Made by a program: the position numbers and the translations under genes | Source: the human T2T-CHM13v2.0 reference genome, Homo sapiens | Length of the DNA: 64,000 nucleotides | Assembly: GCA_009914755.4 (NCBI GenBank) | Contig: CP086569.2 | Span: 28,800,001 to 28,864,000 of the forward strand | Direction of reading: 5' to 3' | The notes under the pieces: model-generated | The model's database searches: none | Seen by the model: the letters and a program-made list of their open reading frames with translations, nothing else | Told to the model about the DNA's origin: nothing | Shown here: positions 1-64,000 of the stretch, one piece after another | Numbering within the stretch: position 1 is the first letter of the stretch | How the letters are laid out: each line of letters opens with the position of its first letter

Positions 1-364
1 TTCGATTGCATTCCATTCGATTGCATTCCATTCGAATCCTTTCCATTCCTTTCTATTCCATTCCATTTCATTCGATTTGATTCCATTCTGTTCTATTCCA
101 TTCAATTCTTTTTCATTCCATTCGAATCCTTTCTATTGCAGTCCATTCCATTCGAGTCCATTCCAATCCCTTCCATCCATTCCATTACAGTCCATTCCAA
201 TAGATTCCACTCCTTTGCCTTCCATTCGAATCCATTCCATTCTAGTCCATTCCATTTGAGTCAATTCCATTCCATTCCATTCTATTCCTTTCCAATCCAT
301 TCGATTCCATTCGATTCAATTCCATTTAATTCTCTTTCATTCTATTTTATTCCATGCCATTTGA
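1..364. repeat. Array 1 partial unit u0 (3' tail, B-type).
   Basis: The 77..259 peptide matches the B-type tail (IPFCS / NPFYC) seen at 4707 and 9461. Confidence 0.7.
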
Positions 365-399
365 TTGCATTGCATTCCATTCCGTTTGATTCCAGTCCA

Positions 400-412
400 T
401 TCAAGAAAGTTC
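400..412. promoter_or_regulatory. Perfect 3-unit heat-shock-element consensus TTCaaGAAagTTC (nTTCnnGAAnnTTCn), first copy. It recurs at the same offset in every HOR unit of both arrays (e.g. 2777, 5153, ... 32457).
   Basis: Read directly: ccattcaagaaagttccattcc. HSat3/SatIII arrays are established HSF1 targets, but function at this specific site is inference only. Confidence 0.3.
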
Positions 413-1405
413 CATTCCAGTCCATTGCTTTCGAGTCCATTCCATTCCACTGTAGTCTATTCCACTCCATTCCTTTCCATTCCATTCCATACTATTCCAT
501 TCCATTCCTTTGCATTCCGTTTCCAATCTATTCGAGTCCATTACATTCCAGTCCAATCCATTCGATTACATTCCTCTTGATTCCCTGCCAGTCGATTGCA
601 TTGCATACTAGACCATTCCAAAGGAGTCCATTCCATTCTATTTCAACACTTTCCATTCCACTCTGTTCGAGCCCATTCCATTCCAGTCCATTTAATTCAA
701 GGGCATTCCATTCCATTCCATTCCATTTCATATTATTCTATTCCATTCAATTCCATTCCAGATGATTCCGTTCCATTCTATACCATTGCTCTCTGTTCCA
801 TTCCATTCCATCTGTCTCCATTCCTTTCGTTTCGATTCCTTTCCATTCCATTCCATTACATTTGATCCTATTTTATTAAATAGCATTCTATTCGAGTGAT
901 TTCCATTCGAGTCCTTTCCATTCGATTCCATTCCATTCTATTCCATTCCTTTGGATTCCATTCCATTCCGTTCCGTTCACATCAATTCCTTGCGATTCCA
1001 TTACATTCGATTTCTTGCCATTCGATTCCATTCCTTTTGACTCCATTTCATTCGATTCCATTCCATTCCATTAATTTCCATTCCATTCGAGACCTTTCCA
1101 TTGCAGTCTTTTCCCTTCGAGTCCATTCCGTTCGATTCCCTTCCATTGGAGTCCGTACCAGTCTAGTCCATTCTATTCCAGTCCATTAGTTTCGACTCCA
1201 TTGCATTCGAGTGCATTCCATTTCGTGGCTGTCCATTTCATTCCGTTTGATGCCATTCCATACGATTCCATTCAATTCGAGACCATTCTATTCCTGTCCA
1301 TTCCTTGTGGTTCGATTCCATTTTACTCTAGTCCATTCCATTCCATTGAATTCCATTCGACTCTATTCCGTTCCATTCAATTCCATTCCATTCGATTCCA
1401 TTTTT

Positions 1406-1418
1406 TTCGAGAACCTTC
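1406..1418. promoter_or_regulatory. Second perfect HSE-consensus TTCgaGAAccTTC, once per array-1 HOR (tttttttcgagaaccttcc). In array 2 it is degraded to TTGgaGAAccTTC or GAActTTC.
   Basis: Read directly at 1401-1420, with periodic recurrence at +2377. A 2-unit GAAatTTC also occurs at 1870-1877. Confidence 0.25.
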
Positions 1419-2741
1419 CATTACACTCCCTTCCATTCCAGTGCATTCCATTCCAGTCTCTTCAGTTCTATTCCATTCCATTCGTTTCGATTCCATTCCA
1501 CTCCAGCCCATTCCATTCCATTCCATTCCTTTCTTTCCGTTTCATTAGATTCCATTGCATTCAATTCCATTCAATTCAATTCCGTGCTATTCAATTTGAT
1601 TCCTTTCCATTTAATTCCATAGCATTAGATTCCATTCCGTTCGATTCCATTCCATTTGATGCCATTCCATTTGATGCCATTCCGTGACATTCCATTCCAT
1701 TCGAGTCCATTCCGTTCCAATTCATTCCATTCCGTTTCATGAAATTCGAGTCCTTTCCAGTACATTTCATTCCAATCCCATCCAGTCCAATCTATTCCAT
1801 TCAATTCCTTTCCCTTCCATTTGATTATATTCCATTGATTTGATTCCATTCAGTTTGATTCCATTCCGTGAAATTTCGTTCCATTCTATTCCATTGCATT
1901 ACTTTCCATTCAATTCCATTCCATTTCATTTCAGTCCATTCGCTTCCTTTCCTTTCGATTCAATTCCATTTGATTCCACTCCATTCTATGCGATTTCATT
2001 CCAATCGATTCAATTCCATTCGATGACATTCCTTTCGTTTCCATTCCATTCGAGTCCATTCAATTTGAGCATTCGTGTCCATTCTATTCGAGTCCATTCC
2101 ATTACCGTCTATTCTATTCCCTTCCATTCCTGTTGATTCAATTTCATTCCGTTCCATTCGATTCCTTTCCATTCGATTCCATTCCTTTCCATTCCATTCC
2201 ATTCGTTCCCATTCCATGTGATTTCATTCCATTCCAGTCCATTATATTCGAGTCCACTCCACTCCATTCTATTACATTCAATTCCTCATGAGTCCGTTCC
2301 ATAACACTCCATGCATTTCGATTCCATTTCTTGCCAGTTTTCTTCCATTTTATTCCATTCCGTTCGATTCCATTCCATTCGATTGCATTCCATTCGATTG
2401 CATACCATTCGAATCCTTTCCATTCCTTTCTATTCCATTCCATTTCATTCGATTTGATTCCATTGTGTTCTATTCCATTCAATTCTTTTTCATTCCATTC
2501 GAATCGTTTCTATTGCAGTCCATTCCATTCGAGTCCATTCCAATCCCTTCCATCCATTCCATTACAGTCCATTCCAATAGATTCCACTCCTTTGCCTTCC
2601 ATTCGAATCCATTCCATTCTAGTCCATTCCATTTGAGTCAATTCCATTCCATTCCATTCTATTCCTTTCCAATCCATTCGATTCCATTCGATTCAATTCC
2701 ATTTGATTCTCTTTCATTCTATTTTATTCCATGCCATTTGA

Positions 2742-5117
2742 TTGCATTGCATTCCATTCCGTTTGATTCCAGTCCATTCAAGAAAGTTCCATTCCAGTCC
2801 ATTGCTTTCGAGTCCATTCCATTCCACTCTAGTCTATTCCACTCCATTCCTTTCCATTCCATTCCATACTATTCCATTCCATTCCTTTGCATTCCGTTTC
2901 CAATCTATTCGAGTCCATTACATTCCAGTCCAATCCATTCGATTACATTCCTCTTGATTCCCTGCCAGTCGATTGCATTGCATACTAGACCATTCCAAAG
3001 GAGTCCATTCCATTCTATTTCAACACTTTCCATTCCACTCTGTTCGAGTCCATTCCATTCCAGTCCATTTAATTCAAGGGCATTCCATTCCATTCCATTC
3101 CATTTCATATTATTCTATTCCATTCAATTCCATTCCAGATGATTCCATTCCATTCTATACCATTGCTCTCTGTTCCATTCCATTCCATCTGTCTCCATTC
3201 CTTTCGTTTCGATTCCTTTCCATTCCATTCCATTACATTTGATCCTATTTTATTAAATTGCATTCTATTCGAGTGATTTCCATTCGAGTCCTTTCCATTC
3301 GATTCCATTCCATTCTATTCCATTCCTTTGGATTCCATTCCATTCCGTTCCGTTCATATCAATTCCTTGCCATTCCATTACATTCGATTTCTTGCCATTC
3401 GATTCCATTCCTTTTGACTCCATTTCATTCGATTCCATTCCATTCCATTAATTTCCATTCCATTCGAGACATTTCCATTGCAGTCTTTCCCTTCGAGTCC
3501 ATTCCGTTCGATTCCCTTCCATTGGAGTCCGTACCAGTCTAGTCCATTCTATTCCAGTCCATTAGTTTCGACTCCATTGCATTCGAGTGCATTCCATTCC
3601 GTGGCTGTCCATTGCATTCCGTTTGATGTCATTCCATACGATTCCATTCAATTCGAGACCATTCTATTCCTGTCCATTCCTTGTGGTTCGATTCCATTTT
3701 ACTCTAGTCCATTCCATTCCATTGAATTCCATTCGACTCTATTCCGTTCCATTCAATTCCATTCCATTCGATTCCATTTTTTTCGAGAACCTTCCATTAC
3801 ACTCCCTTCCATTCCAGTGCATTCCATTCCAGTCTCTTCAGTTCTATTCCATTCCATTCGTTTCGATTCCATTCCACTCCAGCCCATTCCATTCCATTCC
3901 ATTCCTTTCTTTCCGTTTCATTAGATTCCATTGCATTCAATTCCATTCAATTCAATTCCGTGCTATTCAATTTGATTCCTTTCCATTTAATTCCATAGCA
4001 TTAGATTCCATTCCGTTCGATTCCATTCCATTTGATGCCATTCCATTTGATGCCATTCCGTGACATTCCATTCCATTCGAGTCCATTCCGTTCCAATTCA
4101 TTCCATTCCGTTTCATGAAATTCGAGTCCTTTCCAGTACATTTCATTCCAATCCCATCCAATCCAATCTATTCCATTCAATTCCTTTCCCTTCCATTTGA
4201 TTATATTCCATTGATTTGATTCCATTCAGTTTGATTCCATTCCGTGAAATTTCGTTCCATTCTATTCCATTGCATTACTTTCCATTCAATTCCATTCCAT
4301 TTCATTTCTGTCCATTCGCTTCCTTTCCTTTCGATTCAATTCCATTTGATTCCACTCCATTCTATGCGATTTCATTGCAATCGATTCAATTCCATTCGAT
4401 GACATTCCTTTCGTTTCCATTCCATTAGAGTCCATTCAATTTGAGCATTCGTGTCCATTCTATTCGAGTCCATTCCATTACCGTCTATTCTATTCCCTTC
4501 CATTCCTGTTGATTCAATTTCATTCCCTTCCATTCGATTCCTTTCCATTCGATTCCATTCCTTTCCATTCCATTCCATTCGTTCCCATTCCATGTGATTT
4601 CATTCCATTCCAGTGCATTATATTCGAGTCCACTCCACTCCATTCTATTACATTCAATTCCTCATGAGTCCGTTCCATAACACTCCCTGCATTTCGATTC
4701 CATTTCTTGCCAGTTTTCTTCCATTTTATTGCATTCCGTTCGATTCCATTCCATTCGATTGCATTCCATTCGATTGCATTCCATTCGAATCCTTTCCATT
4801 CCTTTCTATTCCATTCCATTTCATTCGATTTGATTCCATTCTGTTCTATTCCATTCAATTCTTTTTCATTCCATTCGAATCCTTTCTATTGCAGTCCATT
4901 CCATTCGAGTCCATTCCAATCCCTTCCATCCATTCCATTACAGTCCATTCCAATAGATTCCACTCCTTTGCCTTCCATTCGAATCCATTCCATTCTAGTC
5001 CATTCCATTTGAGTCAATTCCATTCCATTCCATTCTATTCCTTTCCAATCCATTCGATTCCATTCGATTCAATTCCATTTAATTCTCTTTCATTCTATTT
5101 TATTCCATGCCATTTGA
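2742..5117. repeat. Array 1 HOR unit u2 (2376 bp, subtype B).
   Basis: 'IGWDWN' peptide at 4001, MDGIGMKCTGK at 3967, 70-aa truncated MIPFSL (cattagagtcc stop variant at ~4431), 301-aa MHYIRVHS peptide (gtgcat variant) at 4613, Q/N-type MNGIEQNGIK. Confidence 0.8.
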
Positions 5118-7494
5118 TTGCATTGCATTCCATTCCGTTTGATTCCAGTCCATTCAAGAAAGTTCCATTCCAGTCCATTGCTTTCGAGTCCATTCCATTC
5201 CACTCTAGTCTATTCCACTCCATTCCTTTCCATTCCATTCCATACTATTCCATTCCATTCCTTTGCATTCCGTTTCCAATCTATTCGAGTCCATTACATT
5301 CCAGTCCAATCCATTCGATTACATTCCTCTTGATTCCCTGCCAGTCGATTGCATTGCATACTAGACCATTCCAAAGGAGTCCATTCCATTCTATTTCAAC
5401 ACTTTCCATTCCACTCTGTTCGAGTCCATTCCATTCCAGTCCATTTAATTCAAGGGCATTCCATTCCATTCCATTCCATTTCATATTATTCTATTCCATT
5501 CAATTCCATTCCAGATGATTCCATTCCATTCTATACCATTGCTCTCTGTTCCATTCCATTCCATCTGTCTCCATTCCTTTCGTTTCGATTCCTTTCCATT
5601 CCATTCCATTACATTTGATCCTATTTTATTAAATTGCATTCTATTCGAGTGATTTCCATTCGAGTCCTTTCCATTCGATTCCATTCCATTCTATTCCATT
5701 CCTTTGGATTCCATTCCATTCCGTTCCGTTCATATCAATTCCTTGCCATTCCATTACATTCGATTTCTTGCCATTCGATTCCATTCCTTTTGACTCCATT
5801 TCATTCGATTCCATTCCATTCCATTAATTTCCATTCCATTCGAGACCTTTCCATTGCAGTCTTTTCCCTTCGAGTCCATTCCGTTCGATTCCCTTCCATT
5901 GGAGTCCGTACCAGTCGAGTCCATTCTATTCCAGTCCATTAGTTTCGACTCCATTGCATTCGAGTGCATTCCATTCCGTGGCTGTCCATTGCATTCCGTT
6001 TGATGCCATTCCATATGATTCCATTCAATTCGAGACCATTCTATTCCTGTCCATTCCTTGTGGTTCGATTCCATTTTACTCTAGTCCATTCCATTCCATT
6101 GAATTCCATTCGACTCTATTCCGTTCCATTCAATTCCATTCCATTCGATTCCATTTTTTTCGAGAACCTTCCATTACACTCCCTTCCATTCCAGTGCATT
6201 CCATTCCAGTCTCTTCAGTTCTATTCCATTCCATTCGTTTCGATTCCATTCCACTCCAGCCCATTCCATTCCATTCCATTCCTTTCTTTCCGTTTCATTA
6301 GATTCCATTGCATTCAATTCCATTCAATTCAATTCCGTGCTATTCAATTTGATTCCTTTCCATTTAATTCCATAGCATTAGATTCCATTCCGTTCGATTC
6401 CATTCCATTTGATGCCATTCCATTTGATGCCATTCCGTGACATTCCATTCCATTCGAGTCCATTCCGTTCCAATTCATTCCATTCCGTTTCATGAAATTC
6501 GAGTCCTTTCCAGTACATTTCATTCCAATCCCATCCAGTCCAATCTATTCCATTCAATTCCTTTCCCTTCCATTTGATTATATTCCATTGATTTGATTCC
6601 ATTCAGTTTGATTCCATTCCGTGAAATTTCGTTCCATTCTATTCCATTGCATTACTTTCCATTCAATTCCATTCCATTTCATTTCAGTCCATTCGCTTCC
6701 TTTCCTTTCGATTCAATTCCATTTGATTCCACTCCATTCTATGCGATTTCATTCCAATCGATTCAATTCCATTCGATGACATTCCTTTCGTTTCCATTCC
6801 ATTCGAGTCCATTCAATTTGAGCATTCGTGTCCATTCTATTCGAGTCCATTCCATTACCGTCTATTCTATTCCCTTCCATTCCTGTTGATTCAATTTCAT
6901 TCCCTTCCATTCAATTCCTTTCCATTCGATTCCATTCCTTTCCATTCCATTCCATTCGTTCCCATTCCATGTGATTTCATTCCATTCCAGTCCATTATAT
7001 TCGAGTCCACTCCACTCCATTCTATTACATTCAATTCCTCATGAGTCCGTTCCATAACACTCCATGCATTTCGATTCCATTTCTTGCCAGTTTTCTTCCA
7101 TTTTATTCCATTCCGTTCGATTCCATTCCATTCGATTGCATTCCATTCGATTGCATACCATTCGAATCCTTTCCATTCCTTTCTATTCCATTCCATTTCA
7201 TTCGATTTGATTCCATTGTGTTCTATTCCATTCAATTCTTTTTCATTCCATTCGAATCGTTTTTATTGCAGTCCATTCCATTCGAGTCCATTCCAATCCC
7301 TTCCATCCATTCCATTACAGTCCATTCCAATAGATTCCACTCCTTTGCCTTCCATTCGAATCCATTCCATTCTAGTCCATTCCATTTGAGTCAATTCCAT
7401 TCCATTCCATTCTATTCCTTTCCAATCCATTCGATTCCATTCGATTCAATTCCATTTGATTCTCTTTCATTCTATTTTATTCCATGCCATTTGA
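5118..7494. repeat. Array 1 HOR unit u3 (2377 bp, subtype A1).
   Basis: Same markers as u1: TGWDWN peptide at 6378, 98-aa peptide at 6593, H/Y type at 6897. Confidence 0.8.
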
Positions 7495-9871
7495 TTGCAT
7501 TGCATTCCATTCCGTTTGATTCCAGTCCATTCAAGAAAGTTCCATTCCAGTCCATTGCTTTCGAGTCCATTCCATTCCACTCTAGTCTATTCCACTCCAT
7601 TCCTTTCCATTCCATTCCATACTATTCCATTCCATTCCTTTGCATTCCGTTTCCAATCTATTCGAGTCCATTACATTCCAGTCCAATCCATTCGATTACA
7701 TTCCTCTTGATTCCCTGCCAGTCGATTGCATTGCATACTAGACCATTCCAAAGGAGTCCATTCCATTCTATTTCAACACTTTCCATTCCACTCTGTTCGA
7801 GTCCATTCCATTCCAGTCCATTTAATTCAAGGGCATTCCATTCCATTCCATTCCATTTCATATTATTCTATTCCATTCAATTCCATTCCAGATGATTCCA
7901 TTCCATTCTATACCATTGCTCTCTGTTCCATTCCATTCCATCTGTCTCCATTCCTTTCGTTTCGATTCCTTTCCATTCCATTCCATTACATTTGATCCTA
8001 TTTTATTAAATTGCATTCTATTCGAGTGATTTCCATTCGAGTCCTTTCCATTCGATTCCATTCCATTCTATTCCATTCCTTTGGATTCCATTCCATTCCG
8101 TTCCGTTCATATCAATTCCTTGCCATTCCATTACATTCGATTTCTTGCCATTCGATTCCATTCCTTTTGACTCCATTTCATTCGATTCCATTCCATTCCA
8201 TTAATTTCCATTCCATTCGAGACCTTTCCATTGCAGTCTTTTCCCTTCGAGTCCATTCCGTTCGATTCCCTTCCATTGGAGTCCGTACCAGTCTAGTCCA
8301 TTCTATTCCAGTCCATTAGTTTCGACTCCATTGCATTCGAGTGCATTCCATTCCGTGGCTGTCCATTGCATTCCGTTTGATGCCATTCCATATGATTCCA
8401 TTCAATTCGAGACCATTCTATTCCTGTCCATTCCTTGTGGTTCGATTCCATTTTACTCTAGTCCATTCCATTCCATTGAATTCCATTCGACTCTATTCCG
8501 TTCCATTCAATTCCATTCCATTCGATTCCATTTTTTTCGAGAACCTTCCATTACACTCCCTTCCATTCCAGTGCATTCCATTCCAGTCTCTTCAGTTCTA
8601 TTCCATTCCATTCGTTTCGATTCCATTCCACTCCAGCCCATTCCATTCCATTCCATTCCTTTCTTTCCGTTTCATTAGATTCCATTGCATTCAATTCCAT
8701 TCAAATCAATTCCGTGCTATTCAATTTGATTCCTTTCCATTTAATTCCATAGCATTAGATTCCATTCCGTTCGATTCCATTCCATTTGATGCCATTCCAT
8801 TTGATGCCATTCCGTGACATTCCATTCCATTCGAGTCCATTCCGTTCCAATTCATTCCATTCCGTTTCATGAAATTCGAGTCCTTTCCAGTACATTTCAT
8901 TCCAATCCCATCCAATCCAATCTATTCCATTCAATTCCTTTCCCTTCCATTTGATTATATTCCATTGATTTGATTCCATTCAGTTTGATTCCATTCCGTG
9001 AAATTTCGTTCCATTCTATTCCATTGCATTACTTTCCATTCAATTCCATTCCATTTCATTTCTGTCCATTCGCTTCCTTTCCTTTCGATTCAATTCCATT
9101 TGATTCCACTCCATTCTATGCGATTTCATTGCAATCGATTCAATTCCATTCGATGACATTCCTTTCGTTTCCATTCCATTAGAGTCCATTCAATTTGAGC
9201 ATTCGTGTCCATTCTATTCGAGTCCATTCCATTACCGTCTATTCTATTCCCTTCCATTCCTGTTGATTCAATTTCATTCCCTTCCATTCGATTCCTTTCC
9301 ATTCGATTCCATTCCTTTCCATTCCATTCCATTCGTTCCCATTCCATGTGATTTCATTCCATTCCAGTGCATTATATTCGAGTCCACTCCACTCCATTCT
9401 ATTACATTCAATTCCTCATGAGTCCGTTACATAACACTCCCTGCATTTCGATTCCATTTCTTGCCAGTTTTCTTCCAGTTTATTGCATTCCGTTCGATTC
9501 CATTCCATTCGATTGCATTCCATTCGATTGCATTCCATTCGAATCCTTTCCATTCCTTTCTATTCCATTCCATTTCATTCGATTTGATTCCATTCTGTTC
9601 TATTCCATTCAATTCTTTTTCATTCCATTCGAATCCTTTCTATTGCAGTCCATTCCATTCGAGTCCATTCCAATCCCTTCCATCCATTCCATTACAGTCC
9701 ATTCCAATAGATTCCACTCCTTTGCCTTCCATTCGAATCCATTCCATTCTAGTCCATTCCATTTGAGTCAATTCCATTCCATTCCATTCTATTCCTTTCC
9801 AATCCATTCGATTCCATTCGATTCAATTCCATTTAATTCTCTTTCATTCTATTTTATTCCATGCCATTTGA
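7495..9871. repeat. Array 1 HOR unit u4 (2377 bp, subtype B').
   Basis: B markers (8721, 8755, 8970 70-aa peptide, 9367 301-aa peptide) plus private variants (SPLH, LPVY in the 9367 peptide). Confidence 0.8.
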
Positions 9872-12248
9872 TTGCATTGCATTCCATTCCGTTTGATTCC
9901 AGTCCATTCAAGAAAGTTCCATTCCAGTCCATTGCTTTCGAGTCCATTCCATTCCACTCTAGTCTATTCCACTCCATTCCTTTCCATTCCATTCCATACT
10001 ATTCCATTCCATTCCTTTGCATTCCGTTTCCAATCTACTCGAGTCCATTACATTCCAGTCCAATCCATTCGATTACATTCCTCTTGATTCCCTGCCAGTC
10101 GATTGCATTGCATACTAGACCATTCCAAAGGAGTCCATTCCATTCTATTTCAACACTTTCCATTCCACTCTGTTCGAGTCCATTCCATTCCAGTCCATTT
10201 AATTCAAGGGCATTCCATTCCATTCCATTCCATTTCATATTATTCTATTCCATTCAATTCCATTCCAGATGATTCCATTCCATTCTATACCATTGCTCTC
10301 TGTTCCATTCCATTCCATCTGTCTCCATTCCTTTCGTTTCGATTCCTTTCCATTCCATTCCATTACATTTGATCCTATTTTATTAAATTGCATTCTATTC
10401 GAGTGATTTCCATTCGAGTCCTTTCCATTCGATTCCATTCCATTCTATTCCATTCCTTTGGATTCCATTCCATTCCGTTCCGTTCACATCAATTCCTTGC
10501 GATTCCATTACATTCGATTTCTTGCCATTCGATTCCATTCCTTTTGACTCCATTTCATTCGATTCCATTCCATTCCATTAATTTCCATTCCATTCGAGAC
10601 CTTTCCATTGCAGTCTTTTCCCTTCGAGTCCATTCCGTTCGATTCCCTTCCATTGGAGTCCGTACCAGTCGAGTCCATTCTATTCCAGTCCATTAGTTTC
10701 GACTCCATTGCATTCGAGTGCATTCCATTCCGTGGCTGTCCATTCCATTCCGTTTGATGCCATTCCATACGATTCCATTCAATTCGAGACCATTCTATTC
10801 CTGTCCATTCCTTGTGGTTCGATTCCATTTTACTCTAGTCCATTCCATTCCATTGAATTCCATTCGACTCTATTCCGTTCCATTCAATTCCATTCCATTC
10901 GATTCCATTTTTTTCGAGAACCTTCCATTACACTCCCTTCCATTCCAGTGCATTCCATTCCAGTCTATTCAGTTCTATTCCATTCCATTCGTTTCGATTC
11001 CATTCCTCTCCAGCCCATTCCATTCCATTCCATTCCTTTCTTTCCGTTTCATTAGATTCCATTGCATTCAATTCCATTCAATTCAATTCCGTGCTATTCA
11101 ATTTGATTCCTTTCCATTTAATTCCATAGCATTAGATTCCATTCCGTTCGATTCCATTCCATTTGATGCCATTCCATTTGATGTCATTCCGTGACATTCC
11201 ATTCCATTCGAGTCCATTCCGTTCCAATTCATTCCATTCCGTTTCATGAAATTCGAGTCCTCTCCAGTACATTTCATTCCAATCCCAACCAATCCAATCT
11301 ATTCCATTCAATTCCTTTCCCTTCCATTTGATTATATTCCATTGATTTGATTCCATTCAGTTTGATTCCATTCCGTGAAATTTCGTTCCATTCTATTCCA
11401 TTGCATTACTTTCCATTCAATTCCATTCCATTTCATTTCTGTCCATTCGCTTCCTTTCCTTTCGATTCAATTCCATTTGATTCCACTCCATTCTATGCGA
11501 TTTCATTGCAATCAATTCAATTCCATTCGATGACATTCCTTTCGTTTCCATTCCATTCGAGTCCATTCAATTTGAGCATTCGTATCCATTCTATTCGAGT
11601 CCATTCCATTACCGTCTATTCTATTCCCTTCCATTCCTGTTGATTCAATTTCATTCCCTTCCATTCAATTCCTTTCCATTCGATTCCATTCCTTTCCATT
11701 CCATTCCATTCGTTCCCATTCCATGTGATTTCATTCCATTCCAGTGCATTATATTTGAGTCCACTCCACTCCATTCTATTACATTCAATTCCTCATGAGT
11801 CCGTTCCATAACACTCCCTGCATTTCGATTCCATTTCTTGCCAGTTTTCTTCCATTTTATTGCATTCCGTTCGATTCCATTCCATTCGATTGCATTCCAT
11901 TCGATTGCATTCCATTCGAATCCTTTCCATTCCTTTCTATTCCATTCCATTTCATTCGATTTGATTCCATTCTGTTCTATTCCATTCAATTCTTTTTCAT
12001 TCCATTCGAATCCTTTCTATTGCAGTCCATTCCATTCGAGTCCATTCCAATCCCTTCCATCCATTCCATTACACTCCATTCCAATAGATTCCACTCCTTT
12101 GCCTTCCATTCGAATCCATTCCATTCTAGTCCATTCCATTTGAGTCAATTCCATTCCATTCCATTCTATTCCTTTCCAATCCATTCGATTCCATTCGATT
12201 CAATTCCATTTAATTCTCTTTCATTCTATTTTATTCCATGCCATTTGA
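9872..12248. repeat. Array 1 HOR unit u5 (2377 bp, subtype C, an A/B hybrid).
   Basis: MVGIGMKCTGE (11098) and MYWRG (11132) variants, 98-aa peptide (A-like) with a Q/N-type tail (B-like). Private CpG transitions: atcgatt -> atcaatt at ~11515 and tattcgag -> tatttgag at ~11753. Confidence 0.8.
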
Positions 12249-14624
12249 TTGCATTGCATTCCATTCCGTTTGATTCCAGTCCATTCAAGAAAGTTCCATT
12301 CCAGTCCATTGCTTTCGAGTCCATTCCATTCCACTGTAGTCTATTCCACTCCATTCCTTTCCATTCCATTCCATACTATTCCATTCCATTCCTTTGCATT
12401 CCGTTTCCAATCTATTCGAGTCCATTACATTCCAGTCCAATCCATTCGATTACATTCCTCTTGATTCCCTGCCAGTCGATTGCATTGCATACTAGACCAT
12501 TCCAAAGGAGTCCATTCCATTCTATTTCAACACTTTCCATTCCACTCTGTTCGAGTCCATTCCATTCCAGTCCATTTAATTCAAGGGCATTCCATTCCAT
12601 TCCATTCCATTTCATATTATTCTATTCCATTCAATTCCATTCCAGATGATTCCGTTCCATTCTATACCATTGCTCTCTGTTCCATTCCATTCCATCTGTC
12701 TCCATTCCTTTCGTTTCGATTCCTTTCCATTCCATTCCATTACATTTGATCCTATTTTATTAAATTGCATTCTATTCGAGTGATTTCCATTCGAGTCCTT
12801 TCCATTCGATTCCATTCCATTCTATTCCATTCCTTTGGATTCCATTCCATTCCGTTCCGTTCACATCAATTCCTTGCGATTCCATTACATTCGATTTCTT
12901 GCCATTCGATTCCATTCCTTTTGACTCCATTTCATTCGATTCCATTCCATTCCATTAATTTCCATTCCATTCGAGACCTTTCCATTGCAGTCATTTCCCT
13001 TCGAGTCCATTCCGTTCGATTCCCTTCCATTGGAGTCCGTACCAGTCGAGTCCATTCTATTCCAGTCCATTAGTTTCGACTCCATTGCATTCGAGTGCAT
13101 TCCATTCCGTGGCTGTCCATTCCATTCCGTTTGATGCCATTCCATACGATTCCATTCAATTCGAGACCATTCTATTCCTGTCCATTCCTTGTGGTTCGAT
13201 TCCATTTTACTCTAGTCCATTCCATTCCATTGAATTCCATTGGACTCTATTCCGTTCCATTCAATTCCATTCCATTCGACTCCATTTTTTTCGAGAACCT
13301 TCCATTACACTCCCTTCCATTCCAGTGCATTCCATTCCAGTCTCTTCAGTTCTATTCCATTCCATTCGTTTCGATTCCATTCCACTCCAGCCCATTCCAT
13401 TCCATTCCATTCCTTTCTTTCCGTTTCATTAGATTCCATTGCATTCAATTCCATTCAATTCAATTCCGTGCTATTCAATTTGATTCCTTTCCATTTAATT
13501 CCATAGCATTAGATTCCATTCCGTTCGATTCCATTCCATTTGATGCCATTCCATTTGATGCCATTCCGTGACATTCCATTCCATTCGAGTCCATTCCATC
13601 CAATTCATTCCATTCCGTTTCATGAAATTCGAGTCCTTTCCAGTACATTTCATTCCAATCCCATCCAGTCCAATCTATTCCATTCAATTCCTTTCCCTTC
13701 CATTTGATTATATTCCATTGATTTGATTCCATTCAGTTTGATTCCATTCCGTGAAATTTCGTTCCATTCTATTCCATTGCATTACTTTCCATTCAATTCC
13801 ATTCCATTTCATTTCAGTCCATTCGCTTCCTTTCCTTTCGATTCAATTCCATTTGATTCCACTCCATTCTATGCGATTTCATTCCAATCGATTCAATTCC
13901 ATTCAATGACATTCCTTTCCTTTCCATTCCATTCGAGTCCATTCAATTTGAGCATTCGTGTCCATTCTATTCGAGTCCATTCCATTACCGTCTATTCTAT
14001 TCCCTTCCATTCCTGTTGATTCAATTTCATTCCCTTCCATTCAATTCCTTTCCATTCGATTCCATTCCTTTCCATTCCATTCCATTCGTTCCCATTCCAT
14101 GTGATTTCATTCCATTCCAGTCCATTATATTCGAGTCCACTCCACTCCATTCTATTACATTCAATTCCTCATGAGTCCGTTCCATAACACTCCATGCATT
14201 TCGATTCCATTTCTTGCCAGTTTTCTTCCATTTTATTCCATTCCGTTCGATTCCATTCCATTCGATTGCATTCCATTCGATTGCATACCATTCGAATCCT
14301 TTCCATTCCTTTCTATTCCATTCCATTTCATTCGATTTGATTCCATTGTGTTCTATTCCATTCAATTCTTTTTCATTCCATTCGAATCGTTTCTATTGCA
14401 GTCCATTCCATTCGAGTCCATTCCAATCCCTTCCATCCATTCCATTACAGTCCATTCCAATAGATTCCACTCCTTTGCCTTCCATTCGAATCCATTCCAT
14501 TCTAGTCCATTCCATTTGAGTCAATTCCATTCCATTCCCTTCTATTCCTTTCCAATCCATTCGATTCCATTCGATTCAATTCCATTTGATTCTCTTTCAT
14601 TCTATTTTATTCCATGCCATTTGA
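12249..14624. repeat. Array 1 HOR unit u6 (2376 bp, subtype A2).
   Basis: A markers, plus a 1-bp indel (ccattccatccaattc at ~13590) that fuses two minus-strand peptides into the 85-aa ORF at 13475, and a new 88-aa peptide at 13240. Confidence 0.8.
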
Positions 14625-17001
14625 TTGCATTGCATTCCATTCCGTTTGATTCCAGTCCATTCAAGAAAGTTCCATTCCAGTCCATTGCTTTCGAGTACAT
14701 TCCATTCCACTCTAGTCTATTCCACTCCATTCCTTTCCATTCCATTCCATACTATTCCATTCCATTCCTTTGCATTCCGTTTCCAATCTATTCGAGTCCA
14801 TTACATTCCAGTCCAATCCATTCGATTACATTCCCCTTGATTCCCTGCCAGTCGATTGCATTGCATACTAGACCATTCCAAAGGAGTCCATTCCATTCTA
14901 TTTCAACACTTTCCATTCCACTCTGTTCGAGTCCATTCCATTCCAGTCCATTTAATTCAAGGGCATTCCATTCCATTCCCTTCCATTTTATATTATTCTA
15001 TTCCATTCAATTCCATTCCAGATGATTCCATTCCATTCTATACCATTGCTCTCTGTTCCATTCCATTCCATCTGTCTCCATTCCTTTCGTTTCGATTCCT
15101 TTCCATTCCATTCCATTACATTTGATCCTATTTTATTAAATTGCATTCTATTCGAGTGATTTCCATTCGAGTCCTTTCCATTCGATTCCATTCCATTCTA
15201 TTCCATTCCTTTGGATTCCATTCCATTCCGTTCCGTTCATATCAATTCCTTGCCATTCCATTACATTCGATTTCTTGCCATTCGATTCCATTCCTTTTGA
15301 CTCCATTTCATTCGATTCCATTCCATTCCATTAATTTCCATTCCATTCGAGACCTTTCCATTGCAGTCTTTTCCCTTCGAGTCCATTCCGTTCGATTCCC
15401 TTCCATTGGAGTCCGTACCAGTCTAGTCCATTCTATTCCAGTCCATTAGTTTCGACTCCATTGCATTCGAGTGCATTCCATTCCGTGGCTGTCCATTGCA
15501 TTCCGTTTGATGCCATTCCATATGATTCCATTCAATTCGAGACCATTCTATTCCTGTCCATTCCTTGTGGTTCGATTCCATTTTACTCTAGTCCATTCCA
15601 TTCCATTGAATTCCATTCGACTCTATTCCGTTCCATTCAATTCCATTCCATTCGATTCCATTTTTTTCGAGAACCTTCCATTACACTCCCTTCCATTCCA
15701 GTGCATTCCATTCCAGTCTCTTCAGTTCTATTCCATTCCATTCGTTTCGATTCCATTCCACTCCAGCCCATTCCATTCCATTCCATTCCTTTCTTTCCGT
15801 TTCATTAGATTCCATTGCATTCAATTCCATTCAATTCAATTCCGTGCTATTCAATTTGATTCCTTTCCATTTAATTCCATAGCATTAGATTCCATTCCGT
15901 TCGATTCCATTCCATTTGATGCCATTCCATTTGATGCCATTCCGTGACATTCCATTCCATTCGAGTCCATTCCGTTCCAATTCATTCCATTCCGTTTCAT
16001 GAAATTCGATTCCTTTCCAGTACATTTCATTCCAATCCCATCCAATCCAATCTATTCCATTCAATTCCTTTCCCTTCCATTTGATTATATTCCATTGATT
16101 TGATTCCATTCAGTTTGATTCCATTCCGTGAAATTTCGTTCCATTCTATTCCATTGCATTACTTTCCATTCAATTCCATTCCATTTCATTTCTGTCCATT
16201 CGCTTCCTTTCCTTTCGATTCAATTCCATTTGATTCCACTCCATTCTATGCGATTTCATTGCAATCGATTCAATTCCATTCGATGACATTCCTTTCGTTT
16301 CCATTCCATTAGAGTCCATTCAATTTGAGCATTCGTGTCCATTCTATTCGAGTCCATTCCATTACCGTCTATTCTATTCCCTTCCATTCCTGTTGATTCA
16401 ATTTCATTCCCTTCCATTCGATTCCTTTCCATTCGATTCCATTCCTTTCCATTCCATTCCATTCGTTCCCATTCCATGTGATTTCATTCCATTCCAGTGC
16501 ATTATATTCGAGTCCACTCCACTCCATTCTATTACATTCAATTCCTCATGAGTCCGTTACATAACACTCCCTGCATTTCGATTCCATTTCTTGCCAGTTT
16601 TCTTCCATTTTATTGCATTCCGTTCGATTCCATTCCATTCGATTGCATTCCATTCGATTGCATTCCATTCGAATCCTTTCCATTCCTTTCTATTCCATTC
16701 CATTTCATTCGATTTGATTCCATTCTGTTCTATTCCATTCAATTCTTTTTCATTCCATTCGAATCCTTTCTATTGCAGTCCATTCCATTCGAGTCCATTC
16801 CAATCCCTTCCATCCATTCCATTACACTCCATTCCAATAGATTCCACTCCTTTGCCTTCCATTCGAATCCATTCCATTCTAGTCCATTCCATTTGAGTCA
16901 ATTCCATTCCATTCCATTCTATTCCTTTCCAATCCATTCGATTCCATTCGATTCAATTCCATTTAATTCTCTTTCATTCTATTTTATTCCATGCCATTTG
17001 A
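14625..17001. repeat. Array 1 HOR unit u7 (2377 bp, subtype B').
   Basis: B markers at 15851, 15885, 16100 and 16497 (SPLH variant). The tail carries the SIPLHSIPID variant. Confidence 0.8.
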
Positions 17002-19377
17002 TTGCATTGCATTCCATTCCGTTTGATTCCAGTCCATTCAAGAAAGTTCCATTCCAGTCCATTGCTTTCGAGTCCATTCCATTCCACTGTAGTCTATTCC
17101 ACTCCATTCCTTTCCATTCCATTCCATACTATTCCATTCCATTCCTTTGCATTCCGTTTCCAATCTATTCGAGTCCATTACATTCCAGTCCAATCCATTC
17201 GATTACATTCCTCTTGATTCCCTGCCAGTCGATTGCATTGCATACTAGACCATTCCAAACGAGTCCATTCCATTCTATTTCAACACTTTCCATTCCACTC
17301 TGTTCGAGTCCATTCCATTCCAGTCCATTTAATTCAAGGGCATTCCATTCCATTCCATTCCATTTCATATTATTCTATTCCATTCAATTCCATTCCAGAT
17401 GATTCCGTTCCATTCTATACCATTGCTCTCTGTTCCATTCCATTCCATCTGTCTCCATTCCTTTCGTTTCAATTCCTTTCCATTCCATTCCATTACATTT
17501 GATCCTATTTTATTAAATTGCATTCTATTCGAGTGATTTCCATTCGAGTCCTTTCCATTCGATTCCATTCCATTCTATTCCATTCCTTTGGATTCCATTC
17601 CATTCCGTTCCGTTCACATCAATTCCTTGCGATTCCATTACATTCGATTTCTTGCCATTCGATTCCATTCCTTTTGACTCCATTTCATTCGATTCCATTC
17701 CATTCCATTAATTTCCATTCCATTCGAGACCTTTCCATTGCAGTCTTTTCCCTTCGAGTCCATTCCGTTCGATTCCCTTCCATTGGAGTCCGTACCAGTC
17801 GAGTCCATTCTATTCCAGTCCATTAGTTTCGACTCCATTGCATTCGAGTGCATTCCATTCCGTGGCTGTCCATTCCATTCCGTTTGATGCCATTCCATAC
17901 GATTCCATTCAATTCGAGACCATTCTATTCCTGTCCATTCCTTGTGGTTCGATTCCATTTTACTCTAGTCCATTCCATTCCATTGAATTCCATTCGACTC
18001 TATTCCGTTCCATTCAATTCCATTCCATTCGACTCCATTTTTTTCGAGAACCTTCCATTACACTCCCTTCCATTCCAGTGCATTCCATTCCAGTCTCTTC
18101 AGTTCTATTCCATTCCATTCGTTTCGATTCCATTCCACTCCAGCCCATTCCATTCCATTCCATTCCTTTCTTTCCGTTTCATTAGATTCCATTGCATTCA
18201 ATTCCATTCAATTCAATTCCGTGCTATTCAATTTGATTCCTTTCCATTTAATTCCATAGCATTAGATTCCATTCCGTTCGATTCCATTCCATTTGATGCC
18301 ATTCCATTTGATGCCATTCCGTGACATTCCATTCCATTCGAGTCCATTCCATCCAATTCATTCCATTCCGTTTCATGAAATTCGAGTCCTTTCCAGTACA
18401 TTTCATTCCAATCCCATCCAGTCCAATCTATTCCATTCAATTCCTTTCCCTTCCATTTGATTATATTCCATTGATTTGATTCCATTCAGTTTGATTCCAT
18501 TCCGTGAAATTTCGTTCCATTCTATTCCATTGCATTACTTTCCATTCAATTCCATTCCATTTCATTTCAGTCCATTCGCTTCCTTTCCTTTCGATTCAAT
18601 TCCATTTGATTCCACTCCATTCTATGCGATTTCATTCCAATCGATTCAATTCCATTCAATGACATTCCTTTCGTTTCCATTCCATTCGAGTCCATTCAAT
18701 TTGAGCATTCGTGTCCATTCTATTCGAGTCCATTCCATTACCGTCTATTCTATTCCCTTCCATTCCTGTTGATTCAATTTCATTCCCTTCCATTCAATTC
18801 CTTTCCATTCGATTCCATTCCTTTCCATTCCATTCCATTCGTTCCCATTCCATGTGATTTCATTCCATTCCAGTCCATTATATTCGAGTCCACTCCACTC
18901 CATTCTATTACATTCAATTCCTCATGAGTCCGTTCCATAACACTCCATGCATTTCGATTCCATTTCTTGCCAGTTTTCTTCCATTTTATTCCATTCCGTT
19001 CGATTCCATTCCATTCGATTGCATTCCATTCGATTGCATACCATTCGAATCCTTTCCATTCCTTTCTATTCCATTCCATTTCATTCGATTTGATTCCATT
19101 CTGTTCTATTCCATTCAATTCTTTTTCATTCCATTCGAATCCTTTCTATTGCAGTCCATTCCATTCGAGTCCATTCCAATCCCTTCCATCCATTCCATTA
19201 CAGTCCATTCCAATAGATTCCACTCCTTTGCCTTCCATTCGAATCCATTCCATTCTAGTCCATTCCATTTGAGTCAATTCCATTCCATTCCATTCTATTC
19301 CTTTCCAATCCATTCGATTCCATTCGATTCAATTCCATTTGATTCTCTTTCATTCTATTTTATTCCATGCCATTTGA
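17002..19377. repeat. Array 1 HOR unit u8 (2376 bp, subtype A2).
   Basis: 85-aa fused peptide at 18228, 98-aa peptide at 18476, hybrid Q/Y tail peptide at 18780. Confidence 0.8.
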
Positions 19378-21754
19378 TTGCATTGCATTCCATTCCGTTT
19401 GATTCCAGTCCATTCAAGAAAGTTCCATTCCAGTCCATTGCTTTCGAGTCCATTCCATTCCACTCTAGTCTATTCCACTCCATTCCTTTCCATTCCATTC
19501 CATACTATTCCATTCCATTCCTTTGCATTCCGTTTCCAATCTATTCGAGTCCATTACATTCCAGTCCAATCCATTCGATTACATTCCTCTTGATTCCCTG
19601 CCAGTCGATTGCATTGCATACTAGACCATTCCAAAGGAGTCCATTCCATTCTATTTCAACACTTCCCATTCCACTCTGTTCGAGTCCATTCCATTCCAGT
19701 CCATTTAATTCAAGGGCATTCCATTCCATTCCATTCCATTTCATATTATTCTATTCCATTCAATTCCATTCCAGATGATTCCATTCCATTCTATACCATT
19801 GCTCTCTGTTCCATTCCATTCCATCTGTCTCCATTCCTTTCGTTTCGATTCCTTTCCATTCCATTCCATTACATTTGATCCTATTTTATTAAATTGCATT
19901 CTATTCGAGTGATTTCCATTCGAGTCCTTTCCATTCGATTCCATTCCATTCTATTCCATTCCTTTGGATTCCATTCCATTCCGTTCCGTTCATATCAATT
20001 CCTTGCCATTCCATTACATTCGATTTCTTGCCATTCGATTCCATTCCTTTTGACTCCATTTCATTCGATTCCATTCCATTCCATTAATTTCCATTCCATT
20101 CGAGACCTTTCCATTGCAGTCTTTTCCCTTCGAGTCCATTCCGTTCGATTCCCTTCCATTGGAGTCCGTACCAGTCTAGTCCATTCTATTCCAGTCCATT
20201 AGTTTCGACTCCATTGCATTCGAGTGCATTCCATTCCGTGGCTGTCCATTGCATTCCGTTTGATGCCATTCCATATGATTCCATTCAATTCGAGACCATT
20301 CTATTCCTTTCCATTCCTTGTGGTTCGATTCCATTTTACTCTAGTCCATTCCATTCCATTGAATTCCATTCGACTCTATTCCGTTCCATTCAATTCCATT
20401 CCATTCGATTCCATTTTTTTCGAGAACCTTCCATTACACTCCCTTCCATTCCAGTGCATTCCATTCCAGTCTCTTCAGTTCTATTCCATTCCATTCGTTT
20501 CGATTCCATTCCACTCCAGCCCATTCCATTCCATTCCATTCCTTTCTTTCCGTTTCATTAGATTCCATTGCATTCAATTCCATTCAAATCAATTCCGTGC
20601 TATTCAATTTGATTCCTTTCCATTTAATTCCATAGCATTAGATTCCATTCCGTTCGATTCCATTCCATTTGATGCCATTCCATTTGATGCCATTCCGTGA
20701 CATTCCATTCCATTCGAGTCCATTCCGTTCCAATTCATTCCATTCCGTTTCATGAAATTCGAGTCCTTTCCAGTACATTTCATTCCAATCCCATCCAATC
20801 CAATCTATTCCATTCAATTCCTTTCCCTTCCATTTGATTATATTCCATTGATTTGATTCCATTCAGTTTGATTCCATTCCGTGAAATTTCGTTCCATTCT
20901 ATTCCATTGCATTACTTTCCATTCAATTCCATTCCATTTCATTTCTGTCCATTCGCTTCCTTTCCTTTCGATTCAATTCCATTTGATTCCACTCCATTCT
21001 ATGCGATTTCATTGCAATCGATTCAATTCCATTCGATGACATTCCTTTCGTTTCCATTCCATTAGAGTCCATTCAATTTGAGCATTCGTGTCCATTCTAT
21101 TCGAGTCCATTCCATTACCGTCTATTCTATTCCCTTCCATTCCTGTTGATTCAATTTCATTCCCTTCCATTCGATTCCTTTCCATTCGATTCCATTCCTT
21201 TCCATTCCATTCCATTCGTTCCCATTCCATGTGATTTCATTCCATTCCAGTGCATTATATTCGAGTCCACTCCACTCCATTCTATTACATTCAATTCCTC
21301 ATGAGTCCGTTCCATAACACTCCCTGCATTTCGATTCCATTTCTTGCCAGTTTTCTTCCATTTTATTGCATTCCGTTCGATTCCATTCCATTCGATTGCA
21401 TTCCATTCGATTGCATTCCATTCGAATCCTTTCCATTCCTTTCTATTCCATTCCATTTCATTCGATTTGATTCCATTCTGTTCTATTCCATTCAATTCTT
21501 TTTCATTCCATTCGAATCCTTTCTATTGCAGTCCATTCCATTCGAGTCCATTCCAATCCCTTCCATCCATTCCATTACAGTCCATTCCAATAGATTCCAC
21601 TCCTTTGCCTTCCATTCGAATCCATTCCATTCTAGTCCATTCCATTTGAGTCAATTCCATTCCATTCCATTCTATTCCTTTCCAATCCATTCGATTCCAT
21701 TCGATTCAATTCCATTTAATTCTCTTTCATTCTATTTTATTCCATGCCATTTGA
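19378..21754. repeat. Array 1 HOR unit u9 (2377 bp, subtype B).
   Basis: B markers at 20604, 20638, 20853 and 21250. The 301-aa peptide is identical to the one at 4613. Confidence 0.8.
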
Positions 21755-24131
21755 TTGCATTGCATTCCATTCCGTTTGATTCCAGTCCATTCAAGAAAGT
21801 TCCATTCCAGTCCATTGCTTTCGAGTCCATTCCATTCCACTCTAGTCTATTCCACTCCATTCCTTTCCATTCCATTCCATACTATTCCATTCCATTCCTT
21901 TGCATTCCGTTTCCAATCTATTCGAGTCCATTACATTCCAGTCCAATCCATTCGATTACATTCCTCTTGATTCCCTGCCAGTCGATTGCATTGCATACTA
22001 GACCATTCCAAAGGAGTCCATTCCATTCTATTTCAACACTTTCCATTCCACTCTGTTCGAGTCCATTCCATTCCAGTCCATTTAATTCAAGGGCATTCCA
22101 TTCCATTCCCTTCCATTTTATATTATTCTATTCCATTCAATTCCATTCCAGATGATTCCATTCCATTCTATACCATTGCTCTCTGTTCCATTCCATTCCA
22201 TCTGTCTCCATTCCTTTCGTTTCGATTCCTTTCCATTCCATTCCATTACATTTGATCCTATTTTATTAAATTGCATTCTATTCGAGTGATTTCCATTCGA
22301 GTCCTTTCCATTCGATTCCATTCCATTCTATTCCATTCCTTTGGATTCCATTCCATTCCGTTCCGTTCACATCAATTCCTTGCGATTCCATTACATTCGA
22401 TTTCTTGCCATTCGATTCCATTCCTTTTGACTCCATTTCATTCGATTCCATTCCATTCCATTAATTTCCATTCCATTCGAGACCTTTCCATTGCAGTCTT
22501 TTCCCTTCGAGTCCATTCCGTTCGATTCCCTTCCATTGGAGTCCGTACCAGTCGAGTCCATTCTATTCCAGTCCATTAGTTTCGACTCCATTGCATTCGA
22601 GTGCATTCCATTCCGTGGCTGTCCATTCCATTCCGTTTGATGCCATTCCATACGATTCCATTCAATTCGAGACCATTCTATTCCTGTCCATTCCTTGTGG
22701 TTCGATTCCATTTTACTCTAGTCCATTCCATTCCATTGAATTCCATTCGACTCTATTCCGTTCCATTCAATTCCATTCCATTCGATTCCATTTTTTTCGA
22801 GAACCTTCCATTACACTCCCTTCCATTCCAGTGCATTCCATTCCAGTCTATTCAGTTCTATTCCATTCCATTCGTTTCGATTCCATTCCTCTCCAGCCCA
22901 TTCCATTCCATTCCATTCCTTTCTTTCCGTTTCATTAGATTCCATTGCATTCAATTCCATTCAATTCAATTCCGTGCTATTCAATTTGATTCCTTTCCAT
23001 TTAATTCCATAGCATTAGATTCCATTCCGTTCGATTCCATTCCATTTGATGCCATTCCATTTGATGTCATTCCGTGACATTCCATTCCATTCGAGTCCAT
23101 TCCGTTCCAATTCATTCCATTCCGTTTCATGAAATTCGAGTCCTCTCCAGTACATTTCATTCCAATCCCAACCAATCCAATCTATTCCATTCAATTCCTT
23201 TCCCTTCCATTTGATTATATTCCATTGATTTGATTCCATTCAGTTTGATTCCATTCCGTGAAATTTCGTTCCATTCTATTCCATTGCATTACTTTCCATT
23301 CAATTCCATTCCATTTCATTTCTGTCCATTCGCTTCCTTTCCTTTCGATTCAATTCCATTTGATTCCACTCCATTCTATGCGATTTCATTGCAATCAATT
23401 CAATTCCATTCGATGACATTCCTTTCGTTTCCATTCCATTCGAGTCCATTCAATTTGAGCATTCGTGTCCATTCTATTCGAGTCCATTCCATTACCGTCT
23501 ATTCTATTCCCTTCCATTCCTGTTGATTCAATTTCATTCCCTTCCATTCAATTCCTTTCCATTCGATTCCATTCCTTTCCATTCCATTCCATTCGTTCCC
23601 ATTCCATGTGATTTCATTCCATTCCAGTGCATTATATTTGAGTCCACTCCACTCCATTCTATTACATTCAATTCCTCATGAGTCCGTTCCATAACACTCC
23701 CTGCATTTCGATTCCATTTCTTGCCAGTTTTCTTCCATTTTATTGCATTCCGTTCGATTCCATTCCATTCGATTGCATTCCATTCGATTGCATTCCATTC
23801 GAATCCTTTCCATTCCTTTCTATTCCATTCCATTTCATTCGATTTGATTCCATTCTGTTCTATTCCATTCAATTCTTTTTCATTCCATTCGAATCCTTTC
23901 TATTGCAGTCCATTCCATTCGAGTCCATTCCAATCCCTTCCATCCATTCCATTACACTCCATTCCAATAGATTCCACTCCTTTGCCTTCCATTCGAATCC
24001 ATTCCATTCTAGTCCATTCCATTTGAGTCAATTCCATTCCATTCCATTCTATTCCTTTCCAATCCATTCGATTCCATTCGATTCAATTCCATTTAATTCT
24101 CTTTCATTCTATTTTATTCCATGCCATTTGA
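21755..24131. repeat. Array 1 HOR unit u10 (2377 bp, subtype C).
   Basis: MVGIG (22981) and MYWRG (23015) variants exactly 11,883 bp after u5. The same private variants as u5 appear at ~23398 and ~23636. Confidence 0.8.
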
Positions 24132-26512
24132 TTGCATTGCATTCCATTCCGTTTGATTCCAGTCCATTCAAGAAAGTTCCATTCCAGTCCATTGCTTTCG
24201 AGTCCATTCCATTCCACTGTAGTCTATTCCACTCCATTCCTTTCCATTCCATTCCATACTATTCCATTCCATTCCTTTGCATTCCGTTTCCAATCTATTC
24301 GAGTCCATTACATTCCAGTCCAATCCATTCGATTACATTCCTCTTGATTCCCTGCCAGTCGATTGCATTGCATACTAGACCATTCCAAAGGAGTCCATTC
24401 CATTCTATTTCAACACTTTCCATTCCACTCTGTTCGAGTCCATTCCATTCCAGTCCATTTAATTCAAGGGCATTCCATTCCATTCCATTCCATTTCATAT
24501 TATTCTATTCCATTCAATTCCATTCCAGATGATTCCGTTCCATTCTATACCATTGCTCTCTGTTCCATTCCATTCCATCTGTCTCCATTCCTTTCGTTTC
24601 GATTCCTTTCCATTCCATTCCATTACATTTGATCCTATTTTATTAAATTGCATTCTATTCGAGTGATTTCCATTCGAGTCCTTTCCATTCGATTCCATTC
24701 CATTCTATTCCATTCCTTTGGATTCCATTCCATTCCGTTCCGTTCACATCAATTCCTTGCGATTCCATTACATTCGATTTCTTGCCATTCGATTCCATTC
24801 CTTTTGACTCCATTTCATTCGATTCCATTCCATTCCATTAATTTCCATTCCATTCGAGACCTTTCCATTGCAGTCATTTCCCTTCGAGTCCATTCCGTTC
24901 GATTCCCTTCCATTGGAGTCCGTACCAGTCGAGTCCATTCTATTCCAGTCCATTAGTTTCGACTCCATTGCATTCGAGTGCATTCCATTCCGTGGCTGTC
25001 CATTCCATTCCGTTTGATGCCATTCCATACGATTCCATTCAATTCGAGACCATTCTATTCCTGTCCATTCCTTGTGGTTCGATTCCATTTTACTCTAGTC
25101 CATTCCATTCCATTCCATTGAATTCCATTGGACTCTATTCCGTTCCATTCAATTCCATTCCATTCGACTCCATTTTTTTCGAGAACCTTCCATTACACTC
25201 CCTTCCATTCCAGTGCATTCCATTCCAGTCTCTTCAGTTCTATTCCATTCCATTCGTTTCGATTCCATTCCACTCCAGCCCATTCCATTCCATTCCATTC
25301 CTTTCTTTCCGTTTCATTAGATTCCATTGCATTCAATTCCATTCAATTCAATTCCGTGCTATTCAATTTGATTCCTTTCCATTTAATTCCATAGCATTAG
25401 ATTCCATTCCGTTTGATTCCATTCCATTTGATGCCATTCCATTTGATGCCATTCCGTGACATTCCATTCCATTCGAGTCCATTCCATCCAATTCATTCCA
25501 TTCCGTTTCATGAAATTCGAGTCCTTTCCAGTACATTTCATTCCAATCCCATCCAGTCCAATCTATTCCATTCAATTCCTTTCCCTTCCATTTGATTATA
25601 TTCCATTGATTTGATTCCATTCAGTTTGATTCCATTCCGTGAAATTTCGTTCCATTCTATTCCATTGCATTACTTTCCATTCAATTCCATTCCATTTCAT
25701 TTCAGTCCATTCGCTTCCTTTCCTTTCGATTCAATTCCATTTGATTCCACTCCATTCTATGCGATTTCATTCCAATCGATTCAATTCCATTCAATGACAT
25801 TCCTTTCCTTTCCATTCCATTCGAGTCCATTCAATTTGAGCATTCGTGTCCATTCTATTCGAGTCCATTCCATTACCGTCTATTCTATTCCCTTCCATTC
25901 CTGTTGATTCAATTTCATTCCCTTCCATTCAATTCCTTTCCATTCGATTCCATTCCTTTCCATTCCATTCCATTCGTTCCCATTCCATGTGATTTCATTC
26001 CATTCCAGTCCATTATATTCGAGTCCACTCCACTCCATTCTATTACATTCAATTCCTCATGAGTCCGTTCCATAACACTCCATGCATTTCGATTCCATTT
26101 CTTGCCAGTTTTCTTCCATTTTATTCCATTCCGTTCGATTCCATTCCATTCGATTGCATTCCATTCGATTGCATACCATTCGAATCCTTTCCATTCCTTT
26201 CTATTCCATTCCATTTCATTCGATTTGATTCCATTGTGTTCTATTCCATTCAATTCTTTTTCATTCCATTCGAATCGTTTCTATTGCAGTCCATTCCATT
26301 CGAGTCCATTCCAATCCCTTCCATCCATTCCATTACAGTCCATTCCAATAGATTCCACTCCTTTGCCTTCCATTCGAATCCATTCCATTCTAGTCCATTC
26401 CATTTGAGTCAATTCCATTCCATTCCATTCTATTCCTTTCCAATCCATTCGATTCCATTCGATTCAATTCCATTTGATTCTCTTTCATTCTATTTTATTC
26501 CATGCCATTTGA
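24132..26512. repeat. Array 1 HOR unit u11 (2381 bp, subtype A2, with one extra pentamer).
   Basis: 85-aa peptide at 25363 and 88-aa peptide at 25128, each 11,888 bp after its u6 counterpart. An extra 'cattc' near 25101-25116 gives the 2381-bp length. Confidence 0.8.
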
Positions 26513-28889
26513 TTGCATTGCATTCCATTCCGTTTGATTCCAGTCCATTCAAGAAAGTTCCATTCCAGTCCATTGCTTTCGAGTCCATTCCATTCCACTC
26601 TAGTCTATTCCACTCCATTCCTTTCCATTCCATTCCATACTATTCCATTCCATTCCTTTGCATTCCGTTTCCAATCTATTCGAGTCCATTACATTCCAGT
26701 CCAATCCATTCGATTACATTCCTCTTGATTCCCTGCCAGTCGATTGCATTGCATACTAGACCATTCCAAAGGAGTCCATTCCATTCTATTTCAACACTTT
26801 CCATTCCACTCTGTTCGAGTCCATTCCATTCCAGTCCATTTAATTCAAGGGCATTCCATTCCATTCCATTCCATTTCATATTATTCTATTCCATTCAATT
26901 CCATTCCAGATGATTCCATTCCATTCTATACCATTGCTCTCTGTTCCATTCCATTCCATCTGTCTCCATTCCTTTCGTTTCGATTCCTTTCCATTCCATT
27001 CCATTACATTTGATCCTATTTTATTAAATTGCATTCTATTCGAGTGATTTCCATTCGAGTCCTTTCCATTCGATTCCATTCCATTCTATTCCATTCCTTT
27101 GGATTCCATTCCATTCCGTTCCGTTCATATCAATTCCTTGCCATTCCATTACATTCGATTTCTTGCCATTCGATTCCATTCCTTTTGACTCCATTTCATT
27201 CGATTCCATTCCATTCCATTAATTTCCATTCCATTCGAGACCTTTCCATTGCAGTCTTTTCCCTTCGAGTCCATTCCGTTCGATTCCCTTCCATTGGAGT
27301 CCGTACCAGTCTAGTCCATTCTATTCCAGTCCATTAGTTTCGACTCCATTGCGTTCGAGTGCATTCCATTCCGTGGCTGTCCATTGCATTCCGTTTGATG
27401 CCATTCCATATGATTCCATTCAATTCGAGACCATTCTATTCCTGTCCATTCCTTGTGGTTCGATTCCATTTTACTCTAGTCCATTCCATTCCATTGAATT
27501 CCATTCGACTCTATTCCGTTCCATTCAATTCCATTCCATTCGATTCCATTTTTTTCGAGAACCTTCCATTACACTCCCTTCCATTCCAGTGCATTCCATT
27601 CCAGTCTCTTCAGTTCTATTCCATTCCATTCGTTTCGATTCCATTCCACTCCAGCCCATTCCATTCCATTCCATTCCTTTCTTTCCGTTTCATTAGATTC
27701 CATTGCATTCAATTCCATTCAAATCAATTCCGTGCTATTCAATTTGATTCCTTTCCATTTAATTCCATAGCATTAGATTCCATTCCGTTCGATTCCATTC
27801 CATTTGATGCCATTCCATTTGATGCCATTCCGTGACATTCCATTCCATTCGAGTCCATTCCGTTCCAATTCATTCCATTCCGTTTCATGAAATTCGAGTC
27901 CTTTCCAGTACATTTCATTCCAATCCCATCCAATCCAATCTATTCCATTCAATTCCTTTCCCTTCCATTTGATTATATTCCATTGATTTGATTCCATTCA
28001 GTTTGATTCCATTCCGTGAAATTTCGTTCCATTCTATTCCATTGCATTACTTTCCATTCAATTCCATTCCATTTCATTTCTGTCCATTCGCTTCCTTTCC
28101 TTTCGATTCAATTCCATTTGATTCCACTCCATTCTATGCGATTTCATTGCAATCGATTCAATTCCATTCGATGACATTCCTTTCGTTTCCATTCCATTAG
28201 AGTCCATTCAATTTGAGCATTCGTGTCCATTCTATTCGAGTCCATTCCATTACCGTCTATTCTATTCCCTTCCATTCCTGTTGATTCAATTTCATTCCCT
28301 TCCATTCGATTCCTTTCCATTCGATTCCATTCCTTTCCATTCCATTCCATTCGTTCCCATTCCATGTGATTTCATTCCATTCCAGTGCATTATATTCGAG
28401 TCCACTCCACTCCATTCTATTACATTCAATTCCTCATGAGTCCGTTCCATAACACTCCCTGCATTTCGATTCCATTTCTTGCCAGTTTTCTTCCATTTTA
28501 TTGCATTCCGTTCGATTCCATTCCATTCGATTGCATTCCATTCGATTGCATTCCATTCGAATCCTTTCCATTCCTTTCTATTCCATTCCATTTCATTCGA
28601 TTTGATTCCATTCTGTTCTATTCCATTCAATTCTTTTTCATTCCATTCGAATCCTTTCTATTGCAGTCCATTCCATTCGAGTCCATTCCAATCCCTTCCA
28701 TCCATTCCATTACACTCCATTCCAATAGATTCCACTCCTTTGCCTTCCATTCGAATCCATTCCATTCTAGTCCATTCCATTTGAGTCAATTCCATTCCAT
28801 TCCATTCTATTCCTTTCCAATCCATTCGATTCCATTCGATTCAATTCCATTTAATTCTCTTTCATTCTATTTTATTCCATGCCATTTGA
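26513..28889. repeat. Array 1 HOR unit u12 (2377 bp, subtype B).
   Basis: B markers at 27739, 27773, 27988 and 28385. Confidence 0.8.
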
Positions 28890-29670
28890 TTGCATTGCAT
28901 TCCATTCCGTTTGATTCCAGTCCATTCAAGAAAGTTCCATTCCAGTCCATTGCTTTCGAGTCCATTCCATTCCACTCTAGTCTATTCCACTCCATTCCTT
29001 TCCATTCCATTCCATACTATTCCATTCCATTCCTTTGCATTCCGTTTCCAATCTATTCGAGTCCATTACATTCCAGTCCAATCCATTCGATTACATTCCT
29101 CTTGATTCCCTGCCAGTCGATTGCATTGCATACTAGACCATTCCAAAGGAGTCCATTCCATTCTATTTCAACACTTTCCATTCCACTCTGTTCGAGTCCA
29201 TTCCATTCCAGTCCATTTAATTCAAGGGCATTCCATTCCATTCCATTCCATTTCATATTATTCTATTCCATTCAATTCCATTCCAGATGATTCCATTCCA
29301 TTCTATACCATTGCTCTCTGTTCCATTCCATTCCATCTGTCTCCATTCCTTTCGTTTCGATTCCTTTCCATTCCATTCCATTACATTTGATCCTATTTTA
29401 TTAAATTGCATTCTATTCGAGTGATTTCCATTCGAGTCCTTTCCATTCGATTCCATTCCATTCTATTCCATTCCTTTGGATTCCATTCCATTCCGTTCCG
29501 TTCACATCAATTCCTTGCGATTCCATTACATTCGATTTCTTGCCATTCGATTCCATTCCTTTTGACTCCATTTCATTCGATTCCATTCCATTCCATTAAT
29601 TTCCATTCCATTCGAGACCTTTCCATTGCAGTCTTTTCCCTTCGAGTCCATTCCGTTCGATTCCCTTCCA

Positions 29671-29685
29671 TTCGATTCCATTCCA
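29671..29685. repeat. 15-bp (three-pentamer) tandem duplication 'ttcgattccattcca', diagnostic of all array-2 units.
   Basis: Array 1 reads cgattcccttccattggagtcc. Array 2 reads cgattcccttcca|ttcgattccattcca|ttggagtcc. This gives the 107-aa versus 102-aa peptide difference (extra IRFHS) in every 3.5-kb unit. Confidence 0.8.
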
Positions 29686-30194
29686 TTGGAGTCCGTACCA
29701 GTCGAGTCCATTCTATTCCAGTCCATTAGTTTCGACTCCATTGCATTCGAGTGCATTCCATTCCGTGGCTGTCCATTCCATTCCGTTTGATGCCATTCCA
29801 TACGATTCCATTCAATTCGAGACCATTCTATTCCTGTCCATTCCTTGTGGTTCGATTCCATTTCACTATAGTCCATTCCATTCCATTGAATTCCATACGA
29901 CTCTATTCCGTTCCATTCAATTCCATTCCTTTCGATTCCATTTTTTTGGAGAACCTTCCATTACACTCCCTTCCATTCCAGTGCATTCCATTCCAGTCTC
30001 TTCAGTTCGATTCCATTCCATTCGTTTCAATTCCATTCCATTCCAGCCCATTCCATTCCATTCCATTCCTTTCCTTTCCGTTTCATTAGATTCCATTGCA
30101 TTCGATTCCATTCAATTCAATTCCGTGCTATTCAATTTGATTCATTTCCATTTAATTCCATTGCATTAGATTCCATTCCGTTCGATTCCATTCC

Positions 30195-31324
30195 TTTCGA
30201 ATCCATTCCATTGGAGTCCATTCACTTCCAGAACATTCCCTTCCAGTCGAATCCATTCGAGTAGATTCCATTAATGTTCATTACATTCTACTACATTCCA
30301 TTCCATTGCATTCCATTCCATTCCGTTCGATGCCATTCGATTCCACTCCATGCCAAATCATTGCATTCCTTTCCACTCCGTTCCTATCAATTCAATTCCA
30401 TTCGATTTAGTTCGATTCTATTCACTTCCATTCCATCCGATTCCATTCCATTGGAGTCAATTCCTTTCGACACCCAGCCTTTCCAGTCAATGATTTTGGA
30501 TTCCATTTTTTTGCATTCCATTACATTCTATGACATTCGATTCCGTTTCATTGCATTCCATTCCATACATTTTTATTCCATTCGAGACCGTAGCATTCTG
30601 CTTTATTCCAGGCCTGTCCATTGCACTACATTCCCTTCCATTCCAATGAATTCCATTCCATTCCAATCCATTCCTTTCCTTTCGCTTGTATTCCATTCTA
30701 TTCTCTTCTACTGCATACAATTTCACTCCATTCGTTCCCATTCCATTCAATTCCATTCCATTCAATTCCATTCCATTTGTTTCCATTCTCTTCGATTCCA
30801 TTTCTTTATATTCCATGCCATTCGATTCCATTCTATTGGATTGCATTACATTCGTATTCACTCCATTCCAGACCATTCCATTTGACTCCATTCCTTTCGA
30901 GCCCTTTCAACTTAAGTCCATTCCTTTCCAGTCCATTTCACTCCAGTCCATTACTGTCCATTCCATACCATTCCATCCCATTCCATTCCATTCCATTGCA
31001 TTCCATTCCATTCCGTTCCATTGCACTGTACTCCATTCCATTACATTCTACTCCATTTGAGTCGATTTTATTGCATTAGATTCTATTCCATTGGATTGCT
31101 TTCCATTCGATTACATTCCATTCATGTACATTCCATTCCAGTCAATTACATTCGAGTTCATTACATTACATTCCAGTATATTCCATTGTATTCGGTCCCA
31201 TTCCTTTCAATTCCATTTCATTAGACTCCATTATATTCGATTCCATTCCACTCGAATACATTCCATTAGAGGACATTCCATTCCAATGCATTCCATTCCA
31301 TTTCATAGCATTCCATCGCATTCG
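30195..31324. repeat. ~1.13-kb array-2-specific HOR segment (first copy), bounded by 14-bp direct repeats 'ttcgattccattcc' at ~30181-30194 and ~31311-31324. It is absent from the 2.38-kb units and recurs once per 3.53-kb unit.
   Basis: Alignment by eye: array 1 at 1641-1690 equals the left flank (ccgttcgattccattcc) joined directly to the right flank (atttgatgccattcc...). In array 2 the two flanks are separated by diverged pentamer sequence containing cgacacccagcctttccagtcaatgattttgg, gagaccgtagcattc and ccaggcctgtcc. Confidence 0.75.
30611..30614. other. HaeIII (GGCC) site within 'ccaggcctgtcc', which appears to occur only once per 3.53-kb unit and is not seen in array 1.
   Basis: Recurs at ~34144, ~37671, etc. 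It is mutated in v7 (ccaagcctgtcc ~51821) and v8 (ccattcctgtcc ~55350). No GGCC noticed in the 2.38-kb units on visual scan. Confidence 0.5.
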
Positions 31325-32423
31325 ATTCCATTCCATTTGATGCCATTCCATGACATTCCATTCCATTCGAGTCCATTCCGTTCCAATTCATTCCATTCCG
31401 TTTCATGAAATTCGAGTCCTTTCCAGTACATTTCATTCCAATCACATCCAATCCAATCTACTCCATTCAATTCCTTTCCATTCCATTTGATTATTTTCCA
31501 TTGATTTGATTCCATTCAGTTTGATTCCATTCCGTGAAATTTCGTTCCATTCTATTCCATTGCATTACTTTCCATTCAATTCCATTCCATTTCATTTCAG
31601 TCCATTCGCTTACTTTCCTTTCGATTCAATTCCATTTGATTCCACTCCATTCTATGTGATTTCATTCCAATCGATTCAATTCCATTCGATGACATTCCTT
31701 TCGTTTCCATTCCATTCGAGTCCATTTAATTTGAGCATTCGTGTCCATTCTATTCGAGTCCATTCCATTACCGTCTATTCTACTCCCTTCCATTCCTGTT
31801 GATTCAATTTCATTCCCTTCCATTCGATTCCTTTCCATTCGATTCCATTCCTTTCCATTCCATTCCATTCGTTCCCATTCCATGTGATTTCATTCCATTC
31901 CAGTCCATTATATTCGAGTCCACTCCACTCCATTCTATTACATTCAATTCCTTTTGAGTCCGTTCCATAACACTCCATTCATTTCGAATCCATTTCTTGC
32001 CAGTTTTCTTCCATTTTATTCCATTCCGTTCGATTCCATTCCATTCGATTGCATTCCATTCGATTGCATTCCATTCGAATCCTTTCCATTCCATTTCATT
32101 CCATTCCTTTCTATTCCATTCCATTTCATTCGATTTGATTCCATTCTGTTCTATTCCATTCAATTCTTTTTCATTCCATTCGAATCCTTTCTATTGCAGT
32201 CCATTCCATTCGAGTCCATTCCAATCCCTTCCATTCCATTCCATTACAGTCCATTCCAATAGATTCCATTCCTTTGCCTTCCATTCGAATCCATTCCATT
32301 CTAGTCCATTCCATTTGAGTCAATTCCATTCCATTCCATTCTATTCCTTTCCAATCCATTCGATTCCATTCGATTCAATTCCATTTGATTCTCTTTCATT
32401 CTATTTTATTCCATGCCATTTCA

Positions 32424-35400
32424 TTGCATTGCATTGCATTCCGTTTGATTCCAGTCCATTCAAGAAAGTTCCATTCCAGTCCATTGCTTACGAGTCCATT
32501 CCATTCCACTCTAGTCTATTCCACTCCATTCCTTTCCATTCCATTCCATACTATTCCATTCCATTCCTTTGCTTTCCGTTTCTAATCTATTCGAGTCCAT
32601 TGCATTCCAGTCCAATCCATTCGATTACATGCCTTTTGATTCCCTGCCAGTCGATTGCATTGCATACTAGACCATTCCAAACGAGTCCATTCCATTCTAT
32701 TTCAACAATTTCCATTCCACTCTGTTCGAGTCCATTCCATTCCAGTCCATTTAATTCAAGGGCATTCCATTCCATTCCATTCCATTTCATATTATTCCAT
32801 TCCATTCAATTCCATTCCAGATGATTCCATTCCATTCTATACCATTGCTCTCTGTTCCATTCCATTCCATCTGTCTCCATTCCTTTCGTTTCGATTCCTT
32901 TCCATTCCATTCCATTACATTTGATCCTATTTTATTAAATTGCATTCTATTCGAGTGATTTCCATTCGAGTCCTTTCCATTCGATTCCATTCCATTCTAT
33001 TCCATTCCTTTGGATTCCATTCCATTCCGTTCCGTTCACATCCATTCCTTGTGATTCCATTACATTCGATTTCTTGCCATTCGATTCCATTCCTTTTGAC
33101 TCCATTTCATTCGATTCCATTCCATTCCATTAATTTCCATTCCATTCGAGACCTTTACATTGCAGTCTTTTCCCTTCGAGTCCATTCCGTTCGATTCCCT
33201 TCCATTCGATTCCATTCCATTGGAGTCCGTACCAGTCGAGTCCATTCTATTCCAGTCCATTAGTGTCGACTCCATTGCATTCGAGTGCATTCCATTCCGT
33301 GGCTGTCCATTCCATTCCGTTTGATGCCATTCCATACGATTCCATTCAATTCGAGACCATTCTATTCCTGTCCATTCCTTGTGGTTCGATTCCATTTCAC
33401 TCTAGTCCATTCCATTCCATTGAATTCCATACGACTCTATTCCGTTCCATTCAATTCCATTCCTTTCGATTCCATTTTTTTGGAGAACTTTCCATTACAC
33501 TCCCTTCCATTCCAGTGCATTCCATTCCAGTCTCTTCAGTTCGATTCCATTCCATTCGTTTCGATTCCATTCCATTCCAGCCCATTCCATTCAATTCCAT
33601 TCCTTTCCTTTCCGTTTCATTAGATTCCATTGCATTCGATTCCATTCAATTCAATTCCGTGCTATTCAATTTGATTCATTTCCATTTAATTCCATTGCAT
33701 TAGATTCCATTCCGTTCGATTCCATTCCTTTCGAATCCATTCCATTGGAGTCCATTCACTTCCAGAACATTCCATTCCAGTCGAATCCATTCGAGTAGAT
33801 TCCATTAATGTTCATTACATTCTACTACATTCCATTCCATTGCATTCCATTCCATTCCGTTCGATGCCATTCGATTCCACTCCATGCCAAATCATTGCAT
33901 TCCTTTCCACTCCGTTCCTATCAATTCAATTCCATTCGATTTAGTTCGATTCTATTCACTTCCATTCCATCCGATTCCATTCCATTGGAGTCAATTCTTT
34001 CGACACCCAGCCTTTCCAGTCAATGATTTTGGATTCCATTTTTTTGCATTCCATTACATTCTATGACATTCGATTCCGTTTCATTGCATTCCATTCCATA
34101 CATTTTTATTCCATTCGAGACCGTAGCATTCCACTTTATTCCAGGCCTGTCCATTGCACTACATTCCCTTCCATTCCAATGAATTCCATTCCATTCCAAT
34201 CCATTCCTTTCCTTTCGCTTGTTTTCCATTCTATTCTCTTCTACTGCATACAATTTCACTCCATTCGTTCCCATTCCATTCAATTCCATTCCATTCAATT
34301 CCATTCCATTTGTTTCCTTTCTCTTCGATTCCATTTCTTTATATTCCATGCCATTCGATTCCATTCTATTGCATTGCATTACATTCGTATTCACTCCATT
34401 CCAGACCATTCCATTTGACTCCATTCCTTTCGAGCCCTTTCAACTTAAGTCCATTCCTTTCCAGTCCATTTCACTCCAGTCCATTACTGTCCATTCCATA
34501 CCATTCCATCCCATTCCATTCCATTCCATTCCATTCCATTGCATTCCATTCCATTCCGTTCCATTGCACTGTACTCCATTCCATTACATTCTACTCCATT
34601 TGAGTCGATTTTATTGCATTAGATTCTATTCCATTGGATTGCTTTCCATTCGATTACATTCCATTCATGTACATTCCATTCCAGTCAATTACATTCGAGT
34701 TCATTACATTACATTCCAGTATATTCCATTGTATTCGGACCCATTCCTTTCAATTCCATTTCATTAGACTCCATTATATTCGATTCCATTCCACTCGAAT
34801 ACATTCCATTAGAGGACATTCCATTCCAATGCATTCCATTCCATTTCATAGCATTCCATCGCATTCGATTCCATTCCATTTGATGCCATTCCATGACATT
34901 CCATTCCATTCGAGTCCATTCCGTTCCAATTCATTCCATTCCGTTTCATGAAATTCGAGTCCTTTCCAGTACATTTCATTCCAATCACATCCAATCCAAT
35001 CTACTCCATTCAATTCCTTTCCATTCCATTTGATTATTTTCCATTGATTTGATTCCATTCAGTTTGATTCCATTCCGTGAAATTTCGTTCCATTCTATTC
35101 CATTGCATTACTTTCCATTCAATTCCATTCCATTTCATTTCAGTCCATTCGCTTCCTTTCCTTTCGATTCAATTCCATTTGATTCCACTCCATTCTATGC
35201 GATTTCATTCCAATCGATTCAATTCCATTCGATGACATTCCTTTCGTTTCGATTCCATTCGATTCCATTCAATTTGAGCATTCGTGTCCATTCTATTCGA
35301 GTCCATTCCATTACCGTCTATTCTATTCCCTTCCATTCCTGTTGATTCAATTTCATTCCCTTCCATTCGATTCCTTTCCATTCGATTCCATTCCTTTCCA

Positions 35401-35956
35401 TTCCATTCCATTCGTTCCCATTCCATGTGATTTCATTCCATTCCAGTCCATTATATTCGAGTCCACTCCACTCCATTCTATTACATTCAATTCCTTTTGA
35501 GTCCGTTCCATAACACTCCATTCATTTCGATTCCATTTCTTGCCAGTTTTCTTCCATTTTATTCCATTCCGTTCGATTCCATTCCTTTCGATTGCATTCC
35601 ATTCGATTGCATTCCATTCGAATCCTTTCCATTCCATTTCATTCCATTCCTTTCTATTCCATTCCATTTCATTCGATTTGATTCCATTCTGTTCTATTCC
35701 ATTCAATTCTTTTTCATTCCATTCGAATCCTTTCTATTGCAGTCCATTCCATTCAAGTCCATTCCAATCCCTTCCATTCCATTCCATTACAGTCCATTCC
35801 AATAGATTCCATTCCTTTGCCTTCCATTCGAATCCATTCCATTCTTGTCCATTCCATTTGAGTCAATTCCATTCTATTCCTTTCCAATCCATTCGATTCC
35901 ATTTGATTCAATTCCATTTGATTCTCTTTCATTCTATTTTATTCCATGCCACTTGA
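32424..35956. repeat. Array 2 HOR unit v2 (3533 bp, insert subtype Y).
   Basis: Insert at 33808 carries a 1-bp deletion (gtcaattctttcgacaccc) that truncates the peptide to 72 aa. The 134-aa peptide is the KRKETNG/ENKRKE variant. Confidence 0.75.
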
Positions 35957-38900
35957 TTGCATTGCATTCCATTCCGTTTGATTCCAGTCCATTCAAGAAA
36001 GTTCCATTCCAGTCCATTGCTTTCCAGTCCATTCCATTCCACTCTAGTCTATTCCACTCCATTCCTTTCCATTCCATTCCATAATATTCCATTCCATTCC
36101 TTTGCTTTCCGTTTCCAATCTATTCGAGTCCATTGCATTCCAGTCCAATCCATTCGATTACATTCTTTTGATTCCCTGCCAGTCGATTGCATTGCATACT
36201 AGACCATTCCAAACGAGTCCATTCCATTCTATTTCAACACTTTCCATTCCACTCTGTTCGAGTCCATTCCATTCCAGTCCATTTAATTCAAGGGCATTCC
36301 ATTCCATTCCATTCCATTTCCTGTTATTCCATTCCATTCAATTCCATTCCAGATGATTCCATTCCATTCTATACCTTTGCTCTCTGTTCCATTCCATTCC
36401 ATCTGTCTCCATTCCTTTCGTTTCGATTCCTTTCCATTCCATTCCATTACATTTGATCCTATTTTATTAAATTGCATTCTATTCGAGTGCTTTCCATTCG
36501 AGTCCTTTCCATTCGATTCCATTCCATTCTATTCCATTCTTTTGGATTCCATTCCGTTCCGTTCCGTTCACATCAATTCCTTGCGATTCCATTACATTCG
36601 ATTTCTTGCCATTCGATTCCATTCCTTTTGACTCCATTTCATTCGATTCCATTCCATTCCATTAATTTCCATTCCATTCGAGACCTTTCCATTGCAGTCT
36701 TTTCCCTTCGAGTCCATTCCGTTCGATTCCCTTCCATTCGATTCCATTCCATTGGAGTCCGTACCAGTCGAGTCCATTCTGTTCCAGTCCATTAGTTTCG
36801 ACTCCATTGCATTCGAGTGCATTCCATTCCGTGGCTGTCCATTCCATTTCGTTTGATGCCATTCCATAAGATTCCATTAAATTCGAGACCATTCTATTCC
36901 TGTCCATTCCTTGTGGTTCGATTCCATTTCACTCTAGTCCATTCCATTCCATTGAATTCCATTCGACTCTATTCCGTTCCATTCAATTCCATTCCTTTCG
37001 ATTCCCTTTTTTTCGAGAACCTTCCATTACACTCCCTTCCATTCCAGTGCATTCCATTCCAGTCTCTTCAGTTCGATTCCATTCCATTCGTTTCGATTCC
37101 ATTCCATTCCAGCCCATTCCATTCCATTCCATTCCTTTCCTTTCCGTTTCATTAGATTCCATTGCATTCGATTCCATTCAATTCATTTCCGTTCTATTCA
37201 ATTTGATTCATTTCCATTTAATTCCATTCCATTAGATTCCATTCCTTTCGAATCCATTCCATTGGAGTCCATTCACTTCCAGAACATTCCATTCCAGTCG
37301 AATCCATTCGAGTACATTCCATTAAAGTTCATTACATTCTAATACATTCCATTCCATTGCATTCCATTCCATTCCATTCGATGCCATTCGATTCCATTCC
37401 ATGCCAAATCATTGCATTCCTTTCCATTCCGTTCCTATCCATTCCATTCCATTCGATTTAGTTCGATGCTATTCACTTCCATTCCATTCGATTCCATTCC
37501 ATTGGAGTCAATTCCTTTCGACACCCAGCCTTTCCAGTCAATGATTTTGGATTCCATTTTTTTGCATTCCATTACATTCTATGACATTCGATTCCATTTC
37601 ATTGCATTCCGTTCCATACATTTTTATTCCATTCGAGACCGTAGCATTCCACTTTATTCCAGGCCTGTCCATTACACTACATTCCCTTCCATTCCAATGA
37701 ATTCCATTCCATTCCAATCCATTCCTTTCCTTTCGCTTGCATTCCATTCTATTCTCTTCTACTGCATACAATTTCACTCCATTCGTTCCCATTCCATTCA
37801 ATTCCATTCCATTCAATTCCATTCCATTTGTTTCCATTCTCTTCAATTCCATTTCTTTATATTCCATGCCATTCGATTCCATTCTATTGGATTGCATTAC
37901 ATTCGTGTTCATTCCATTCCAGACCATTCCATTTGACTCCATTCCTTTCGAGCCCTTTCAATTTGAGTCCATTCTTTTCCAGTCCATTTCTCTCCAGTCC
38001 ATTACTATCCATTCCATACCATTCCATCCCATTCCATTCCATTCCATTCAATTCCATTGCATTCCATTCCATTCCATTCCTTTGCACTGCACTCCATTCC
38101 ATTACATTCTACTCTCTTTGAGTCGATTTTATTGCTTTAGATTCTATTCCATTGGATTACTATCCATTCGATTACATTCCATTCATGTACATTCCATTCC
38201 AGTCAATTACATTCGTGTTCATTACATTACATTCCAGTATATTCCATTTTATTCGGTCCCATTCCTTTCAATTCCATTTCATTCGACTCCATCATATTCC
38301 ATTCCATTCCACTCGAATCCATTCCATTAGAGGACATTCCATTCCAATGCATTCCATTCCATTCCATAGCATTCCATTGCATTCGATTCCATTCCATTTG
38401 ATGCCATTCCATTTGATGCCATTCCATGACATTCCATTCCATTCGAGTCCATTCCATTCCAATTCATTCCATTCCGTTTCATGAAATGCGAGTCCTTTCC
38501 ATTCCATTTCATTCCAATCCCATCCAATCCAATCTACTCCATTCAATTCCTTTCCATTCCATTTGATTATATTCCATTGATTTGATTCCATTCAGTTTGA
38601 TTCCATTCCGTGAAATTTCGTTCCATTCTATTCCATTGCATTACTTTCCATTCAATTCCATTCCATTTCATTTCAGTCCATTTGCTTCCTTTCCTTTCGA
38701 TTCAATTCCATTTGATTCCACTCCATTCTATGCGATTTCATTCCAATCGATTCAATTCCATTCGTTGACATTCCTTTCGTTTCCATTCCATTCGAGTCCA
38801 TTCAATTTGAGCATTCGTGTCCATTCTATTCGAGTCCATTCCATTACCGTCTATTCTATTCCCTTGCATTCCTGTTGATTCAATTTCATTCCCTTCCATT

Positions 38901-39483
38901 CGATTCCTTTCCATTCGATTCCATTCCTTTCCATTCCATTCCATTCGTTCCCATTCCATGTGATTTCATTCCATTCCTGTCCATTATATTCGAGTCCACT
39001 CCACTCCATTCTATTACATTCAATTCCTTTTGAGTCCGTTCCATAACACTCCATTCATTTCGATTCCATTTCTTGCCAGTTTGCTTCCATTTTATTCCGT
39101 TCCGTTCGATTCCATTCCATTCCATTGCATTCCATTCGAATCCTTTCCATTCCATTTCATTCCATTCCTTTCTATTCCATTCCATTTCATTTGATTTGAT
39201 TCCATTCTGTTCTATTCCATTCAATTCTTTTTCATTCCATTCGAATCCTTTCTATTGCAGTCCATTCCATTCGAGTCCATTCCAATCCCTTCCATTCCAT
39301 TCCATTACAGTCCATTCCAATAGATTCCATTCCTTTGCATTCCATTCGAATCCATTCCATTCTAGTCCATTCCATTTGAGTCAATTCCATTCCATTCCAT
39401 TCTATTCCTTTCCAATCCATTCGATTCCATTCGATTCAATTCCATTTGATTCTCTTTCATTCATTTTATTCCATGCCATTTGA
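35957..39483. repeat. Array 2 HOR unit v3 (3527 bp, insert subtype Z).
   Basis: MHSFPFRSYPFHS insert variant at 37412. M-type 134-aa peptide at 37538. Head carries the MLSVS variant block (36102). Confidence 0.75.
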
Positions 39484-42400
39484 TTGCATTGCATTCCATT
39501 CCGTTTGATTCCAGTCCATTCAAGAAAGTTCCATTCCAGTCCATTGCTTTCCAGTCCATTCCATTCCACTCTAGTCTATTCCACTCCATTCCTTTCCATT
39601 CCATTCCATAATATTCCATTCCATTCCTTTGCTTTCCGTTTCCAATCTATTCGAGTCCATTGCATTCCAGTCCAATCCATTCGATTACATTCCTTTTGAT
39701 TCCCTGCCAGTCGATTGCATTGCATACTAGACCATTCCAAACGAGTCCATTCCATTCTATTTCAACACTTTCCATTCCACTCTGTTCGAGTCCATTCCAT
39801 TCCAGTCCATTTAATTCAAGGGCATTCCATTCCATTCCATTCCATTTCATATTATTCCATTCCATTCAATTCCATTCCAGATGATTCCATTCCATTCTAT
39901 ACCATTGCTCTCTGTTCCATTCCATTCCATCTGTCTCCATTCCTTTCGTTTCGATTCCTTTCCATTCCATTCCATTACATTTGATCCTATTTTATTAAAT
40001 TGCATTCTATTCGAGTGATTTCCATTCGAGTCCTTTCCATTCGATTCCATTCCATTCTATTCCATTCCTTTGGATTCCATTCCATTCCGTTCCGTTCACA
40101 TCCATTCCTTGTGATTCCATTACATTCGATTTCTTGCCATTCGATTCCATTCCTTTTGACTCCATTTCATTCGATTCCATTCCATTCCATTAATTTCCAT
40201 TCCATTCGTGACCTTTACATTGCAGTCTTTTCCCTTCGAGTCCATTCCGTTCGATTCCCTTCCATTCGATTCCATTCCATTGGAGTCCGTACCAGTCGAG
40301 TCCATTCTATTCCAGTCCATTAGTGTCGACTCCATTGCATTCGAGTGCATTCCATTCCGTGGCTGTCCATTCCATTCCGTTTGATGCCATTCCATACGAT
40401 TCCATTCAATTCGAGACCATTCTATTCCTGTCCATTCCGTGTGGTTCGATTCCATTTCACTATAGTCCATTCCATTCCATTGAATTCCATACGACTCTAT
40501 TCCGTTCCATTCAATTCCATTCCTTTCGATTCCATTTTTTTGGAGAACCTTCCATTACACTCCCTTCCATTCCAGTGCATTCCATTCCAGTCTCTTCAGT
40601 TCGATTCCATTCCATTCGTTTCTATTCCATTCCATTCCAGCCCATTCCATTCCATTCCATTCCTTTCCTTTCCGTTTCATTAGATTCCATTGCATTCGAT
40701 TCCATTCAATTCAATTCCGTGCTATTCAATTTGATTCATTTCCATTTAATTCCATTGCATTAGATTCCATTCCGTTCGATTCCATTCCTTTCGAATCCAT
40801 TCCATTGGAGTCCATTCACTTCCAGAACATTCCATTCCAGTCGAATCCATTCGAGTAGATTCCATTAATGTTCATTACATTCTACTACATTCCATTCCAT
40901 TGCATTCCATTCCATTCCGTTCGATGCCATTCGATTCCACTCCATGCCAAATCATTGCATTCCTTTCCACTCCGTTCCTATCAATTCAATTCCATTCGAT
41001 TTAGTTCGATTCTATTCACTTCCATTCCATCCGATTCCATTCCATTGGAGTCAATTCCTTTCGACACCCAGCCTTTCCAGTCAATGATTTTGGATTCCAT
41101 TTTTTTGCATTCCATTACATTCTATGACATTCGATTCCGTTTCATTGCATTCCATTCCATACATTTTTATTCCATTCGAGACCGTAGCATTCCACTTTAT
41201 TCCAGGCCTGTCCATTGCACTACATTCCCTTCCATTCCAATGAATTCCATTCCATTCCAATCCATTCCTTTCCTTTCGCTTGTATTCCATTCTATTCTCT
41301 TCTACTGCATACAATTTCACTCCATTCGTTCCCATTCCATTCAATTCCATTCCATTCAATTCCATTCCATTTGTTTCCATTCTCTTCAATTCCATTTCTT
41401 TATATTCCATGCCATTCGATTCCATTCTATTGGATTGCATTACATTCGTGTTCATTCCATTCCAGACCATTCCATTTGACTCCATTCCTTTCGAGCCCTT
41501 TCAATTTGAGTCCATTCTTTTCCAGTCCATTTCACTCCAGTCCATTACTATCCATTCCATACCATTCCATCCCATTCCATTCCATTCCATTCAATTCCAT
41601 TGCATTCCATTCCATTCCATTCCATTGCACTGCACTCCATTCCATTACATTCTACTCTCTTTGAGTCGATTTTATTGCTTTAGATTCTATTCCATTGGAT
41701 TACTATCCATTCGATTACATTCCATTCATGTACATTCCATTCCAGTCAATTACATTCGTGTTCATTACATTACATTCCAGTATATTCCATTTTATTCGGT
41801 CCCATTCCTTTCAATTCCATTTCATTCGACTCCATCATATTCCATTCCATTCCACTCGAATCCATTCCATTAGAGGACATTCCATTCCAATGCATTCCAT
41901 TCCATTCCATAGCATTCCATTGCATTCGATTCCATTCCATTTGATGCCATTCCATTTGATGCCATTCCATGACATTCCATTCCATTCGAGTCCATTCCGT
42001 TCCAATTCATTCCATTCCGTTTCATGAAATTCGAGTCCTTTCCAGTACATTTCATTCCAATCACATCCAATCCAATCTACTCCATTCAATTCCTTTCCAT
42101 TCCATTTGATTATTTTCCATTGATTTGATTCCATTCAGTTTGATTCCATTCCGTGAAATTTCGTTCCATTCTATTCCATTGCATTACTTTCCATTCAATT
42201 CCATTCCATTTCATTTCAGTCCATTCGCTTACTTTCCTTTCGATTCAATTCCATTTGATTCCACTCCATTCTATGTGATTTCATTCCAATCGATTCAATT
42301 CCATTCGATGACATTCCTTTCGTTTCCATTCCATTCGAGTCCATTTAATTTGAGCATTCGTGTCCATTCTATTCGAGTCCATTCCATTACCGTCTATTCT

Positions 42401-43032
42401 ACTCCCTTCCATTCCTGTTGATTCAATTTCATTCCCTTCCATTCGATTCCTTTCCATTCGATTCCATTCCTTTCCATTCCATTCCATTCGTTCCCATTCC
42501 ATGTGATTTCATTCCATTCCAGTCCATTATATTCGAGTCCACTCCACTCCATTCTATTACATTCAATTCCTTTTGAGTCCGTTCCATAACACTCCATTCA
42601 TTTCGAATCCATTTCTTGCCAGTTTTCTTCCATTTTATTCCATTCCGTTCGATTCCATTCCATTCCATTCGATTGCATTCCATTCGAATCCTTTCCATTC
42701 CATTTCATTCCATTCCTTTCTATTCCATTCCATTTCATTCGATTTGATTCCATTCTGTTCTATTCCATTCAATTCTTTTTCATTCCATTCGAATCCTTTC
42801 TATTGCAGTCCATTCCATTCGAGTCCATTCCAATCCCTTCCATTCCATTCCATTACAGTCCATTCCAATAGATTCCATTCCTTTGCCTTCCATTCGAATC
42901 CATTCCATTCTAGTCCATTCCATTTGAGTCAATTCTATTCCATTCCATTCTATTCCTTTCCAATCCATTCGATTCCATTCGATTCAATTCCATTTGATTC
43001 TCTTTCATTCTATTTTATTCCATGCCATTTGA
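39484..43032. repeat. Array 2 HOR unit v4 (3549 bp, insert subtype X', Z-like in its distal half).
   Basis: Peptide at 40868 is X-like at its start and Z-like (Q, V) at its end. M-type 134-aa peptide at 41081. Confidence 0.7.
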
Positions 43033-46000
43033 TTGCATTGCATTGCATTCCGTTTGATTCCAGTCCATTCAAGAAAGTTCCATTCCAGTCCATTGCTTAC
43101 GAGTCCATTCCATTCCACTCTAGTCTATTCCACTCCATTCCTTTCCATTCCATTCCATACTATTCCATTCCATTCCTTTGCTTTCCGTTTCTAATCTATT
43201 CGAGTCCATTGCATTCCAGTCCAATCCATTCGATTACATGCCTTTTGATTCCCTGCCAGTCGATTGCATTGCATACTAGACCATTCCAAACGAGTCCATT
43301 CCATTCTATTTCAACACTTTCCATTCCACTCTGTTCGAGTCCATTCCATTCCAGTCCATTTAATTCAAGAGCATTCCATTCCATTCCATTCCATTTCATA
43401 TTATTCCATTCCATTCAATTCCATTCCAGATGATTCCATTCCATTCTATACCATTGCTCTCTGTTCCATTCCATTCCATCTGTCTCCATTCCTTTCGTTT
43501 CGATTCCTTTCCATTCCATTCCATTACATTTCATCCTATTTTATTAAATTGCATTCTATTCGAGTGATTTCCATTCGAGTCCTTTCCATTCGATTCCATT
43601 CCATTCTATTCCATTCCTTTGGATTCCATTCCATTCCGTTCCGTTCACATCAATTCCTTGTGATTCCATTACATTCGATTTCTTGCCATTCGATTCCATT
43701 CCTTTTGACTCCATTTCATTCGATTCCATTCCATTCCATTAATTTCCATTCCATTCGAGACCTTTCCATTGCAGTCTTTTCCCTTCGAGTCCATTCCGTT
43801 CGATTCCCTTCCATTCGATTCCATTCCATTGGAGTCCGTACCAGTCGAGTCCATTCTATTCCAGTCCATTAGTTTCGACTCCATTGCATTCGAGTGCATT
43901 CCATTCCGTGGCTGTCCATTCCATTCCGTTTGATGCCATTCCATACGATTCCATTCAATTCGAGACCATTCTATTCCTGTCCATTCCTTGTGGTTCGATT
44001 CCATTTCACTCTAGTCCATTCCATTCCATTGAATTCCATACGACTCTATTCCGTTCCATTCAATTCCATTCCTTTCGATTCCATTTTTTTGGAGAACCTT
44101 CCATTACACTCCCTTCCATTCCAGTGCATTCCATTCCAGTCTCTTCAGTTCGATTCCATTCCATTCGTTTCGATTCCATTCCATTCCAGCCCATTCCATT
44201 CCATTCCATTCCTTTCCTTTCCGTTTCATTAGATTCCATTGCATTCGACTCCATTCAATTCAATTCCGTGCTATTCAATTTGATTCATTTCCATTTAATT
44301 CCATTGCATTAGATTCCATTCCGTTCGATTCCATTCCTTTCGAATCCATTCCATTGGAGTCCATTCACTTCCAGAACATTCCATTCCAGTCGAATCCATT
44401 CGAGTAGATTCCATTAATGTTCATTACATTCTACTACATTCCATTCCATTGCATTCCATTCCATTCCGTTCGATGCCATTCGATTCCACTCCATGCCAAA
44501 TCATTGCATTCCTTTCCACTCCGTTCCTATCAATTCAATTCCATTCGATTTAGTTCGATTCTATTCACTTCCATTCCATCCGATTCCATTCCATTGGAGT
44601 CAATTCCTTTCGACACCCAGCCTTTCCAGTCAATGATTTTGGATTCCATTTTTTTGCATTCCATTACATTCTATGACATTCGATTCCGTTTCATTGCATT
44701 CCATTCCATACATTTTTATTCCATTCGAGACCGTAGCATTCCACTTTATTCCAGGCCTGTCCATTGCACTACATTCCCTTCCATTCCAATGAATTCCATT
44801 CCATTCCAATCCATTCCTTTCCTTTCGCTTGTATTCCATTCTATTCTCTTCTACTGCATACAATTTCACTCCATTCGTTCCCATTCCATTCAATTCCATT
44901 CCATTCAATTCCATTCCATTTGTTTCCATTCTCTTCGATTCCATTTCTTTATATTCCATGCCATTCGATTCCATTCTATTGGATTGCATTACATTCGTAT
45001 TCACTCCATTCCAGACCATTCCATTTGACTCCATTCCTTTCGAGCCCTTTCAACTTAAGTCCATTCCTTTCCAGTCCATTTCACTCCAGTCCATTACTGT
45101 CCATTCCATACCATTCCATCCCATTCCATTCCATTCCATTGCATTCCATTCCATTCCGTTCCATTGCACTGTACTCCATTCCATTACATTCTACTCCATT
45201 TGAGTCGATTTTATTGCATTAGATTCTATTCCATTGGATTGCTTTCCATTCGATTACATTCCATTCATGTACATTCCATTCCAGTCAATTACATTCGAGT
45301 TCATTACATTACATTCCAGTATATTCCATTGTATTCGGTCCCATTCCTTTCAATTCCATTTCATTAGACTCCATTATATTCGATTCCATTCCACTCGAAT
45401 ACATTCCATTAGAGGACATTCCATTCCAATGCATTCCATTCCATTTCATAGCATTCCATCGCATTCGATTCCATTCCATTTGATGCCATTCCATGACATT
45501 CCATTCCATTCGAGTCCATTCCGTTCCAATTCATTCCATTCCGTTTCATGAAATTCGAGTCCTTTCCAGTACATTTCATTCCAATCACATCCAATCCAAT
45601 CTACTCCATTCAATTCCTTTCCATTCCATTTGATTATTTTCCATTGATTTGATTCCATTCAGTTTGATTCCATTCCGTGAAATTTCGTTCCATTCTATTC
45701 CATTGCATTACTTTCCATTCAATTCCATTCCATTTCATTTCAGTCCATTCGCTTACTTTCCTTTCGATTCAATTCCATTTGATTCCACTCCATTCTATGT
45801 GATTTCATTCCAATCGATTCAATTCCATTCGATGACATTCCTTTCGTTTCCATTCCATTCGAGTCCATTTAATTTGAGCATTCGTGTCCATTCTATTCGA
45901 GTCCATTCCATTACCGTCTATTCTACTCCCTTCCATTCCTGTTGATTCAATTTCATTCCCTTCCATTCGATTCCTTTCCATTCGATTCCATTCCTTTCCA

Positions 46001-46566
46001 TTCCATTCCATTCGTTCCCATTCCATGTGATTTCATTCCATTCCAGTCCATTATATTCGAGTCCACTCCACTCCATTCTATTACATTCAATTCCTTTTGA
46101 GTCCGTTCCATAACACTCCATTCATTTCGAATCCATTTCTTGCCAGTTTTCTTCCATTTTATTCCATTCCGTTCGATTCCATTCCATTCGATTGCATTCC
46201 ATTCGATTGCATTCCATTCGAATCCTTTCCATTCCATTTCATTCCATTCCTTTCTATTCCATTCCATTTCATTCGATTTGATTCCATTCTGTTCTATTCC
46301 ATTCAATTCTTTTTCATTCCATTCGAATCCTTTCTATTGCAGTCCATTCCATTCGAGTCCATTCCAATCCCTTCCATTCCATTCCATTACAGTCCATTCC
46401 AATAGATTCCATTCCTTTGCCTTCCATTCGAATCCATTCCATTCTAGTCCATTCCATTTGAGTCAATTCCATTCCATTCCATTCTATTCCTTTCCAATCC
46501 ATTCGATTCCATTCGATTCAATTCCATTTGATTCTCTTTCATTCTATTTTTTTCCATGCCATTTCA
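43033..46566. repeat. Array 2 HOR unit v5 (3534 bp, subtype X).
   Basis: Peptides at 44417 and 44630 are near-identical to those of v1. Confidence 0.75.
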
Positions 46567-49500
46567 TTGCATTGCATTGCATTCCGTTTGATTCCAGTCC
46601 ATTCAAGAAAGTTCCATTCCAGTCCATTGCTTACGAGTCCATTCCATTCCACTCTAGTCTATTCCACTCCATTCCTTTCCATTCCATTCCATACTATTCC
46701 ATTCCATTCCTTTGCTTTCCGTTTCTAATCTATTCGAGTCCATTGCATTCCAGTCCAATCCATTCGATTACATGCCTTTTGATTCCCTGCCAGTCGATTG
46801 CATTGCATACTAGACCATTCCAAACGAGTCCATTCCATTCTATTTCAACAATTTCCATTCCACTCTGTTCGAGTCCATTCCATTCCAGTCCATTTAATTC
46901 AAGGGCATTCCATTCCATTCCATTCCATTTCATATTATTCCATTCCATTCAATTCCATTCCAGATGATTCCATTCCATTCTATACCATTGCTCTCTGTTC
47001 CATTCCATTCCATCTGTCTCCATTCCTTTCGTTTCGATTCCTTTCCATTCCATTCCATTACATTTGATCCTATTTTATTAAATTGCATTCTATTCGAGTG
47101 ATTTCCATTCGAGTCCTTTCCATTCGATTCCATTCCATTCTATTCCATTCCTTTGGATTCCATTCCATTCCGTTCCGTTCACATCCATTCCTTGTGATTC
47201 CATTACATTCGATTTCTTGCCATTCGATTCCATTCCTTTTGACTCCATTTCATTCGATTCCATTCCATTCCATTAATTTCCATTCCATTCGAGACCTTTA
47301 CATTGCAGTCTTTTCCCTTCGAGTCCATTCCGTTCGATTCCCTTCCATTCGATTCCATTCCATTGGAGTCCGTACCAGTCGAGTCCATTCTATTCCAGTC
47401 CATTAGTGTCGACTCCATTGCATTCGAGTGCATTCCATTCCGTGGCTGTCCATTCCATTCCGTTTGATGCCATTCCATACGATTCCATTCAATTCGAGAC
47501 CATTCTATTCCTGTCCATTCCTTGTGGTTCGATTCCATTTCACTCTAGTCCATTCCATTCCATTGAATTCCATACGACTCTATTCCGTTCCATTCAATTC
47601 CATTCCTTTCGATTCCATTTTTTTGGAGAACTTTCCATTACACTCCCTTCCATTCCAGTGCATTCCATTCCAGTCTCTTCAGTTCGATTCCATTCCATTC
47701 GTTTCGATTCCATTCCATTCCAGCCCATTCCATTCCATTCCATTCCTTTCCTTTCCGTTTCATTAGATTCCATTGCATTCGATTCCATTCAATTCAATTC
47801 CGTGCTATTCAATTTGATTCATTTCCATTTAATTCCATTGCATTAGATTCCATTCCGTTCGATTCCATTCCTTTCGAATCCATTCCATTGGAGTCCATTC
47901 ACTTCCAGAACATTCCATTCCAGTCGAATCCATTCGAGTAGATTCCATTAATGTTCATTACATTCTACTACATTCCATTCCATTGCATTCCATTCCATTC
48001 CGTTCGATGCCATTCGATTCCACTCCATGCCAAATCATTGCATTCCTTTCCACTCCGTTCCTATCAATTCAATTCCATTCGATTTAGTTCGATTCTATTC
48101 ACTTCCATTCCATCCGATTCCATTCCATTGGAGTCAATTCTTTCGACACCCAGCCTTTCCAGTCAATGATTTTGGATTCCATTTTTTTGCATTCCATTAC
48201 ATTCTATGACATTCGATTCCGTTTCATTGCATTCCATTCCATACATTTTTATTCCATTCGAGACCGTAGCATTCCACTTTATTCCAGGCCTGTCCATTGC
48301 ACTACATTCCCTTCCATTCCAATGAATTCCATTCCATTCCAATCCATTCCTTTCCTTTCGCTTGTTTTCCATTCTATTCTCTTCTACTGCATACAATTTC
48401 ACTCCATTCGTTCCCATTCCATTCAATTCCATTCCATTCAATTCCATTCCATTTGTTTCCTTTCTCTTCGATTCCATTTCTTTATATTCCATGCCATTCG
48501 ATTCCATTCTATTGGATTGCATTACATTCGTATTCACTCCATTCCAGACCATTCCATTTGACTCCATTCCTTTCGAGCCCTTTCAACTTAAGTCCATTCC
48601 TTTCCAGTCCATTTCACTCCAGTCCATTACTGTCCATTCCATACGATTCCATCCCATTCCATTCCATTCCATTGCATTCCATTCCATTCCGTTCCATTGC
48701 ACTGTACTCCATTCCATTACATTCTACTCCATTTGAGTCGATTTTATTGCATTAGATTCTATTCCATTGGATTGCTTTCCATTCGATTACATTCCATTCA
48801 TGTACATTCCATTCCAGTCAATTACATTCGAGTTCATTACATTACATTCCAGTATATTCCATTGTATTCGGTCCCATTCCTTTCAATTCCATTTCATTAG
48901 ACTCCATTATATTCGATTCCATTCCACTCGAATACATTCCATTAGAGGACATTCCATTCCAATGCATTCCATTCCATTTCATAGCATTCCATCGCATTCG
49001 ATTCCATTCCATTTGATGCCATTCCATGACATTCCATTCCATTCGAGTCCATTCCGTTCCAATTCATTCCATTCCGTTTCATGAAATTCGAGTCCTTTCC
49101 AGTACATTTCATTCCAATCACATCCAATCCAATCTACTCCATTCAATTCCTTTCCATTCCATTTGATTATTTTCCATTGATTTGATTCCATTCAGTTTGA
49201 TTCCATTCCGTGAAATTTCGTTCCATTCTATTCCATTGCATTACTTTCCATTCAATTCCATTCCATTTCATTTCAGTCCATTCGCTTACTTTCCTTTCGA
49301 TTCAATTCCATTTGATTCCACTCCATTCTATGTGATTTCATTCCAATCGATTCAATTCCATTCGATGACATTCCTTTCGTTTCCATTCCATTCGAGTCCA
49401 TTTAATTTGAGCATTCGTGTCCATTCTATTCGAGTCCATTCCATTACCGTCTATTCTACTCCCTTCCATTCCTGTTGATTCAATTTCATTCCCTTCCATT

Positions 49501-50099
49501 CGATTCCTTTCCATTCGATTCCATTCCTTTCCATTCCATTCCATTCGTTCCCATTCCATGTGATTTCATTCCATTCCAGTCCATTATATTCGAGTCCACT
49601 CCACTCCATTCTATTACATTCAATTCCTTTTGAGTCCGTTCCATAACACTCCATTCATTTCGAATCCATTTCTTGCCAGTTTTCTTCCATTTTATTCCAT
49701 TCCGTTCGATTCCATTCCATTCGATTGCATTCCATTCGATTGCATTCCATTCGAATCCTTTCCATTCCATTTCATTCCATTCCTTTCTATTCCATTCCAT
49801 TTCATTCGATTTGATTCCATTCTGTTCTATTCCATTCAATTCTTTTTCATTCCATTCGAATCCTTTCTATTGCAGTCCATTCCATTCGAGTCCATTCCAA
49901 TCCCTTCCATTCCATTCCATTACAGTCCATTCCAATAGATTCCATTCCTTTGCCTTCCATTCGAATCCATTCCATTCTAGTCCATTCCATTTGAGTCAAT
50001 TCTATTCCATTCCATTCTATTCCTTTCCAATCCATTCGATTCCATTCGATTCAATTCCATTTGATTCTCTTTCATTCTATTTTATTCCATGCCATTTGA
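46567..50099. repeat. Array 2 HOR unit v6 (3533 bp, subtype Y).
   Basis: 72-aa truncated insert peptide at 47951, identical to those at 33808 and 55018. Confidence 0.75.
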
Positions 50100-53000
50100 T
50101 TGCATTGCATTGCATTCCGTTTGATTCCAGTCCATTCAAGAAAGTTCCATTCCAGTCCATTGCTTACGAGTCCATTCCATTCCACTCTAGTCTATTCCAC
50201 TCCATTCCTTTCCATTCCATTCCATACTATTCCATTCCATTCCTTTGCTTTCCGTTTCTAATCTATTCGAGTCCATTGCATTCCAGTCCAATCCATTCGA
50301 TTACATGCCTTTTGATTCCCTGCCAGTCGATTGCATTGCATACTAGACCATTCCAAACGAGTCCATTCCATTCTATTTCAACACTTTCCATTCCACTCTG
50401 TTCGAGTCCATTCCATTCCAGTCCATTTAATTCAAGAGCATTCCATTCCATTCCATTCCATTTCATATTATTCCATTCCATTCAATTCCATTCCAGATGA
50501 TTCCATTCCATTCTATACCATTGCTCTCTGTTCCATTCCATTCCATCTGTCTCCATTCCTTTCGTTTCGATTCCTTTCCATTCCATTCCATTACATTTGA
50601 TCCTATTTTATTAAATTGCTTTCTATTCGAGTGATTTCCATTCGAGTCCTTTCCATTCGATTCCATTCCATTCTATTCCATTCCTTTGGATTCCATTCCA
50701 TTCCGTTCCGTTCACATCAATTCCTTGTGATTCCATTACATTCGATTTCTTGCCATTCGATTCCATTCCTTTTGACTCCATTTCATTCGATTCCATTCCA
50801 TTCCATTAATTTCCATTCCATTCGAGACCTTTCCATTGCAGTCTTTTCCCTTCGAGTCCATTCCGTTCGATTCCCTTCCATTCGATTCCATTCCATTGGA
50901 GTCCGTACCAGTCGAGTCCATTCTATTCCAGTCCATTAGTGTCGACTCCATTGCATTCGAGTGCATTCCATTCCGTGGCTGTCCATTCCATTCCGTTTGA
51001 TGCCATTCCATACGATTCCATTCAATTCGAGACCATTCTATTCCTGTCCATTCCTTGTGGTTCGATTCCATTTCACTATAGTCCATTCCATTCCATTGAA
51101 TTCCATACGACTCTATTCCGTTCCATTCAATTCCATTCCTTTCGATTCCATTTTTTTGGAGAACCTTCCATTACACTCCCTTCCATTCCAGTGCATTCCA
51201 TTCCAGTCTCTTCAGTTCGATTCCATTCCATTCGTTTCGATTCCATTCCATTCCAGCCCATTCCATTCCATTCCATTCCTTTCCTTTCCGTTTCATTAGA
51301 TTCCATTGCATTCGATTCCATTCAATTCAATTCCGTGCTATTCAATTTGATTCATTTCCATTTAATTCCATTGCATTAGATTCCATTCCGTTCGATTCCA
51401 TTCCTTTCGAATCCATTCCATTGGAGTCCATTCACTTCCAGAACATTCCATTCCAGTCGAATCCATTCGAGTAGATTCCATTAATGTTCATTACATTCTA
51501 CTACATTCCATTCCATTGCATTCCATTCCATTCCGTTCGATGCCATTCGATTCCACTCCATGCCAAATCATTGCATTCCTTTCCACTCCGTTCCTATCAA
51601 TTCAATTCCATTCGATTTAGTTCGATTCTATTCACTTCCATTCCATCCGATTCCATTCCATTGGAGTCAATTCCTTTCGACACCCAGCCTTTCCAGTCAA
51701 TGATTTTGGATTCCATTTTTTTGCATTCCATTACATTCTATGACATTCGATTCCGTTTCATTGCATTCCATTCCATACATTTTTATTCCATTCGAGACCG
51801 TAGCATTCCACTTTATTCCAAGCCTGTCCATTGCACTACATTCCCTTCCATTCCAATGAATTCCATTCCATTCCAATCCATTCCTTTCCTTTCGCTTGTA
51901 TTCCATTCTATTCTCTTCTACTGCATACAATTTCACTCCATTCGTTCCCATTCCATTCAATTCCATTCCATTCAATTCCATTCCATTTGTTTCCATTCTC
52001 TTCGATTCCATTTCTTTATATTCAATGCCATTCGATTCCATTCTATTGGATTGCATTACATTCGTATTCACTCCATTCCAGACCATTCCTTTTGACTCCA
52101 TTCCTTTCGAGCCCTTTCAACTTAAGTCCATTCCTTTCCAGTCCATTTCACTCCAGTCCATTACTGTCCATTCCATACCATTCCATCCCATTCCATTCCA
52201 TTCCATTGCATTCCATTCCATTCCGTTCCATTGCACTGTACTCCATTCCATTACATTCTACTCCATTTGAGTCGATTTTATTGCATTAGATTCTATTCCA
52301 TTGGATTGCTTTCCATTCGATTACATTCCATTCATGTACATTCCATTCCAGTCAATTACATTCGAGTTCATTACATTACATTCCAGTATATTCCATTGTA
52401 TTCGGTCCCATTCCTTTCAATTCCATTTCATTAGACTCCATTATATTCGATTCCATTCCACTCGAATACATTCCATTAGAGGACATTCCATTCCAATGCA
52501 TTCCATTCCATTTCATAGCATTCCATCGCATTCGATTCCATTCCATTTGATGCCATTCCATGACATTCCATTCCATTCGAGTCCATTCCGTTCCAATTCA
52601 TTCCATTCCGTTTCATGAAATTCGAGTCCTTTCCAGTACATTTCATTCCAATCACATCCAATCCAATCTACTCCATTCAATTCCTTTCCATTCCATTTGA
52701 TTATTTTCCATTGATTTGATTCCATTCAGTTTGATTCCATTCCGTGAAATTTCGTTCCATTCTATTCCATTGCATTACTTTCCATTCAATTCCATTCCAT
52801 TTCATTTCAGTCCATTCGCTTACTTTCCTTTCGATTCAATTCCATTTGATTCCACTCCATTCTATGTGATTTCATTCCAATCGATTCAATTCCATTCGAT
52901 GACATTCCTTTCGTTTCGATTCCATTCGAGTCCATTCAATTTGAGCATTCGTGTCCATTCTATTCGAGTCCATTCCATTACCGTCTATTCTACTCCCTTC

Positions 53001-53633
53001 CATTCCTGTTGATTCAATTTCATTCCCTTCCATTCGATTCCTTTCCATTCGATTCCATTCCTTTCCATTCCATTCCATTCGTTCCCATTCCATGTGATTT
53101 CATTCCATTCCAGTCCATTATATTCGAGTCCACTCCACTCCATTCTATTACATTCAATTCCTTTTGAGTCCGTTCCATAACACTCCATTCATTTCGAATC
53201 CATTTCTTGCCAGTTTTCTTCCATTTTATTCCATTCCGTTCGATTCCATTCCATTCGATTGCATTCCATTCGATTGCATTCCATTCGAATCCTTTCCATT
53301 CCATTTCATTCCATTCCTTTCTATTCCATTCCATTTCATTCGATTTGATTCCATTCTGTTCTATTCCATTCAATTCTTTTTCATTCCATTCGAATCCTTT
53401 CTATTGCAGTCCATTCCATTCGAGTCCATTCCAATCCCTTCCATTCCATTCCATTACAGTCCATTCCAATAGATTCCATTCCTTTGCCTTCCATTCGACT
53501 CCATTCCATTCTAGTCCATTCCATTTGAGTCAATTCCATTCCATTCCATTCTATTCCTTTCCAATCCATTCGATTCCATTCGATTCAATTCCATTTGATT
53601 CTCTTTCATTCTATTTTATTCCATGCCATTTCA
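50100..53633. repeat. Array 2 HOR unit v7 (3534 bp, subtype X with private variants).
   Basis: Peptide at 51484 (SKPVHC, FIFNAIRF). The GGCC site is mutated to agcc at ~51821. Confidence 0.75.
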
Positions 53634-56600
53634 TTGCATTGCATTGCATTCCGTTTGATTCCAGTCCATTCAAGAAAGTTCCATTCCAGTCCATTGCTTA
53701 CGAGTCCATTCCATTCCACTCTAGTCTATTCCACTCCATTCCTTTCCATTCCATTCCATACTATTCCATTCCATTCCTTTGCTTTCCGTTTCTAATCTAT
53801 TCGAGTCCATTGCATTCCAGTCCAATCCATTCGATTACATGCCTTTTGATTCCCTGCCAGTCGATTGCATTGCATACTAGACCATTCCAAACGAGTCCAT
53901 TCCATTCTATTTCAACAATTTCCATTCCACTCTGTTCGAGTCCATTCCATTCCAGTCCATTTAATTCAAGGGCATTCCATTCCATTCCATTCCATTTCAT
54001 ATTATTCCATTCCATTCAATTCCATTCCAGATGATTCCATTCCATTCTATACCATTGCTCTCTGTTCCATTCCATTCCATCTGTCTCCATTCCTTTCGTT
54101 TCGATTCCTTTCCATTCCATTCCATTACATTTGATCCTATTTTATTAAATTGCATTCTATTCGAGTGATTTCCATTCGAGTCCTTTCCATTCGATTCCAT
54201 TCCATTCTATTCCATTCCTTTGGATTCCATTCCATTCCGTTCCGTTCACATCCATTCCTTGTGATTCCATTACATTCGATTTCTTGCCATTCGATTCCAT
54301 TCCTTTTGACTCCATTTCATTCGATTCCATTCCATTCCATTAATTTCCATTCCATTCGAGACCTTTACATTGCAGTCTTTTCCCTTCGAGTCCATTCCGT
54401 TCGATTCCCTTCCATTCGATTCCATTCCATTGGAGTCCGTACCAGTCGAGTCCATTCTATTCCAGTCCATTAGTGTCGACTCCATTGCATTCGAGTGCAT
54501 TCCATTCCGTGGCTGTCCATTCCATTCCGTTTGATGCCATTCCATACGATTCCATTCAATTCGAGACCATTCTATTCCTGTCCATTCCTTGTGGTTCGAT
54601 TCCATTTCACTCTAGTCCATTCCATTCCATTGAATTCCATACGACTCTATTCCGTTCCATTCAATTCCATTCCTTTCGATTCCATTTTTTTGGAGAACTT
54701 TCCATTACACTCCCTTCCATTCCAGTGCATTCCATTCCAGTCTCTTCAGTTCGATTCCATTCCATTCGTTTCGATTCCATTCCATTCCAGCCCATTCCAT
54801 TCCATTCCATTCCTTTCCTTTCCGTTTCATTAGATTCCATTGCATTCGATTCCATTCAATTCAATTCCGTGCTATTCAATTTGATTCATTTCCATTTAAT
54901 TCCATTGCATTAGATTCCATTCCGTTCGATTCCATTCCTTTCGAATCCATTCCATTGGAGTCCATTCACTTCCAGAACATTCCATTCCAGTCGAATCCAT
55001 TCGAGTAGATTCCATTAATGTTCATTACATTCTACTACATTCCATTCCATTGCATTCCATTCCATTCCGTTCGATGCCATTCGATTCCACTCCATGCCAA
55101 ATCATTGCATTCCTTTCCACTCCGTTCCTATCAATTCAATTCCATTCGATTTAGTTCGATTCTATTCACTTCCATTCCATCCGATTCCATTCCATTGGAG
55201 TCAATTCTTTCGACACCCAGCCTTTCCAGTCAATGATTTTGGATTCCATTTTTTTGCATTCCATTACATTCTATGACATTCGATTCCGTTTCATTGCATT
55301 CCATTCCATACATTTTTATTCCATTCGAGACCGTAGCATTCCACTTTATTCCATTCCTGTCCATTGCACTACATTCCCTTCCATTCCAATGAATTCCATT
55401 CCATTCCAATCCATTCCTTTCCTTTCGCTTGTTTTCCATTCTATTCTCTTCTACCGCATACAATTTCACTCCATTCGTTCCCATTCCATTCAATTCCATT
55501 CCATTCAATTCCATTCCATTTGTTTCCTTTCTCTTCGATTCCATTTCTTTATATTCCATGCCATTCGATTCCATTCTATTGGATTGCATTACATTCGTAT
55601 TCACTCCATTCCAGACCATTCCATTTGACTCCATTCCTTTCGAGCCCTTTCAACTTAAGTCCATTCCTTTCCAGTCCATTTCACTCCAGTCCATTACTGT
55701 CCATTCCATACCATTCCATCCCATTCCATTCCATTCCATTCCATTCCATTGCATTCCATTCCATTCCGTTCCATTGCACTGTACTCCATTCCATTTCATT
55801 CTACTCCATTTGAGTCGATTTTATTGCATTAGATTCTATTCCATTGGATTGCTTTCCATTCGATTACATTCCATTCATGTACATTCCATTCCAGTCAATT
55901 ACATTCGAGTTCATTACATTACATTCCAGTATATTCCATTGTATTCGGACCCATTCCTTTCAATTCCATTTCATTAGACTCCATTATATTCGATTCCATT
56001 CCACTCGAATACATTCCATTAGAGGACATTCCATTCCAATGCATTCCATTCCATTTCATAGCATTCCATCGCATTCGATTCCATTCCATTTGATGCCATT
56101 CCATGACATTCCATTCCATTCGAGTCCATTCCGTTCCAATTCATTCCATTCCGTTTCATGAAATTCGAGTCCTTTCCAGTACATTTCATTCCAATCACAT
56201 CCAATCCAATCTACTCCATTCAATTCCTTTCCATTCCATTTGATTATATTCCATTGATTTGATTCCATTCAGTTTGATTCCATTCCGTGAAATTTCGTTC
56301 CATTCTATTCCATTGCATTACTTTCCATTCAATTCCATTCCATTTCATTTCAGTCCATTCGCTTCCTTTCCTTTCGATTCAATTCCATTTGATTCCACTC
56401 CATTCTATGCGATTTCATTCCAATCGATTCAATTCCATTCGATGACATTCCTTTCGTTTCGATTCCATTCGAGTCCATTCAATTTGAGCATTCGTGTCCA
56501 TTCTATTCGAGTCCATTCCATTACCGTCTATTCTATTCCCTTCCATTCCTGTTGATTCAATTTCATTCCCTTCCATTCGATTCCTTTCCATTCGATTCCA

Positions 56601-57166
56601 TTCCTTTCCATTCCATTCCATTCGTTCCCATTCCATGTGATTTCATTCCATTCCAGTCCATTATATTCGAGTCCACTCCACTCCATTCTATTACATTCAA
56701 TTCCTTTTGAGTCCGTTCCATAACACTCCATTCATTTCGATTCCATTTCTTGCCAGTTTTCTTCCATTTTATTCCATTCCGTTCGATTCCATTCCTTTCG
56801 ATTGCATTCCATTCGATTGCATTCCATTCGAATCCTTTCCATTCCATTTCATTCCATTCCTTTCTATTCCATTCCATTTCATTCGATTTGATTCCATTCT
56901 GTTCTATTCCATTCAATTCTTTTTCATTCCATTCGAATCCTTTCTATTGCAGTCCATTCCATTCGAGTCCATTCCAATCCCTTCCATTCCATTCCATTAC
57001 AGTCCATTCCAATAGATTCCATTCCTTTGCCTTCCATTCGAATCCATTCCATTCTAGTCCATTCCATTTGAGTCAATTCCATTCTATTCCTTTCCAATCC
57101 ATTCGATTCCATTTGATTCAATTCCATTTGATTCTCTTTCATTCTATTTTATTCCATGCCACTTGA
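53634..57166. repeat. Array 2 HOR unit v8 (3533 bp, subtype Y).
   Basis: 72-aa insert peptide at 55018. Tail carries the MKENQ/138-aa variant block (56750, 56924). Confidence 0.75.
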
Positions 57167-60100
57167 TTGCATTGCATTCCATTCCGTTTGATTCCAGTCC
57201 ATTCAAGAAAGTTCCATTCCAGTCCATTGCTTTCCAGTCCATTCCATTCCACTCTAGTCTATTCCACTCCATTCCTTTCCATTCCATTCCATACTATTCC
57301 ATTCCATTCCTTTGCTTTCCGTTTCCAATCTATTCGAGTCCATTGCATTCCAGTCCAATCCATTCGATTACATTCTTTTGATTCCCTGCCAGTCGATTGC
57401 ATTGCATACTAGACCATTCCAAACGAGTCCATTCCATTCTATTTCAACACTTTCCATTCCACTCTGTTCGAGTCCATTCCATTCCAGTCCATTTAATTCA
57501 TGGGCATTCCATTCCATTCCATTCCATTTCCTGTTATTCCATTCCATTCAATTCCATTCCAGATGATTCCATTCCATTCTATACCTTTGCTCTCTGTTCC
57601 ATTCCATTCCATCTGTCTCCATTCCTTTCGTTTCGATTCCTTTCCATTCCATTCCATTACATTTGATCCTATTTTATTAAATTGCATTCTATTCGAGTGC
57701 TTTCCATTCGAGTCCTTTCCATTCGATTCCATTCCATTCTATTCCATTCTTTTGGATTCCATTCCGTTCCGTTCCGTTCACATCAATTCCTTGCGATTCC
57801 ATTACATTCGATTTCTTGCCATTCGATTCCATTCCTTTTGACTCCATTTCATTCGATTCCATTCCATTCCATTAATTTCCATTCCATTCGAGACCTTTCC
57901 ATTGCAGTCTTTTCCCTTCGAGTCCATTCCGTTCGATTCCCTTCCATTCGATTCCATTCCATTGGAGTCCGTACCAGTCGAGTCCATTCTGTTCCAGTCC
58001 ATTAGTTTCGACTCCTTTGCATTCGAGTGCATTCCATTCCGTGGCTGTCCATTCCATTTCGTTTGATGCCATTCCATAAGATTCCATTCAATTCGAGACC
58101 ATTCTATTCCTGTCCATTCCTTGTGGTTCGATTCCATTTCACTCTAGTCCATTCCATTCCATTGAATTCCATTCGACTCTATTCCGTTCCATTCAATTCC
58201 ATTCCTTTCGATTCCCTTTTTTTCGAGAACCTTCCATTACACTCCCTTCCATTCCAGTGCATTCCATTCCAGTCTCTTCAGTTCGATTCCATTCCATTCG
58301 TTTCGATTCCATTCCATTCCAGCCCATTCTATTCCATTCCATTCCTTTCCTTTCCGTTTCATTAGATTCCATTGCATTCGATTCCATTCAATTCAATTCC
58401 GTTCTATTCAATTTGATTCATTTCCATTTAATTCCATTCCATTATATTCCATTCCTTTCGATTCCATTCCTTTCGAATCCATTCCATTGGAGTGCATTCA
58501 CTTCCAGAACATTCCATTCCAGTCGAATCCATTCGAGTACATTCCATTAAAGTTCATTACATTCTAATACATTCCATTCCATTGCATTCCATTCCATTCC
58601 TTTCGATGCCATTCGATTCCATTCCATGCCAAATCATTGCATTCCTTTCCATTCCGTTCCTATCAATTCCATTCCATTCGATTTAGTTCGATTCTATTCA
58701 CTTCCATTCCATTCGATTCCATTCCATTGGAGTCAATTCCTTTCGACACCCAGCCTTTCCAGTCAATGATTTTGGATTCCATTTTTTTGCATTCCATTAC
58801 ATTCTATGACATTCGATTCCGTTTCATTGCATTCCATTCCATACATTTTTATTCCATTCGAGACCGTAGCATTCCCCTTTATTCCAGGCCTGTCCATTAC
58901 ACTACATTCCCTTCCATTCAAATGAATTCCATTCCATTCCAATCCATTCCTTTCCTTTCGCTTGCATTCCATTCTATTCTCTTCTACTGCATACAATTTC
59001 ACTCCATTCGTTCCCATTCCATCCCATTCCATTCCATTCCATTGCATTCCATTGCATTCCATTCCATTCCATTCCATTGCACTGCACTCCATTCCATTAC
59101 ATTCTACTCTATTTGAGTCGATTTTATTGCATTAGATTCTATTCCATTGGATTACTTTCCATTCGATTACATTCCATTCATGTACATTCCATTCCAGTCA
59201 ATTACATTCGAGTTCATTACATTACATTCCAGTATATTCCATTGTATTCGATCCCATTCCTTTCAATTCCATTTCATTCGACTCCATTATATTCGATTCC
59301 ATTCCACTCGAATCCATTCCATTAGAGGACATTCCATTCCAATGCATTCCATTCCATTCCATAGCATTCCAATGCATTCGATTCCATTCCATTTGATGCC
59401 ATTCCATGACATTCCATTCCATTCGAGTCCATTCCGTTCCAATTCATTCCATTCCGTTTCATGAAATTCGAGTCCTTTCCAGTACATTTCATTCCAATCC
59501 CATCCAATCCAATCTACTCCATTCAATTCCTTTCCATTCCATTTGATTAGATTCCATTGATTTGATTCCATTCAGTTTGATTCCATTCCGTGAAATTTCG
59601 TTCCATTCTATTCCATTGCATTACTTTCCATTCAATTCCATTCCATTTCATTTCAGTCCATTCGCTTCCTTTCCTTTCGATTCAATTCCATTTGATTCCA
59701 CTCCATTCTATGCGATTTCATTCCAATCGATTCAATTCCATTCGATGACATTCCTTTCGTTTCCATTCCATTCGAGTCCATTCAATTTGAGCATTCGTGT
59801 CCATTCTATTCGAGTCCATTCCATTACCGTCTATTCTATTCCCTTCCATTCCTGTTGATTCAATTTCATTCCCTTCCATTCGATTCCTTTCCATTCGATT
59901 CCATTCCTTTCCATTCCATTCCATTCGTTCCCATTCCATGTGATTTCATTCCATTCCAGTCCATTATATTCGAGTCCACTCCACTCCATTCTATTACATT
60001 CAATTCCTTTTGAGTCCGTTCCATAACACTCCATTCATTTCGATTCCATTTCTTGCCAGTTTTCTTCCATTTTATTCCATTCCGTTCGATTCCATTCCTT

Positions 60101-60469
60101 TCGATTGCATTCCATTCGATTGCATTCCATTCGAATCCTTTCCATTCCATTTCATTCCATTCCTTTCTATTCCATTCCATTTCATTCGATTTGATTCCAT
60201 TCTGTTCTATTCCATTCAATTCTTTTTCATTCCATTCGGATCCTTTCTATTGCAGTCCATTCCATTCGAGTCCATTCCAATCCCTTCCATTCCATTCCAT
60301 TACAGTCCATTCCAATAGATTCCATTCCTTTGCCTTCCATTCGAATCCATTCCATTCTAGTCCATTCCATTTGAGTCAATTCCATTCTATTCCTTTCCAA
60401 TCCATTCGATTCCATTCGATTCAATTCCATTTGATTCTCTTTCATTCTATTTTATTCCATGCCACTTGA
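57167..60469. repeat. Array 2 HOR unit v9 (3303 bp): Z-type unit with a ~245-bp internal deletion.
   Basis: H-anchor spacing 57167 -> 60470 is 3303 (otherwise ~3533). The 159-aa peptide at 58637 jumps from ...FHSIRSHSI straight to PFHSIPLHSIAFHS, which in v10 lies ~240 bp further on (62330 -> ~62575). The 134-aa minus-strand peptide is replaced by a 109-aa variant at 58763. Confidence 0.8.
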
Positions 60470-63400
60470 TTGCATTGCATTCCATTCCGTTTGATTCCAG
60501 TCCATTCAAGAAAGTTCCATTCCAGTCCATTGCTTTCGAGTCCATTCCATTCCACTCTAGTCTATTCCACTCCATTCCTTTCCATTCCATTCCATACTAT
60601 TCCATTCCATTCCTTTGCTTTCCGTTTCCAATCTATTCGAGTCCATTGCATTCCAGTCCAATCCATTCGATTACATTCTTTTGATTCCCTGCCAGTCGAT
60701 TGCATTGCATACTAGACCATTCCAAACGAGTCCATTCCATTCTATTTCAACACTTTCCATTCCACTCTCTTCGAGTCCATTCCATTCCAGTCCATTTAAT
60801 TCAAGGGCATTCCATTCCATTCCATTCCATTTCCTATTATTCCATTCCATTCAATTCCATTCCAGATGATTCCATTCCATTCTATACCATTGCTCTCTGT
60901 TCCATTCCATTCCATCTGTCTCCATTCCTTTCGTTTCGATTCCTTTCCATTCCATTCCATTACATTTGATCCTATTTTATTAAATTGCATTCTATTCGAG
61001 TGATTTCCATTCGAGTCCTTTCCATTCGATTCCATTCCATTCTATTCCATTCCTTTGGATTCCATTCCGTTCCGTTCCGTTCACATCAATTCCTTGCGAT
61101 TCCATTACATTCGATTTCTTGCCATTCGATTCCATTCCTTTTGACTCCATTTCATTCGATTCCATTCCATTCCATTAATTTCCATTCCATTCGAGACCTT
61201 TCCATTGCAGTCTTTTCCCTTCGAGTCCATTCCGTTCGATTCCCTTCCATTCGATTCCATTCCATTGGAGTCCGTACCAGTCGAGTCCATTCTATTCCAG
61301 TCCATTAGTTTCGACTCCATTGCATTCGAGTGCATTCCATTCCGTGGCTGTCCATTCCATTTCGTTTGATGCCATTCCATAAGATTCCATTCAATTCGAG
61401 ACCATTCTATTCCTGTCCATTCCTTGTGGTTCGATTCCATTTCTCTCTAGTCCATTCCATTCCATTGAATTCCATTCGACTCTATTCCGTTCCATTCAAT
61501 TCCATTCCTTTCGATTCCCTTTTTTTCGAGAACCTTCCATTACACTCCCTTCCATTCCAGTGCATTCCATTCCAGTCTCTTCAGTTCGATTCCATTCCAT
61601 TCGTTTCGATTCCATTCCATTCCAGCCCATTCCATTCCATTCCATTCCGTTCCTTTCCGTTTCATTAGATTCCATTGCATTCGATTCCATTCAATTCAAT
61701 TCCGTGCTATTCAATTTGATTCATTTCCATTTAATTCCATTCCATTATATTCCATTCCTTTCGATTCCATTCCTTTCGAATCCATTCCATTGGAGTGCAT
61801 TCACTTCCAGAACATTCCATTCCAGTCGAATCCATTCGAGTACATTCCATTAAAGTTCATTACATTCTAATACATTCCATTCCATTGCATTCCATTCCAT
61901 TCCTTTCGATGCCATTCGATTCCAATCCATGCCAAATCATTGCATTCCTTTCCATTCCGTTCCTATCAATTCCATTCCATTCGATTTAGTTCGATTCTAT
62001 TCACTTCCATTCCATCCGATTCCATTCCATTGGAGTCAATTCCTTTCGACACCCAGCCTTTCCAGTCAATGATTTTGGATTCCATTTTTTTGCATTCCAT
62101 TACATTCTATGACATTCGATTCCGTTTCATTGCATTCCATTCCATACATTTTTATTCCATTCGAGACCGTAGCATTCCACTTTATTCCAGGCCTGTCCAT
62201 TACACTACATTCCCTTCCATTCCAATGAATTCCATTCCATTCCAATCCATTCCTTTCCTTTCGCTTGCATTCCATTCTATTCTCTTCTACTGCATACAAT
62301 TTCACTCCATTCGTTCCCATTCCATTCAATTCCATTCCATTCAATTCCATTCCATTTGTTTCCATTCTCTTCGATTCCATTTCTTTATATTCCATGCCAT
62401 TCGATTCCATTCTATTGGATTGCATTACATTCGTGTTCATTCCATTCCAGACCATTCCATTTGACTCCATTCCTTTCGAGCCCTTTCAATTTGAGTCCAT
62501 TCTTTTCCAGTCCATTTCACTCCAGTCCATTACTATCCATTCCATACCATTCCATCCCATTCCATTCCATTCCATTGCATTCCATTGCATTCCATTCCAT
62601 TCCATTCCATTGCACTGCACTCCATTCCATTACATTCTACTCTATTTGAGTCGATTTTATTGCATTAGATTCTATTCCATTGGATTACTTTCCATTCGAT
62701 TACATTCCATTCATGTACATTCCATTCCAGTCAATTACATTCGAGTTCATTACATTACATTCCAGTATATTCCATTGTATTCGATCCCATTCCTTTCAAT
62801 TTCATTTCATTCGACTCCATTATATTCGATTCCATTCCACTCGAATCCATTCCATTAGAGGACATTCCATTCCAATGCATTCCATTCCATTCCATAGCAT
62901 TCCAATGCATTCGATTCCATTCCATTTGATGCCATTCCATTTGATGCCATTCCATGACATTCCATTCCATTCGAGTCCATTCCGTTCCAATTCATTCCAT
63001 TCCGTTTCATGAAATTCGAGTCCTTTCCAGTACATTTCATTCCAATCCCATCCAATCCAATCTACTCCATTCAATTCCTTTCCATTCCATTTGATTAGAT
63101 TCCATTGATTTGATTCCATTCAGTTTGATTCCATTCCGTGAAATTTCGTTCCATTCTATTCCATTGCATTACTTTCCATTCAATTCCATTCCATTTCATT
63201 TCAGTCCATTCGCTTCCTTTCCTTTCGATTCAATTCCATTTGATTCCACTCCATTCTATGCGATTTCATTCCAATCGATTCAATTCCATTCGATGACATT
63301 CCTTTCGTTTCCATTCCATTCGAGTCCATTCAATTTGAGCATTCGTGTCCATTCTATTCGAGTCCATTCCATTACCGTCTATTCTATTCCCTTCCATTCC

Positions 63401-64000
63401 TGTTGATTCAATTTCATTCCCTTCCATTCGATTCCTTTCCATTCGATTCCATTCCTTTCCATTCCATTCCATTCGTTCCCATTCCATGTGATTTCATTCC
63501 ATTCCAGTCCATTATATTCGAGTCCACTCCACTCCATTCTATTACATTCAATTCCTTTTGAGTCCGTTCCATAACACTCCATTCATTTCGATTCCATTTC
63601 TTGCCAGTTTTCTTCCATTTTATTCCATTCCGTTCGATTCCATTCCTTTCGATTGCATTCCATTCGATTGCATTCCATTCGAATCCTTTCCATTCCATTT
63701 CATTCCATTCCTTTCTATTCCATTCCATTTCATTCGATTTGATTCCATTCTGTTCTATTCCATTCAATTCTTTTTCATTCCATTCGAATCCTTTCTATTG
63801 CAGTCCATTCCATTCGAGTCCATTCCAATCCCTTCCATTCCATTCCATTACAGTCCATTCCAATAGATTCCATTCCTTTGCCTTCCATTCGAATCCATTC
63901 CATTCTAGTCCATTCCATTTGAGTCAATTCCATTCTATTCCTTTCCAATCCATTCGATTCCATTCGATTCAATTCCATTTGATTCTCTTTCATTCTATTT
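60470..64000. repeat. Array 2 HOR unit v10 (partial, ~3531 of ~3548 bp, subtype Z).
   Basis: Full-length 174-aa MHSFPF peptide at 61940 and 134-aa peptide at 62066. The window ends ~17 bp before the next unit anchor. Confidence 0.7.

What the first reader, a model, noticed from the sequence alone, without database searches (positions are those of the whole stretch)
365..28889. Five-unit (~11.9 kb) super-HOR A-B-A-B-C superimposed on the 2.38-kb period
Unit subtypes, defined by shared SNVs and indels visible in the ORF-track peptides, run A1 B A1 B' C / A2 B' A2 B C / A2 B. C-type units (MVGIG, MYWRG, cg -> ca and cg -> tg variants) sit at 9872 and 21755. Their markers are exactly 11,883 bp apart, and A2-specific markers recur at 11,888 bp. 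Nested HOR structure implies at least two rounds of amplification. The mosaic exceptions (B versus B', A1 versus A2) suggest gene conversion between units.
Basis: seen in the sequence. Interest (0 to 1): 0.55.

Follow-up and report, generated by a model that had tools for sequence, protein, structure and literature searches.

The report
Nested repeat in Y-type satellite DNA
This stretch is non-coding pentamer satellite DNA of the human Y-chromosome DYZ1 type, in which a shortened 2.38-kb repeat unit has been copied in blocks of five units (11.9 kb). The pattern is real, but it is an ordinary product of unequal exchange in satellite arrays.

Summary
Window 365-28889 holds 12 full units of 2,376-2,381 bp. 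They fall into three clades ordered A B A B C / A B A B C / A B.

- **Periodicity.** Unit pairs five apart differ at 8.6 sites on average, against 17-27 at lags 1-4 (permutation p = 0.0003). Exact 100-mer recurrence peaks at lags 5 and 10.
- **Caveats.** Only about 2.4 periods are visible. "A1" is not a clade, because U3 is a B/A recombinant. The B versus B' split rests on conflicting single SNVs.
The 2.38-kb unit is a deletion derivative of the adjacent 3.53-kb repeat (28890-64000). That repeat fits DYZ1/HSat3A6: one HaeIII site per unit, a colinear published primer map, and 95-98% identity to independent ~3.56-kb contigs.
- **Derivation.** The short unit lacks 1,137 bp (removed between 14-bp direct repeats and taking out the HaeIII site) plus two 15-bp segments. 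It carries 16 derived substitutions.
- **Junction.** The two arrays join in register inside a hybrid unit at about 29264-29666.
- **Best explanation.** Deletion, amplification, divergence into A/B/C, then at least two tandem duplications of a five-unit block by unequal sister-chromatid exchange, with gene-conversion patches.

This is ordinary satellite dynamics and of low interest.

The parts
1..364 (+). Partial 2.38-kb unit (3' tail). The array continues upstream of the window.
   Evidence: Identical to the tails of U2, U4 and U9 (B type), and 1 mismatch from the C-type tails. It is not A type.
365..12248 (+). Block copy 1: U1 (A, 365), U2 (B, 2742), U3 (B/A recombinant, 5118; switch between 6016 and 6538), U4 (B, 7495), U5 (C, 9872).
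12249..24131 (+). Block copy 2: U6 (A2, 12249), U7 (B, 14625), U8 (A2 with a B-like patch at 19101-19142, 17002), U9 (B, 19378), U10 (C, 21755).
   Evidence: Compared with copy 1, the five units differ at 15, 11, 15, 4 and 4 sites.
24132..28889 (+). Block copy 3, truncated: U11 (A2, with a 5-bp TCCAT insertion at 25099-25103) and U12 (B).
   Evidence: U6 versus U11 gives 3 events and U7 versus U12 gives 8. The U6 + U11 clade has 99% bootstrap support.
1637..1668 (+). Junction of the 1,137-bp deletion that defines the short unit (example in U1). It recurs once per unit, for example at 4013, 6390 and 8767.
   Evidence: The 32-mer CCGTTCGATTCCATTCCATTTGATGCCATTCC occurs in 11 of 12 short units and in none of the long units. 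The breakpoint lies inside the 14-bp direct repeat TTCGATTCCATTCC.
28890..32423 (+). Hybrid transition unit (D1). Its 5' end is short-unit type and the rest is DYZ1 type. The crossover interval is about 29264-29666.
   Evidence: D1 carries short-unit alleles at alignment columns 150-375. It then contains the 15-bp segment that the short units lack (29666-29680), and all long-unit alleles from column 975 onward.
28890..64000 (+). DYZ1-type (HSat3A6-like) array. Ten units of 3,527-3,549 bp, including one of 3,303 bp; the last is cut by the window end.
   Evidence: HaeIII GGCC occurs once per unit in 8 of 10 units. Published DYZ1 primers A, B, E, C/F, D and G map once per unit in the published order. 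Identity to independent ~3.56-kb-period contigs is 95-98%.

Best explanation
The whole window is non-coding, (TTCCA)n-derived satellite III DNA of the Y-chromosomal DYZ1 (HSat3A6) type.

The region 365-28889 is a sub-array of a shortened DYZ1 unit. The proposed history is as follows.

1. A full-length ~3.53-kb unit lost 1,137 bp through misaligned exchange or slippage between two 14-bp direct repeats. This removed the HaeIII site and the classical PCR target. Two three-pentamer (15-bp) segments were also lost.
2. The 2.38-kb product was amplified in tandem and diverged into three lineages: A, B, and C (C is sister to B).
3. A five-unit block A-B-A-B-C (11,883-11,888 bp) was duplicated in tandem at least twice. 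The mechanism was unequal exchange between copies misaligned by exactly five units. On a non-recombining Y this would be between sister chromatids.
4. Short conversion or recombination tracts then moved alleles between units.
5. The sub-array meets the ordinary DYZ1-type array through an in-register homologous exchange inside one hybrid unit.

The following parts are shown directly:
- the unit structure;
- the polarity of the deletions and substitutions;
- the lag-5 periodicity;
- the block-spanning identity;
- the recombinant units;
- the hybrid junction.

The following parts are inferred:
- the molecular mechanism (unequal sister-chromatid exchange and gene conversion);
- the Y-chromosomal location;
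- selective neutrality.

No sequence-specific function is proposed. The periodicity is read as a by-product of how tandem arrays turn over.
For: **Satellite nature.**
- A pentamer-derived array covers 1-63985 with uniform composition.
- No Rfam family matches.
- ORFs are only translated pentamers.

**DYZ1 identity of the 3.53-kb units.**
- One HaeIII site per unit.
- Primers from PMC3925983 Table 5 map once per unit in the published order and spacing.
- The recalled 154-bp amplicon primers hit once per unit.
- Identity to 39 independent contigs is 95-98%. Several of these have 3,539-3,562-bp periods.
- Unit lengths fit the published mean of 3,543 bp.

**The short unit is a derived deletion variant.**
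- It is colinear with the long unit, with a single offset jump of 1,151 bp.
- The gaps are 15, 1,137 and 15 bp.
- External DYZ1 copies contain all three missing segments and agree with the long units at 16 of 19 fixed differences.
- The deletion junction sits in a 14-bp direct repeat.

**Five-unit block.** Supported by the lag statistics and by the 1,647-bp exact run across a unit boundary at the 11,883-bp offset.

**Clades.** Bootstrap support is C 99.7%, B 93%, A2 94% and U6 + U11 99%.

**Conversion or recombination.** U3, U8, and the U7/U10 patch.

**Hybrid junction.**

**Literature.**
- Yq12 evolves by unequal exchange, with observed sister-chromatid exchanges (10.1101/2022.12.01.518724).
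- About 5% of DYZ1 units are under 3 kb (10.1101/2022.12.01.518658 supplement).
- Yq12 has a high mutation rate, with 29% of new mutations looking like conversion (PMC12240836).

**CpG decay.** CpG transitions are about 3-fold enriched (10 of 56 SNV sites against 6.1% of bases, p = 0.002). This fits constitutive methylation.
Against: - Only 2.4 block copies are visible, and the array leaves the window upstream. Whether 11.9 kb is an array-wide period or a local triplication is unknown.
- The partial unit at 1-364 lacks the one allele shared by both C units in that stretch.
- The A2-defining alleles sit at both A positions of copy 2 but at neither A position of copy 1. Simple block duplication therefore needs an extra within-block conversion step, or a more complex history.
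- The deletion-junction 32-mer was found in no public metagenome or bacterial-genome contig, whereas DYZ1 itself was found 39 times. There is thus no independent sighting of this variant.
- The chromosomal origin and species could not be checked directly.
- A test for variants copied from non-orthologous positions within the window was negative (1 of 57 against 1 of 114 for controls).
Confidence: 0.8

Rival explanations
1. An array-wide, regular 11.9-kb higher-order repeat. In this reading the five-unit block, not the 2.38-kb unit, is the unit of homogenisation across a long array of tens to hundreds of copies, as in alpha-satellite HOR or superHOR arrays.
For: There are strong lag-5 and lag-10 peaks. 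Identity spans a unit boundary at the block offset. Block length is conserved to within 5 bp.
Against: Only 2.4 copies are seen. Copy 1 differs from copy 2 at 41 sites in its first three units but at only 8 in its last two, which suggests a patchwork rather than uniform homogenisation. B units are nearly interchangeable whatever their block position. The upstream tail gives no support.
Confidence: 0.35
2. Assembly artefact. The apparent block duplication comes from mis-joined or duplicated reads in a near-identical satellite.
For: Arrays at about 99% identity are error-prone in assembly. No read data are available here.
Against: The block copies are not identical. Each has private variants, such as the U11 5-bp insertion, the U5-only SNVs and the U7-only SNVs. 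The differences are structured phylogenetically. Unit phase is preserved exactly through all junctions.
Confidence: 0.05
3. A chance ordering of three unit subtypes that arose and spread independently, with no block duplication.
For: There are few units (12) and only two C units.
Against: Permutation of unit order gives p = 0.0003 (0.002 for any lag). U6 is closer to U11 (3 events, lag 5) than to U8 (8 events, lag 2). A 1,647-bp exact run crosses the C-to-A2 boundary at the block offset.
Confidence: 0.02
4. A selected functional periodicity. The 11.9-kb spacing would be maintained because it positions protein-binding or chromatin features.
For: None in the sequence. HSat3 arrays do bind transcription factors in bulk (PMC11526998).
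Against: The differences between A, B and C are scattered point changes rich in transversions and CpG decay, with no motif gain. The neighbouring DYZ1-type units show different, irregular patterns.
Confidence: 0.03

Closest known systems
DYZ1 / HSat3A6, the ~3.56-kb HaeIII nested tandem repeat of human Yq12
   Same: - It has the same pentamer ancestry.
- The long units in 28890-64000 have one HaeIII site each.
- The published primer map is colinear with these units.
- Unit lengths are close to the published mean of 3,543 bp.
- The short units are homologous along their full length and carry six of the seven published primer sites that mapped here (B, C, D, E, F, G) (the length figure comes from the 10.1101/2022.12.01.518658 supplement).
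   Different: - The 2.38-kb units lack 1,167 bp, including the HaeIII site and the 154-bp PCR target.
- They have 16 derived substitutions of their own.
- They form a sub-array of their own with an 11.9-kb superperiod.
- The long units here are 2-5% from typical DYZ1 contigs, as expected for a peripheral block.
The 2.7-kbp and 3.1-kbp repeat arrays at the Yq11/Yq12 transition (Hallast et al., 10.1101/2022.12.01.518658)
   Same: These are shorter, DYZ1-related units that form their own tandem arrays next to DYZ1.
   Different: The 2.7-kbp unit is a chimera, 77% DYZ1-like and 23% DYZ18-like. The unit here is 2.38 kb and maps colinearly to DYZ1 along its whole length.
Alpha-satellite HORs and superHORs (for example CentromereArchitect, PMC8336445; orangutan Y 58mer superHOR, PMC12428378)
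   Same: Periodicity is hierarchical: a multi-unit block is copied as a whole, so units one block apart are more alike than neighbours.
   Different: The base units here are 2.38 kb and differ by only 0.1-1.5%, whereas alpha-satellite monomers are 171 bp and differ by tens of percent (the 171-bp and tens-of-percent figures are from memory). This is not centromeric, and only about 2.4 block copies are seen.
DYZ2 / HSat1B, the ~2.4-kb Yq12 repeat
   Same: The unit length is similar, and DYZ2 also neighbours DYZ1.
   Different: DYZ2 is an AT-rich simple repeat plus an Alu fragment plus HSATI. The unit here is 39% GC and pentamer-derived throughout.

Membership tests
Human satellite III (HSat3) | Derived from tandem CATTC/GGAAT pentamers | tested here: met
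   TRF consensus units are multiples of TTCCA across 1-63985. Rotations of TTCCA make up 32% of all 5-mers in a unit.
Human satellite III (HSat3) | Organised as kilobase-scale nested tandem repeats | tested here: met
   Periods are 2,376-2,381 bp and 3,527-3,549 bp.
DYZ1 / HSat3A6 | Unit of about 3.56 kb bounded by one HaeIII site | tested here: not met
   For the 2.38-kb units of the finding, there are no GGCC sites in 1-28889 and the unit is 2.38 kb. The adjacent 3.53-kb units do meet it, in 8 of 10 units.
DYZ1 / HSat3A6 | Colinear with the published DYZ1 primer map (PMC3925983 Table 5) | tested here: inconclusive
   In the long units, primers A, B, E, C/F, D and G occur once per unit in the published order. 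In the short units, B through G are present once per unit, while A and the HaeIII-spanning site are deleted. Primer H did not match under a substitution-only search.
DYZ1 / HSat3A6 | Sequence descent from DYZ1 units | tested here: met
   Shared parts differ from the neighbouring long units at about 0.9% of fixed sites. External DYZ1 contigs polarise the three deletions and 16 substitutions as derived in the short unit.
DYZ1 / HSat3A6 | Male-specific location on Yq12 | not testable with these tools
   No human genome collection was available. The assignment rests on sequence features only.
DYZ2 / HSat1B | Tripartite unit: AT-rich simple repeat, Alu fragment, HSATI | tested here: not met
   GC is uniformly 0.38-0.40. 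Nineteen consecutive 120-bp windows covering unit positions 1-2,280 of 2,377 each map to the DYZ1-type unit.
Yq11/Yq12 2.7-kbp repeat | About 2.7-kb unit, of which 23% derives from DYZ18 | tested here: not met
   The unit is 2.38 kb, and 120-bp windows covering positions 1-2,280 of 2,377 are all colinear with DYZ1-type sequence. The published consensus was not available for direct alignment.
Alpha-satellite-type HOR / superHOR | Block of discrete, mutually divergent monomers repeated with high block-to-block identity | tested here: inconclusive
   Block-to-block identity (99.4-99.85%) exceeds neighbour identity (about 98.9%). However, the "monomers" are 2.38-kb units differing by at most 1.5%, and only 2.4 blocks are visible.

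The most novel reading that the evidence does not exclude
The 2.38-kb HaeIII-less unit with its 11.9-kb A-B-A-B-C block may be a so-far undescribed, discrete DYZ1-derived satellite sub-family. It would be comparable to the 2.7- and 3.1-kbp arrays reported as new in 2023. Its copy number and block order could differ among Y lineages, which would make it a structural marker for dating unequal-exchange events on the Y.
Probability: 0.3. Interest if true: 0.3.

Novelty: new member of a known kind. Interest (0 to 1): 0.2.

Why it matters
The region is a clean, small worked example of how satellite arrays build hierarchy. It shows the following events, each with readable breakpoints:

- a deletion variant;
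- its amplification;
- its divergence into subtypes;
- duplication of a multi-unit block;
- later conversion between units.

There are two practical consequences.

- These units cannot be detected by HaeIII-based or 154-bp-PCR DYZ1 assays.
- NsiI would cut the array into a diagnostic 4.75-kb and 7.13-kb ladder.

It does not change what is known about satellite evolution or Y-chromosome biology.

Tried and rejected
1. **A ~1.18-kb sub-period** that would make the 2.38-kb unit a dimer and the 3.53-kb unit a trimer. Self-alignments at other offsets sit at the 69% pentamer background, so this was rejected. The apparent double alignment of short to long units comes from the 1,137-bp deletion.

2. 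**Independent sightings of the deletion junction.** There were 0 hits in bacterial-genome and metagenome contigs. The positive control, a DYZ1 23-mer, found 39 loci.

3. **Variants copied from non-orthologous positions in the window.** 1 of 57 derived 21-mers had such a match, against 1 of 114 controls. There is no signal.

4. **Confirming the recalled 154-bp primer pair in the paper library.** It was not found. It was replaced by the published primer table of PMC3925983.

5. **The Altemose 2022 review of HSat periodicities.** It is not held.

6. **Rfam** gave no match. ORFs are translated pentamers only.

7. **DYZ2 identity**, suggested by the 2.4-kb length, was rejected on composition and colinearity.
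Full report
**What the window is.**

- Tandem Repeats Finder reports one continuous pentamer-derived array over 1-63985. Its consensus units are multiples of TTCCA.
- GC content is a flat 0.38-0.40 with a constant strong C-over-G skew.
- Nothing matches any Rfam family.
- The "ORFs" are translations of the pentamer (IPFHS... / WNGME...).

The sequence is non-coding classical satellite III-type DNA.

**Checking the observation.**

- A 2,377-bp query finds 12 full copies between 365 and 28889 at 98.6-100% identity, all in one phase.
- Their lengths are 2,376-2,381 bp, and the alignment has 63 variable columns.
- The mean number of differences between units is 25.5, 19.0, 17.0 and 26.9 at lags 1-4. 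It drops to 8.6 at lag 5, returns to 25.2 at lag 6, and is 11.5 at lag 10.
- Shuffling unit order reaches the observed lag-5 value in 0.03% of 200,000 permutations, and in 0.2% if any lag from 1 to 7 is allowed.
- At high stringency, the fraction of exact 100-mers recurring at each lag is 0.35, 0.49, 0.50, 0.31, 0.73, 0.33, 0.51, 0.54, 0.39, 0.69 and 0.29 for lags 1 to 11. The peaks are at lags 5 and 10.
- The seven private markers of the C units are exactly 11,883 bp apart.
- A2 markers downstream of a 5-bp insertion in U11 (25099-25103) are 11,888 bp apart.
- The longest exact identity at the 11,883-bp offset is 1,647 bp (11585-13231). It runs across the boundary between a C unit and the following A2 unit, which shows that multi-unit blocks were copied.

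**Unit types.**

I polarised each variant using the neighbouring long units as outgroup.

- A units (U1, 3, 6, 8, 11), B units (U2, 4, 7, 9, 12) and C units (U5, 10) each have their own derived alleles.
- C shares six derived alleles with B but lacks six others. It is therefore a sister lineage of B, not a mosaic.

Neighbour-joining with bootstrap gave the following support:

| Clade | Bootstrap support |
|---|---|
| C | 99.7% |
| B | 93% |
| B + C | 95% |
| A2 (U6, 8, 11) | 94% |
| U6 + U11 | 99% |
| "A1" (U1 + U3) | 2% |

- U3 is a recombinant. It carries the B state at all six informative sites up to window position 6016 and the A state at all ten from 6538 onward. The chance of one clean switch is 2.5e-4.
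- U8 has a B-like or ancestral patch at 19101-19142.
- U7 and U10 share a two-SNV patch (14980/14989 and 22110/22119).
Another SNV groups U4 + U9 + U12 and conflicts with it.

**What the unit is.**

- From 28890 to the end of the window the period changes to about 3.53 kb. There are ten units of 3,527-3,549 bp, including one of 3,303 bp.
- The 84% identity between short and long units in a naive alignment is an artefact.
- Window by window, the short unit is colinear with the long unit at high score, with a single jump in offset of 1,151 bp.
- In a joint alignment the short units lack 15 bp, 1,137 bp and 15 bp. They differ from the long units at only 21 near-fixed columns out of 2,375. Two of those 21 are alignment ambiguity at the junction.
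- The large deletion lies between two copies of TTCGATTCCATTCC.
- A junction-specific 32-mer occurs in 11 of 12 short units and in no long unit.

**Identity of the long units.**

- They have one HaeIII site per unit in 8 of 10 units. The short array has none.
- Primers published for the 3,564-bp HaeIII unit of DYZ1 (PMC3925983, Table 5) map once per long unit in the published order and spacing: A, HaeIII, B, E, C/F, D, G.
- The short units keep B through G and have lost A.
- The 154-bp sex-typing primer pair, which I recalled from memory and did not find in the library, also hits once per long unit, 154 bp apart, and never in the short units.
- A DYZ1 23-mer finds 6 contigs in bacterial assemblies and 33 in metagenomes. 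Several are about 3.6 kb long or show 3,539-3,562-bp periods.
- One long unit of the window is 95-98% identical to most of these contigs.
- These external copies contain all three segments missing from the short unit and agree with the window's long units at 16 of 19 fixed differences.

The short unit is therefore the derived form: a DYZ1 deletion variant. In DYZ1 coordinates, the deletion runs from about 404 bp upstream to about 733 bp downstream of the HaeIII site.

**The junction.**

- The first long unit (28890-32423) is a hybrid.
- It carries short-unit alleles at five markers up to 29264.
- It then contains the 15-bp segment the short units lack (29666-29680), and long-unit alleles from there on.
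- The two arrays therefore meet by an in-register homologous exchange, with no foreign sequence.

**Mechanism and literature.**

- The T2T-Y paper describes DYZ1 as a ~3.6-kb nested tandem repeat of HSat3. It reports iterated tandem duplications consistent with unequal exchange, and sister-chromatid exchanges in Yq12 (10.1101/2022.12.01.518724).
- Hallast et al. report DYZ1 units of 1,165-3,608 bp, with 95% longer than 3 kb and a mean of 3,543 bp. They also report shorter DYZ1-related 2.7- and 3.1-kbp arrays at the Yq11/Yq12 border (10.1101/2022.12.01.518658).
[quoted passage not shown] About 29% of these looked like interlocus conversion. The same paper reports a lowered transition/transversion ratio for segmental duplications (PMC12240836).
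- The variants here are 25 transitions (10 at CpG, about 3-fold enriched, p = 0.002) and 30 transversions.
- Indels among units are in multiples of 5 bp, apart from two single-base indels in the short units.
- With that published rate, block copies 0.23-0.41% apart would be roughly 3,000-5,300 generations old, and the A/B split about 14,000. This is a rough inference that ignores conversion.

**What remains open.**

- Only 2.4 block copies are visible.
- The partial unit at 1-364 is non-A, as the period predicts. It lacks the one allele that both C units carry in that stretch, and that allele is also polymorphic among B units. Whether the period continues upstream is therefore unknown.
- The A2 alleles occupy both A positions of copy 2 but neither A position of copy 1. 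This requires a within-block conversion step or a more complex history.
- The junction 32-mer has no hit in the public contig collections.
- The chromosomal location and species could not be verified with the tools at hand.

**Verdict.** It is an instance of well-understood satellite dynamics in a DYZ1-derived sub-array. Interest is low.

Noticed in passing
window 28890-64000: The DYZ1-type array is much more heterogeneous than the short array, with 10-104 differences between units. There are two subtypes: D1, 2, 5, 6, 7, 8 against D3, 9, 10, with D4 intermediate. Similarity is partial at six units (21,210 bp: D1-D7 differ at 23 sites, D2-D8 at 10) and at four units.
   Followed up: partly
window 57167-60469: One DYZ1-type unit is only 3,303 bp long because of a 230-bp internal deletion (alignment columns 1863-2092). 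This is another length variant arising inside the array.
   Followed up: partly
window 51807-51829 and 55340-55362: Two consecutive long units have lost the HaeIII/StuI site through point changes (AGGCC to AAGCC and ATTCC). A HaeIII digest would therefore give a 10.6-kb fragment here.
   Followed up: no
window 2311, 7064, 14194, 18947, 26082: An NsiI site (ATGCAT) is present only in A-type short units. An in-silico digest gives alternating 4,753-bp and 7,130/7,135-bp fragments, which is a simple physical read-out of the A-B / A-B-C order.
   Followed up: partly
L001-L006 (e.g. L001 BMRF01000076.1 Actinomadura cremea JCM 3308; L004, L005 JCM Streptosporangium/Streptomyces; L003 Streptomyces sp. 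NPDC050549): Contigs filed under bacterial genome assemblies are 95-98% identical to the DYZ1-type unit of this window. This is almost certainly human Y-satellite contamination, as the T2T-Y paper describes for RefSeq.
   Followed up: partly
window 365-28889 (63 variable alignment columns): The substitution spectrum among short units is unusually rich in transversions (30 transversions against 25 transitions). No derived allele could be traced to a non-orthologous donor within the window.
   Followed up: partly
window 28890-64000, alignment columns 983-987, 1317-1331, 2106-2115, 2454-2468, 3178-3192, 3464-3473: Polymorphic indels among long units are all 5, 10 or 15 bp, that is, whole pentamers. 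This indicates slippage or misalignment in pentamer register.
   Followed up: no

What the first reader, a model, noticed from the sequence alone, without database searches (positions are those of the whole stretch)
400..1418. Perfect heat-shock elements (TTCnnGAAnnTTC) recur once or twice per HOR copy
Two canonical three-unit HSEs (400-412 TTCaaGAAagTTC and 1406-1418 TTCgaGAAccTTC) plus a GAAatTTC dimer (1870-1877) sit at fixed offsets in every array-1 unit. The first is conserved in all array-2 units. That gives more than 35 consensus HSEs in 64 kb. SatIII arrays are the established HSF1-bound loci that form nuclear stress bodies and are transcribed into G-rich (GGAAU)n SATIII RNA, which would be the minus strand here. 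Whether discrete HSEs at unit-specific positions, rather than the bulk GGAAT repeat, nucleate HSF1 binding is an open and testable question. Caveat: in an (ATTCC)n background, TTCnnTTCnnTTC is the default, so an HSE is only one trinucleotide change away at every position.
Basis: partly seen in the sequence, partly recalled or inferred. Interest (0 to 1): 0.5.

Follow-up and report, generated by a model that had tools for sequence, protein, structure and literature searches.

The report
Known heat-shock elements in DYZ1 satellite
The repeated heat-shock-factor motifs are really there, but they are three sites copied passively along the human Y-chromosome DYZ1 satellite; they were published as HSF1 targets in 2021 and are no more frequent or better conserved than the repeat's own pentamer structure predicts.

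Summary
The window holds 47 perfect TTCnnGAAnnTTC sites, all in one orientation.

The window is human Yq12 DYZ1 (HSat3A6). Array 2, with a 3534-bp unit, matches the published DYZ1 clone excerpt at 96.5-98.5%. Array 1, with a 2377-bp unit, is the same unit minus an 1125-bp segment.

Penin et al. 2021 (PMC7889540) already reported perfect HSEs in the DYZ1 unit. They also showed HSF1 ChIP enrichment beside one of them, and that one is site C.

The 47 copies are three sites multiplied by repeat amplification. A pentamer-shuffle null gives 0.7-1.0 per unit against 2 observed (P = 0.12-0.25). Conservation is at background level, and site B is disabled in 7 of 10 array-2 units.

An HSE is exactly what inverting one TTC or ATTCC produces in (ATTCC)n.

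The sites are plausible HSF1 trimer sites. The finding is already known, and selection is not shown. HSF1 mapping phased with the repeat unit on the Y is still untested.

The parts
1..30194 (+). Array 1: 2377-bp DYZ1-derived higher-order repeat of about 12.7 units. It lacks the 1125-bp segment that carries site C and the HaeIII site.
   Evidence: Site A spacing is 2376-2381 bp. The 12 units have 99.1% mean pairwise identity. The consensus equals the array-2 consensus minus positions 1270-2394 and two 15-bp blocks, with shared parts 97.5-99.2% identical. There is no GGCC. The switch to array-2 type lies inside the unit that starts at 28925.
28925..64000 (+). Array 2: DYZ1 (HSat3A6) higher-order repeat with a 3534-bp modal unit and 10 units of several subtypes (3303-3549 bp).
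   Evidence: Spacings. The 400-nt DYZ1 excerpt of PMC7889540 Fig. S4 matches all 10 units at 96.5-98.5%. The Yq12 primers hit. There is one HaeIII site per unit in 8 of 10 units. Unit subtypes.
30195..31319 (+). First copy of the 1125-bp segment present only in array-2 units. It holds site C, the published ChIP-qPCR amplicon and the HaeIII site. Later copies start at about 33729, 37246, 40789, 44338, 47872, 51405, 54939, 58471 and 61774.
400..412 (+). HSE site A, TTCAAGAAAGTTC, first of 22 copies. The others start at 2777, 5153, 7530, 9907, 12284, 14660, 17037, 19413, 21790, 24167, 26548, 28925, 32459, 35992, 39519, 43068, 46602, 50135, 53669, 57202 and 60505.
   Evidence: Intact in 19 of 21 external DYZ1 copies.
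1406..1418 (+). HSE site B, TTCGAGAACCTTC, first of 15 copies. The others start at 3782, 6159, 8536, 10913, 13290, 15666, 18043, 20419, 22796, 25178, 27554, 37012, 58222 and 61525.
   Evidence: Intact in 28 of 36 external DYZ1 copies.
29946..29958 (+). Disabled site B, TTGGAGAACCTTC (first TTC changed to TTG), first of 7. The others are at 33480, 40540, 44089, 47623, 51156 and 54690. Three of them also carry a CC-to-CT change in the spacer.
30226..30238 (+). HSE site C, TTCCAGAACATTC, first of 10 copies. The others start at 33760, 37277, 40820, 44369, 47903, 51436, 54970, 58502 and 61805. It is the HSE framed in PMC7889540 Fig. S4, and it is exactly (ATTCC)n with one TTC inverted.
   Evidence: Intact in 34 of 37 external DYZ1 copies.
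30454..30620 (+). Region bounded by the published Yq12 HSF1 ChIP-qPCR primers, first copy. It begins 216 bp downstream of site C.
   Evidence: The reverse primer matches exactly at 30454-30475 and in 6 further units. The forward primer matches at 30597-30620 on the minus strand and once in each of the 10 units, with 1-3 mismatches.
1870..1877 (+). GAAATTTC two-unit half-site, first of 22 copies, one per unit. It is not extended to a third unit.

Best explanation
The window is human Y-chromosome long-arm heterochromatin: DYZ1, also called HSat3A6. It consists of two adjacent variants of one higher-order repeat.

The ancestral ~3.5-kb unit carries three 13-bp inverted-triplet heat-shock elements, A, B and C. 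Tandem amplification of the unit copied them passively, so the 47 copies represent at most three origins.

Each element is a stretch of the ordinary CATTC pentamer array in which one in-register TTC has become GAA. In a satellite whose default is TTC every 5 bp, that single flip automatically yields TTC-GAA-TTC. The simplest route is a micro-inversion of 3, 5 or 7 bp. Site C is letter for letter the 3-bp inversion product.

Once present, each element is a geometrically correct site for one HSF1 trimer. With about 0.7-0.85 such sites per kb over megabases, Yq12 offers a very large HSF1 platform. On heat shock, HSF1 binds there, forms a nuclear stress body and drives transcription of the G-rich strand.

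Shown here:
- the identity of the locus
- the three site classes and their copy numbers
- the inversion equivalence
- the lack of excess frequency or conservation

Taken from the literature:
- HSF1 foci on Yq12
- ChIP-qPCR enrichment next to site C
- SATIII transcription from the Y

Inferred:
- that the discrete elements, rather than the surrounding head-to-tail GGAAT bulk, are what HSF1 trimers actually occupy
- that the elements arose by micro-inversion
For: Identity of the locus:
- The published DYZ1 excerpt matches all 10 array-2 units at 96.5-98.5% without gaps in most.
- The Y-specific primers are present.
- There is one HaeIII site per unit.
- The unit length of 3534 bp compares with the 3564 to about 3569 bp reported.
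- Array 1 equals array 2 minus 1125 bp.

Three sites only.

Published support:
- PMC7889540 reports 'four perfect HSEs' in the 3564-bp unit X06228.1.
- It shows that HSF1 foci require Yq12.
- It shows HSF1 ChIP-qPCR enrichment beside the framed HSE GAATGTTCTGGAA, which is the reverse complement of site C.
- On T2T-CHM13, HSF1 motifs lie in sub-regions of HSat3 arrays and heat-shock HSF1 ChIP-seq is enriched there, whereas TEAD motifs and signal are uniform.

Passive origin:
- The pentamer-shuffle null gives P = 0.12 and 0.25.
- Markov models of order 5 or higher reproduce the count.
- Conservation is at background level.
- Site B is lost in 7 of 10 local units.

Inversion route:
- Simulated inversion of 3, 5 or 7 bp in (ATTCC)n gives TTCCAGAACATTC (site C exactly), TTCCGGAATATTC or TTCTGGAATGTTC.
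- The 5-bp product occurs verbatim in L159. A one-substitution derivative occurs in seven non-DYZ1 HSat3 contigs in a conserved context.
- All 47 sites have the one-flip orientation and none has the two-flip orientation GAA-TTC-GAA.
Against: - In-register nnGAA pentamers are somewhat more common than simple models predict: 3 of 690 against 0.19 under independent positions (P about 1e-3). Allowing for the 2.9-fold clustering of multi-substitution pentamers brings this to about 0.01-0.02.
- The rate is also 3-4 times that in a sample of other HSat2/3 sequences: 0.33-0.42% against 0.10%, and 0.67-0.85 HSE per kb against 0.165. Some enrichment or selection cannot be excluded.
- The published ChIP used roughly 500-bp fragments and an amplicon more than 200 bp from the HSE. 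It therefore cannot separate binding at the HSE from binding to the bulk repeat.
- HSF1 DNA-binding domains have been crystallised on head-to-tail SatIII repeats (cited in PMC8379338), so the bulk repeat is not inert.
- Sites A and B need extra changes in spacer positions to fit the inversion route. B could instead derive from the common TTCGAGACC variant.
Confidence: 0.8

Rival explanations
1. The HSEs are maintained by selection as the functional nucleation sites of Y-linked nuclear stress bodies. Their number per unit would then be tuned rather than incidental.
For: - In-register GAA pentamers number 3 against 0.19-0.54 expected.
- HSE density in DYZ1 is about 4 times that in other HSat2/3 sampled.
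- An unrelated HSat3 family also carries a well-kept HSE, TTCCGGAAGATTC, in 7 contigs.
- In HT1080 cells Yq12 out-competes 9q12 for HSF1, and the authors suggest that more HSEs on Yq12 could explain this.
- HSF1 ChIP-seq follows motif density on T2T.
Against: - There is no excess conservation within the window.
- There is none in 21-37 external DYZ1 copies, where A and C sit at the 75th-78th percentile.
- Site B is knocked out by one base in 7 of 10 local units, and those units were still amplified.
- The pentamer-shuffle null is not rejected.
- There are only three events at most. The flanks show a weak hint that they may be paralogous (z = 0.3-2.2), which would reduce the number of independent events further.
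- Array 1 lost site C along with 1125 bp and was still amplified more than 12-fold.
Confidence: 0.2
2. HSF1 is recruited by the bulk head-to-tail GGAAT array through many weak, cooperative or condensate-driven contacts. The three inverted elements per unit would contribute little.
For: - The window has 4080 exact ATTCC pentamers against 47 HSEs.
- Co-crystal structures exist of HSF1/HSF2 DNA-binding domains on head-to-tail SatIII repeats.
- The published ChIP cannot resolve the HSE from the bulk repeat.
Against: [quoted passage not shown] GGAATG-reading TEAD factors cover the arrays evenly.
- HSF1 forms primary foci only on some HSat3 blocks (9q12, Yq12), although GGAAT bulk is present on many chromosomes.
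- From established knowledge of HSF trimers, they need inverted nGAAn units for high-affinity binding.
Confidence: 0.15
3. The motifs are sequence coincidences with no occupancy in vivo. Yq12 heterochromatin would bind HSF1 through other sequences or indirectly.
For: - The count is compatible with pentamer-aware nulls.
- Conservation is at background level.
Against: - HSF1 foci require Yq12, and purified HSF1 binds pericentric satellite regions on chromosome spreads.
- ChIP-qPCR is positive within one fragment length of site C.
- The motifs meet the full 3-unit consensus.
Confidence: 0.05

Closest known systems
HSEs of the DYZ1 (Yq12, HSat3A6) unit described by Penin et al. 2021 (PMC7889540; clone X06228.1 of Nakahori et al. 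1986)
   Same: It is the same satellite, at 96.5-98.5% identity over the published 400-nt excerpt. The same primers match. The same HSE is present: the published GAATGTTCTGGAA is the reverse complement of site C. The proposed mechanism is also the same, namely HSF1 binding HSEs interspersed in Y-specific SATIII.
   Different: - That paper counts four perfect HSEs in its 3564-bp clone.
- Units here have two (A and C, modal 3534-bp type), three (A, B and C, variant units), or two (A and B, 2377-bp variant).
- The 2377-bp variant, which lacks site C and the ChIP amplicon, is not mentioned in the papers read.
- I could not read X06228.1 itself, so the fourth site is unidentified.
HSF1-bound HSat3 of 9q12 and other autosomal blocks (nuclear stress bodies), and the HSF1-motif sub-regions mapped on T2T-CHM13 (bioRxiv 10.1101/2024.10.22.616524)
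   Same: It has a GGAAT-based satellite with embedded HSF1 motifs, and HSF1 ChIP-seq follows motif density. Non-DYZ1 HSat3 contigs sampled here also carry one recurrent perfect HSE, TTCCGGAAGATTC.
   Different: - It is a different HSat3 subfamily with a different HSE sequence.
- The sampled HSE density is lower, at 0.165 per kb against 0.7-0.85.
- The T2T study used female MCF7 cells, so the Y arrays were not assayed.
Promoter HSEs of heat-shock genes (for example HSPA1A)
   Same: They share the consensus nTTCnnGAAnnTTCn with three contiguous inverted units.
   Different: - Promoter HSEs are single-copy, lie upstream of a defined start site and are conserved across species.
- Here the element is repeated every 2.4-3.5 kb in heterochromatin with no defined promoter.
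- It shows no conservation above background.

Membership tests
DYZ1 / HSat3A6 (human Yq12 satellite) | Degenerate CATTC/ATTCC pentamer composition on one strand | tested here: met
   There are 4080 ATTCC and 0 GGAAT on the + strand. Tandem Repeats Finder covers 1-63985 with pentamer-multiple periods.
DYZ1 / HSat3A6 (human Yq12 satellite) | Higher-order repeat of about 3.5-3.6 kb | tested here: met
   Array 2 has a 3534-bp modal unit. Published values are 3564 bp, about 3.6 kb and a modal HaeIII fragment of 3569 bp. Array 1 (2377 bp) does not meet this and is a deletion derivative.
DYZ1 / HSat3A6 (human Yq12 satellite) | One HaeIII (GGCC) site per unit | tested here: met
   There are 8 GGCC sites, one in each of 8 of the 10 array-2 units and none in array 1.
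DYZ1 / HSat3A6 (human Yq12 satellite) | Sequence identity to the reference DYZ1 clone, and a match to Y-specific primers | tested here: met
   Identity is 96.5-98.5% over the 400 nt published in PMC7889540 Fig. S4, in all 10 array-2 units. The reverse primer is exact in 7 units and the forward primer has 1-3 mismatches in 10 units. The full clone X06228.1 was not available.
DYZ1 / HSat3A6 (human Yq12 satellite) | Location on Yq12, alternating with DYZ2 blocks | not testable with these tools
   The window contains no DYZ2 or flanking unique sequence, and no human assembly is searchable here.
Canonical heat-shock element (HSF1 trimer site) | At least three contiguous inverted nGAAn units at 5-bp spacing | tested here: met
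   There are 47 exact TTCnnGAAnnTTC sites and none longer than three units.
Canonical heat-shock element (HSF1 trimer site) | Occupied by HSF1 on heat shock | not testable with these tools
   Evidence comes from the literature only. HSF1 ChIP-qPCR is positive with an amplicon about 220 bp from site C, using roughly 500-bp fragments. That resolution is too low to assign binding to the element.
Canonical heat-shock element (HSF1 trimer site) | Frequency above what the sequence background gives | tested here: inconclusive
   - Pentamer shuffle: 2 against 0.70 (P = 0.12) and 2 against 0.97 (P = 0.25).
- Markov order 1-3 expects 0.05-0.07, and order 5-7 expects 1.7-2.5.
- In-register GAA pentamers: 3 against 0.19-0.54 (P = 0.001-0.02).
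Canonical heat-shock element (HSF1 trimer site) | Conservation above the neighbouring sequence (purifying selection) | tested here: not met
   - 79% (array 1) and 63% (array 2) of all matched 13-nt windows are intact in every copy.
- In external DYZ1 copies A is intact in 19 of 21 and C in 34 of 37, the 75th-78th percentile.
- B is disabled in 7 of 10 array-2 units.

The most novel reading that the evidence does not exclude
The discrete, repeat-phased HSEs, not the GGAAT bulk, set how much HSF1 a Yq12 block can load. DYZ1 unit variants differ in HSE content: A+B per 2.38 kb, A+C per 3.53 kb, or A+B+C per 3.3-3.5 kb. Blocks and Y haplotypes would therefore differ in HSF1 affinity. That could explain why some male cells nucleate stress bodies on the Y rather than on chromosome 9. 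The elements themselves would be born in one step by micro-inversion of a single pentamer, a general route by which GGAAT satellites acquire HSF1 sites.
Probability: 0.3. Interest if true: 0.45.

Novelty: already known. Interest (0 to 1): 0.2.

Why it matters
If the discrete elements are the real HSF1 landing sites, the megabase DYZ1 blocks are a titratable HSF1 sink. Its capacity could then be read directly from the sequence as HSE count per unit times the number of units. It would vary between men along with Yq12 length and unit subtype.

The core facts are already in the literature: there are HSEs in DYZ1, HSF1 binds there, and motif density predicts ChIP signal in HSat3.

This analysis adds four things:
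- exact coordinates and subtype-specific HSE content for this stretch
- a demonstration that frequency and conservation do not by themselves argue for selection
- the observation that an HSE is the automatic product of a one-pentamer inversion in this satellite
- a reminder that shuffle-based enrichment in a higher-order repeat must be computed on the collapsed unit with the pentamer register kept

Tried and rejected
- **Dinucleotide shuffle of the whole window** (47 against 1.5). Rejected as a null because it ignores copy amplification and the 5-bp register.
- **Independent-position substitution model for in-register GAA** (P about 1e-3). Down-weighted because all three-substitution pentamers are 2.9-fold over-represented (8 against 2.8). 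A single inversion event also explains GAA better than three point changes.
- **Within-window conservation test**. It has no power, because most 13-mers are intact in all copies.
- **Paralogy of the three sites, judged from their flanks.**
  - Ungapped ±100 bp looked suggestive (94th-99th percentile).
  - Gapped scoring at ±50, ±100 and ±150 bp gave z of only 0.3-2.2.
  - The question is left unresolved.
- **Search for the 2377-bp variant's deletion junction in external contigs**. No match of 95% or better was found. The metagenome sample had been selected with a primer that lies inside the deleted segment, so this says little.
- **Contig L135 (2360 bp)** looked as if it might be a collapsed 2377-bp unit. 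It aligns colinearly with array-2 consensus positions 1070-3399, so it is not.
- **Long BLAST alignment to test a 21.2-kb super-period**. It was uninformative because of register slippage. Unit-by-unit identities give only a hint.
- **Literature searches.** No paper maps HSF1 at high resolution on a complete Y.

Full report
**What is in the window.** The whole 64 kb is degenerate (ATTCC)n on the + strand: 4080 exact ATTCC and no GGAAT, with Tandem Repeats Finder arrays spanning 1-63985.

Using the motif TTCAAGAAAGTTC as a landmark, the window splits into two arrays.
- Array 1 has a 2377-bp period. Its 12 complete units have 99.1% mean pairwise identity.
- Array 2 has a 3534-bp modal period. 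It has 10 units, two of them variant (3303 and 3527 bp).

A global alignment of the two consensus units shows they are the same sequence, 97.5-99.2% identical. The exception is that the long unit has an extra 1125-bp segment (consensus 1270-2394) and two 15-bp blocks. The switch between arrays is sharp and lies inside the unit starting at 28925.

TTCnnGAAnnTTC occurs 47 times, always in the same orientation. There are three site classes.
- A, TTCAAGAAAGTTC: 22 copies, one in every unit.
- B, TTCGAGAACCTTC: 15 copies, in all 12 array-1 units but only 3 of 10 array-2 units.
- C, TTCCAGAACATTC: 10 copies, one per array-2 unit inside the 1125-bp extra segment.

In the other seven array-2 units, site B reads TTGGAG..., so its first TTC is destroyed. 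The GAAATTTC dimer is present once per unit, 22 times in all, and is never part of a longer element. There is no four-unit HSE.

**What the locus is.** Penin et al. 2021 (PMC7889540) searched the 3564-bp Yq12 clone X06228.1 (DYZ1) for HSEs and reported four perfect ones. They then showed HSF1 ChIP-qPCR enrichment with Y-specific primers placed beside one of them.

- Their reverse primer matches the window exactly in seven array-2 units.
- Their forward primer matches in all ten, with 1-3 mismatches.
- The 400-nt DYZ1 excerpt in their Fig. S4 aligns to every array-2 unit at 96.5-98.5%.
- The HSE they frame, GAATGTTCTGGAA, is the reverse complement of site C.
- Array 2 has the classical single HaeIII site per unit in 8 of its 10 units, and array 1 has none.

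DYZ1 is the Y-specific subfamily HSat3A6, with a unit of about 3.5-3.6 kb and a modal HaeIII fragment of 3569 bp. The window is therefore human Yq12 DYZ1. Array 1 is a 2.38-kb deletion derivative that I did not find described in the papers read.

**Is it more than chance?** The 47 copies are not independent. They are three sites multiplied along with the unit, so tests were run on the consensus units.

- Low-order Markov models expect 0.05-0.07 HSE per 3.5-kb unit. The tool's dinucleotide shuffle expects 1.5 for the whole window.
  - For the 2377-bp unit this gives 0.70 expected against 2 observed (P = 0.12).
  - For the 3534-bp unit it gives 0.97 against 2 (P = 0.25).
  - If the ancestral three sites are counted, P(>=3) = 0.04.
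- Markov models of order 5-7 give 1.7-2.5.
- The count is in effect fixed by the number of in-register nnGAA pentamers, which is three in 690. About 57% of pentamers end in TTC, so both flanks are TTC about one time in three by default.
- Three in-register GAA pentamers exceed an independent-position model (0.19 expected, P about 1e-3). All triple-substitution pentamers are over-represented (8 against 2.8), which brings the corrected P to about 0.01-0.02.

**Conservation.** Within the window the test has no power. 79% of all matched 13-nt windows in array 1 and 63% in array 2 are intact in every copy.

To obtain independent copies I scanned metagenome contigs for the DYZ1 primer. This returned 45 human-contaminant loci, which gave 56 aligned segments totalling 111 kb.
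- Site A is intact in 19 of 21.
- Site B, in its TTCGAG form, is intact in 28 of 36.
- Site C is intact in 34 of 37.
- A and C rank at the 78th and 75th percentile of all windows.

This is ordinary conservation. It also shows that loss of B is a local feature of this stretch.

**Comparison with other HSat2/3.** A scan of bacterial and archaeal assemblies for (ATTCC)5 returned 120 loci, mostly human contamination.
- In 60 kb of non-DYZ1 satellite there are 10 perfect HSEs (0.165 per kb), and in-register GAA makes up 0.10% of pentamers.
- DYZ1-like contigs give 0.67 per kb and 0.33%.
- The window gives 0.73 per kb.

DYZ1 is therefore about four-fold richer in HSEs, in line with Penin et al.'s suggestion that Yq12 may carry more HSEs than 9q12. 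The sample is small and not random.

Seven of the ten non-DYZ1 HSEs are the same 13-mer, TTCCGGAAGATTC, in a conserved context next to the classical HSat3 CCCCTGCACTCGGGTTGATT block. At least one other HSat3 family therefore also has a unit-fixed HSE.

**How the elements arise.** HSat3 is TTC every 5 bp in direct orientation. An HSE is the same spacing in alternating orientation, so flipping one unit is enough.

Simulation on perfect (ATTCC)n gives the following.
- A 3-bp inversion gives TTCCAGAACATTC, which is site C exactly.
- A 5-bp inversion gives TTCCGGAATATTC. This is present verbatim in L159 and is one substitution from the recurrent autosomal HSE.
- A 7-bp inversion gives TTCTGGAATGTTC.

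All 47 sites have the one-flip orientation and none the two-flip orientation. A single micro-inversion is more parsimonious than three coordinated substitutions. It also explains why GAA tops the triple-change class. This is inference. Sites A and B need additional spacer changes, and B could come from the common TTCGAGACC variant.

Whether A, B and C are paralogues is unresolved, with flank similarity at z = 0.3-2.2.

**How it most likely works.** Each element has the geometry for one HSF1 trimer.

The literature shows the following.
- HSF1 foci form on the Y only when Yq12 is present.
- HSF1 is enriched by ChIP within a fragment length of site C.
- Y SATIII is transcribed on heat shock.
- On T2T-CHM13, HSF1 motifs lie in sub-regions of HSat3 arrays and heat-shock ChIP-seq tracks them, unlike the uniformly distributed TEAD sites.

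That study used female cells, so the Y was not assayed. Against exclusive use of the discrete elements, HSF DNA-binding domains have been crystallised on head-to-tail SatIII repeats, and the published ChIP cannot resolve 13 bp.

My best reading is that A, B and C are incidental products of the satellite's own mutational grammar. They were amplified passively, and they nevertheless serve as the high-affinity HSF1 sites of Yq12. Selection for them is not demonstrated.

**Novelty and verdict.** The only untested piece is repeat-phased, high-resolution HSF1 occupancy on a complete Y. No paper found here has done this. Interest is low, and the finding is classed as already known.

Noticed in passing
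window 1-30194 (array 1), junction inside unit 28925-32458: This is a 2377-bp DYZ1 unit variant, amplified at least 12-fold at 99.1% identity. It lacks 1125 bp of the standard unit, including the HaeIII site, HSE site C and the published Yq12 ChIP/PCR amplicon. HaeIII digests and those primers would therefore not detect this block. The switch to standard units is abrupt: the first ~9 of 43 diagnostic sites are array-1 type and the rest array-2 type. I did not find this variant described in the papers read.
   Followed up: partly
window 28925-64000: Array 2 is a mosaic of unit subtypes.
- Unit 53669 is closest to unit 32459 (99.72%).
- Unit 57202 is closest to 60505 (99.42%), then to 35992 (98.72%).
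- Intact site B recurs 21,210 bp apart (37012 and 58222).

Together this hints at a super-period of about 21.2 kb, or six units. Unit 57202-60504 carries a 220-bp deletion (consensus 1814-2033).
   Followed up: partly
L050, L067, L077, L090, L093, L110, L137 (TTCCGGAAGATTC); L159 pos 5 (TTCCGGAATATTC); L134 (TTCCAGAAGATTC): A different, non-DYZ1 HSat3 family, recognisable by its CCCCTGCACTCGGGTTGATT block, carries its own recurrent perfect HSE in a conserved context. Its palindromic TTCCGGAA core is what a 5-bp inversion of one ATTCC produces. L134 shows the CpG-decayed form. This may be the 9q12-type HSE, but the chromosomal origin could not be checked.
   Followed up: partly
window, whole length: Strand purity is absolute: 4080 ATTCC and 0 GGAAT on the + strand. 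All 47 HSEs are in the single-flip orientation TTC-GAA-TTC and none is GAA-TTC-GAA.
   Followed up: yes
L048 (Actinomadura cremea JCM 3308), L068, L108, L123, L135, L142, L144, L150 and many of L046-L165; L001-L045: Human Y-chromosome DYZ1 and other HSat2/3 sequences sit as contaminant contigs in many bacterial and archaeal genome assemblies and metagenome assemblies. L048 is essentially one full DYZ1 unit with sites A, B and C.
   Followed up: partly
L062, L098, L106, L163 (Kitasatospora sp. KL5), L100 (Streptomyces sp. HUAS TT7), L088 (Nocardia sp. FBN12): There are long runs of perfect (ATTCC)n, with 7 to 20 (ATTCC)5 matches per locus, inside records labelled complete bacterial chromosomes, at several places in one genome. 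They could be genuine bacterial pentanucleotide arrays or assembly or contamination artefacts.
   Followed up: no
window 24167-26547: One array-1 unit is 2381 bp, so it has a 4-5-bp insertion. In its last third it carries array-2-type alleles at about 6 of the last 15 or so diagnostic sites. This suggests a short conversion tract between the two unit types.
   Followed up: no

What the first reader, a model, noticed from the sequence alone, without database searches (positions are those of the whole stretch)
29400..30250. Sharp, in-register junction between a 2.38-kb HOR array and a 3.53-kb HOR array
Up to ~29.5 kb, units carry array-1 diagnostic bases. From 29671 they carry array-2 diagnostics. 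The periodicity changes from 2377 to ~3534 without any loss of register or any non-satellite junction sequence. This looks like a recombination or unequal-exchange boundary between two subfamilies of the same HOR, and such boundaries are rarely resolved.
Basis: seen in the sequence. Interest (0 to 1): 0.6.

Follow-up and report, generated by a model that had tools for sequence, protein, structure and literature searches.

The report
Boundary between two Y-chromosome DYZ1 variants
Inside human Y-chromosome satellite DNA (DYZ1), a block of shortened 2.38-kb repeat units joins cleanly onto normal-length 3.53-kb units within one hybrid unit; this is the expected footprint of unequal exchange between repeats, so it is real but ordinary.

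Summary
The window is entirely (ATTCC)n-type HSat3. Positions 1-29,6xx hold at least 12 units of 2,377 bp and the rest holds about 3,534-bp units. Unit 28890-32423 is a hybrid. It carries array-1 states at every fixed difference up to 29264 (29518 with the best-matching parents). It carries array-2 states from the 15-bp indel at 29666 onward, at 23 substitutions and 3 indels. There is one switch, no inserted or lost base, and a 147-bp tract (29519-29665) identical in both parents.

Both arrays are DYZ1/HSat3A6 of human Yq12. The published HSat3A6 marker 24-mer occurs once per unit in both arrays. Array 2 has the single HaeIII site and the classic 154-bp DYZ1 PCR target. The 2.38-kb unit is a DYZ1 unit that lost 1,150 bp between two 14-bp direct repeats, plus two 15-bp segments, and gained about 18 substitutions. 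It was then amplified as a 5-unit super-repeat.

It cannot be separated from an old in-situ expansion edge. An assembly chimera cannot be excluded without reads. Unequal exchange and DYZ1 unit-length heterogeneity are already documented, so interest is low.

The parts
1..28889 (+). Array 1: DYZ1-derived 2,377-bp HOR (partial unit 1-364, then 12 full units starting at 365, 2742, 5118, 7495, 9872, 12249, 14625, 17002, 19378, 21755, 24132, 26513). Three unit subtypes are arranged c a c a b | c a c a b | c a, an 11,884-bp super-repeat. It has no HaeIII site and no 154-bp DYZ1 PCR target.
   Evidence: HSat3A6 marker 24-mer in 11 of the 12 full units
27773..27816 (+). Example of the array-1 deletion junction (44-mer TTAGATTCCATTCCGTTCGATTCCATTCCATTTGATGCCATTCC). 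It is present in all 12 array-1 units and absent from array 2. It marks the loss of 1,150 bp between two copies of the 14-bp direct repeat TTCGATTCCATTCC.
28890..32423 (+). Hybrid unit (3,534 bp). The left 630-780 bp is array-1 subtype b. The remainder is array-2 subtype a and includes the 1,150-bp segment that array 1 lacks (about 30201-31325).
29519..29665 (+). Exchange interval: a 147-bp tract identical in the array-1 b-type parent and the array-2 a-type parent. The conservative interval, bounded only by fixed differences, is 29265-29665.
   Evidence: derived-state polarity
29666..29680 (+). First array-2 diagnostic: a 15-bp segment (TTCCATTCGATTCCA; placement ambiguous within about 29658-29680). 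It is present in array 2 and in most independent DYZ1 copies, and absent from all array-1 units.
32424..64000 (+). Array 2: DYZ1 (HSat3A6) units of about 3,534 bp, starting at 32424, 35957, 39484, 43033, 46567, 50100, 53634, 57167 (3,303 bp, with a 230-bp deletion) and 60470 (cut by the window end). Two subtypes (a, b) differ by 1.7%. Most units have one HaeIII site and the 154-bp primer pair target.

Best explanation
This is a stretch of human Yq12 DYZ1 (HSat3A6) satellite. A derived, shortened DYZ1 higher-order repeat of 2,377 bp abuts DYZ1 units of about 3,534 bp, close to the canonical length. The short unit arose from a DYZ1 unit by loss of 1,150 bp between two 14-bp direct repeats (TTCGATTCCATTCC), by slippage or intra-unit unequal exchange. 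It also lost two 15-bp segments and acquired about 18 substitutions. It was then amplified by unequal sister-chromatid or intrachromatid exchange into an array of at least 12 units, most recently in 5-unit (11.9-kb) blocks. The boundary at 29.5-29.7 kb is the product of one homologous exchange between a b-type short unit and an a-type long unit, resolved inside 147 bp of perfect identity. The HOR phase therefore runs through without gain or loss of a base. Shown: the identity of the satellite, the deletion relationship, the single switch, the identical tract and the super-repeats. Inferred: the order of events and the exchange mechanism. The junction has no function of its own; it is a historical scar of satellite turnover.
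For: Satellite identity. The HSat3A6-specific 24-mer from Altemose 2014 Table 1 occurs once per unit in 21 of 22 units across both arrays, and the 12 other HSat2/3 subfamily markers have 0 hits. Two DYZ1 sexing primers, recalled from memory, match exactly in array 2 units and lie exactly 154 bp apart, for example 34130-34283. Array 2 has one HaeIII site per unit, as reported for DYZ1. Thirty-nine independent DYZ1 contaminant contigs were fetched; the closest align end to end with the array-2 consensus at 95-98%.

Deletion relationship. Shown; the junction 44-mer is in 12/12 short units and 0 long units.

Polarity. Independent DYZ1 copies carry the array-2 state at 18 of 29 diagnostic sites and usually carry both 15-bp segments, so array 1 is the derived form.

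Single in-register switch. Shown.

Amplification in blocks. 365-12248 versus 12249-24131 is 99.59% identical over 11,885 bp.

Literature. Yq12 is described as evolving by unequal exchange and sister-chromatid exchange.
Against: No sequencing reads were available, so the join itself is not independently supported. The short-unit junction 44-mer was not found in any other public sequence I could search, so array 1 is so far seen only in this window. That search is weak, because those collections hold only incidental human contamination. Array 1 differs from the adjacent long units by 2.3%, more than the long-unit subtypes differ from each other (1.7%). It therefore did not arise recently from its present neighbours. 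This fits an exchange that joined diverged domains, but it also fits an old in-situ origin. The chromosomal position within Yq12 is unknown.
Confidence: 0.8

Rival explanations
1. In-situ birth edge. The deletion arose in one unit of this very DYZ1 array and was amplified where it sits. The junction is then the outer limit of the last homogenising exchange, not a join of two arrays that once lay apart.
For: A one-unit-offset unequal exchange automatically gives tandem short units with a 2.38-kb period and in-register edges (inference). The hybrid's left part keeps the local c-a-b subtype order seen twice upstream.
Against: The short units differ at 29 near-fixed sites (about 18 derived in array 1 and about 10 derived in the local long units) and 2.3% overall from the neighbouring long units. 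A recent local origin is therefore excluded, though an old one is not.
Confidence: 0.3
2. Assembly chimera or collapse. The assembler wrongly joined two real arrays through their shared sequence.
For: The region is a long, near-identical satellite and the join lies in a tract identical in both arrays. No read data could be checked.
Against: The shared perfect identity is only about 150 bp (29519-29672), far shorter than long reads or typical assembly overlaps (inference). There are no Ns, no identity drop and no phase shift. The 12 short units have an ordered subtype pattern and 18 derived fixed substitutions, which collapse cannot create.
Confidence: 0.07
3. Gene-conversion tract edge. A conversion event copied array-1 sequence into the first few hundred bases of a long unit (or the reverse) without crossing over.
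For: Gene conversion is reported among Yq12 de novo events.
Against: The array type does not switch back. Everything to the left for 29 kb is type 1 and everything to the right for 34 kb is type 2. Conversion alone does not explain the change of period.
Confidence: 0.03

Closest known systems
DYZ1 / HSat3A6 (human Yq12, about 3.56-kb HOR of CATTC pentamers)
   Same: Array 2 has the HSat3A6 marker 24-mer, the single HaeIII site, the 154-bp PCR target, a period of about 3.53 kb and 95-98% identity to the closest independent DYZ1 contigs. Array 1 shares the marker 24-mer and aligns in full to DYZ1.
   Different: Array 2 units are 3,533-3,549 bp rather than the modal 3,564-3,569 bp, and they carry about 10 local derived substitutions. 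Array 1 is 2,377 bp and lacks the HaeIII site and the PCR target.
The '2.7 kbp' repeat of the Yq11/Yq12 transition (Hallast et al. 2023 preprint)
   Same: It is also a shortened, DYZ1-related HOR next to DYZ1.
   Different: That unit is 2.7 kb, with 23% derived from DYZ18 at 86% identity. Array 1 is 2,377 bp and aligns to DYZ1 over its whole length, with no divergent quarter.
DYZ2 / HSat1B (about 2.4-kb Yq12 repeat)
   Same: Only the unit length is similar (2.42 kb versus 2.38 kb), and both are Yq12 neighbours of DYZ1.
   Different: DYZ2 is an AT-rich simple repeat plus an Alu plus HSATI, with 24% GC. Array 1 is purely pentameric with 39% GC.
HOR structural-variant domains formed by unequal crossing-over in satellite arrays (Smith-type model, as described for alpha-satellite and Yq12)
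   Same: A deletion-variant HOR is amplified into a homogeneous domain, with multi-unit super-repeats and an in-register hybrid unit at the domain edge.
   Different: Nothing differs in principle. Only this particular variant and its breakpoint are specific.

Membership tests
DYZ1 / HSat3A6 | Built from diverged CATTC/ATTCC pentamers | tested here: met
   TRF consensus periods of 5n (10, 15, 20, 45) with TTCCA-type units across 1-63985
DYZ1 / HSat3A6 | Subfamily-specific 24-mer TCGTTTCGATTCCTTTCCATTCCA (Altemose 2014, Table 1) | tested here: met
   21 exact hits, one per unit in both arrays; 0 hits for the 12 other subfamily markers
DYZ1 / HSat3A6 | HOR of about 3.56 kb with one HaeIII site per unit | tested here: inconclusive
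   Met by array 2 (3,533-3,549 bp; HaeIII spacing 3518-3549). Not met by array 1 (2,377 bp, no HaeIII site). Array 1 is a deletion derivative, not a canonical member.
DYZ1 / HSat3A6 | 154-bp male-specific PCR target (primer sequences recalled from memory; not found in the searchable literature) | tested here: met
   Both 23-mers match exactly and lie 154 bp apart in array 2 units, inside the 1,150 bp that array 1 lacks
DYZ1 / HSat3A6 | Location on Yq12 | not testable with these tools
   No human genome reference was available. The location is inferred from the markers above.
2.7-kbp Yq11/Yq12 transition repeat | 2.7-kb unit with about 23% DYZ18-like sequence (86% identity) | tested here: not met
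   The unit is 2,377 bp and aligns to the DYZ1-type unit over its full length
DYZ2 / HSat1B | AT-rich simple repeat plus Alu fragment plus HSATI | tested here: not met
   GC is a uniform 0.38-0.40 and the whole window is pentameric
Homologous unequal-exchange junction | Single parental switch, in register, within a tract of perfect identity | tested here: met
   One switch; 147-bp identical tract at 29519-29665; constant-offset collinearity with both parents
Homologous unequal-exchange junction | Independent support for the join (spanning reads, or the same junction in related Y chromosomes) | not testable with these tools
   No reads or other Y assemblies were available. The junction-specific 44-mer of array 1 is absent from the contaminant collections.

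The most novel reading that the evidence does not exclude
The 2.38-kb DYZ1 deletion HOR could be a distinct, previously unnamed Yq12 sub-array. Classical DYZ1 assays would miss it because it has no HaeIII site and no 154-bp PCR target. Its junction with standard DYZ1 could then record a single ancient large-scale unequal exchange that joined two independently homogenised DYZ1 domains. Such a junction would be usable as a stable structural marker for Y-haplogroup phylogeny of the heterochromatin.
Probability: 0.25. Interest if true: 0.3.

Novelty: new member of a known kind. Interest (0 to 1): 0.2.

Why it matters
It gives a base-resolved example of how a satellite HOR variant is born and spreads. 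A deletion forms between short direct repeats. The shortened unit is amplified in blocks. It is then joined to the parental form by exchange within about 150 bp of identity. In practice, the 2.38-kb variant would be invisible to HaeIII-based or primer-based DYZ1 assays. In virtual HaeIII digests it would appear as one long uncut fragment of at least 30.6 kb (window start to the first site at 30611). The junction or the deletion 44-mer could serve as a marker in comparisons of Yq12 assemblies. It does not change current understanding of satellite evolution.

Tried and rejected
(1) I searched the literature for the two DYZ1 primer sequences to confirm my recollection. There were no hits, so the primers remain 'from memory'. 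The exact double match at 154 bp is self-consistent.

(2) I scanned metagenome and bacterial-genome contigs for the array-1 deletion junction. There were 0 hits. The positive control with the DYZ1 primer 23-mer found 39 contaminant loci, none with array-1 derived states. This does not say how common array 1 is in humans.

It is noisy because of private and subtype variants. I replaced it with array-fixed sites and best-matching parents.

(4) I considered DYZ2 (similar unit length) and the Hallast 2.7-kbp repeat. Both were rejected on composition and alignment.

(5) The first mafft --addfragments run timed out. I reran it with 6merpair.

(6) I looked in Hallast et al. and its supplement for an explicit 2.4-kb DYZ1 variant. 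It gives only a size range (1,165-3,608 bp) and HaeIII fragment heterogeneity.

Full report
**What is in the window.** The whole 64-kb window is one strand-uniform pentameric satellite. TRF reports periods of 10, 15, 20 and 45 with TTCCA-type consensus across 1-63985. GC is 0.38-0.40 with constant skew. Nearest-repeat distances of 24-mers give 2377/2376 in the first 29 kb and 3534/3533 (plus 3543, 3549, 3303) afterwards. A 60-bp anchor maps unit starts at 365, 2742, 5118, 7495, 9872, 12249, 14625, 17002, 19378, 21755, 24132, 26513 and 28890 (spacing 2376-2381). It then maps starts at 32424, 35957, 39484, 43033, 46567, 50100, 53634, 57167 and 60470 (spacing 3303-3549). So there are 12 full short units (array 1), one 3,534-bp unit at 28890-32423, and eight full long units plus one cut by the window end (array 2).

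**How the two units relate.** The short unit aligns with the long unit at 95.5-96.5% per copy, except that about 1.1 kb of the long unit has no counterpart. In a 22-unit MAFFT alignment, array 1 lacks columns 1316-2465 (1,150 bp) and two 15-bp segments (columns 776-790 and 3224-3238). The large gap lies between two copies of the 14-bp direct repeat TTCGATTCCATTCC. The resulting junction 44-mer is present in 12/12 short units and in no long unit. The -2377 periodicity stops at about 29650, whereas the +3534 periodicity is already detectable from about 27750, as expected if the short unit is a subset of the long one.

**The junction.** Twenty-nine substitution columns separate the arrays (majority base in at least 9 of 12 array-1 units and at least 6 of 9 array-2 units). 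At these columns the 12 short units read all '1', apart from one site in unit 17002. The five a-type long units read all '2', and the other four long units read mainly '2', with array-1 states at 2-8 columns. The unit 28890-32423 reads 111111 followed by 23 '2'.
- The array-1 states are at 29039, 29068, 29101, 29148 and 29264, all fixed, and at 29518, which is polymorphic in array 2.
- The first array-2 feature is the 15-bp segment at 29666-29680, followed by 29864, 29897 and so on, and by the whole 1,150-bp segment.
- At a constant offset the hybrid equals short unit 9872 from 28890 to 29672 with a single private mismatch.
- At a constant offset it equals long unit 43033 from 29519 onward, with only scattered private mismatches.

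The two parental types are therefore identical over 29519-29665 (147 bp), and the switch lies there. No base is gained or lost relative to either parent. Using only fixed differences the interval is 29265-29665.

With the best-matching parents (9872 and 43033), 12/13 informative sites on the left are type 1 and 42/44 on the right are type 2. It is noisier, with 46 of 58 sites fitting one breakpoint placed at 29518/29519. The cause is that 26513 is a different short-unit subtype and 32424 has private variants. This is not mosaicism.

**What satellite this is.** Altemose et al. 2014 list TCGTTTCGATTCCTTTCCATTCCA as the HSat3A6 (= DYZ1, chromosome Y) marker 24-mer. It occurs once per unit in 21 of 22 units across both arrays. 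The markers of the 12 other HSat2/3 subfamilies have no hit. Two DYZ1 sexing primers that I recalled from memory (I could not find them in the searchable library) match exactly in array 2 units and lie exactly 154 bp apart, for example 34130-34283. They sit inside the 1,150 bp that array 1 lacks. GGCC (HaeIII) occurs once per long unit and never in array 1. One HaeIII cut per unit is the classical DYZ1 property.

Scanning microbial genome and metagenome contigs with the primer 23-mer recovered 39 human-contaminant loci. Many are collapsed contigs of about 3.6 kb. The closest of them align end to end with the array-2 consensus at 95-98% identity. Array 2 is therefore DYZ1, somewhat shorter (3,534 versus the modal 3,564-3,569 bp) and 2-3% from the bulk sequence.

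**Polarity.** At the 29 diagnostic sites, the independent DYZ1 copies carry the array-2 state at 18 sites, the array-1 state at 10 and neither state at one. They usually contain both 15-bp segments. Array 1 is thus a derived lineage, with three deletions and about 18 substitutions. The adjacent long units (subtype a) carry about 10 derived changes of their own. The hybrid's left part carries the array-1-derived states at 29068, 29101 and 29264. Its right part carries subtype-a-derived states from 29897. On shared columns, mean distances are 0.8% within array 1, 2.3% between array 1 and array 2, and 1.7% between long-unit subtypes a and b. Array 1 forms its own clade.

**Internal structure of the arrays.** Short units fall into three subtypes arranged c a c a b | c a c a b | c a, followed by the hybrid, whose left part is subtype b. 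Consecutive 5-unit blocks are 99.59% identical over 11,885 bp. Array 2 shows a 6-unit (21.2-kb) echo. Unit 32424 versus unit 53634 is 99.72% identical. The hybrid's long-type part is closest to units 43033 and 50100. These patterns are the usual signature of multi-unit unequal exchange.

**Interpretation.** The most economical history has three steps.
1. A DYZ1 unit lost 1,150 bp between 14-bp direct repeats.
2. The shortened unit was amplified and homogenised by unequal sister-chromatid or intrachromatid exchange, lately in 11.9-kb blocks.
3. Its right-hand limit is a single homologous exchange with a normal-length DYZ1 unit, resolved within 147 bp of identity.

Published work on complete Y chromosomes attributes Yq12 dynamics to exactly these mechanisms. 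It also reports DYZ1 unit lengths from 1,165 to 3,608 bp (95% above 3 kb) and virtual HaeIII fragments up to more than 200 kb. I found no explicit description of a 2.38-kb DYZ1 sub-HOR. It is not the 2.7-kbp transition repeat, which is one quarter DYZ18-like. It is not DYZ2, which is AT-rich with an Alu.

**What remains open.**
- The data cannot decide whether the junction joined two once-separate DYZ1 domains or is the edge of an old in-situ expansion. The 2.3% divergence excludes only a recent local origin.
- An assembly chimera cannot be formally excluded without reads. The shared identity is only about 150 bp, there is no irregularity at the join, and the short array's ordered subtypes and derived substitutions cannot be produced by collapse.
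- The array-1 junction 44-mer was not found elsewhere. The collections searched contain only incidental human DNA.

**Verdict.** The phenomenon is a textbook product of satellite unequal exchange in a region already known to evolve that way. It is a new, precisely characterised instance (a DYZ1 deletion HOR and its breakpoint), not a new kind of feature.

Noticed in passing
window 365-28889: The 2.38-kb array has a higher level of order. Unit subtypes run c a c a b | c a c a b | c a (b-hybrid). Consecutive 11,884-bp blocks are 99.59% identical, and the third block skips one 'c a' pair.
   Followed up: partly
window 28890-64000: The long-unit array has a 6-unit (about 21.2-kb) echo; for example unit 32424 versus unit 53634 is 99.72% identical. 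It also has two interleaved subtypes, a (32424, 43033, 46567, 50100, 53634) and b (35957, 57167, 60470), which are 1.7% apart. Subtype b shares several states with array 1 and with bulk DYZ1.
   Followed up: partly
window 57167-60469: This DYZ1 unit is only 3,303 bp because of a 230-bp internal deletion (alignment columns 1862-2091).
   Followed up: partly
window 51807-51829 and 55340-55362: Two consecutive long units have lost the HaeIII/StuI site by point changes (CCAGGCC to CCAAGCC and CCATTCC). This would give a 10.6-kb HaeIII fragment.
   Followed up: no
window, EcoRI sites (e.g. 33422 and 34181): Long units have two EcoRI sites (fragments of about 760 and 2,774 bp), whereas short units have one (a 2,377-bp ladder). 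The second site lies in the 1,150-bp segment missing from array 1.
   Followed up: no
window 24132-26512: This short unit is 2,381 bp. The MSA shows a 5-bp insertion (TCCAT) relative to the other short units near alignment column 982.
   Followed up: no
L001-L006 (e.g. BMRF01000076.1 Actinomadura cremea JCM 3308; BNBB01000077.1; BMTN01000077.1; NZ_JBFAJD010000109.1 Streptomyces sp.) and L007-L039: Contigs deposited as bacterial genomes or metagenomes are human DYZ1. Several are collapsed single units of about 3.6 kb, and the six from bacterial genome records are 95.5-97.7% identical to the array-2 consensus. They are human Y-satellite contamination of microbial assemblies, as the T2T-Y paper warned.
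   Followed up: partly
L016, L037, L036, L012, L028 (metagenome contigs): Some contigs that contain the exact DYZ1 primer 23-mer are only 74-86% identical to the array-2 consensus. They may be divergent DYZ1-related HSat3 variants or mis-assembled short-read contigs.
   Followed up: no

What the first reader, a model, noticed from the sequence alone, without database searches (positions are those of the whole stretch)
30181..31324. The 2.38-kb and 3.53-kb HORs differ by one ~1.13-kb block flanked by 14-bp direct repeats
Array 2 reads ...ccgttcgattccattcc | 1.13 kb | ...gcattcgattccattcc atttgatgcc.... Array 1 reads ...ccgttcgattccattcc atttgatgcc..., with a single copy of the repeat. This is the footprint of an intra-unit deletion (3.5 -> 2.4 kb) or insertion by exchange between the short direct repeats, followed by amplification of the derived unit. 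Together with the 15-bp duplication at 29671, it accounts for essentially the whole 1157-bp length difference.
Basis: seen in the sequence. Interest (0 to 1): 0.6.

Follow-up and report, generated by a model that had tools for sequence, protein, structure and literature searches.

The report
Deletion-derived short DYZ1 satellite repeat
Two adjacent arrays of the human Y-chromosome satellite DYZ1 differ because the 2.38-kb unit lost one contiguous ~1.15-kb piece of the normal ~3.55-kb unit between two copies of a 14-base motif and was then amplified, which is real and cleanly resolved but is ordinary satellite-DNA behaviour.

Summary
The window is entirely (CATTC)n satellite: 12 units of 2376-2381 bp, then 10 units of about 3.53 kb. 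The two forms are 97.7% identical. They differ by one contiguous block of 1125-1150 bp, depending on the unit, plus a few 15-bp and 1-bp indels. TTCGATTCCATTCC flanks the block in long units and occurs once at the short-unit junction.

Both arrays belong to HSat3A6/DYZ1, the Y-chromosome satellite. Evidence is the diagnostic 24-mer, eight published DYZ1 primers in the published order, and 98-99% identity to independent 3569-bp units.

Polarity is a deletion:
- The block has no donor elsewhere in the unit, only 68-69% background similarity.
- About 40 independent external DYZ1 copies all carry the block.
- The short junction is the exact product expected from a long variant present in the window.
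- Short-form private substitutions mostly depart from the pentamer consensus.

A 14-bp junction microhomology has P of about 0.002-0.003 for random breakpoints. There is no longer homology around it.

The "15-bp duplication at 29671" is more likely a loss in the short lineage.

The block holds the defining HaeIII site and a recalled, unconfirmed sexing-PCR primer pair. I found no description of this short form. The mechanism is textbook, so interest is low to moderate.

The parts
1..29264 (+). Short-HOR array. It holds 12 complete units of 2376-2381 bp (unit starts 358 to 26506) plus a partial unit at the window start. This is the HSat3A6/DYZ1 unit lacking the ~1.15-kb block.
   Evidence: within-array divergence is 0.82%; the HSat3A6 24-mer occurs once per unit; no GGCC site in the array.
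29265..29665 (+). Switch interval inside hybrid unit 28883, the in-register boundary between the two arrays. Short-lineage alleles run up to 29264 (possibly 29518). Long-type states run from 29666 onwards.
   Evidence: diagnostic columns 158-383(-637) versus 785 onwards.
29666..64000 (+). Long-HOR array. It holds 10 units of 3518-3549 bp (one of 3303 bp) that are collinear with the published 3.56-kb DYZ1 unit.
   Evidence: 98.3-99.1% identity to independent 3569/3574-bp units.
30181..30194 (+). Left copy of the 14-bp direct repeat TTCGATTCCATTCC in the first long unit.
30195..31334 (+). Block present in long units and absent from short units, counted with one repeat copy. It is 1140 bp here, 1150 bp in unit 39477 (40789-41938) and 1170 bp in canonical DYZ1. 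All three lengths are multiples of 5.
   Evidence: no internal donor, only 68-69.5% similarity in every register.
31321..31334 (+). Right copy of the 14-bp direct repeat.
27788..27831 (+). Deletion junction in the last short unit: a single TTCGATTCCATTCC followed by ATTTGATGCCATTCC twice. The same junction is found at 1640, 4016, 6393, 8770, 11147, 13524, 15900, 18277, 20653 and 23030. A variant with one changed base (TTTGATTCCATTCC) lies in unit 24125.
40775..41968 (+). Progenitor-like configuration in long unit 39477: left 14-mer (40775-40788), block, right 14-mer (41925-41938), then the doubled 15-mer (41939-41968). Deleting between the repeats gives the short junction exactly.
30597..30750 (+). 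Region inside the block that holds the only HaeIII site of the unit (GGCC at 30611) and a 154-bp amplicon. The amplicon's primer pair is recalled from memory as the classical DYZ1 sexing primers. Published primers A and H flank the HaeIII site.
29666..29680 (+). 15-bp segment (TTCCATTCGATTCCA) present in long units and in canonical DYZ1 and absent from all short units.
   Evidence: (28 of 30 external copies have it).
32084..32098 (+). Second 15-bp segment present in the window's long units but absent from the short units. It is also absent from the 3569/3574-bp canonical units, so it is polymorphic.

Best explanation
Both arrays are HSat3A6/DYZ1, the Y-chromosome-specific pentameric satellite. 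The 2,377-bp unit arose from a normal DYZ1 unit of about 3.55 kb by one in-register deletion of about 1.15 kb. The deletion lay between two copies of the 14-base motif TTCGATTCCATTCC, and one copy was kept. In DYZ1 numbering it removed roughly 415 bp upstream to 725-750 bp downstream of the HaeIII site.

The only homology at the breakpoints is the 14-mer. The most likely mechanism is therefore a microhomology-mediated event: replication slippage or template switching, microhomology-mediated end joining, or a misaligned sister-chromatid or intrachromatid exchange.

The deleted unit was then amplified into its own tandem array by unequal sister-chromatid exchange, including a later 5-unit (11.9-kb) duplication. 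Along the way it acquired 16 private substitutions and a few small indels. It now abuts a long-unit array through an in-register recombinant unit.

Shown: the block, the repeats, DYZ1 identity, the absence of a donor, and the presence of the block in all other copies. Inferred: the polarity (strongly), the molecular mechanism, and the amplification route.
For: - One contiguous gap with a 14-bp direct repeat.
- P of about 0.002-0.003 for such microhomology at random breakpoints.
- Flank identity of 67% against a background of 63 +/- 6%, so there is no extended homology.
- The block matches the rest of the unit only at the 68-69% background level, so it is not a recent duplication.
- About 36 DYZ1-type left-flank matches from metagenome contigs and 6 from bacterial assemblies all continue into the block; none shows the short junction.
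- The canonical 3569-bp unit compared with the short unit shows 1.6% substitutions and one 1170-bp gap.
- The doubled 15-mer after the junction is the common external state, 16 of 22 copies.
- At about 20 of the fixed short-versus-long differences the external copies agree with the long form.
- Short-form private alleles are essentially absent from the external copies: five fragments carry one each, three of those at the junction-artefact column 1319.
- 11 of 13 informative private substitutions depart from the pentamer consensus.
- Other indels in the window show the same signature: a 230-bp deletion with 9-bp microhomology, and 5/10/15-bp indels in repeat context.
- HSat3A6 identity rests on the diagnostic 24-mer (PMC4022460) and the published primers in order (PMC3925983).
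- Super-repeat structure and the hybrid boundary unit.
Against: - The short form is a clean terminal branch, not nested inside the long-form diversity. A root on that branch, meaning the short form is ancestral and the block was inserted, is not formally excluded by tree shape.
- In the commonest canonical units the left motif reads TACGATTCCATTCC. The exact 14-bp microhomology therefore presupposes a GTTCG-type progenitor. Such units do exist: 7 of 10 local long units, plus L007, L014 and L029.
- A multi-step deletion cannot be excluded.
- The external copies come from collapsed or contaminant contigs.
- No primate outgroup or human assembly could be searched.
Confidence: 0.85

Rival explanations
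1. Insertion polarity. The 2.38-kb unit is ancestral, and a 1.15-kb piece of pentameric satellite was inserted at the 14-mer, duplicating it. That would have created the 3.5-kb DYZ1 unit, which then spread.
For: The short form is a separate terminal branch, so rooting on it is formally possible. The flanking direct repeat would equally fit a target duplication.
Against: - There is no donor. The block is only 68-69% similar to everything else in the unit, while the shared parts are 97.7% identical.
- Every other DYZ1 lineage sampled has the block, including the window's two long subtypes, which differ by 2-4% within the block.
- Short-form private substitutions are mostly departures from the pentamer consensus.
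- The classical DYZ1 unit, tens of megabases in size, is defined by a HaeIII site inside the block.
Confidence: 0.06
2. Several smaller deletions accumulated to remove the 1.15 kb, or a larger rearrangement was followed by repair. On this view the 14-mer at the junction is incidental.
For: The window shows frequent small in-register indels and a 230-bp deletion inside the block of one unit. The 14-mer is the commonest 15-mer-phase motif of the satellite.
Against: - No intermediate forms were found among the 10 local long units or about 40 external copies.
- Sequence on both sides of the junction is exactly collinear with the long form up to the repeat.
- Microhomology of 14 bp or more is rare by chance, P of about 0.002-0.003.
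Confidence: 0.06
3. Assembly artefact: the short array is a mis-assembly or collapse of normal DYZ1 units.
For: Yq12 satellites are among the hardest regions to assemble. No read data are available here. The short junction was not found in any public collection searched.
Against: - Twelve consecutive units share 16 private substitutions and several private indels absent from long units.
- They have their own 5-unit super-repeat with graded divergence.
- A collapse would not create consistent private alleles.
Confidence: 0.03

Closest known systems
DYZ1 / HSat3A6, the ~3.56-kb HaeIII repeat of human Yq12
   Same: - The window's long units are collinear with it: eight published primers in order and a single HaeIII site.
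- They carry the HSat3A6 24-mer.
- They are 98.3-99.1% identical to independent 3569/3574-bp units.
- The short units share the 24-mer and six of the eight primers.
(PMC4022460; PMC3925983; Hallast preprint.)
   Different: - Local long units are 3518-3549 bp, not the modal 3564-3569 bp.
- The short unit lacks about 1.15 kb, including the HaeIII site and primers A and H.
- I found no description of a 2.4-kb DYZ1 derivative. Reported intra-unit indels are 5-114 bp (PMC3925983, PMC3660188).
Deletion-derived HOR variants of other satellites, for example the DYZ3 alpha-satellite 34-mer derived from the 36-mer by monomer deletions
   Same: An internal piece of a higher-order unit is lost in register, and the shortened unit is then amplified and homogenised into its own array. 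(Hallast supplement Fig. S58; unequal-exchange model cited.)
   Different: The lost piece here is not a whole monomer of a 171-bp lattice. It is 230 pentamers bounded by a 14-bp motif, with no long homology at the breakpoints.
The 2.7-kb repeat of the Yq11/Yq12 transition zone (Hallast et al.)
   Same: It is a shorter, DYZ1-related unit on the Y, about 97% identical to DYZ1 over most of its length.
   Different: That unit is about 2.7 kb, and 23% of it is DYZ18-like. The unit here is 2,377 bp and aligns to DYZ1 over its whole length.
DYZ2 / HSat1B, the ~2.4-kb Yq12 repeat
   Same: Only the unit length (about 2.4 kb) and the chromosomal neighbourhood.
   Different: DYZ2 is AT-rich with an Alu fragment. 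The short unit here is pentameric throughout with 39% GC.

Membership tests
HSat3 (pentameric CATTC satellite) | Tandem array derived from the pentamer CATTC/GAATG | tested here: met
   TRF covers 1-63985 with 5n periods; uniform 38-39% GC and strong strand skew.
HSat3A6 / DYZ1 | Subfamily-specific 24-mer TCGTTTCGATTCCTTTCCATTCCA (Altemose 2014, Table 1) | tested here: met
   it occurs once per unit in 21 of 22 units, in both arrays. The example 24-mers of the other 13 subfamilies give 0 hits.
HSat3A6 / DYZ1 | Higher-order unit of about 3.56 kb cut once by HaeIII | tested here: met
   This is met for the long units; one GGCC per unit in 8 of 10 long units, with the site lost by point mutation in the other 2, at spacings of 3518-3549 bp. 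It is not met for the short units, which are 2377 bp and have no GGCC.
HSat3A6 / DYZ1 | Collinearity with the published DYZ1 unit (primers A-H of PMC3925983) | tested here: met
   all 8 primers map once per long unit in the published order and orientation. Six of the 8 map in the short units. A and H, which flank the HaeIII site, are absent there.
HSat3A6 / DYZ1 | High identity to independent DYZ1 units | tested here: met
   against the 3569-bp (L051) and 3574-bp (L046) units, the long consensuses differ by 0.9-1.7% and the short consensus by 1.6%.
HSat3A6 / DYZ1 | Location on the human Y chromosome (Yq12) | not testable with these tools
   No human assembly is searchable. Location is inferred from the literature statement that the subfamily is Y-specific.
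Direct-repeat (microhomology) mediated deletion | A single contiguous missing segment, with a repeat at both ends in the long form and one copy at the junction | tested here: met
Direct-repeat (microhomology) mediated deletion | The long form is ancestral (the outgroup has the segment, and no donor exists for an insertion) | tested here: met
   The outgroups are other human DYZ1 copies. No non-human outgroup was available.
Classical unequal homologous crossover | Extended homology (tens to hundreds of bp) around the exchange point | tested here: not met
   flanks are 67% identical, within the background of 63 +/- 6%.
2.7-kb Yq11/Yq12 transition repeat | Unit of about 2.7 kb with about 23% DYZ18-like sequence | tested here: not met
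   the unit is 2377 bp and fully alignable to DYZ1. No DYZ18 sequence was available for direct comparison.

The most novel reading that the evidence does not exclude
The 2.38-kb unit may be an undescribed DYZ1 sub-array that classical DYZ1 assays cannot see. It has no HaeIII site, and published primers A and H and the recalled sexing-PCR pair have no match in it. If so, it could account for some of the very long HaeIII-resistant fragments (over 200 kb) seen in virtual digests of Yq12, and it could serve as a stable structural marker on the Y phylogeny. The left breakpoint may also be a recurrent fragile or slippage site. The 15-mer there is highly variable or missing in many copies, and one external contig (L018) loses DYZ1 homology 9 bp beyond it.
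Probability: 0.3. Interest if true: 0.35.

Novelty: new member of a known kind. Interest (0 to 1): 0.25.

Why it matters
- It is a clean, base-resolved example of how a new higher-order repeat is born in a non-recombining heterochromatic satellite: one microhomology-bounded deletion, then amplification, private divergence and an in-register hybrid boundary.
- The short array lacks the HaeIII site, published primers A and H, and the binding sites of the recalled sexing-PCR primer pair. Copy-number or array-structure estimates based on those markers would miss it.
- Its junction and 16 private variants are ready-made k-mer markers for tracing this sub-array across Y haplogroups.
- It does not change the understanding of satellite evolution.

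Tried and rejected
- **Internal donor for the block.** I looked for a duplication origin and found only 68-69.5% similarity in every register. Rejected.
- **Extended homology around the 14-mers.** None was found.
- **An ancient ~1.18-kb sub-periodicity** (3.53/3 is close to 2.38/2). No register stands out. Rejected.
- **Nesting of the short form within long-form diversity.** The apparent sharing with 'C-type' long units turned out to reflect derived changes in 'A-type' units once outgroups were added. Short-form private alleles are not shared by external copies. Nesting is therefore not shown.
- **Literature check of the recalled sexing primers** TCCACTTTATTCCAGGCCTGTCC and TTGAATGGAATGGGAACGAATGG. 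No paper was found, so that attribution rests on memory. DYZ1 identity is supported instead by published primers and the HSat3A6 24-mer.
- **Short junction in public collections.** It gave 0 hits in genome contigs and viral contigs and was absent among the 45 metagenome loci.
- **MAFFT --addfragments** misplaced several fragments (L012, L029, L034, L039, L015_918). Their distances were ignored. The first attempt timed out.
- **DYZ2 and the 2.7-kb repeat** were considered as the identity of the short unit and rejected on composition and length.

Full report
**What is in the window**

The whole 64 kb is pentameric (CATTC)n satellite on one strand, with 38-39% GC and a strong strand skew. K-mer self-distances show two higher-order periods: 2376/2377 bp up to about 27.5 kb, and 3518-3549 bp afterwards, with one 3303-bp unit. 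Anchoring on one phase gives 12 short units (starts 358 to 26506) followed by 10 long units (starts 28883 to 60463).

**Check of the observation**

Its gaps are 15 + 1 + 1125 + 15 + 1 = 1157 bp. In a joint alignment of all 22 units, every short unit lacks the same contiguous columns, 1325-2474.

TTCGATTCCATTCC lies at 30181-30194 and 31321-31334. The spacing is 1140 bp in that unit and 1150 bp in unit 39477. It occurs once at each short-form junction. The refutation criterion, a length difference spread over many small indels, is not met.

The accounting needs a correction. All short units read ATTTGATGCCATTCC twice after the junction, whereas seven of the ten local long units have it once. 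A second fixed 15-bp difference lies at 32084-32098. The sum is therefore 1140 - 15 + 15 + 15 + 1 + 1 = 1157.

**Is the flanking repeat more than chance?**

The 14-mer is the satellite's own 15-mer consensus. It occurs 192 times in the window and 11 times per long unit. About 950 direct-repeat pairs of at least 14 bp exist per unit at 0.5-2.5 kb spacing.

For random breakpoints, however, a junction microhomology of at least 14 bp has P = 0.0019, or 0.0033 if kept in 5-bp register. The flanks beyond the 14-mer are 67% identical, which is background (63 +/- 6%).

Other indels in the window carry the same signature:
- A 230-bp deletion in unit 57160 has a 9-bp microhomology.
- The 5/10/15-bp indels lie in 7-27 bp repeat contexts, and all are multiples of 5.

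**Identity**

- The HSat3A6 example 24-mer of Altemose et al. 2014 (PMC4022460) occurs once per unit in 21 of 22 units, in both arrays. The example 24-mers of the other 13 HSat2/3 subfamilies give no hits.
- Eight published DYZ1 primers (PMC3925983, Table 5) map once per long unit in the published order and orientation. The two that flank the HaeIII site are absent from the short array.
- Each long unit has at most one HaeIII site, and it lies inside the block. The short array has none in 28.9 kb.
- A primer pair that I recall as the classical DYZ1 sexing primers matches once per long unit, 154 bp apart, inside the block. I could not confirm that attribution in the library.
- The literature describes DYZ1 as a Y-specific HSat3 occurring 'primarily' as units of about 3.6 kb, with modal HaeIII fragments of 3564-3569 bp.

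**Independent copies**

A pattern from the left flank found 45 loci in metagenome contigs and 6 in bacterial genome assemblies. These are human contamination.
- All DYZ1-type left-flank matches continue into the block, and none shows the short junction.
- Nine loci belong to another HSat3 array.
- 16 of 22 external right junctions have the doubled 15-mer, as the short form does.
- L051 collapses to exactly 3569 bp and L046 to 3574 bp.

Comparison of the window consensuses with the 3569-bp unit (L051):

| Window consensus | Substitutions | Gaps |
|---|---|---|
| Short | 1.60% | 5 + 15 + 1 + 1170 + 1 bp |
| Long 'A-type' | 1.73% | small indels only |
| Long 'C-type' | 0.93% | small indels only |

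**Polarity**

- The block matches the rest of the unit only at the 68-69.5% background in every register, while shared parts of the two forms are 97.7% identical. A recent insertion by intra-array duplication is therefore excluded.
- All other sampled DYZ1 lineages have the block.
- At about 20 fixed short-versus-long differences the external copies agree with the long form. These include the 15 bp at 29666-29680, which is thus a short-lineage loss and not a long-form duplication. At 3-5 sites the external copies agree with the short form.
- The short-form private alleles are essentially absent from external copies, so the short form is a terminal lineage.
- 11 of 13 informative private substitutions move away from the pentamer consensus.
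- The short junction is the exact deletion product of a long variant with GTTCG on the left and a doubled 15-mer on the right. Such a variant exists in the window (unit 39477) and among the external loci.

Caveats: the short form is not nested within long-form diversity, and no non-human outgroup was available. In the commonest canonical units the left motif is TACGATTCCATTCC, so the perfect 14-bp match presupposes a GTTCG-type progenitor.

**History after the event**

- The short units diverge by 0.82% among themselves, against 2.3% from the long units.
- They form a 5-unit (11,883-bp) super-repeat.
- They meet the long array in an in-register hybrid unit. Short-lineage alleles run up to 29264 (possibly 29518) and long-type states from 29666 onwards.

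This fits amplification by unequal sister-chromatid exchange, the mechanism the Y-assembly papers invoke for Yq12.

**Comparison with what is known, and novelty**

The process, internal deletion of a higher-order unit followed by amplification, is well known. The DYZ3 34-mer derived from the 36-mer is one example. Reported DYZ1 intra-unit indels are 5-114 bp. The 2.7-kb transition repeat differs in being longer and partly DYZ18-like. I found no description of a 2.38-kb DYZ1 derivative, but no human assembly could be searched. I rate it a new member of a known kind, of low to moderate interest.

Noticed in passing
window 358-28882: The short array is itself organised as a 5-unit super-repeat of 11,883 bp with unit types a-b-a-b-c. 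Units five apart differ by 0.1-0.6%, whereas neighbours differ by about 1%.
   Followed up: partly
window 28883-64000: The long array mixes two subtypes. 'A-type' units (such as 43025, 46559 and 50092) have about a dozen derived changes and have lost one ATTTGATGCCATTCC copy. 'C-type' units (35950, 57160, 60463) are close to canonical DYZ1: 0.9% overall and 0.8% in the block. A partial 6-unit (21,210-bp) periodicity is visible.
   Followed up: partly
window 59022 (unit 57160); equivalent 62325-62554 in unit 60463: One unit carries a 230-bp in-register deletion inside the block, flanked by a 9-bp microhomology (CCATTCCAT). This gives the 3303-bp unit, and it clips one of the recalled sexing-PCR primer sites.
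   Followed up: yes
window 51807-51829 and 55340-55362: Two long units have lost the HaeIII site by point mutation (GGCC to AGCC, and GGCC to TTCC). This produces a 10.6-kb HaeIII-free stretch and shows how HaeIII-based unit counts can mislead.
   Followed up: partly
window 30178-30194 and homologous sites; L001-L051: The 15-mer holding the left repeat is unusually variable between DYZ1 copies. It reads GTACG (commonest outside the window), GTTCG (A-type and the short form), TTTCG (two of the three C-type units) or CTTCG. It is missing altogether in C-type unit 35950 and in about 10 external loci. This looks like a local slippage hot spot.
   Followed up: partly
L018 (OOKJ01003324.1) nt 1-1482: This contig matches the DYZ1 left flank for 133 nt and loses homology 9 bp beyond the left 14-mer. 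It continues as other HSat3-like sequence for about 650 bp and then as non-satellite (L1/Alu-like) DNA. It is either an array edge or a chimeric contig. The break is within about 10 bp of the deletion's left breakpoint.
   Followed up: no
L046-L051 (for example Actinomadura cremea JCM 3308 BMRF01000076.1; Streptomyces and Nocardia drafts): Human Y-chromosome DYZ1 units are present as contaminant contigs in deposited bacterial genome assemblies. Two are circularly collapsed single units of 3569 and 3574 bp. About 36 metagenome contigs likewise carry DYZ1.
   Followed up: partly
L011, L013, L019, L031-L033, L038, L043, L045: Nine metagenome loci share the 29-nt search pattern (with ...CATTACATTCC...) but are only about 71-73% similar to the DYZ1 unit. 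They presumably come from a different HSat3 array.
   Followed up: no

What the first reader, a model, noticed from the sequence alone, without database searches (positions are those of the whole stretch)
30274..64000. Array 2 is a mosaic of X/Y/Z unit variants with swapped heads and tails
Three groupings emerge from the unit heads, inserts and tails.
- Insert variants: X (v1, v5, v7; X' in v4), Y (v2, v6, v8), Z (v3, v9, v10). The X-Y pairs v1-v2, v5-v6 and v7-v8 recur at 14,143 and 7,067 bp spacing.
- An independent variant block (MKENQ / 138-aa / MLSVS peptides) marks the tail-to-head junctions of v2/v3, v8/v9 and v9/v10, regardless of insert type.
- The v4 and v6 tails share an 'LSQFYS / STLSIP' form, whereas the v1, v5 and v7 tails share 'LSQFHS / STISIP'.
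This patchwork implies frequent unequal exchange or gene conversion with breakpoints inside units.
Basis: seen in the sequence. Interest (0 to 1): 0.5.

Follow-up and report, generated by a model that had tools for sequence, protein, structure and literature searches.

The report
Mosaic repeat units in DYZ1 satellite
The region is non-coding human DYZ1 (HSat3A6) satellite DNA, most likely from the Y chromosome, whose ~3.5-kb repeat units are patchworks of a few local variants; this is the expected trace of unequal exchange and gene conversion between repeats, so it is real but ordinary.

Summary
Window 30274-64000 contains nine complete ~3.53-kb units and one truncated unit, and they group differently in different segments. 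Among 89 informative characters, 863 of 3,916 pairs fail the four-gamete test, the minimum number of exchanges is 13, and permutation gives p<=0.0002. Segment trees conflict, with bootstrap support up to 100%. The result does not depend on unit phase, CpG sites or indels.

The sequence is not a gene array. The whole window is (CATTC)n-derived human satellite of the HSat3A6/DYZ1 family. The published HSat3A6 24-mer occurs once per unit. The DYZ1 primers I recalled sit 154 bp apart, and there is one HaeIII site per unit. Public DYZ1 copies are 96-98.5% identical.

Array 1 (2,377 bp) is the same unit lacking a 1,134-bp segment. Array 2 is a derived "alpha" 7.07-kb dimer interleaved with older beta/Z units, with chimeric units at the joins. 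The array 1/array 2 boundary is itself such a chimera.

Interest is low.

The parts
1..27800 (+). Array 1: a 2,377-bp DYZ1/HSat3A6 variant repeat (leading partial unit plus A1-A11). It equals the array-2 unit minus a 1,134-bp segment, has no HaeIII site, and shows unit types a-b-a-b-c repeating every 11,883 bp.
   Evidence: Periods. Alignment to the array-2 unit at 97-98% identity. Unit table. Variant table. HSat3A6 24-mer once per unit. Restriction sites.
27801..31318 (+). U0, the boundary chimera. Array-1 type b up to 29389, array-2 alpha-type from 29505, followed by the first array-2-specific segment (X form) at 30194-31318.
   Evidence: Copying-model painting. MaxChi p<=5e-5 with the breakpoint between columns 1606 and 1722. 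Coordinates.
31319..34861 (+). U1: alpha core (31319-33727) plus Y insert (33728-34861).
34862..38394 (+). U2: beta core, sharing derived states with U8, plus a Z insert whose 3' half shares 9 derived states with U3. The switch lies within 37193-37845.
   Evidence: (p<=5e-5).
38395..41937 (+). U3, the most mosaic unit. Ancestral or array-1-like to about 39691, alpha-type from about 40103 to 41283, then Z (identical to U2) from 41388.
41938..45461 (+). U4: alpha'' core plus X insert. The first ~10 bp keep the ancestral 'TG' that continues the preceding Z block; the switch lies within 41946-42063.
45462..48994 (+). U5: alpha core plus an insert that is Y at its head and X at its tail; the switch lies within 48461-48653.
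   Evidence: (p=0.0085).
48995..52528 (+). U6: alpha'' core plus X insert. A possible alpha-to-alpha'' switch within 49718-50003 is only borderline (p=0.05).
52529..56071 (+). U7: alpha core plus Y insert. With U6 it forms the 7,067-bp alpha''X-alphaY dimer, which is also seen as U0-U1 and U4-U5.
   Evidence: Lag tracks..
56072..59374 (+). U8: beta core (like U2) to 58403, like U9 from 58445. The Z' insert carries a 230-bp deletion at 59013/59014.
   Evidence: (p=0.0025).
59375..64000 (+). U9 (beta' core plus Z' insert, 59375-62922) and the truncated U10 (62923-64000, beta').
34130..34283 (+). One example of a 154-bp interval present once per array-2 unit. It is bounded by the two DYZ1 sexing-primer sequences I recalled and contains the unit's single HaeIII/StuI site (34143-34144).

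Best explanation
The window is non-coding human satellite DNA of the HSat3A6/DYZ1 family, the ~3.5-kb (CATTC)n-derived repeat of the Y long-arm heterochromatin. It probably comes from a diverged or peripheral part of that family. Array 2 is not a set of independent X/Y/Z units. It is a locally derived, recently amplified 'alpha' lineage organised as a 7.07-kb two-unit repeat (alpha''-X, alpha-Y), interleaved with older beta/Z units.

The patchwork arose by out-of-register exchange between repeat copies on the same chromosome. Unequal sister-chromatid or intrachromatid crossover duplicated multi-unit blocks and left chimeric units where the breakpoints fell inside a unit. Short gene-conversion-like patches copied 0.5-1.6 kb from one type into another.

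Shown here: the family identity, the mosaic, its significance and the breakpoint intervals. Inferred: the molecular mechanism, the direction of events and the chromosomal location.
For: Identity.
- The HSat3A6 example 24-mer from Table 1 of Altemose 2014 occurs once per unit in 21 units. The 12 other subfamily 24-mers tested from that table (HSat2A1's was not shown in the excerpt and was not tested) occur zero times.
- Two 23-nt DYZ1 primers that I recalled match once per array-2 unit, facing each other, 154 bp apart.
- There is one HaeIII site per unit, GC is 0.39 and there is 1 CpG per 33 bp. Published DYZ1 values are 38% GC, 1 CpG per 35 bp, one HaeIII site per unit and a mean unit of 3,543 bp.
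- The same sequence appears as orphan 1-3.6-kb contigs in unrelated bacterial assemblies and in a human gut metagenome, which is the contamination pattern described for Y HSat3. These copies are 96-98.5% identical to the window's units.

Mosaic.
- Phase independence is shown.
- Polarised, conflicting shared derived states are shown.

Block duplication. Tracts with few differences spanning about 1.5-2.3 units (roughly 5.5-8 kb) occur at lags of 2, 4 and 6 units.

Patches. The alpha segment inside U3 has non-alpha sequence on both sides, and U5/U6 show a similar pattern.

Literature. Yq12 patterns are described as consistent with unequal exchange, and sister-chromatid exchanges were seen there by Strand-seq. 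Unequal sister-chromatid crossover is proposed for DYZ1/DYZ2, with gene conversion not excluded. Gene-conversion-like de novo events in Yq12 were reported in father-son pairs.
Against: - No human reference was available, so the exact locus and even the chromosome are not established. Altemose 2014 lists HSat3A6 as 'Y, 7'.
- The units are 1.5-4% diverged from the public DYZ1 copies and are 3,518-3,549 bp rather than the canonical 3,564-3,569 bp.
- The primer sequences come from memory and were not found in the paper library.
- Crossover and conversion cannot be told apart from a single haplotype.
- Assembly errors in satellite DNA could create some chimeric units, and this could not be checked.
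Confidence: 0.85

Rival explanations
1. No exchange occurred. The units diverged along a simple duplication tree, and the apparent mosaic comes from recurrent mutation (CpG decay, pentamer slippage) or from an unlucky choice of unit phase.
For: The 10-bp and 15-bp pentamer indels could recur.
Against: - Incompatible sites are strongly clustered by position (PHI permutation p<=0.0002).
- The signal persists without CpG transitions and without indels (Rm = 9), and at every phase (Rm >= 8).
- Eight derived states shared by {U2,U8} all lie at or before column 2349 of the unit alignment (seven shared by U2 and U8 alone, plus column 391, where U7 also carries it). Nine derived states shared by {U2,U3} all lie at or after column 3016.
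Confidence: 0.02
2. The chimeric units are assembly artefacts: mis-joined or collapsed long reads in a near-identical satellite.
For: Satellite arrays are error-prone. The published Y assemblies flag Yq12 as the hardest region. No read data are available here.
Against: - Breakpoints separate blocks that differ by many fixed variants and are each internally consistent.
- The same block types recur in order (U0-U2 resembles U6-U8).
- Array 1 keeps a regular a-b-a-b-c pattern right up to the boundary chimera.
- Random mis-joins would not be expected to give such regular structure.
Confidence: 0.07
3. One mechanism alone produced the pattern: either only unequal crossover (every switch is one end of a block duplication or deletion) or only non-reciprocal gene conversion (no copy-number change).
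For: Only crossover: multi-unit tracts with few differences at lags 2, 4 and 6, length variants, and the 1,134-bp and 230-bp deletions. Only conversion: the short alpha patch in U3 and the U5/U6 patch.
Against: Each class of trace is awkward for the other mechanism. A 1.2-1.6-kb patch bounded on both sides needs two crossovers. Duplicated blocks of about 1.5-2.3 units (roughly 5.5-8 kb) need copy-number change. The literature invokes both.
Confidence: 0.15
4. The units are protein-coding repeats, such as a tandem gene family, and the peptide variants reflect selection on proteins.
For: Long ORFs (up to 286 aa) exist on both strands.
Against: - The ORFs are translations of degenerate CATTC pentamers (FHSIP... 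repeats).
- Pfam gives only sub-threshold low-complexity matches.
- No identical protein is on record.
- There are no Rfam matches.
- The DNA is a known satellite.
Confidence: 0.01

Closest known systems
DYZ1 / HSat3A6, the ~3.5-3.6-kb pentamer-derived repeat of human Yq12
   Same: CATTC-derived sequence. Unit length of 3.52-3.55 kb against a published mean of 3,543 bp. A single HaeIII site per unit. The subfamily-specific 24-mer. Matching GC and CpG density. 96-98.5% identity to public copies. Units near array edges are reported to be more diverged.
   Different: The units are 1.5-4% diverged from the common consensus and 15-50 bp shorter than the canonical 3,564-3,569 bp. The alpha, beta and Z derived variants are almost absent from 37 public contigs. 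The neighbouring array is a 2,377-bp deletion form. The chromosomal position was not verified.
Hybrid repeats at the Yq11/Yq12 transition (the 2.7-kb repeat made of DYZ18-like plus DYZ1-like parts; Hallast et al.)
   Same: A shorter DYZ1-derived unit forming its own tandem array next to DYZ1. It illustrates new units arising from exchange with breakpoints inside units.
   Different: Array 1 here is 2,377 bp and aligns to the DYZ1-type unit over its whole length at 97-98%. No foreign 23% DYZ18-like part is present.
Alpha-satellite higher-order-repeat variants and layered centromere arrays
   Same: Super-periodicities, young homogeneous units flanked by older diverged ones, and hybrid units created by out-of-register exchange. 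Hallast et al. draw the same analogy for Yq12.
   Different: A different satellite family (a 171-bp monomer versus a 5-bp-derived 3.5-kb unit), and no centromere function.

Membership tests
HSat3A6 / DYZ1 | Sequence derived from tandem CATTC/TTCCA pentamers | tested here: met
   TRF reports pentamer-multiple consensus units over positions 1-63985. The five rotations of CATTC are the five commonest 5-mers.
HSat3A6 / DYZ1 | Subfamily-specific 24-mer (Altemose 2014, Table 1: TCGTTTCGATTCCTTTCCATTCCA) present, and those of other HSat2/3 subfamilies absent | tested here: met
   21 occurrences, one per unit, in both arrays. Zero for the 12 other subfamily 24-mers tested (HSat2A1's was not tested). 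Only one example 24-mer per subfamily was available.
HSat3A6 / DYZ1 | Nested tandem repeat of ~3.5-3.6 kb | tested here: met
   Array 2 units are 3,518-3,549 bp, with one of 3,303 bp carrying a deletion. The published mean is 3,543 bp and the modal HaeIII fragment is 3,564-3,569 bp. Array 1 (2,377 bp) does not meet this and is a deletion variant.
HSat3A6 / DYZ1 | HaeIII (GGCC) cuts once per unit | tested here: met
   8 of 10 array-2 units have exactly one site. v7 and v8 lost it by point mutation. Array 1 has none because the site lies in the missing segment.
HSat3A6 / DYZ1 | Base composition of ~38% GC and ~1 CpG per 35 bp | tested here: met
   GC is 0.38-0.40 and there is 1 CpG per 33.5 bp, against the published values.
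HSat3A6 / DYZ1 | High identity to independent DYZ1 copies | tested here: met
   96-98.5% over up to 3.5 kb to contigs that carry the primer sites. Several of these are ~3.6-kb contigs, close to one unit in length. The contigs are unlabelled contaminants, so their DYZ1 identity is itself inferred.
HSat3A6 / DYZ1 | Male-specific location on Yq12, alternating with DYZ2/HSat1B blocks | not testable with these tools
   No human reference is available. No DYZ2 (AT-rich, Alu-containing) sequence lies in the 64 kb. Altemose 2014 lists the subfamily as 'Y, 7'.
Recombinant (mosaic) tandem-repeat units | Site incompatibilities clustered by position; incongruent segment trees; significant breakpoints | tested here: met

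The most novel reading that the evidence does not exclude
The window may capture a DYZ1 sub-locus that has not been described at unit resolution. Its features are a 2,377-bp deletion-variant repeat with a five-unit a-b-a-b-c super-repeat, joined through a chimeric unit to a private alpha-dimer lineage. Several switch points (41946-42063, 58403-58445) lie within ~100 bp of the edges of the 1,134-bp segment. That would hint at preferred exchange sites rather than random breakpoints.
Probability: 0.12. Interest if true: 0.3.

Novelty: already known. Interest (0 to 1): 0.12.

Why it matters
It matters little beyond bookkeeping. It shows at single-unit resolution how a DYZ1-type array is built: a young two-unit repeat spreading among older units, with chimeric units marking past exchanges. 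That agrees with the published model of Yq12 evolution by unequal sister-chromatid exchange plus gene conversion. The practical lessons are for scanning. Long ORFs and 'peptide variants' in such windows are artefacts of translating pentamer repeats. Short orphan contigs carrying this same satellite turn up in bacterial genome assemblies and metagenome assemblies, most likely as human contamination.

Tried and rejected
- Exact-protein look-ups of three ORFs to find the source assembly gave nothing on record.
- Literature searches for the DYZ1 primer strings found no paper. A search for 'DYZ1 154 bp' gave an irrelevant paper. The original DYZ1 sequence paper (PMC311781) is not held.
- I tested whether the 3.5-kb unit is a trimer of ~1.18-kb subunits, which would explain the 2,377-bp form as a dimer. 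The 10-mer offset histogram shows no such peak, so I dropped the idea.
- I looked for microhomology at the 1,134-bp deletion endpoints and found none beyond 1 bp. The junction is not sharply defined.
- The coding and structured-RNA readings were rejected: Pfam matches are sub-threshold only and Rfam gives none.
- A phase artefact, CpG homoplasy and indel misalignment as causes of the mosaic were all rejected.
- The 2.7-kb Yq11/Yq12 hybrid repeat as the identity of array 1 was rejected on length and composition.
Full report
**What the window is.** Tandem Repeats Finder describes the whole 64 kb as one array of degenerate TTCCA/CATTC pentamers. GC is 0.38-0.40 with a strong C-over-G skew throughout. 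K-mer spacing shows two higher-order periodicities: 2,377 bp up to about 30 kb, and 3,518-3,549 bp after that. They give only sub-threshold low-complexity Pfam matches, no identical protein is on record, and Rfam finds nothing. The 'peptides' are therefore only labels for DNA variants.

**Identity.**
- Table 1 of Altemose et al. 2014 gives an example diagnostic 24-mer for each HSat2/3 subfamily. The HSat3A6 (DYZ1) 24-mer occurs 21 times, once per unit in both arrays. The 12 other subfamily 24-mers I tested occur zero times.
- Two 23-nt primers that I recalled as the classical DYZ1 sexing primers match once per array-2 unit. They face each other 154 bp apart, and the chance expectation is 0.00-0.04 matches. 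I could not confirm the primers in the paper library.
- Each array-2 unit has one HaeIII/StuI site, lost by point mutation in v7 and v8. Array 1 has none.
- Unit length, 38% GC, one CpG per ~35 bp and a single HaeIII site per unit all match published DYZ1 descriptions.
- Exact-match scans found the primer sites on small orphan contigs of unrelated bacterial assemblies and on metagenome contigs, including a human gut sample. Several contigs are ~3.6 kb, about one unit in length. This is the contamination pattern the T2T-Y paper describes for Y HSat3. These copies are 96-98.5% identical to the window's units.
- I conclude the window is human HSat3A6/DYZ1-family satellite, probably a diverged or peripheral part. 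The exact locus could not be determined.

**Relation of the two arrays.** The 2,377-bp unit aligns over its full length to the 3.5-kb unit at 97-98% identity. It lacks one 1,134-bp segment, equivalent to 33728-34861. I re-phased all units as 'core' (shared, alignment columns 1-2415) followed by 'insert' (array-2-specific, columns 2416-3565). This gives A1-A11 and U0-U10.

**The observation.** Variant tables show discrete types.
- Cores: alpha (U1, U5, U7), alpha'' (U4, U6), beta (U2, U8, and the slightly different U9 and U10), and a composite U3.
- Inserts: X (U0, U4, U6), Y (U1, U7, and only the head of U5), Z (U2, and the 3' half of U3), and Z' (U8, which carries a 230-bp deletion, and U9).

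**Is it more than chance?**
- Among 89 biallelic informative characters, 863 of 3,916 pairs show all four combinations, and Hudson-Kaplan Rm is 13.
- Neighbouring sites are far more compatible than permuted ones: 0.084 against 0.220 +/- 0.012, p<=0.0002.
- The signal survives removing CpG transitions, indels, U0 or U3.
- It holds for every possible unit phase, with Rm >= 8.

**Polarising the variants.** Thirteen DYZ1 units extracted from public contigs are nearly unanimous at the informative sites, which identifies the derived states.
- The alpha lineage carries derived states along the whole unit.
- The beta lineage is derived in the core only.
- Z and Z' are derived in the insert only.
- The conflicts are between shared derived states. 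{U2,U8} share eight, all at or before column 2349 (seven exclusively, plus column 391, which U7 also carries). {U2,U3} share nine, all at or after column 3016. {U8,U9} share others from column 2391 onward.
- U3 is ancestral-like to column 1314, alpha-derived in columns 1726-2911, and Z from column 3016.
- The derived variants are almost absent from the 37 public loci, so they are local to this array.

NJ trees for four segments are incongruent, with Robinson-Foulds distances up to 14 of 14. The conflicting splits have 78-100% bootstrap support. A copying-model painting and MaxChi triplet tests place the switches at these window positions:
- 29389-29505 (U0, array-1 type to alpha type, p<=5e-5)
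- 37193-37845 (U2, p<=5e-5)
- 39691-40103 and 41283-41388 (U3)
- 41946-42063 (U4)
- 48461-48653 (U5, p=0.0085)
- 58403-58445 (U8, p=0.0025)

**Mechanism.** Comparing units at fixed lags shows tracts with few differences that run across unit boundaries: from mid-U0 through U1 against U4-U5, U4-U5 against U6-U7, and from mid-U0 into U2 against U6-U8. They span about 1.5-2.3 units, roughly 5.5-8 kb.
- These tracts indicate duplication of multi-unit blocks, and hence a 7,067-bp alpha''X-alphaY dimer. Unequal exchange produces this kind of duplication.
- The alpha patch in U3, and the X-tail/alpha-head patch at U5/U6, are bounded on both sides within 0.5-1.6 kb. That resembles gene conversion or double exchange.
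- If the sequence is Y-linked, all such exchange must be between sister chromatids or within a chromatid.
- This is the published model for Yq12. Which mechanism produced which switch is inferred, not shown.

**Verdict.** It is the ordinary, already described behaviour of a known human satellite, so novelty is nil to slight and interest is low.

Noticed in passing
window 1-27800: Array 1 has its own super-periodicity. Unit types run a-b-a-b-c, repeating every five units (11,883 bp). Unit A2 (4029-6405) is type b in its first ~1.5 kb but type a further on, so mosaic units occur in array 1 as well.
   Followed up: partly
window 27801-31318 (switch at 29389-29505): The boundary between the two arrays is a chimeric unit, not a clean junction at 30274. 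The array-1 a-b-a-b-c pattern continues into its 5' part before it switches to array-2 alpha-type sequence.
   Followed up: yes
window 33728-34861 (and the equivalent segment in each array-2 unit): The 1,134-bp segment missing from array 1 contains both DYZ1 primer sites and the only HaeIII site. The 2,377-bp form would therefore be invisible to the classical PCR and HaeIII assays. No microhomology was found at the deletion endpoints.
   Followed up: partly
window 51820 and 55353: The HaeIII/StuI site is lost in v7 (GGCC to AGCC) and in v8 (GGCC to TTCC).
   Followed up: yes
window 59013/59014: A 230-bp deletion in the insert of v9 (U8) accounts for the 3,303-bp unit.
   Followed up: yes
L001-L006 (bacterial genome contigs); L007-L037 (metagenome contigs): DYZ1-like sequence sits on short orphan contigs in assemblies labelled Actinomadura, Streptomyces, Streptosporangium, Senimuribacter and a Polyangiaceae MAG. 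This is most likely human DNA contamination. L014 (BNJU01001848.1) carries a more diverged (~92%) DYZ1-like repeat.
   Followed up: partly
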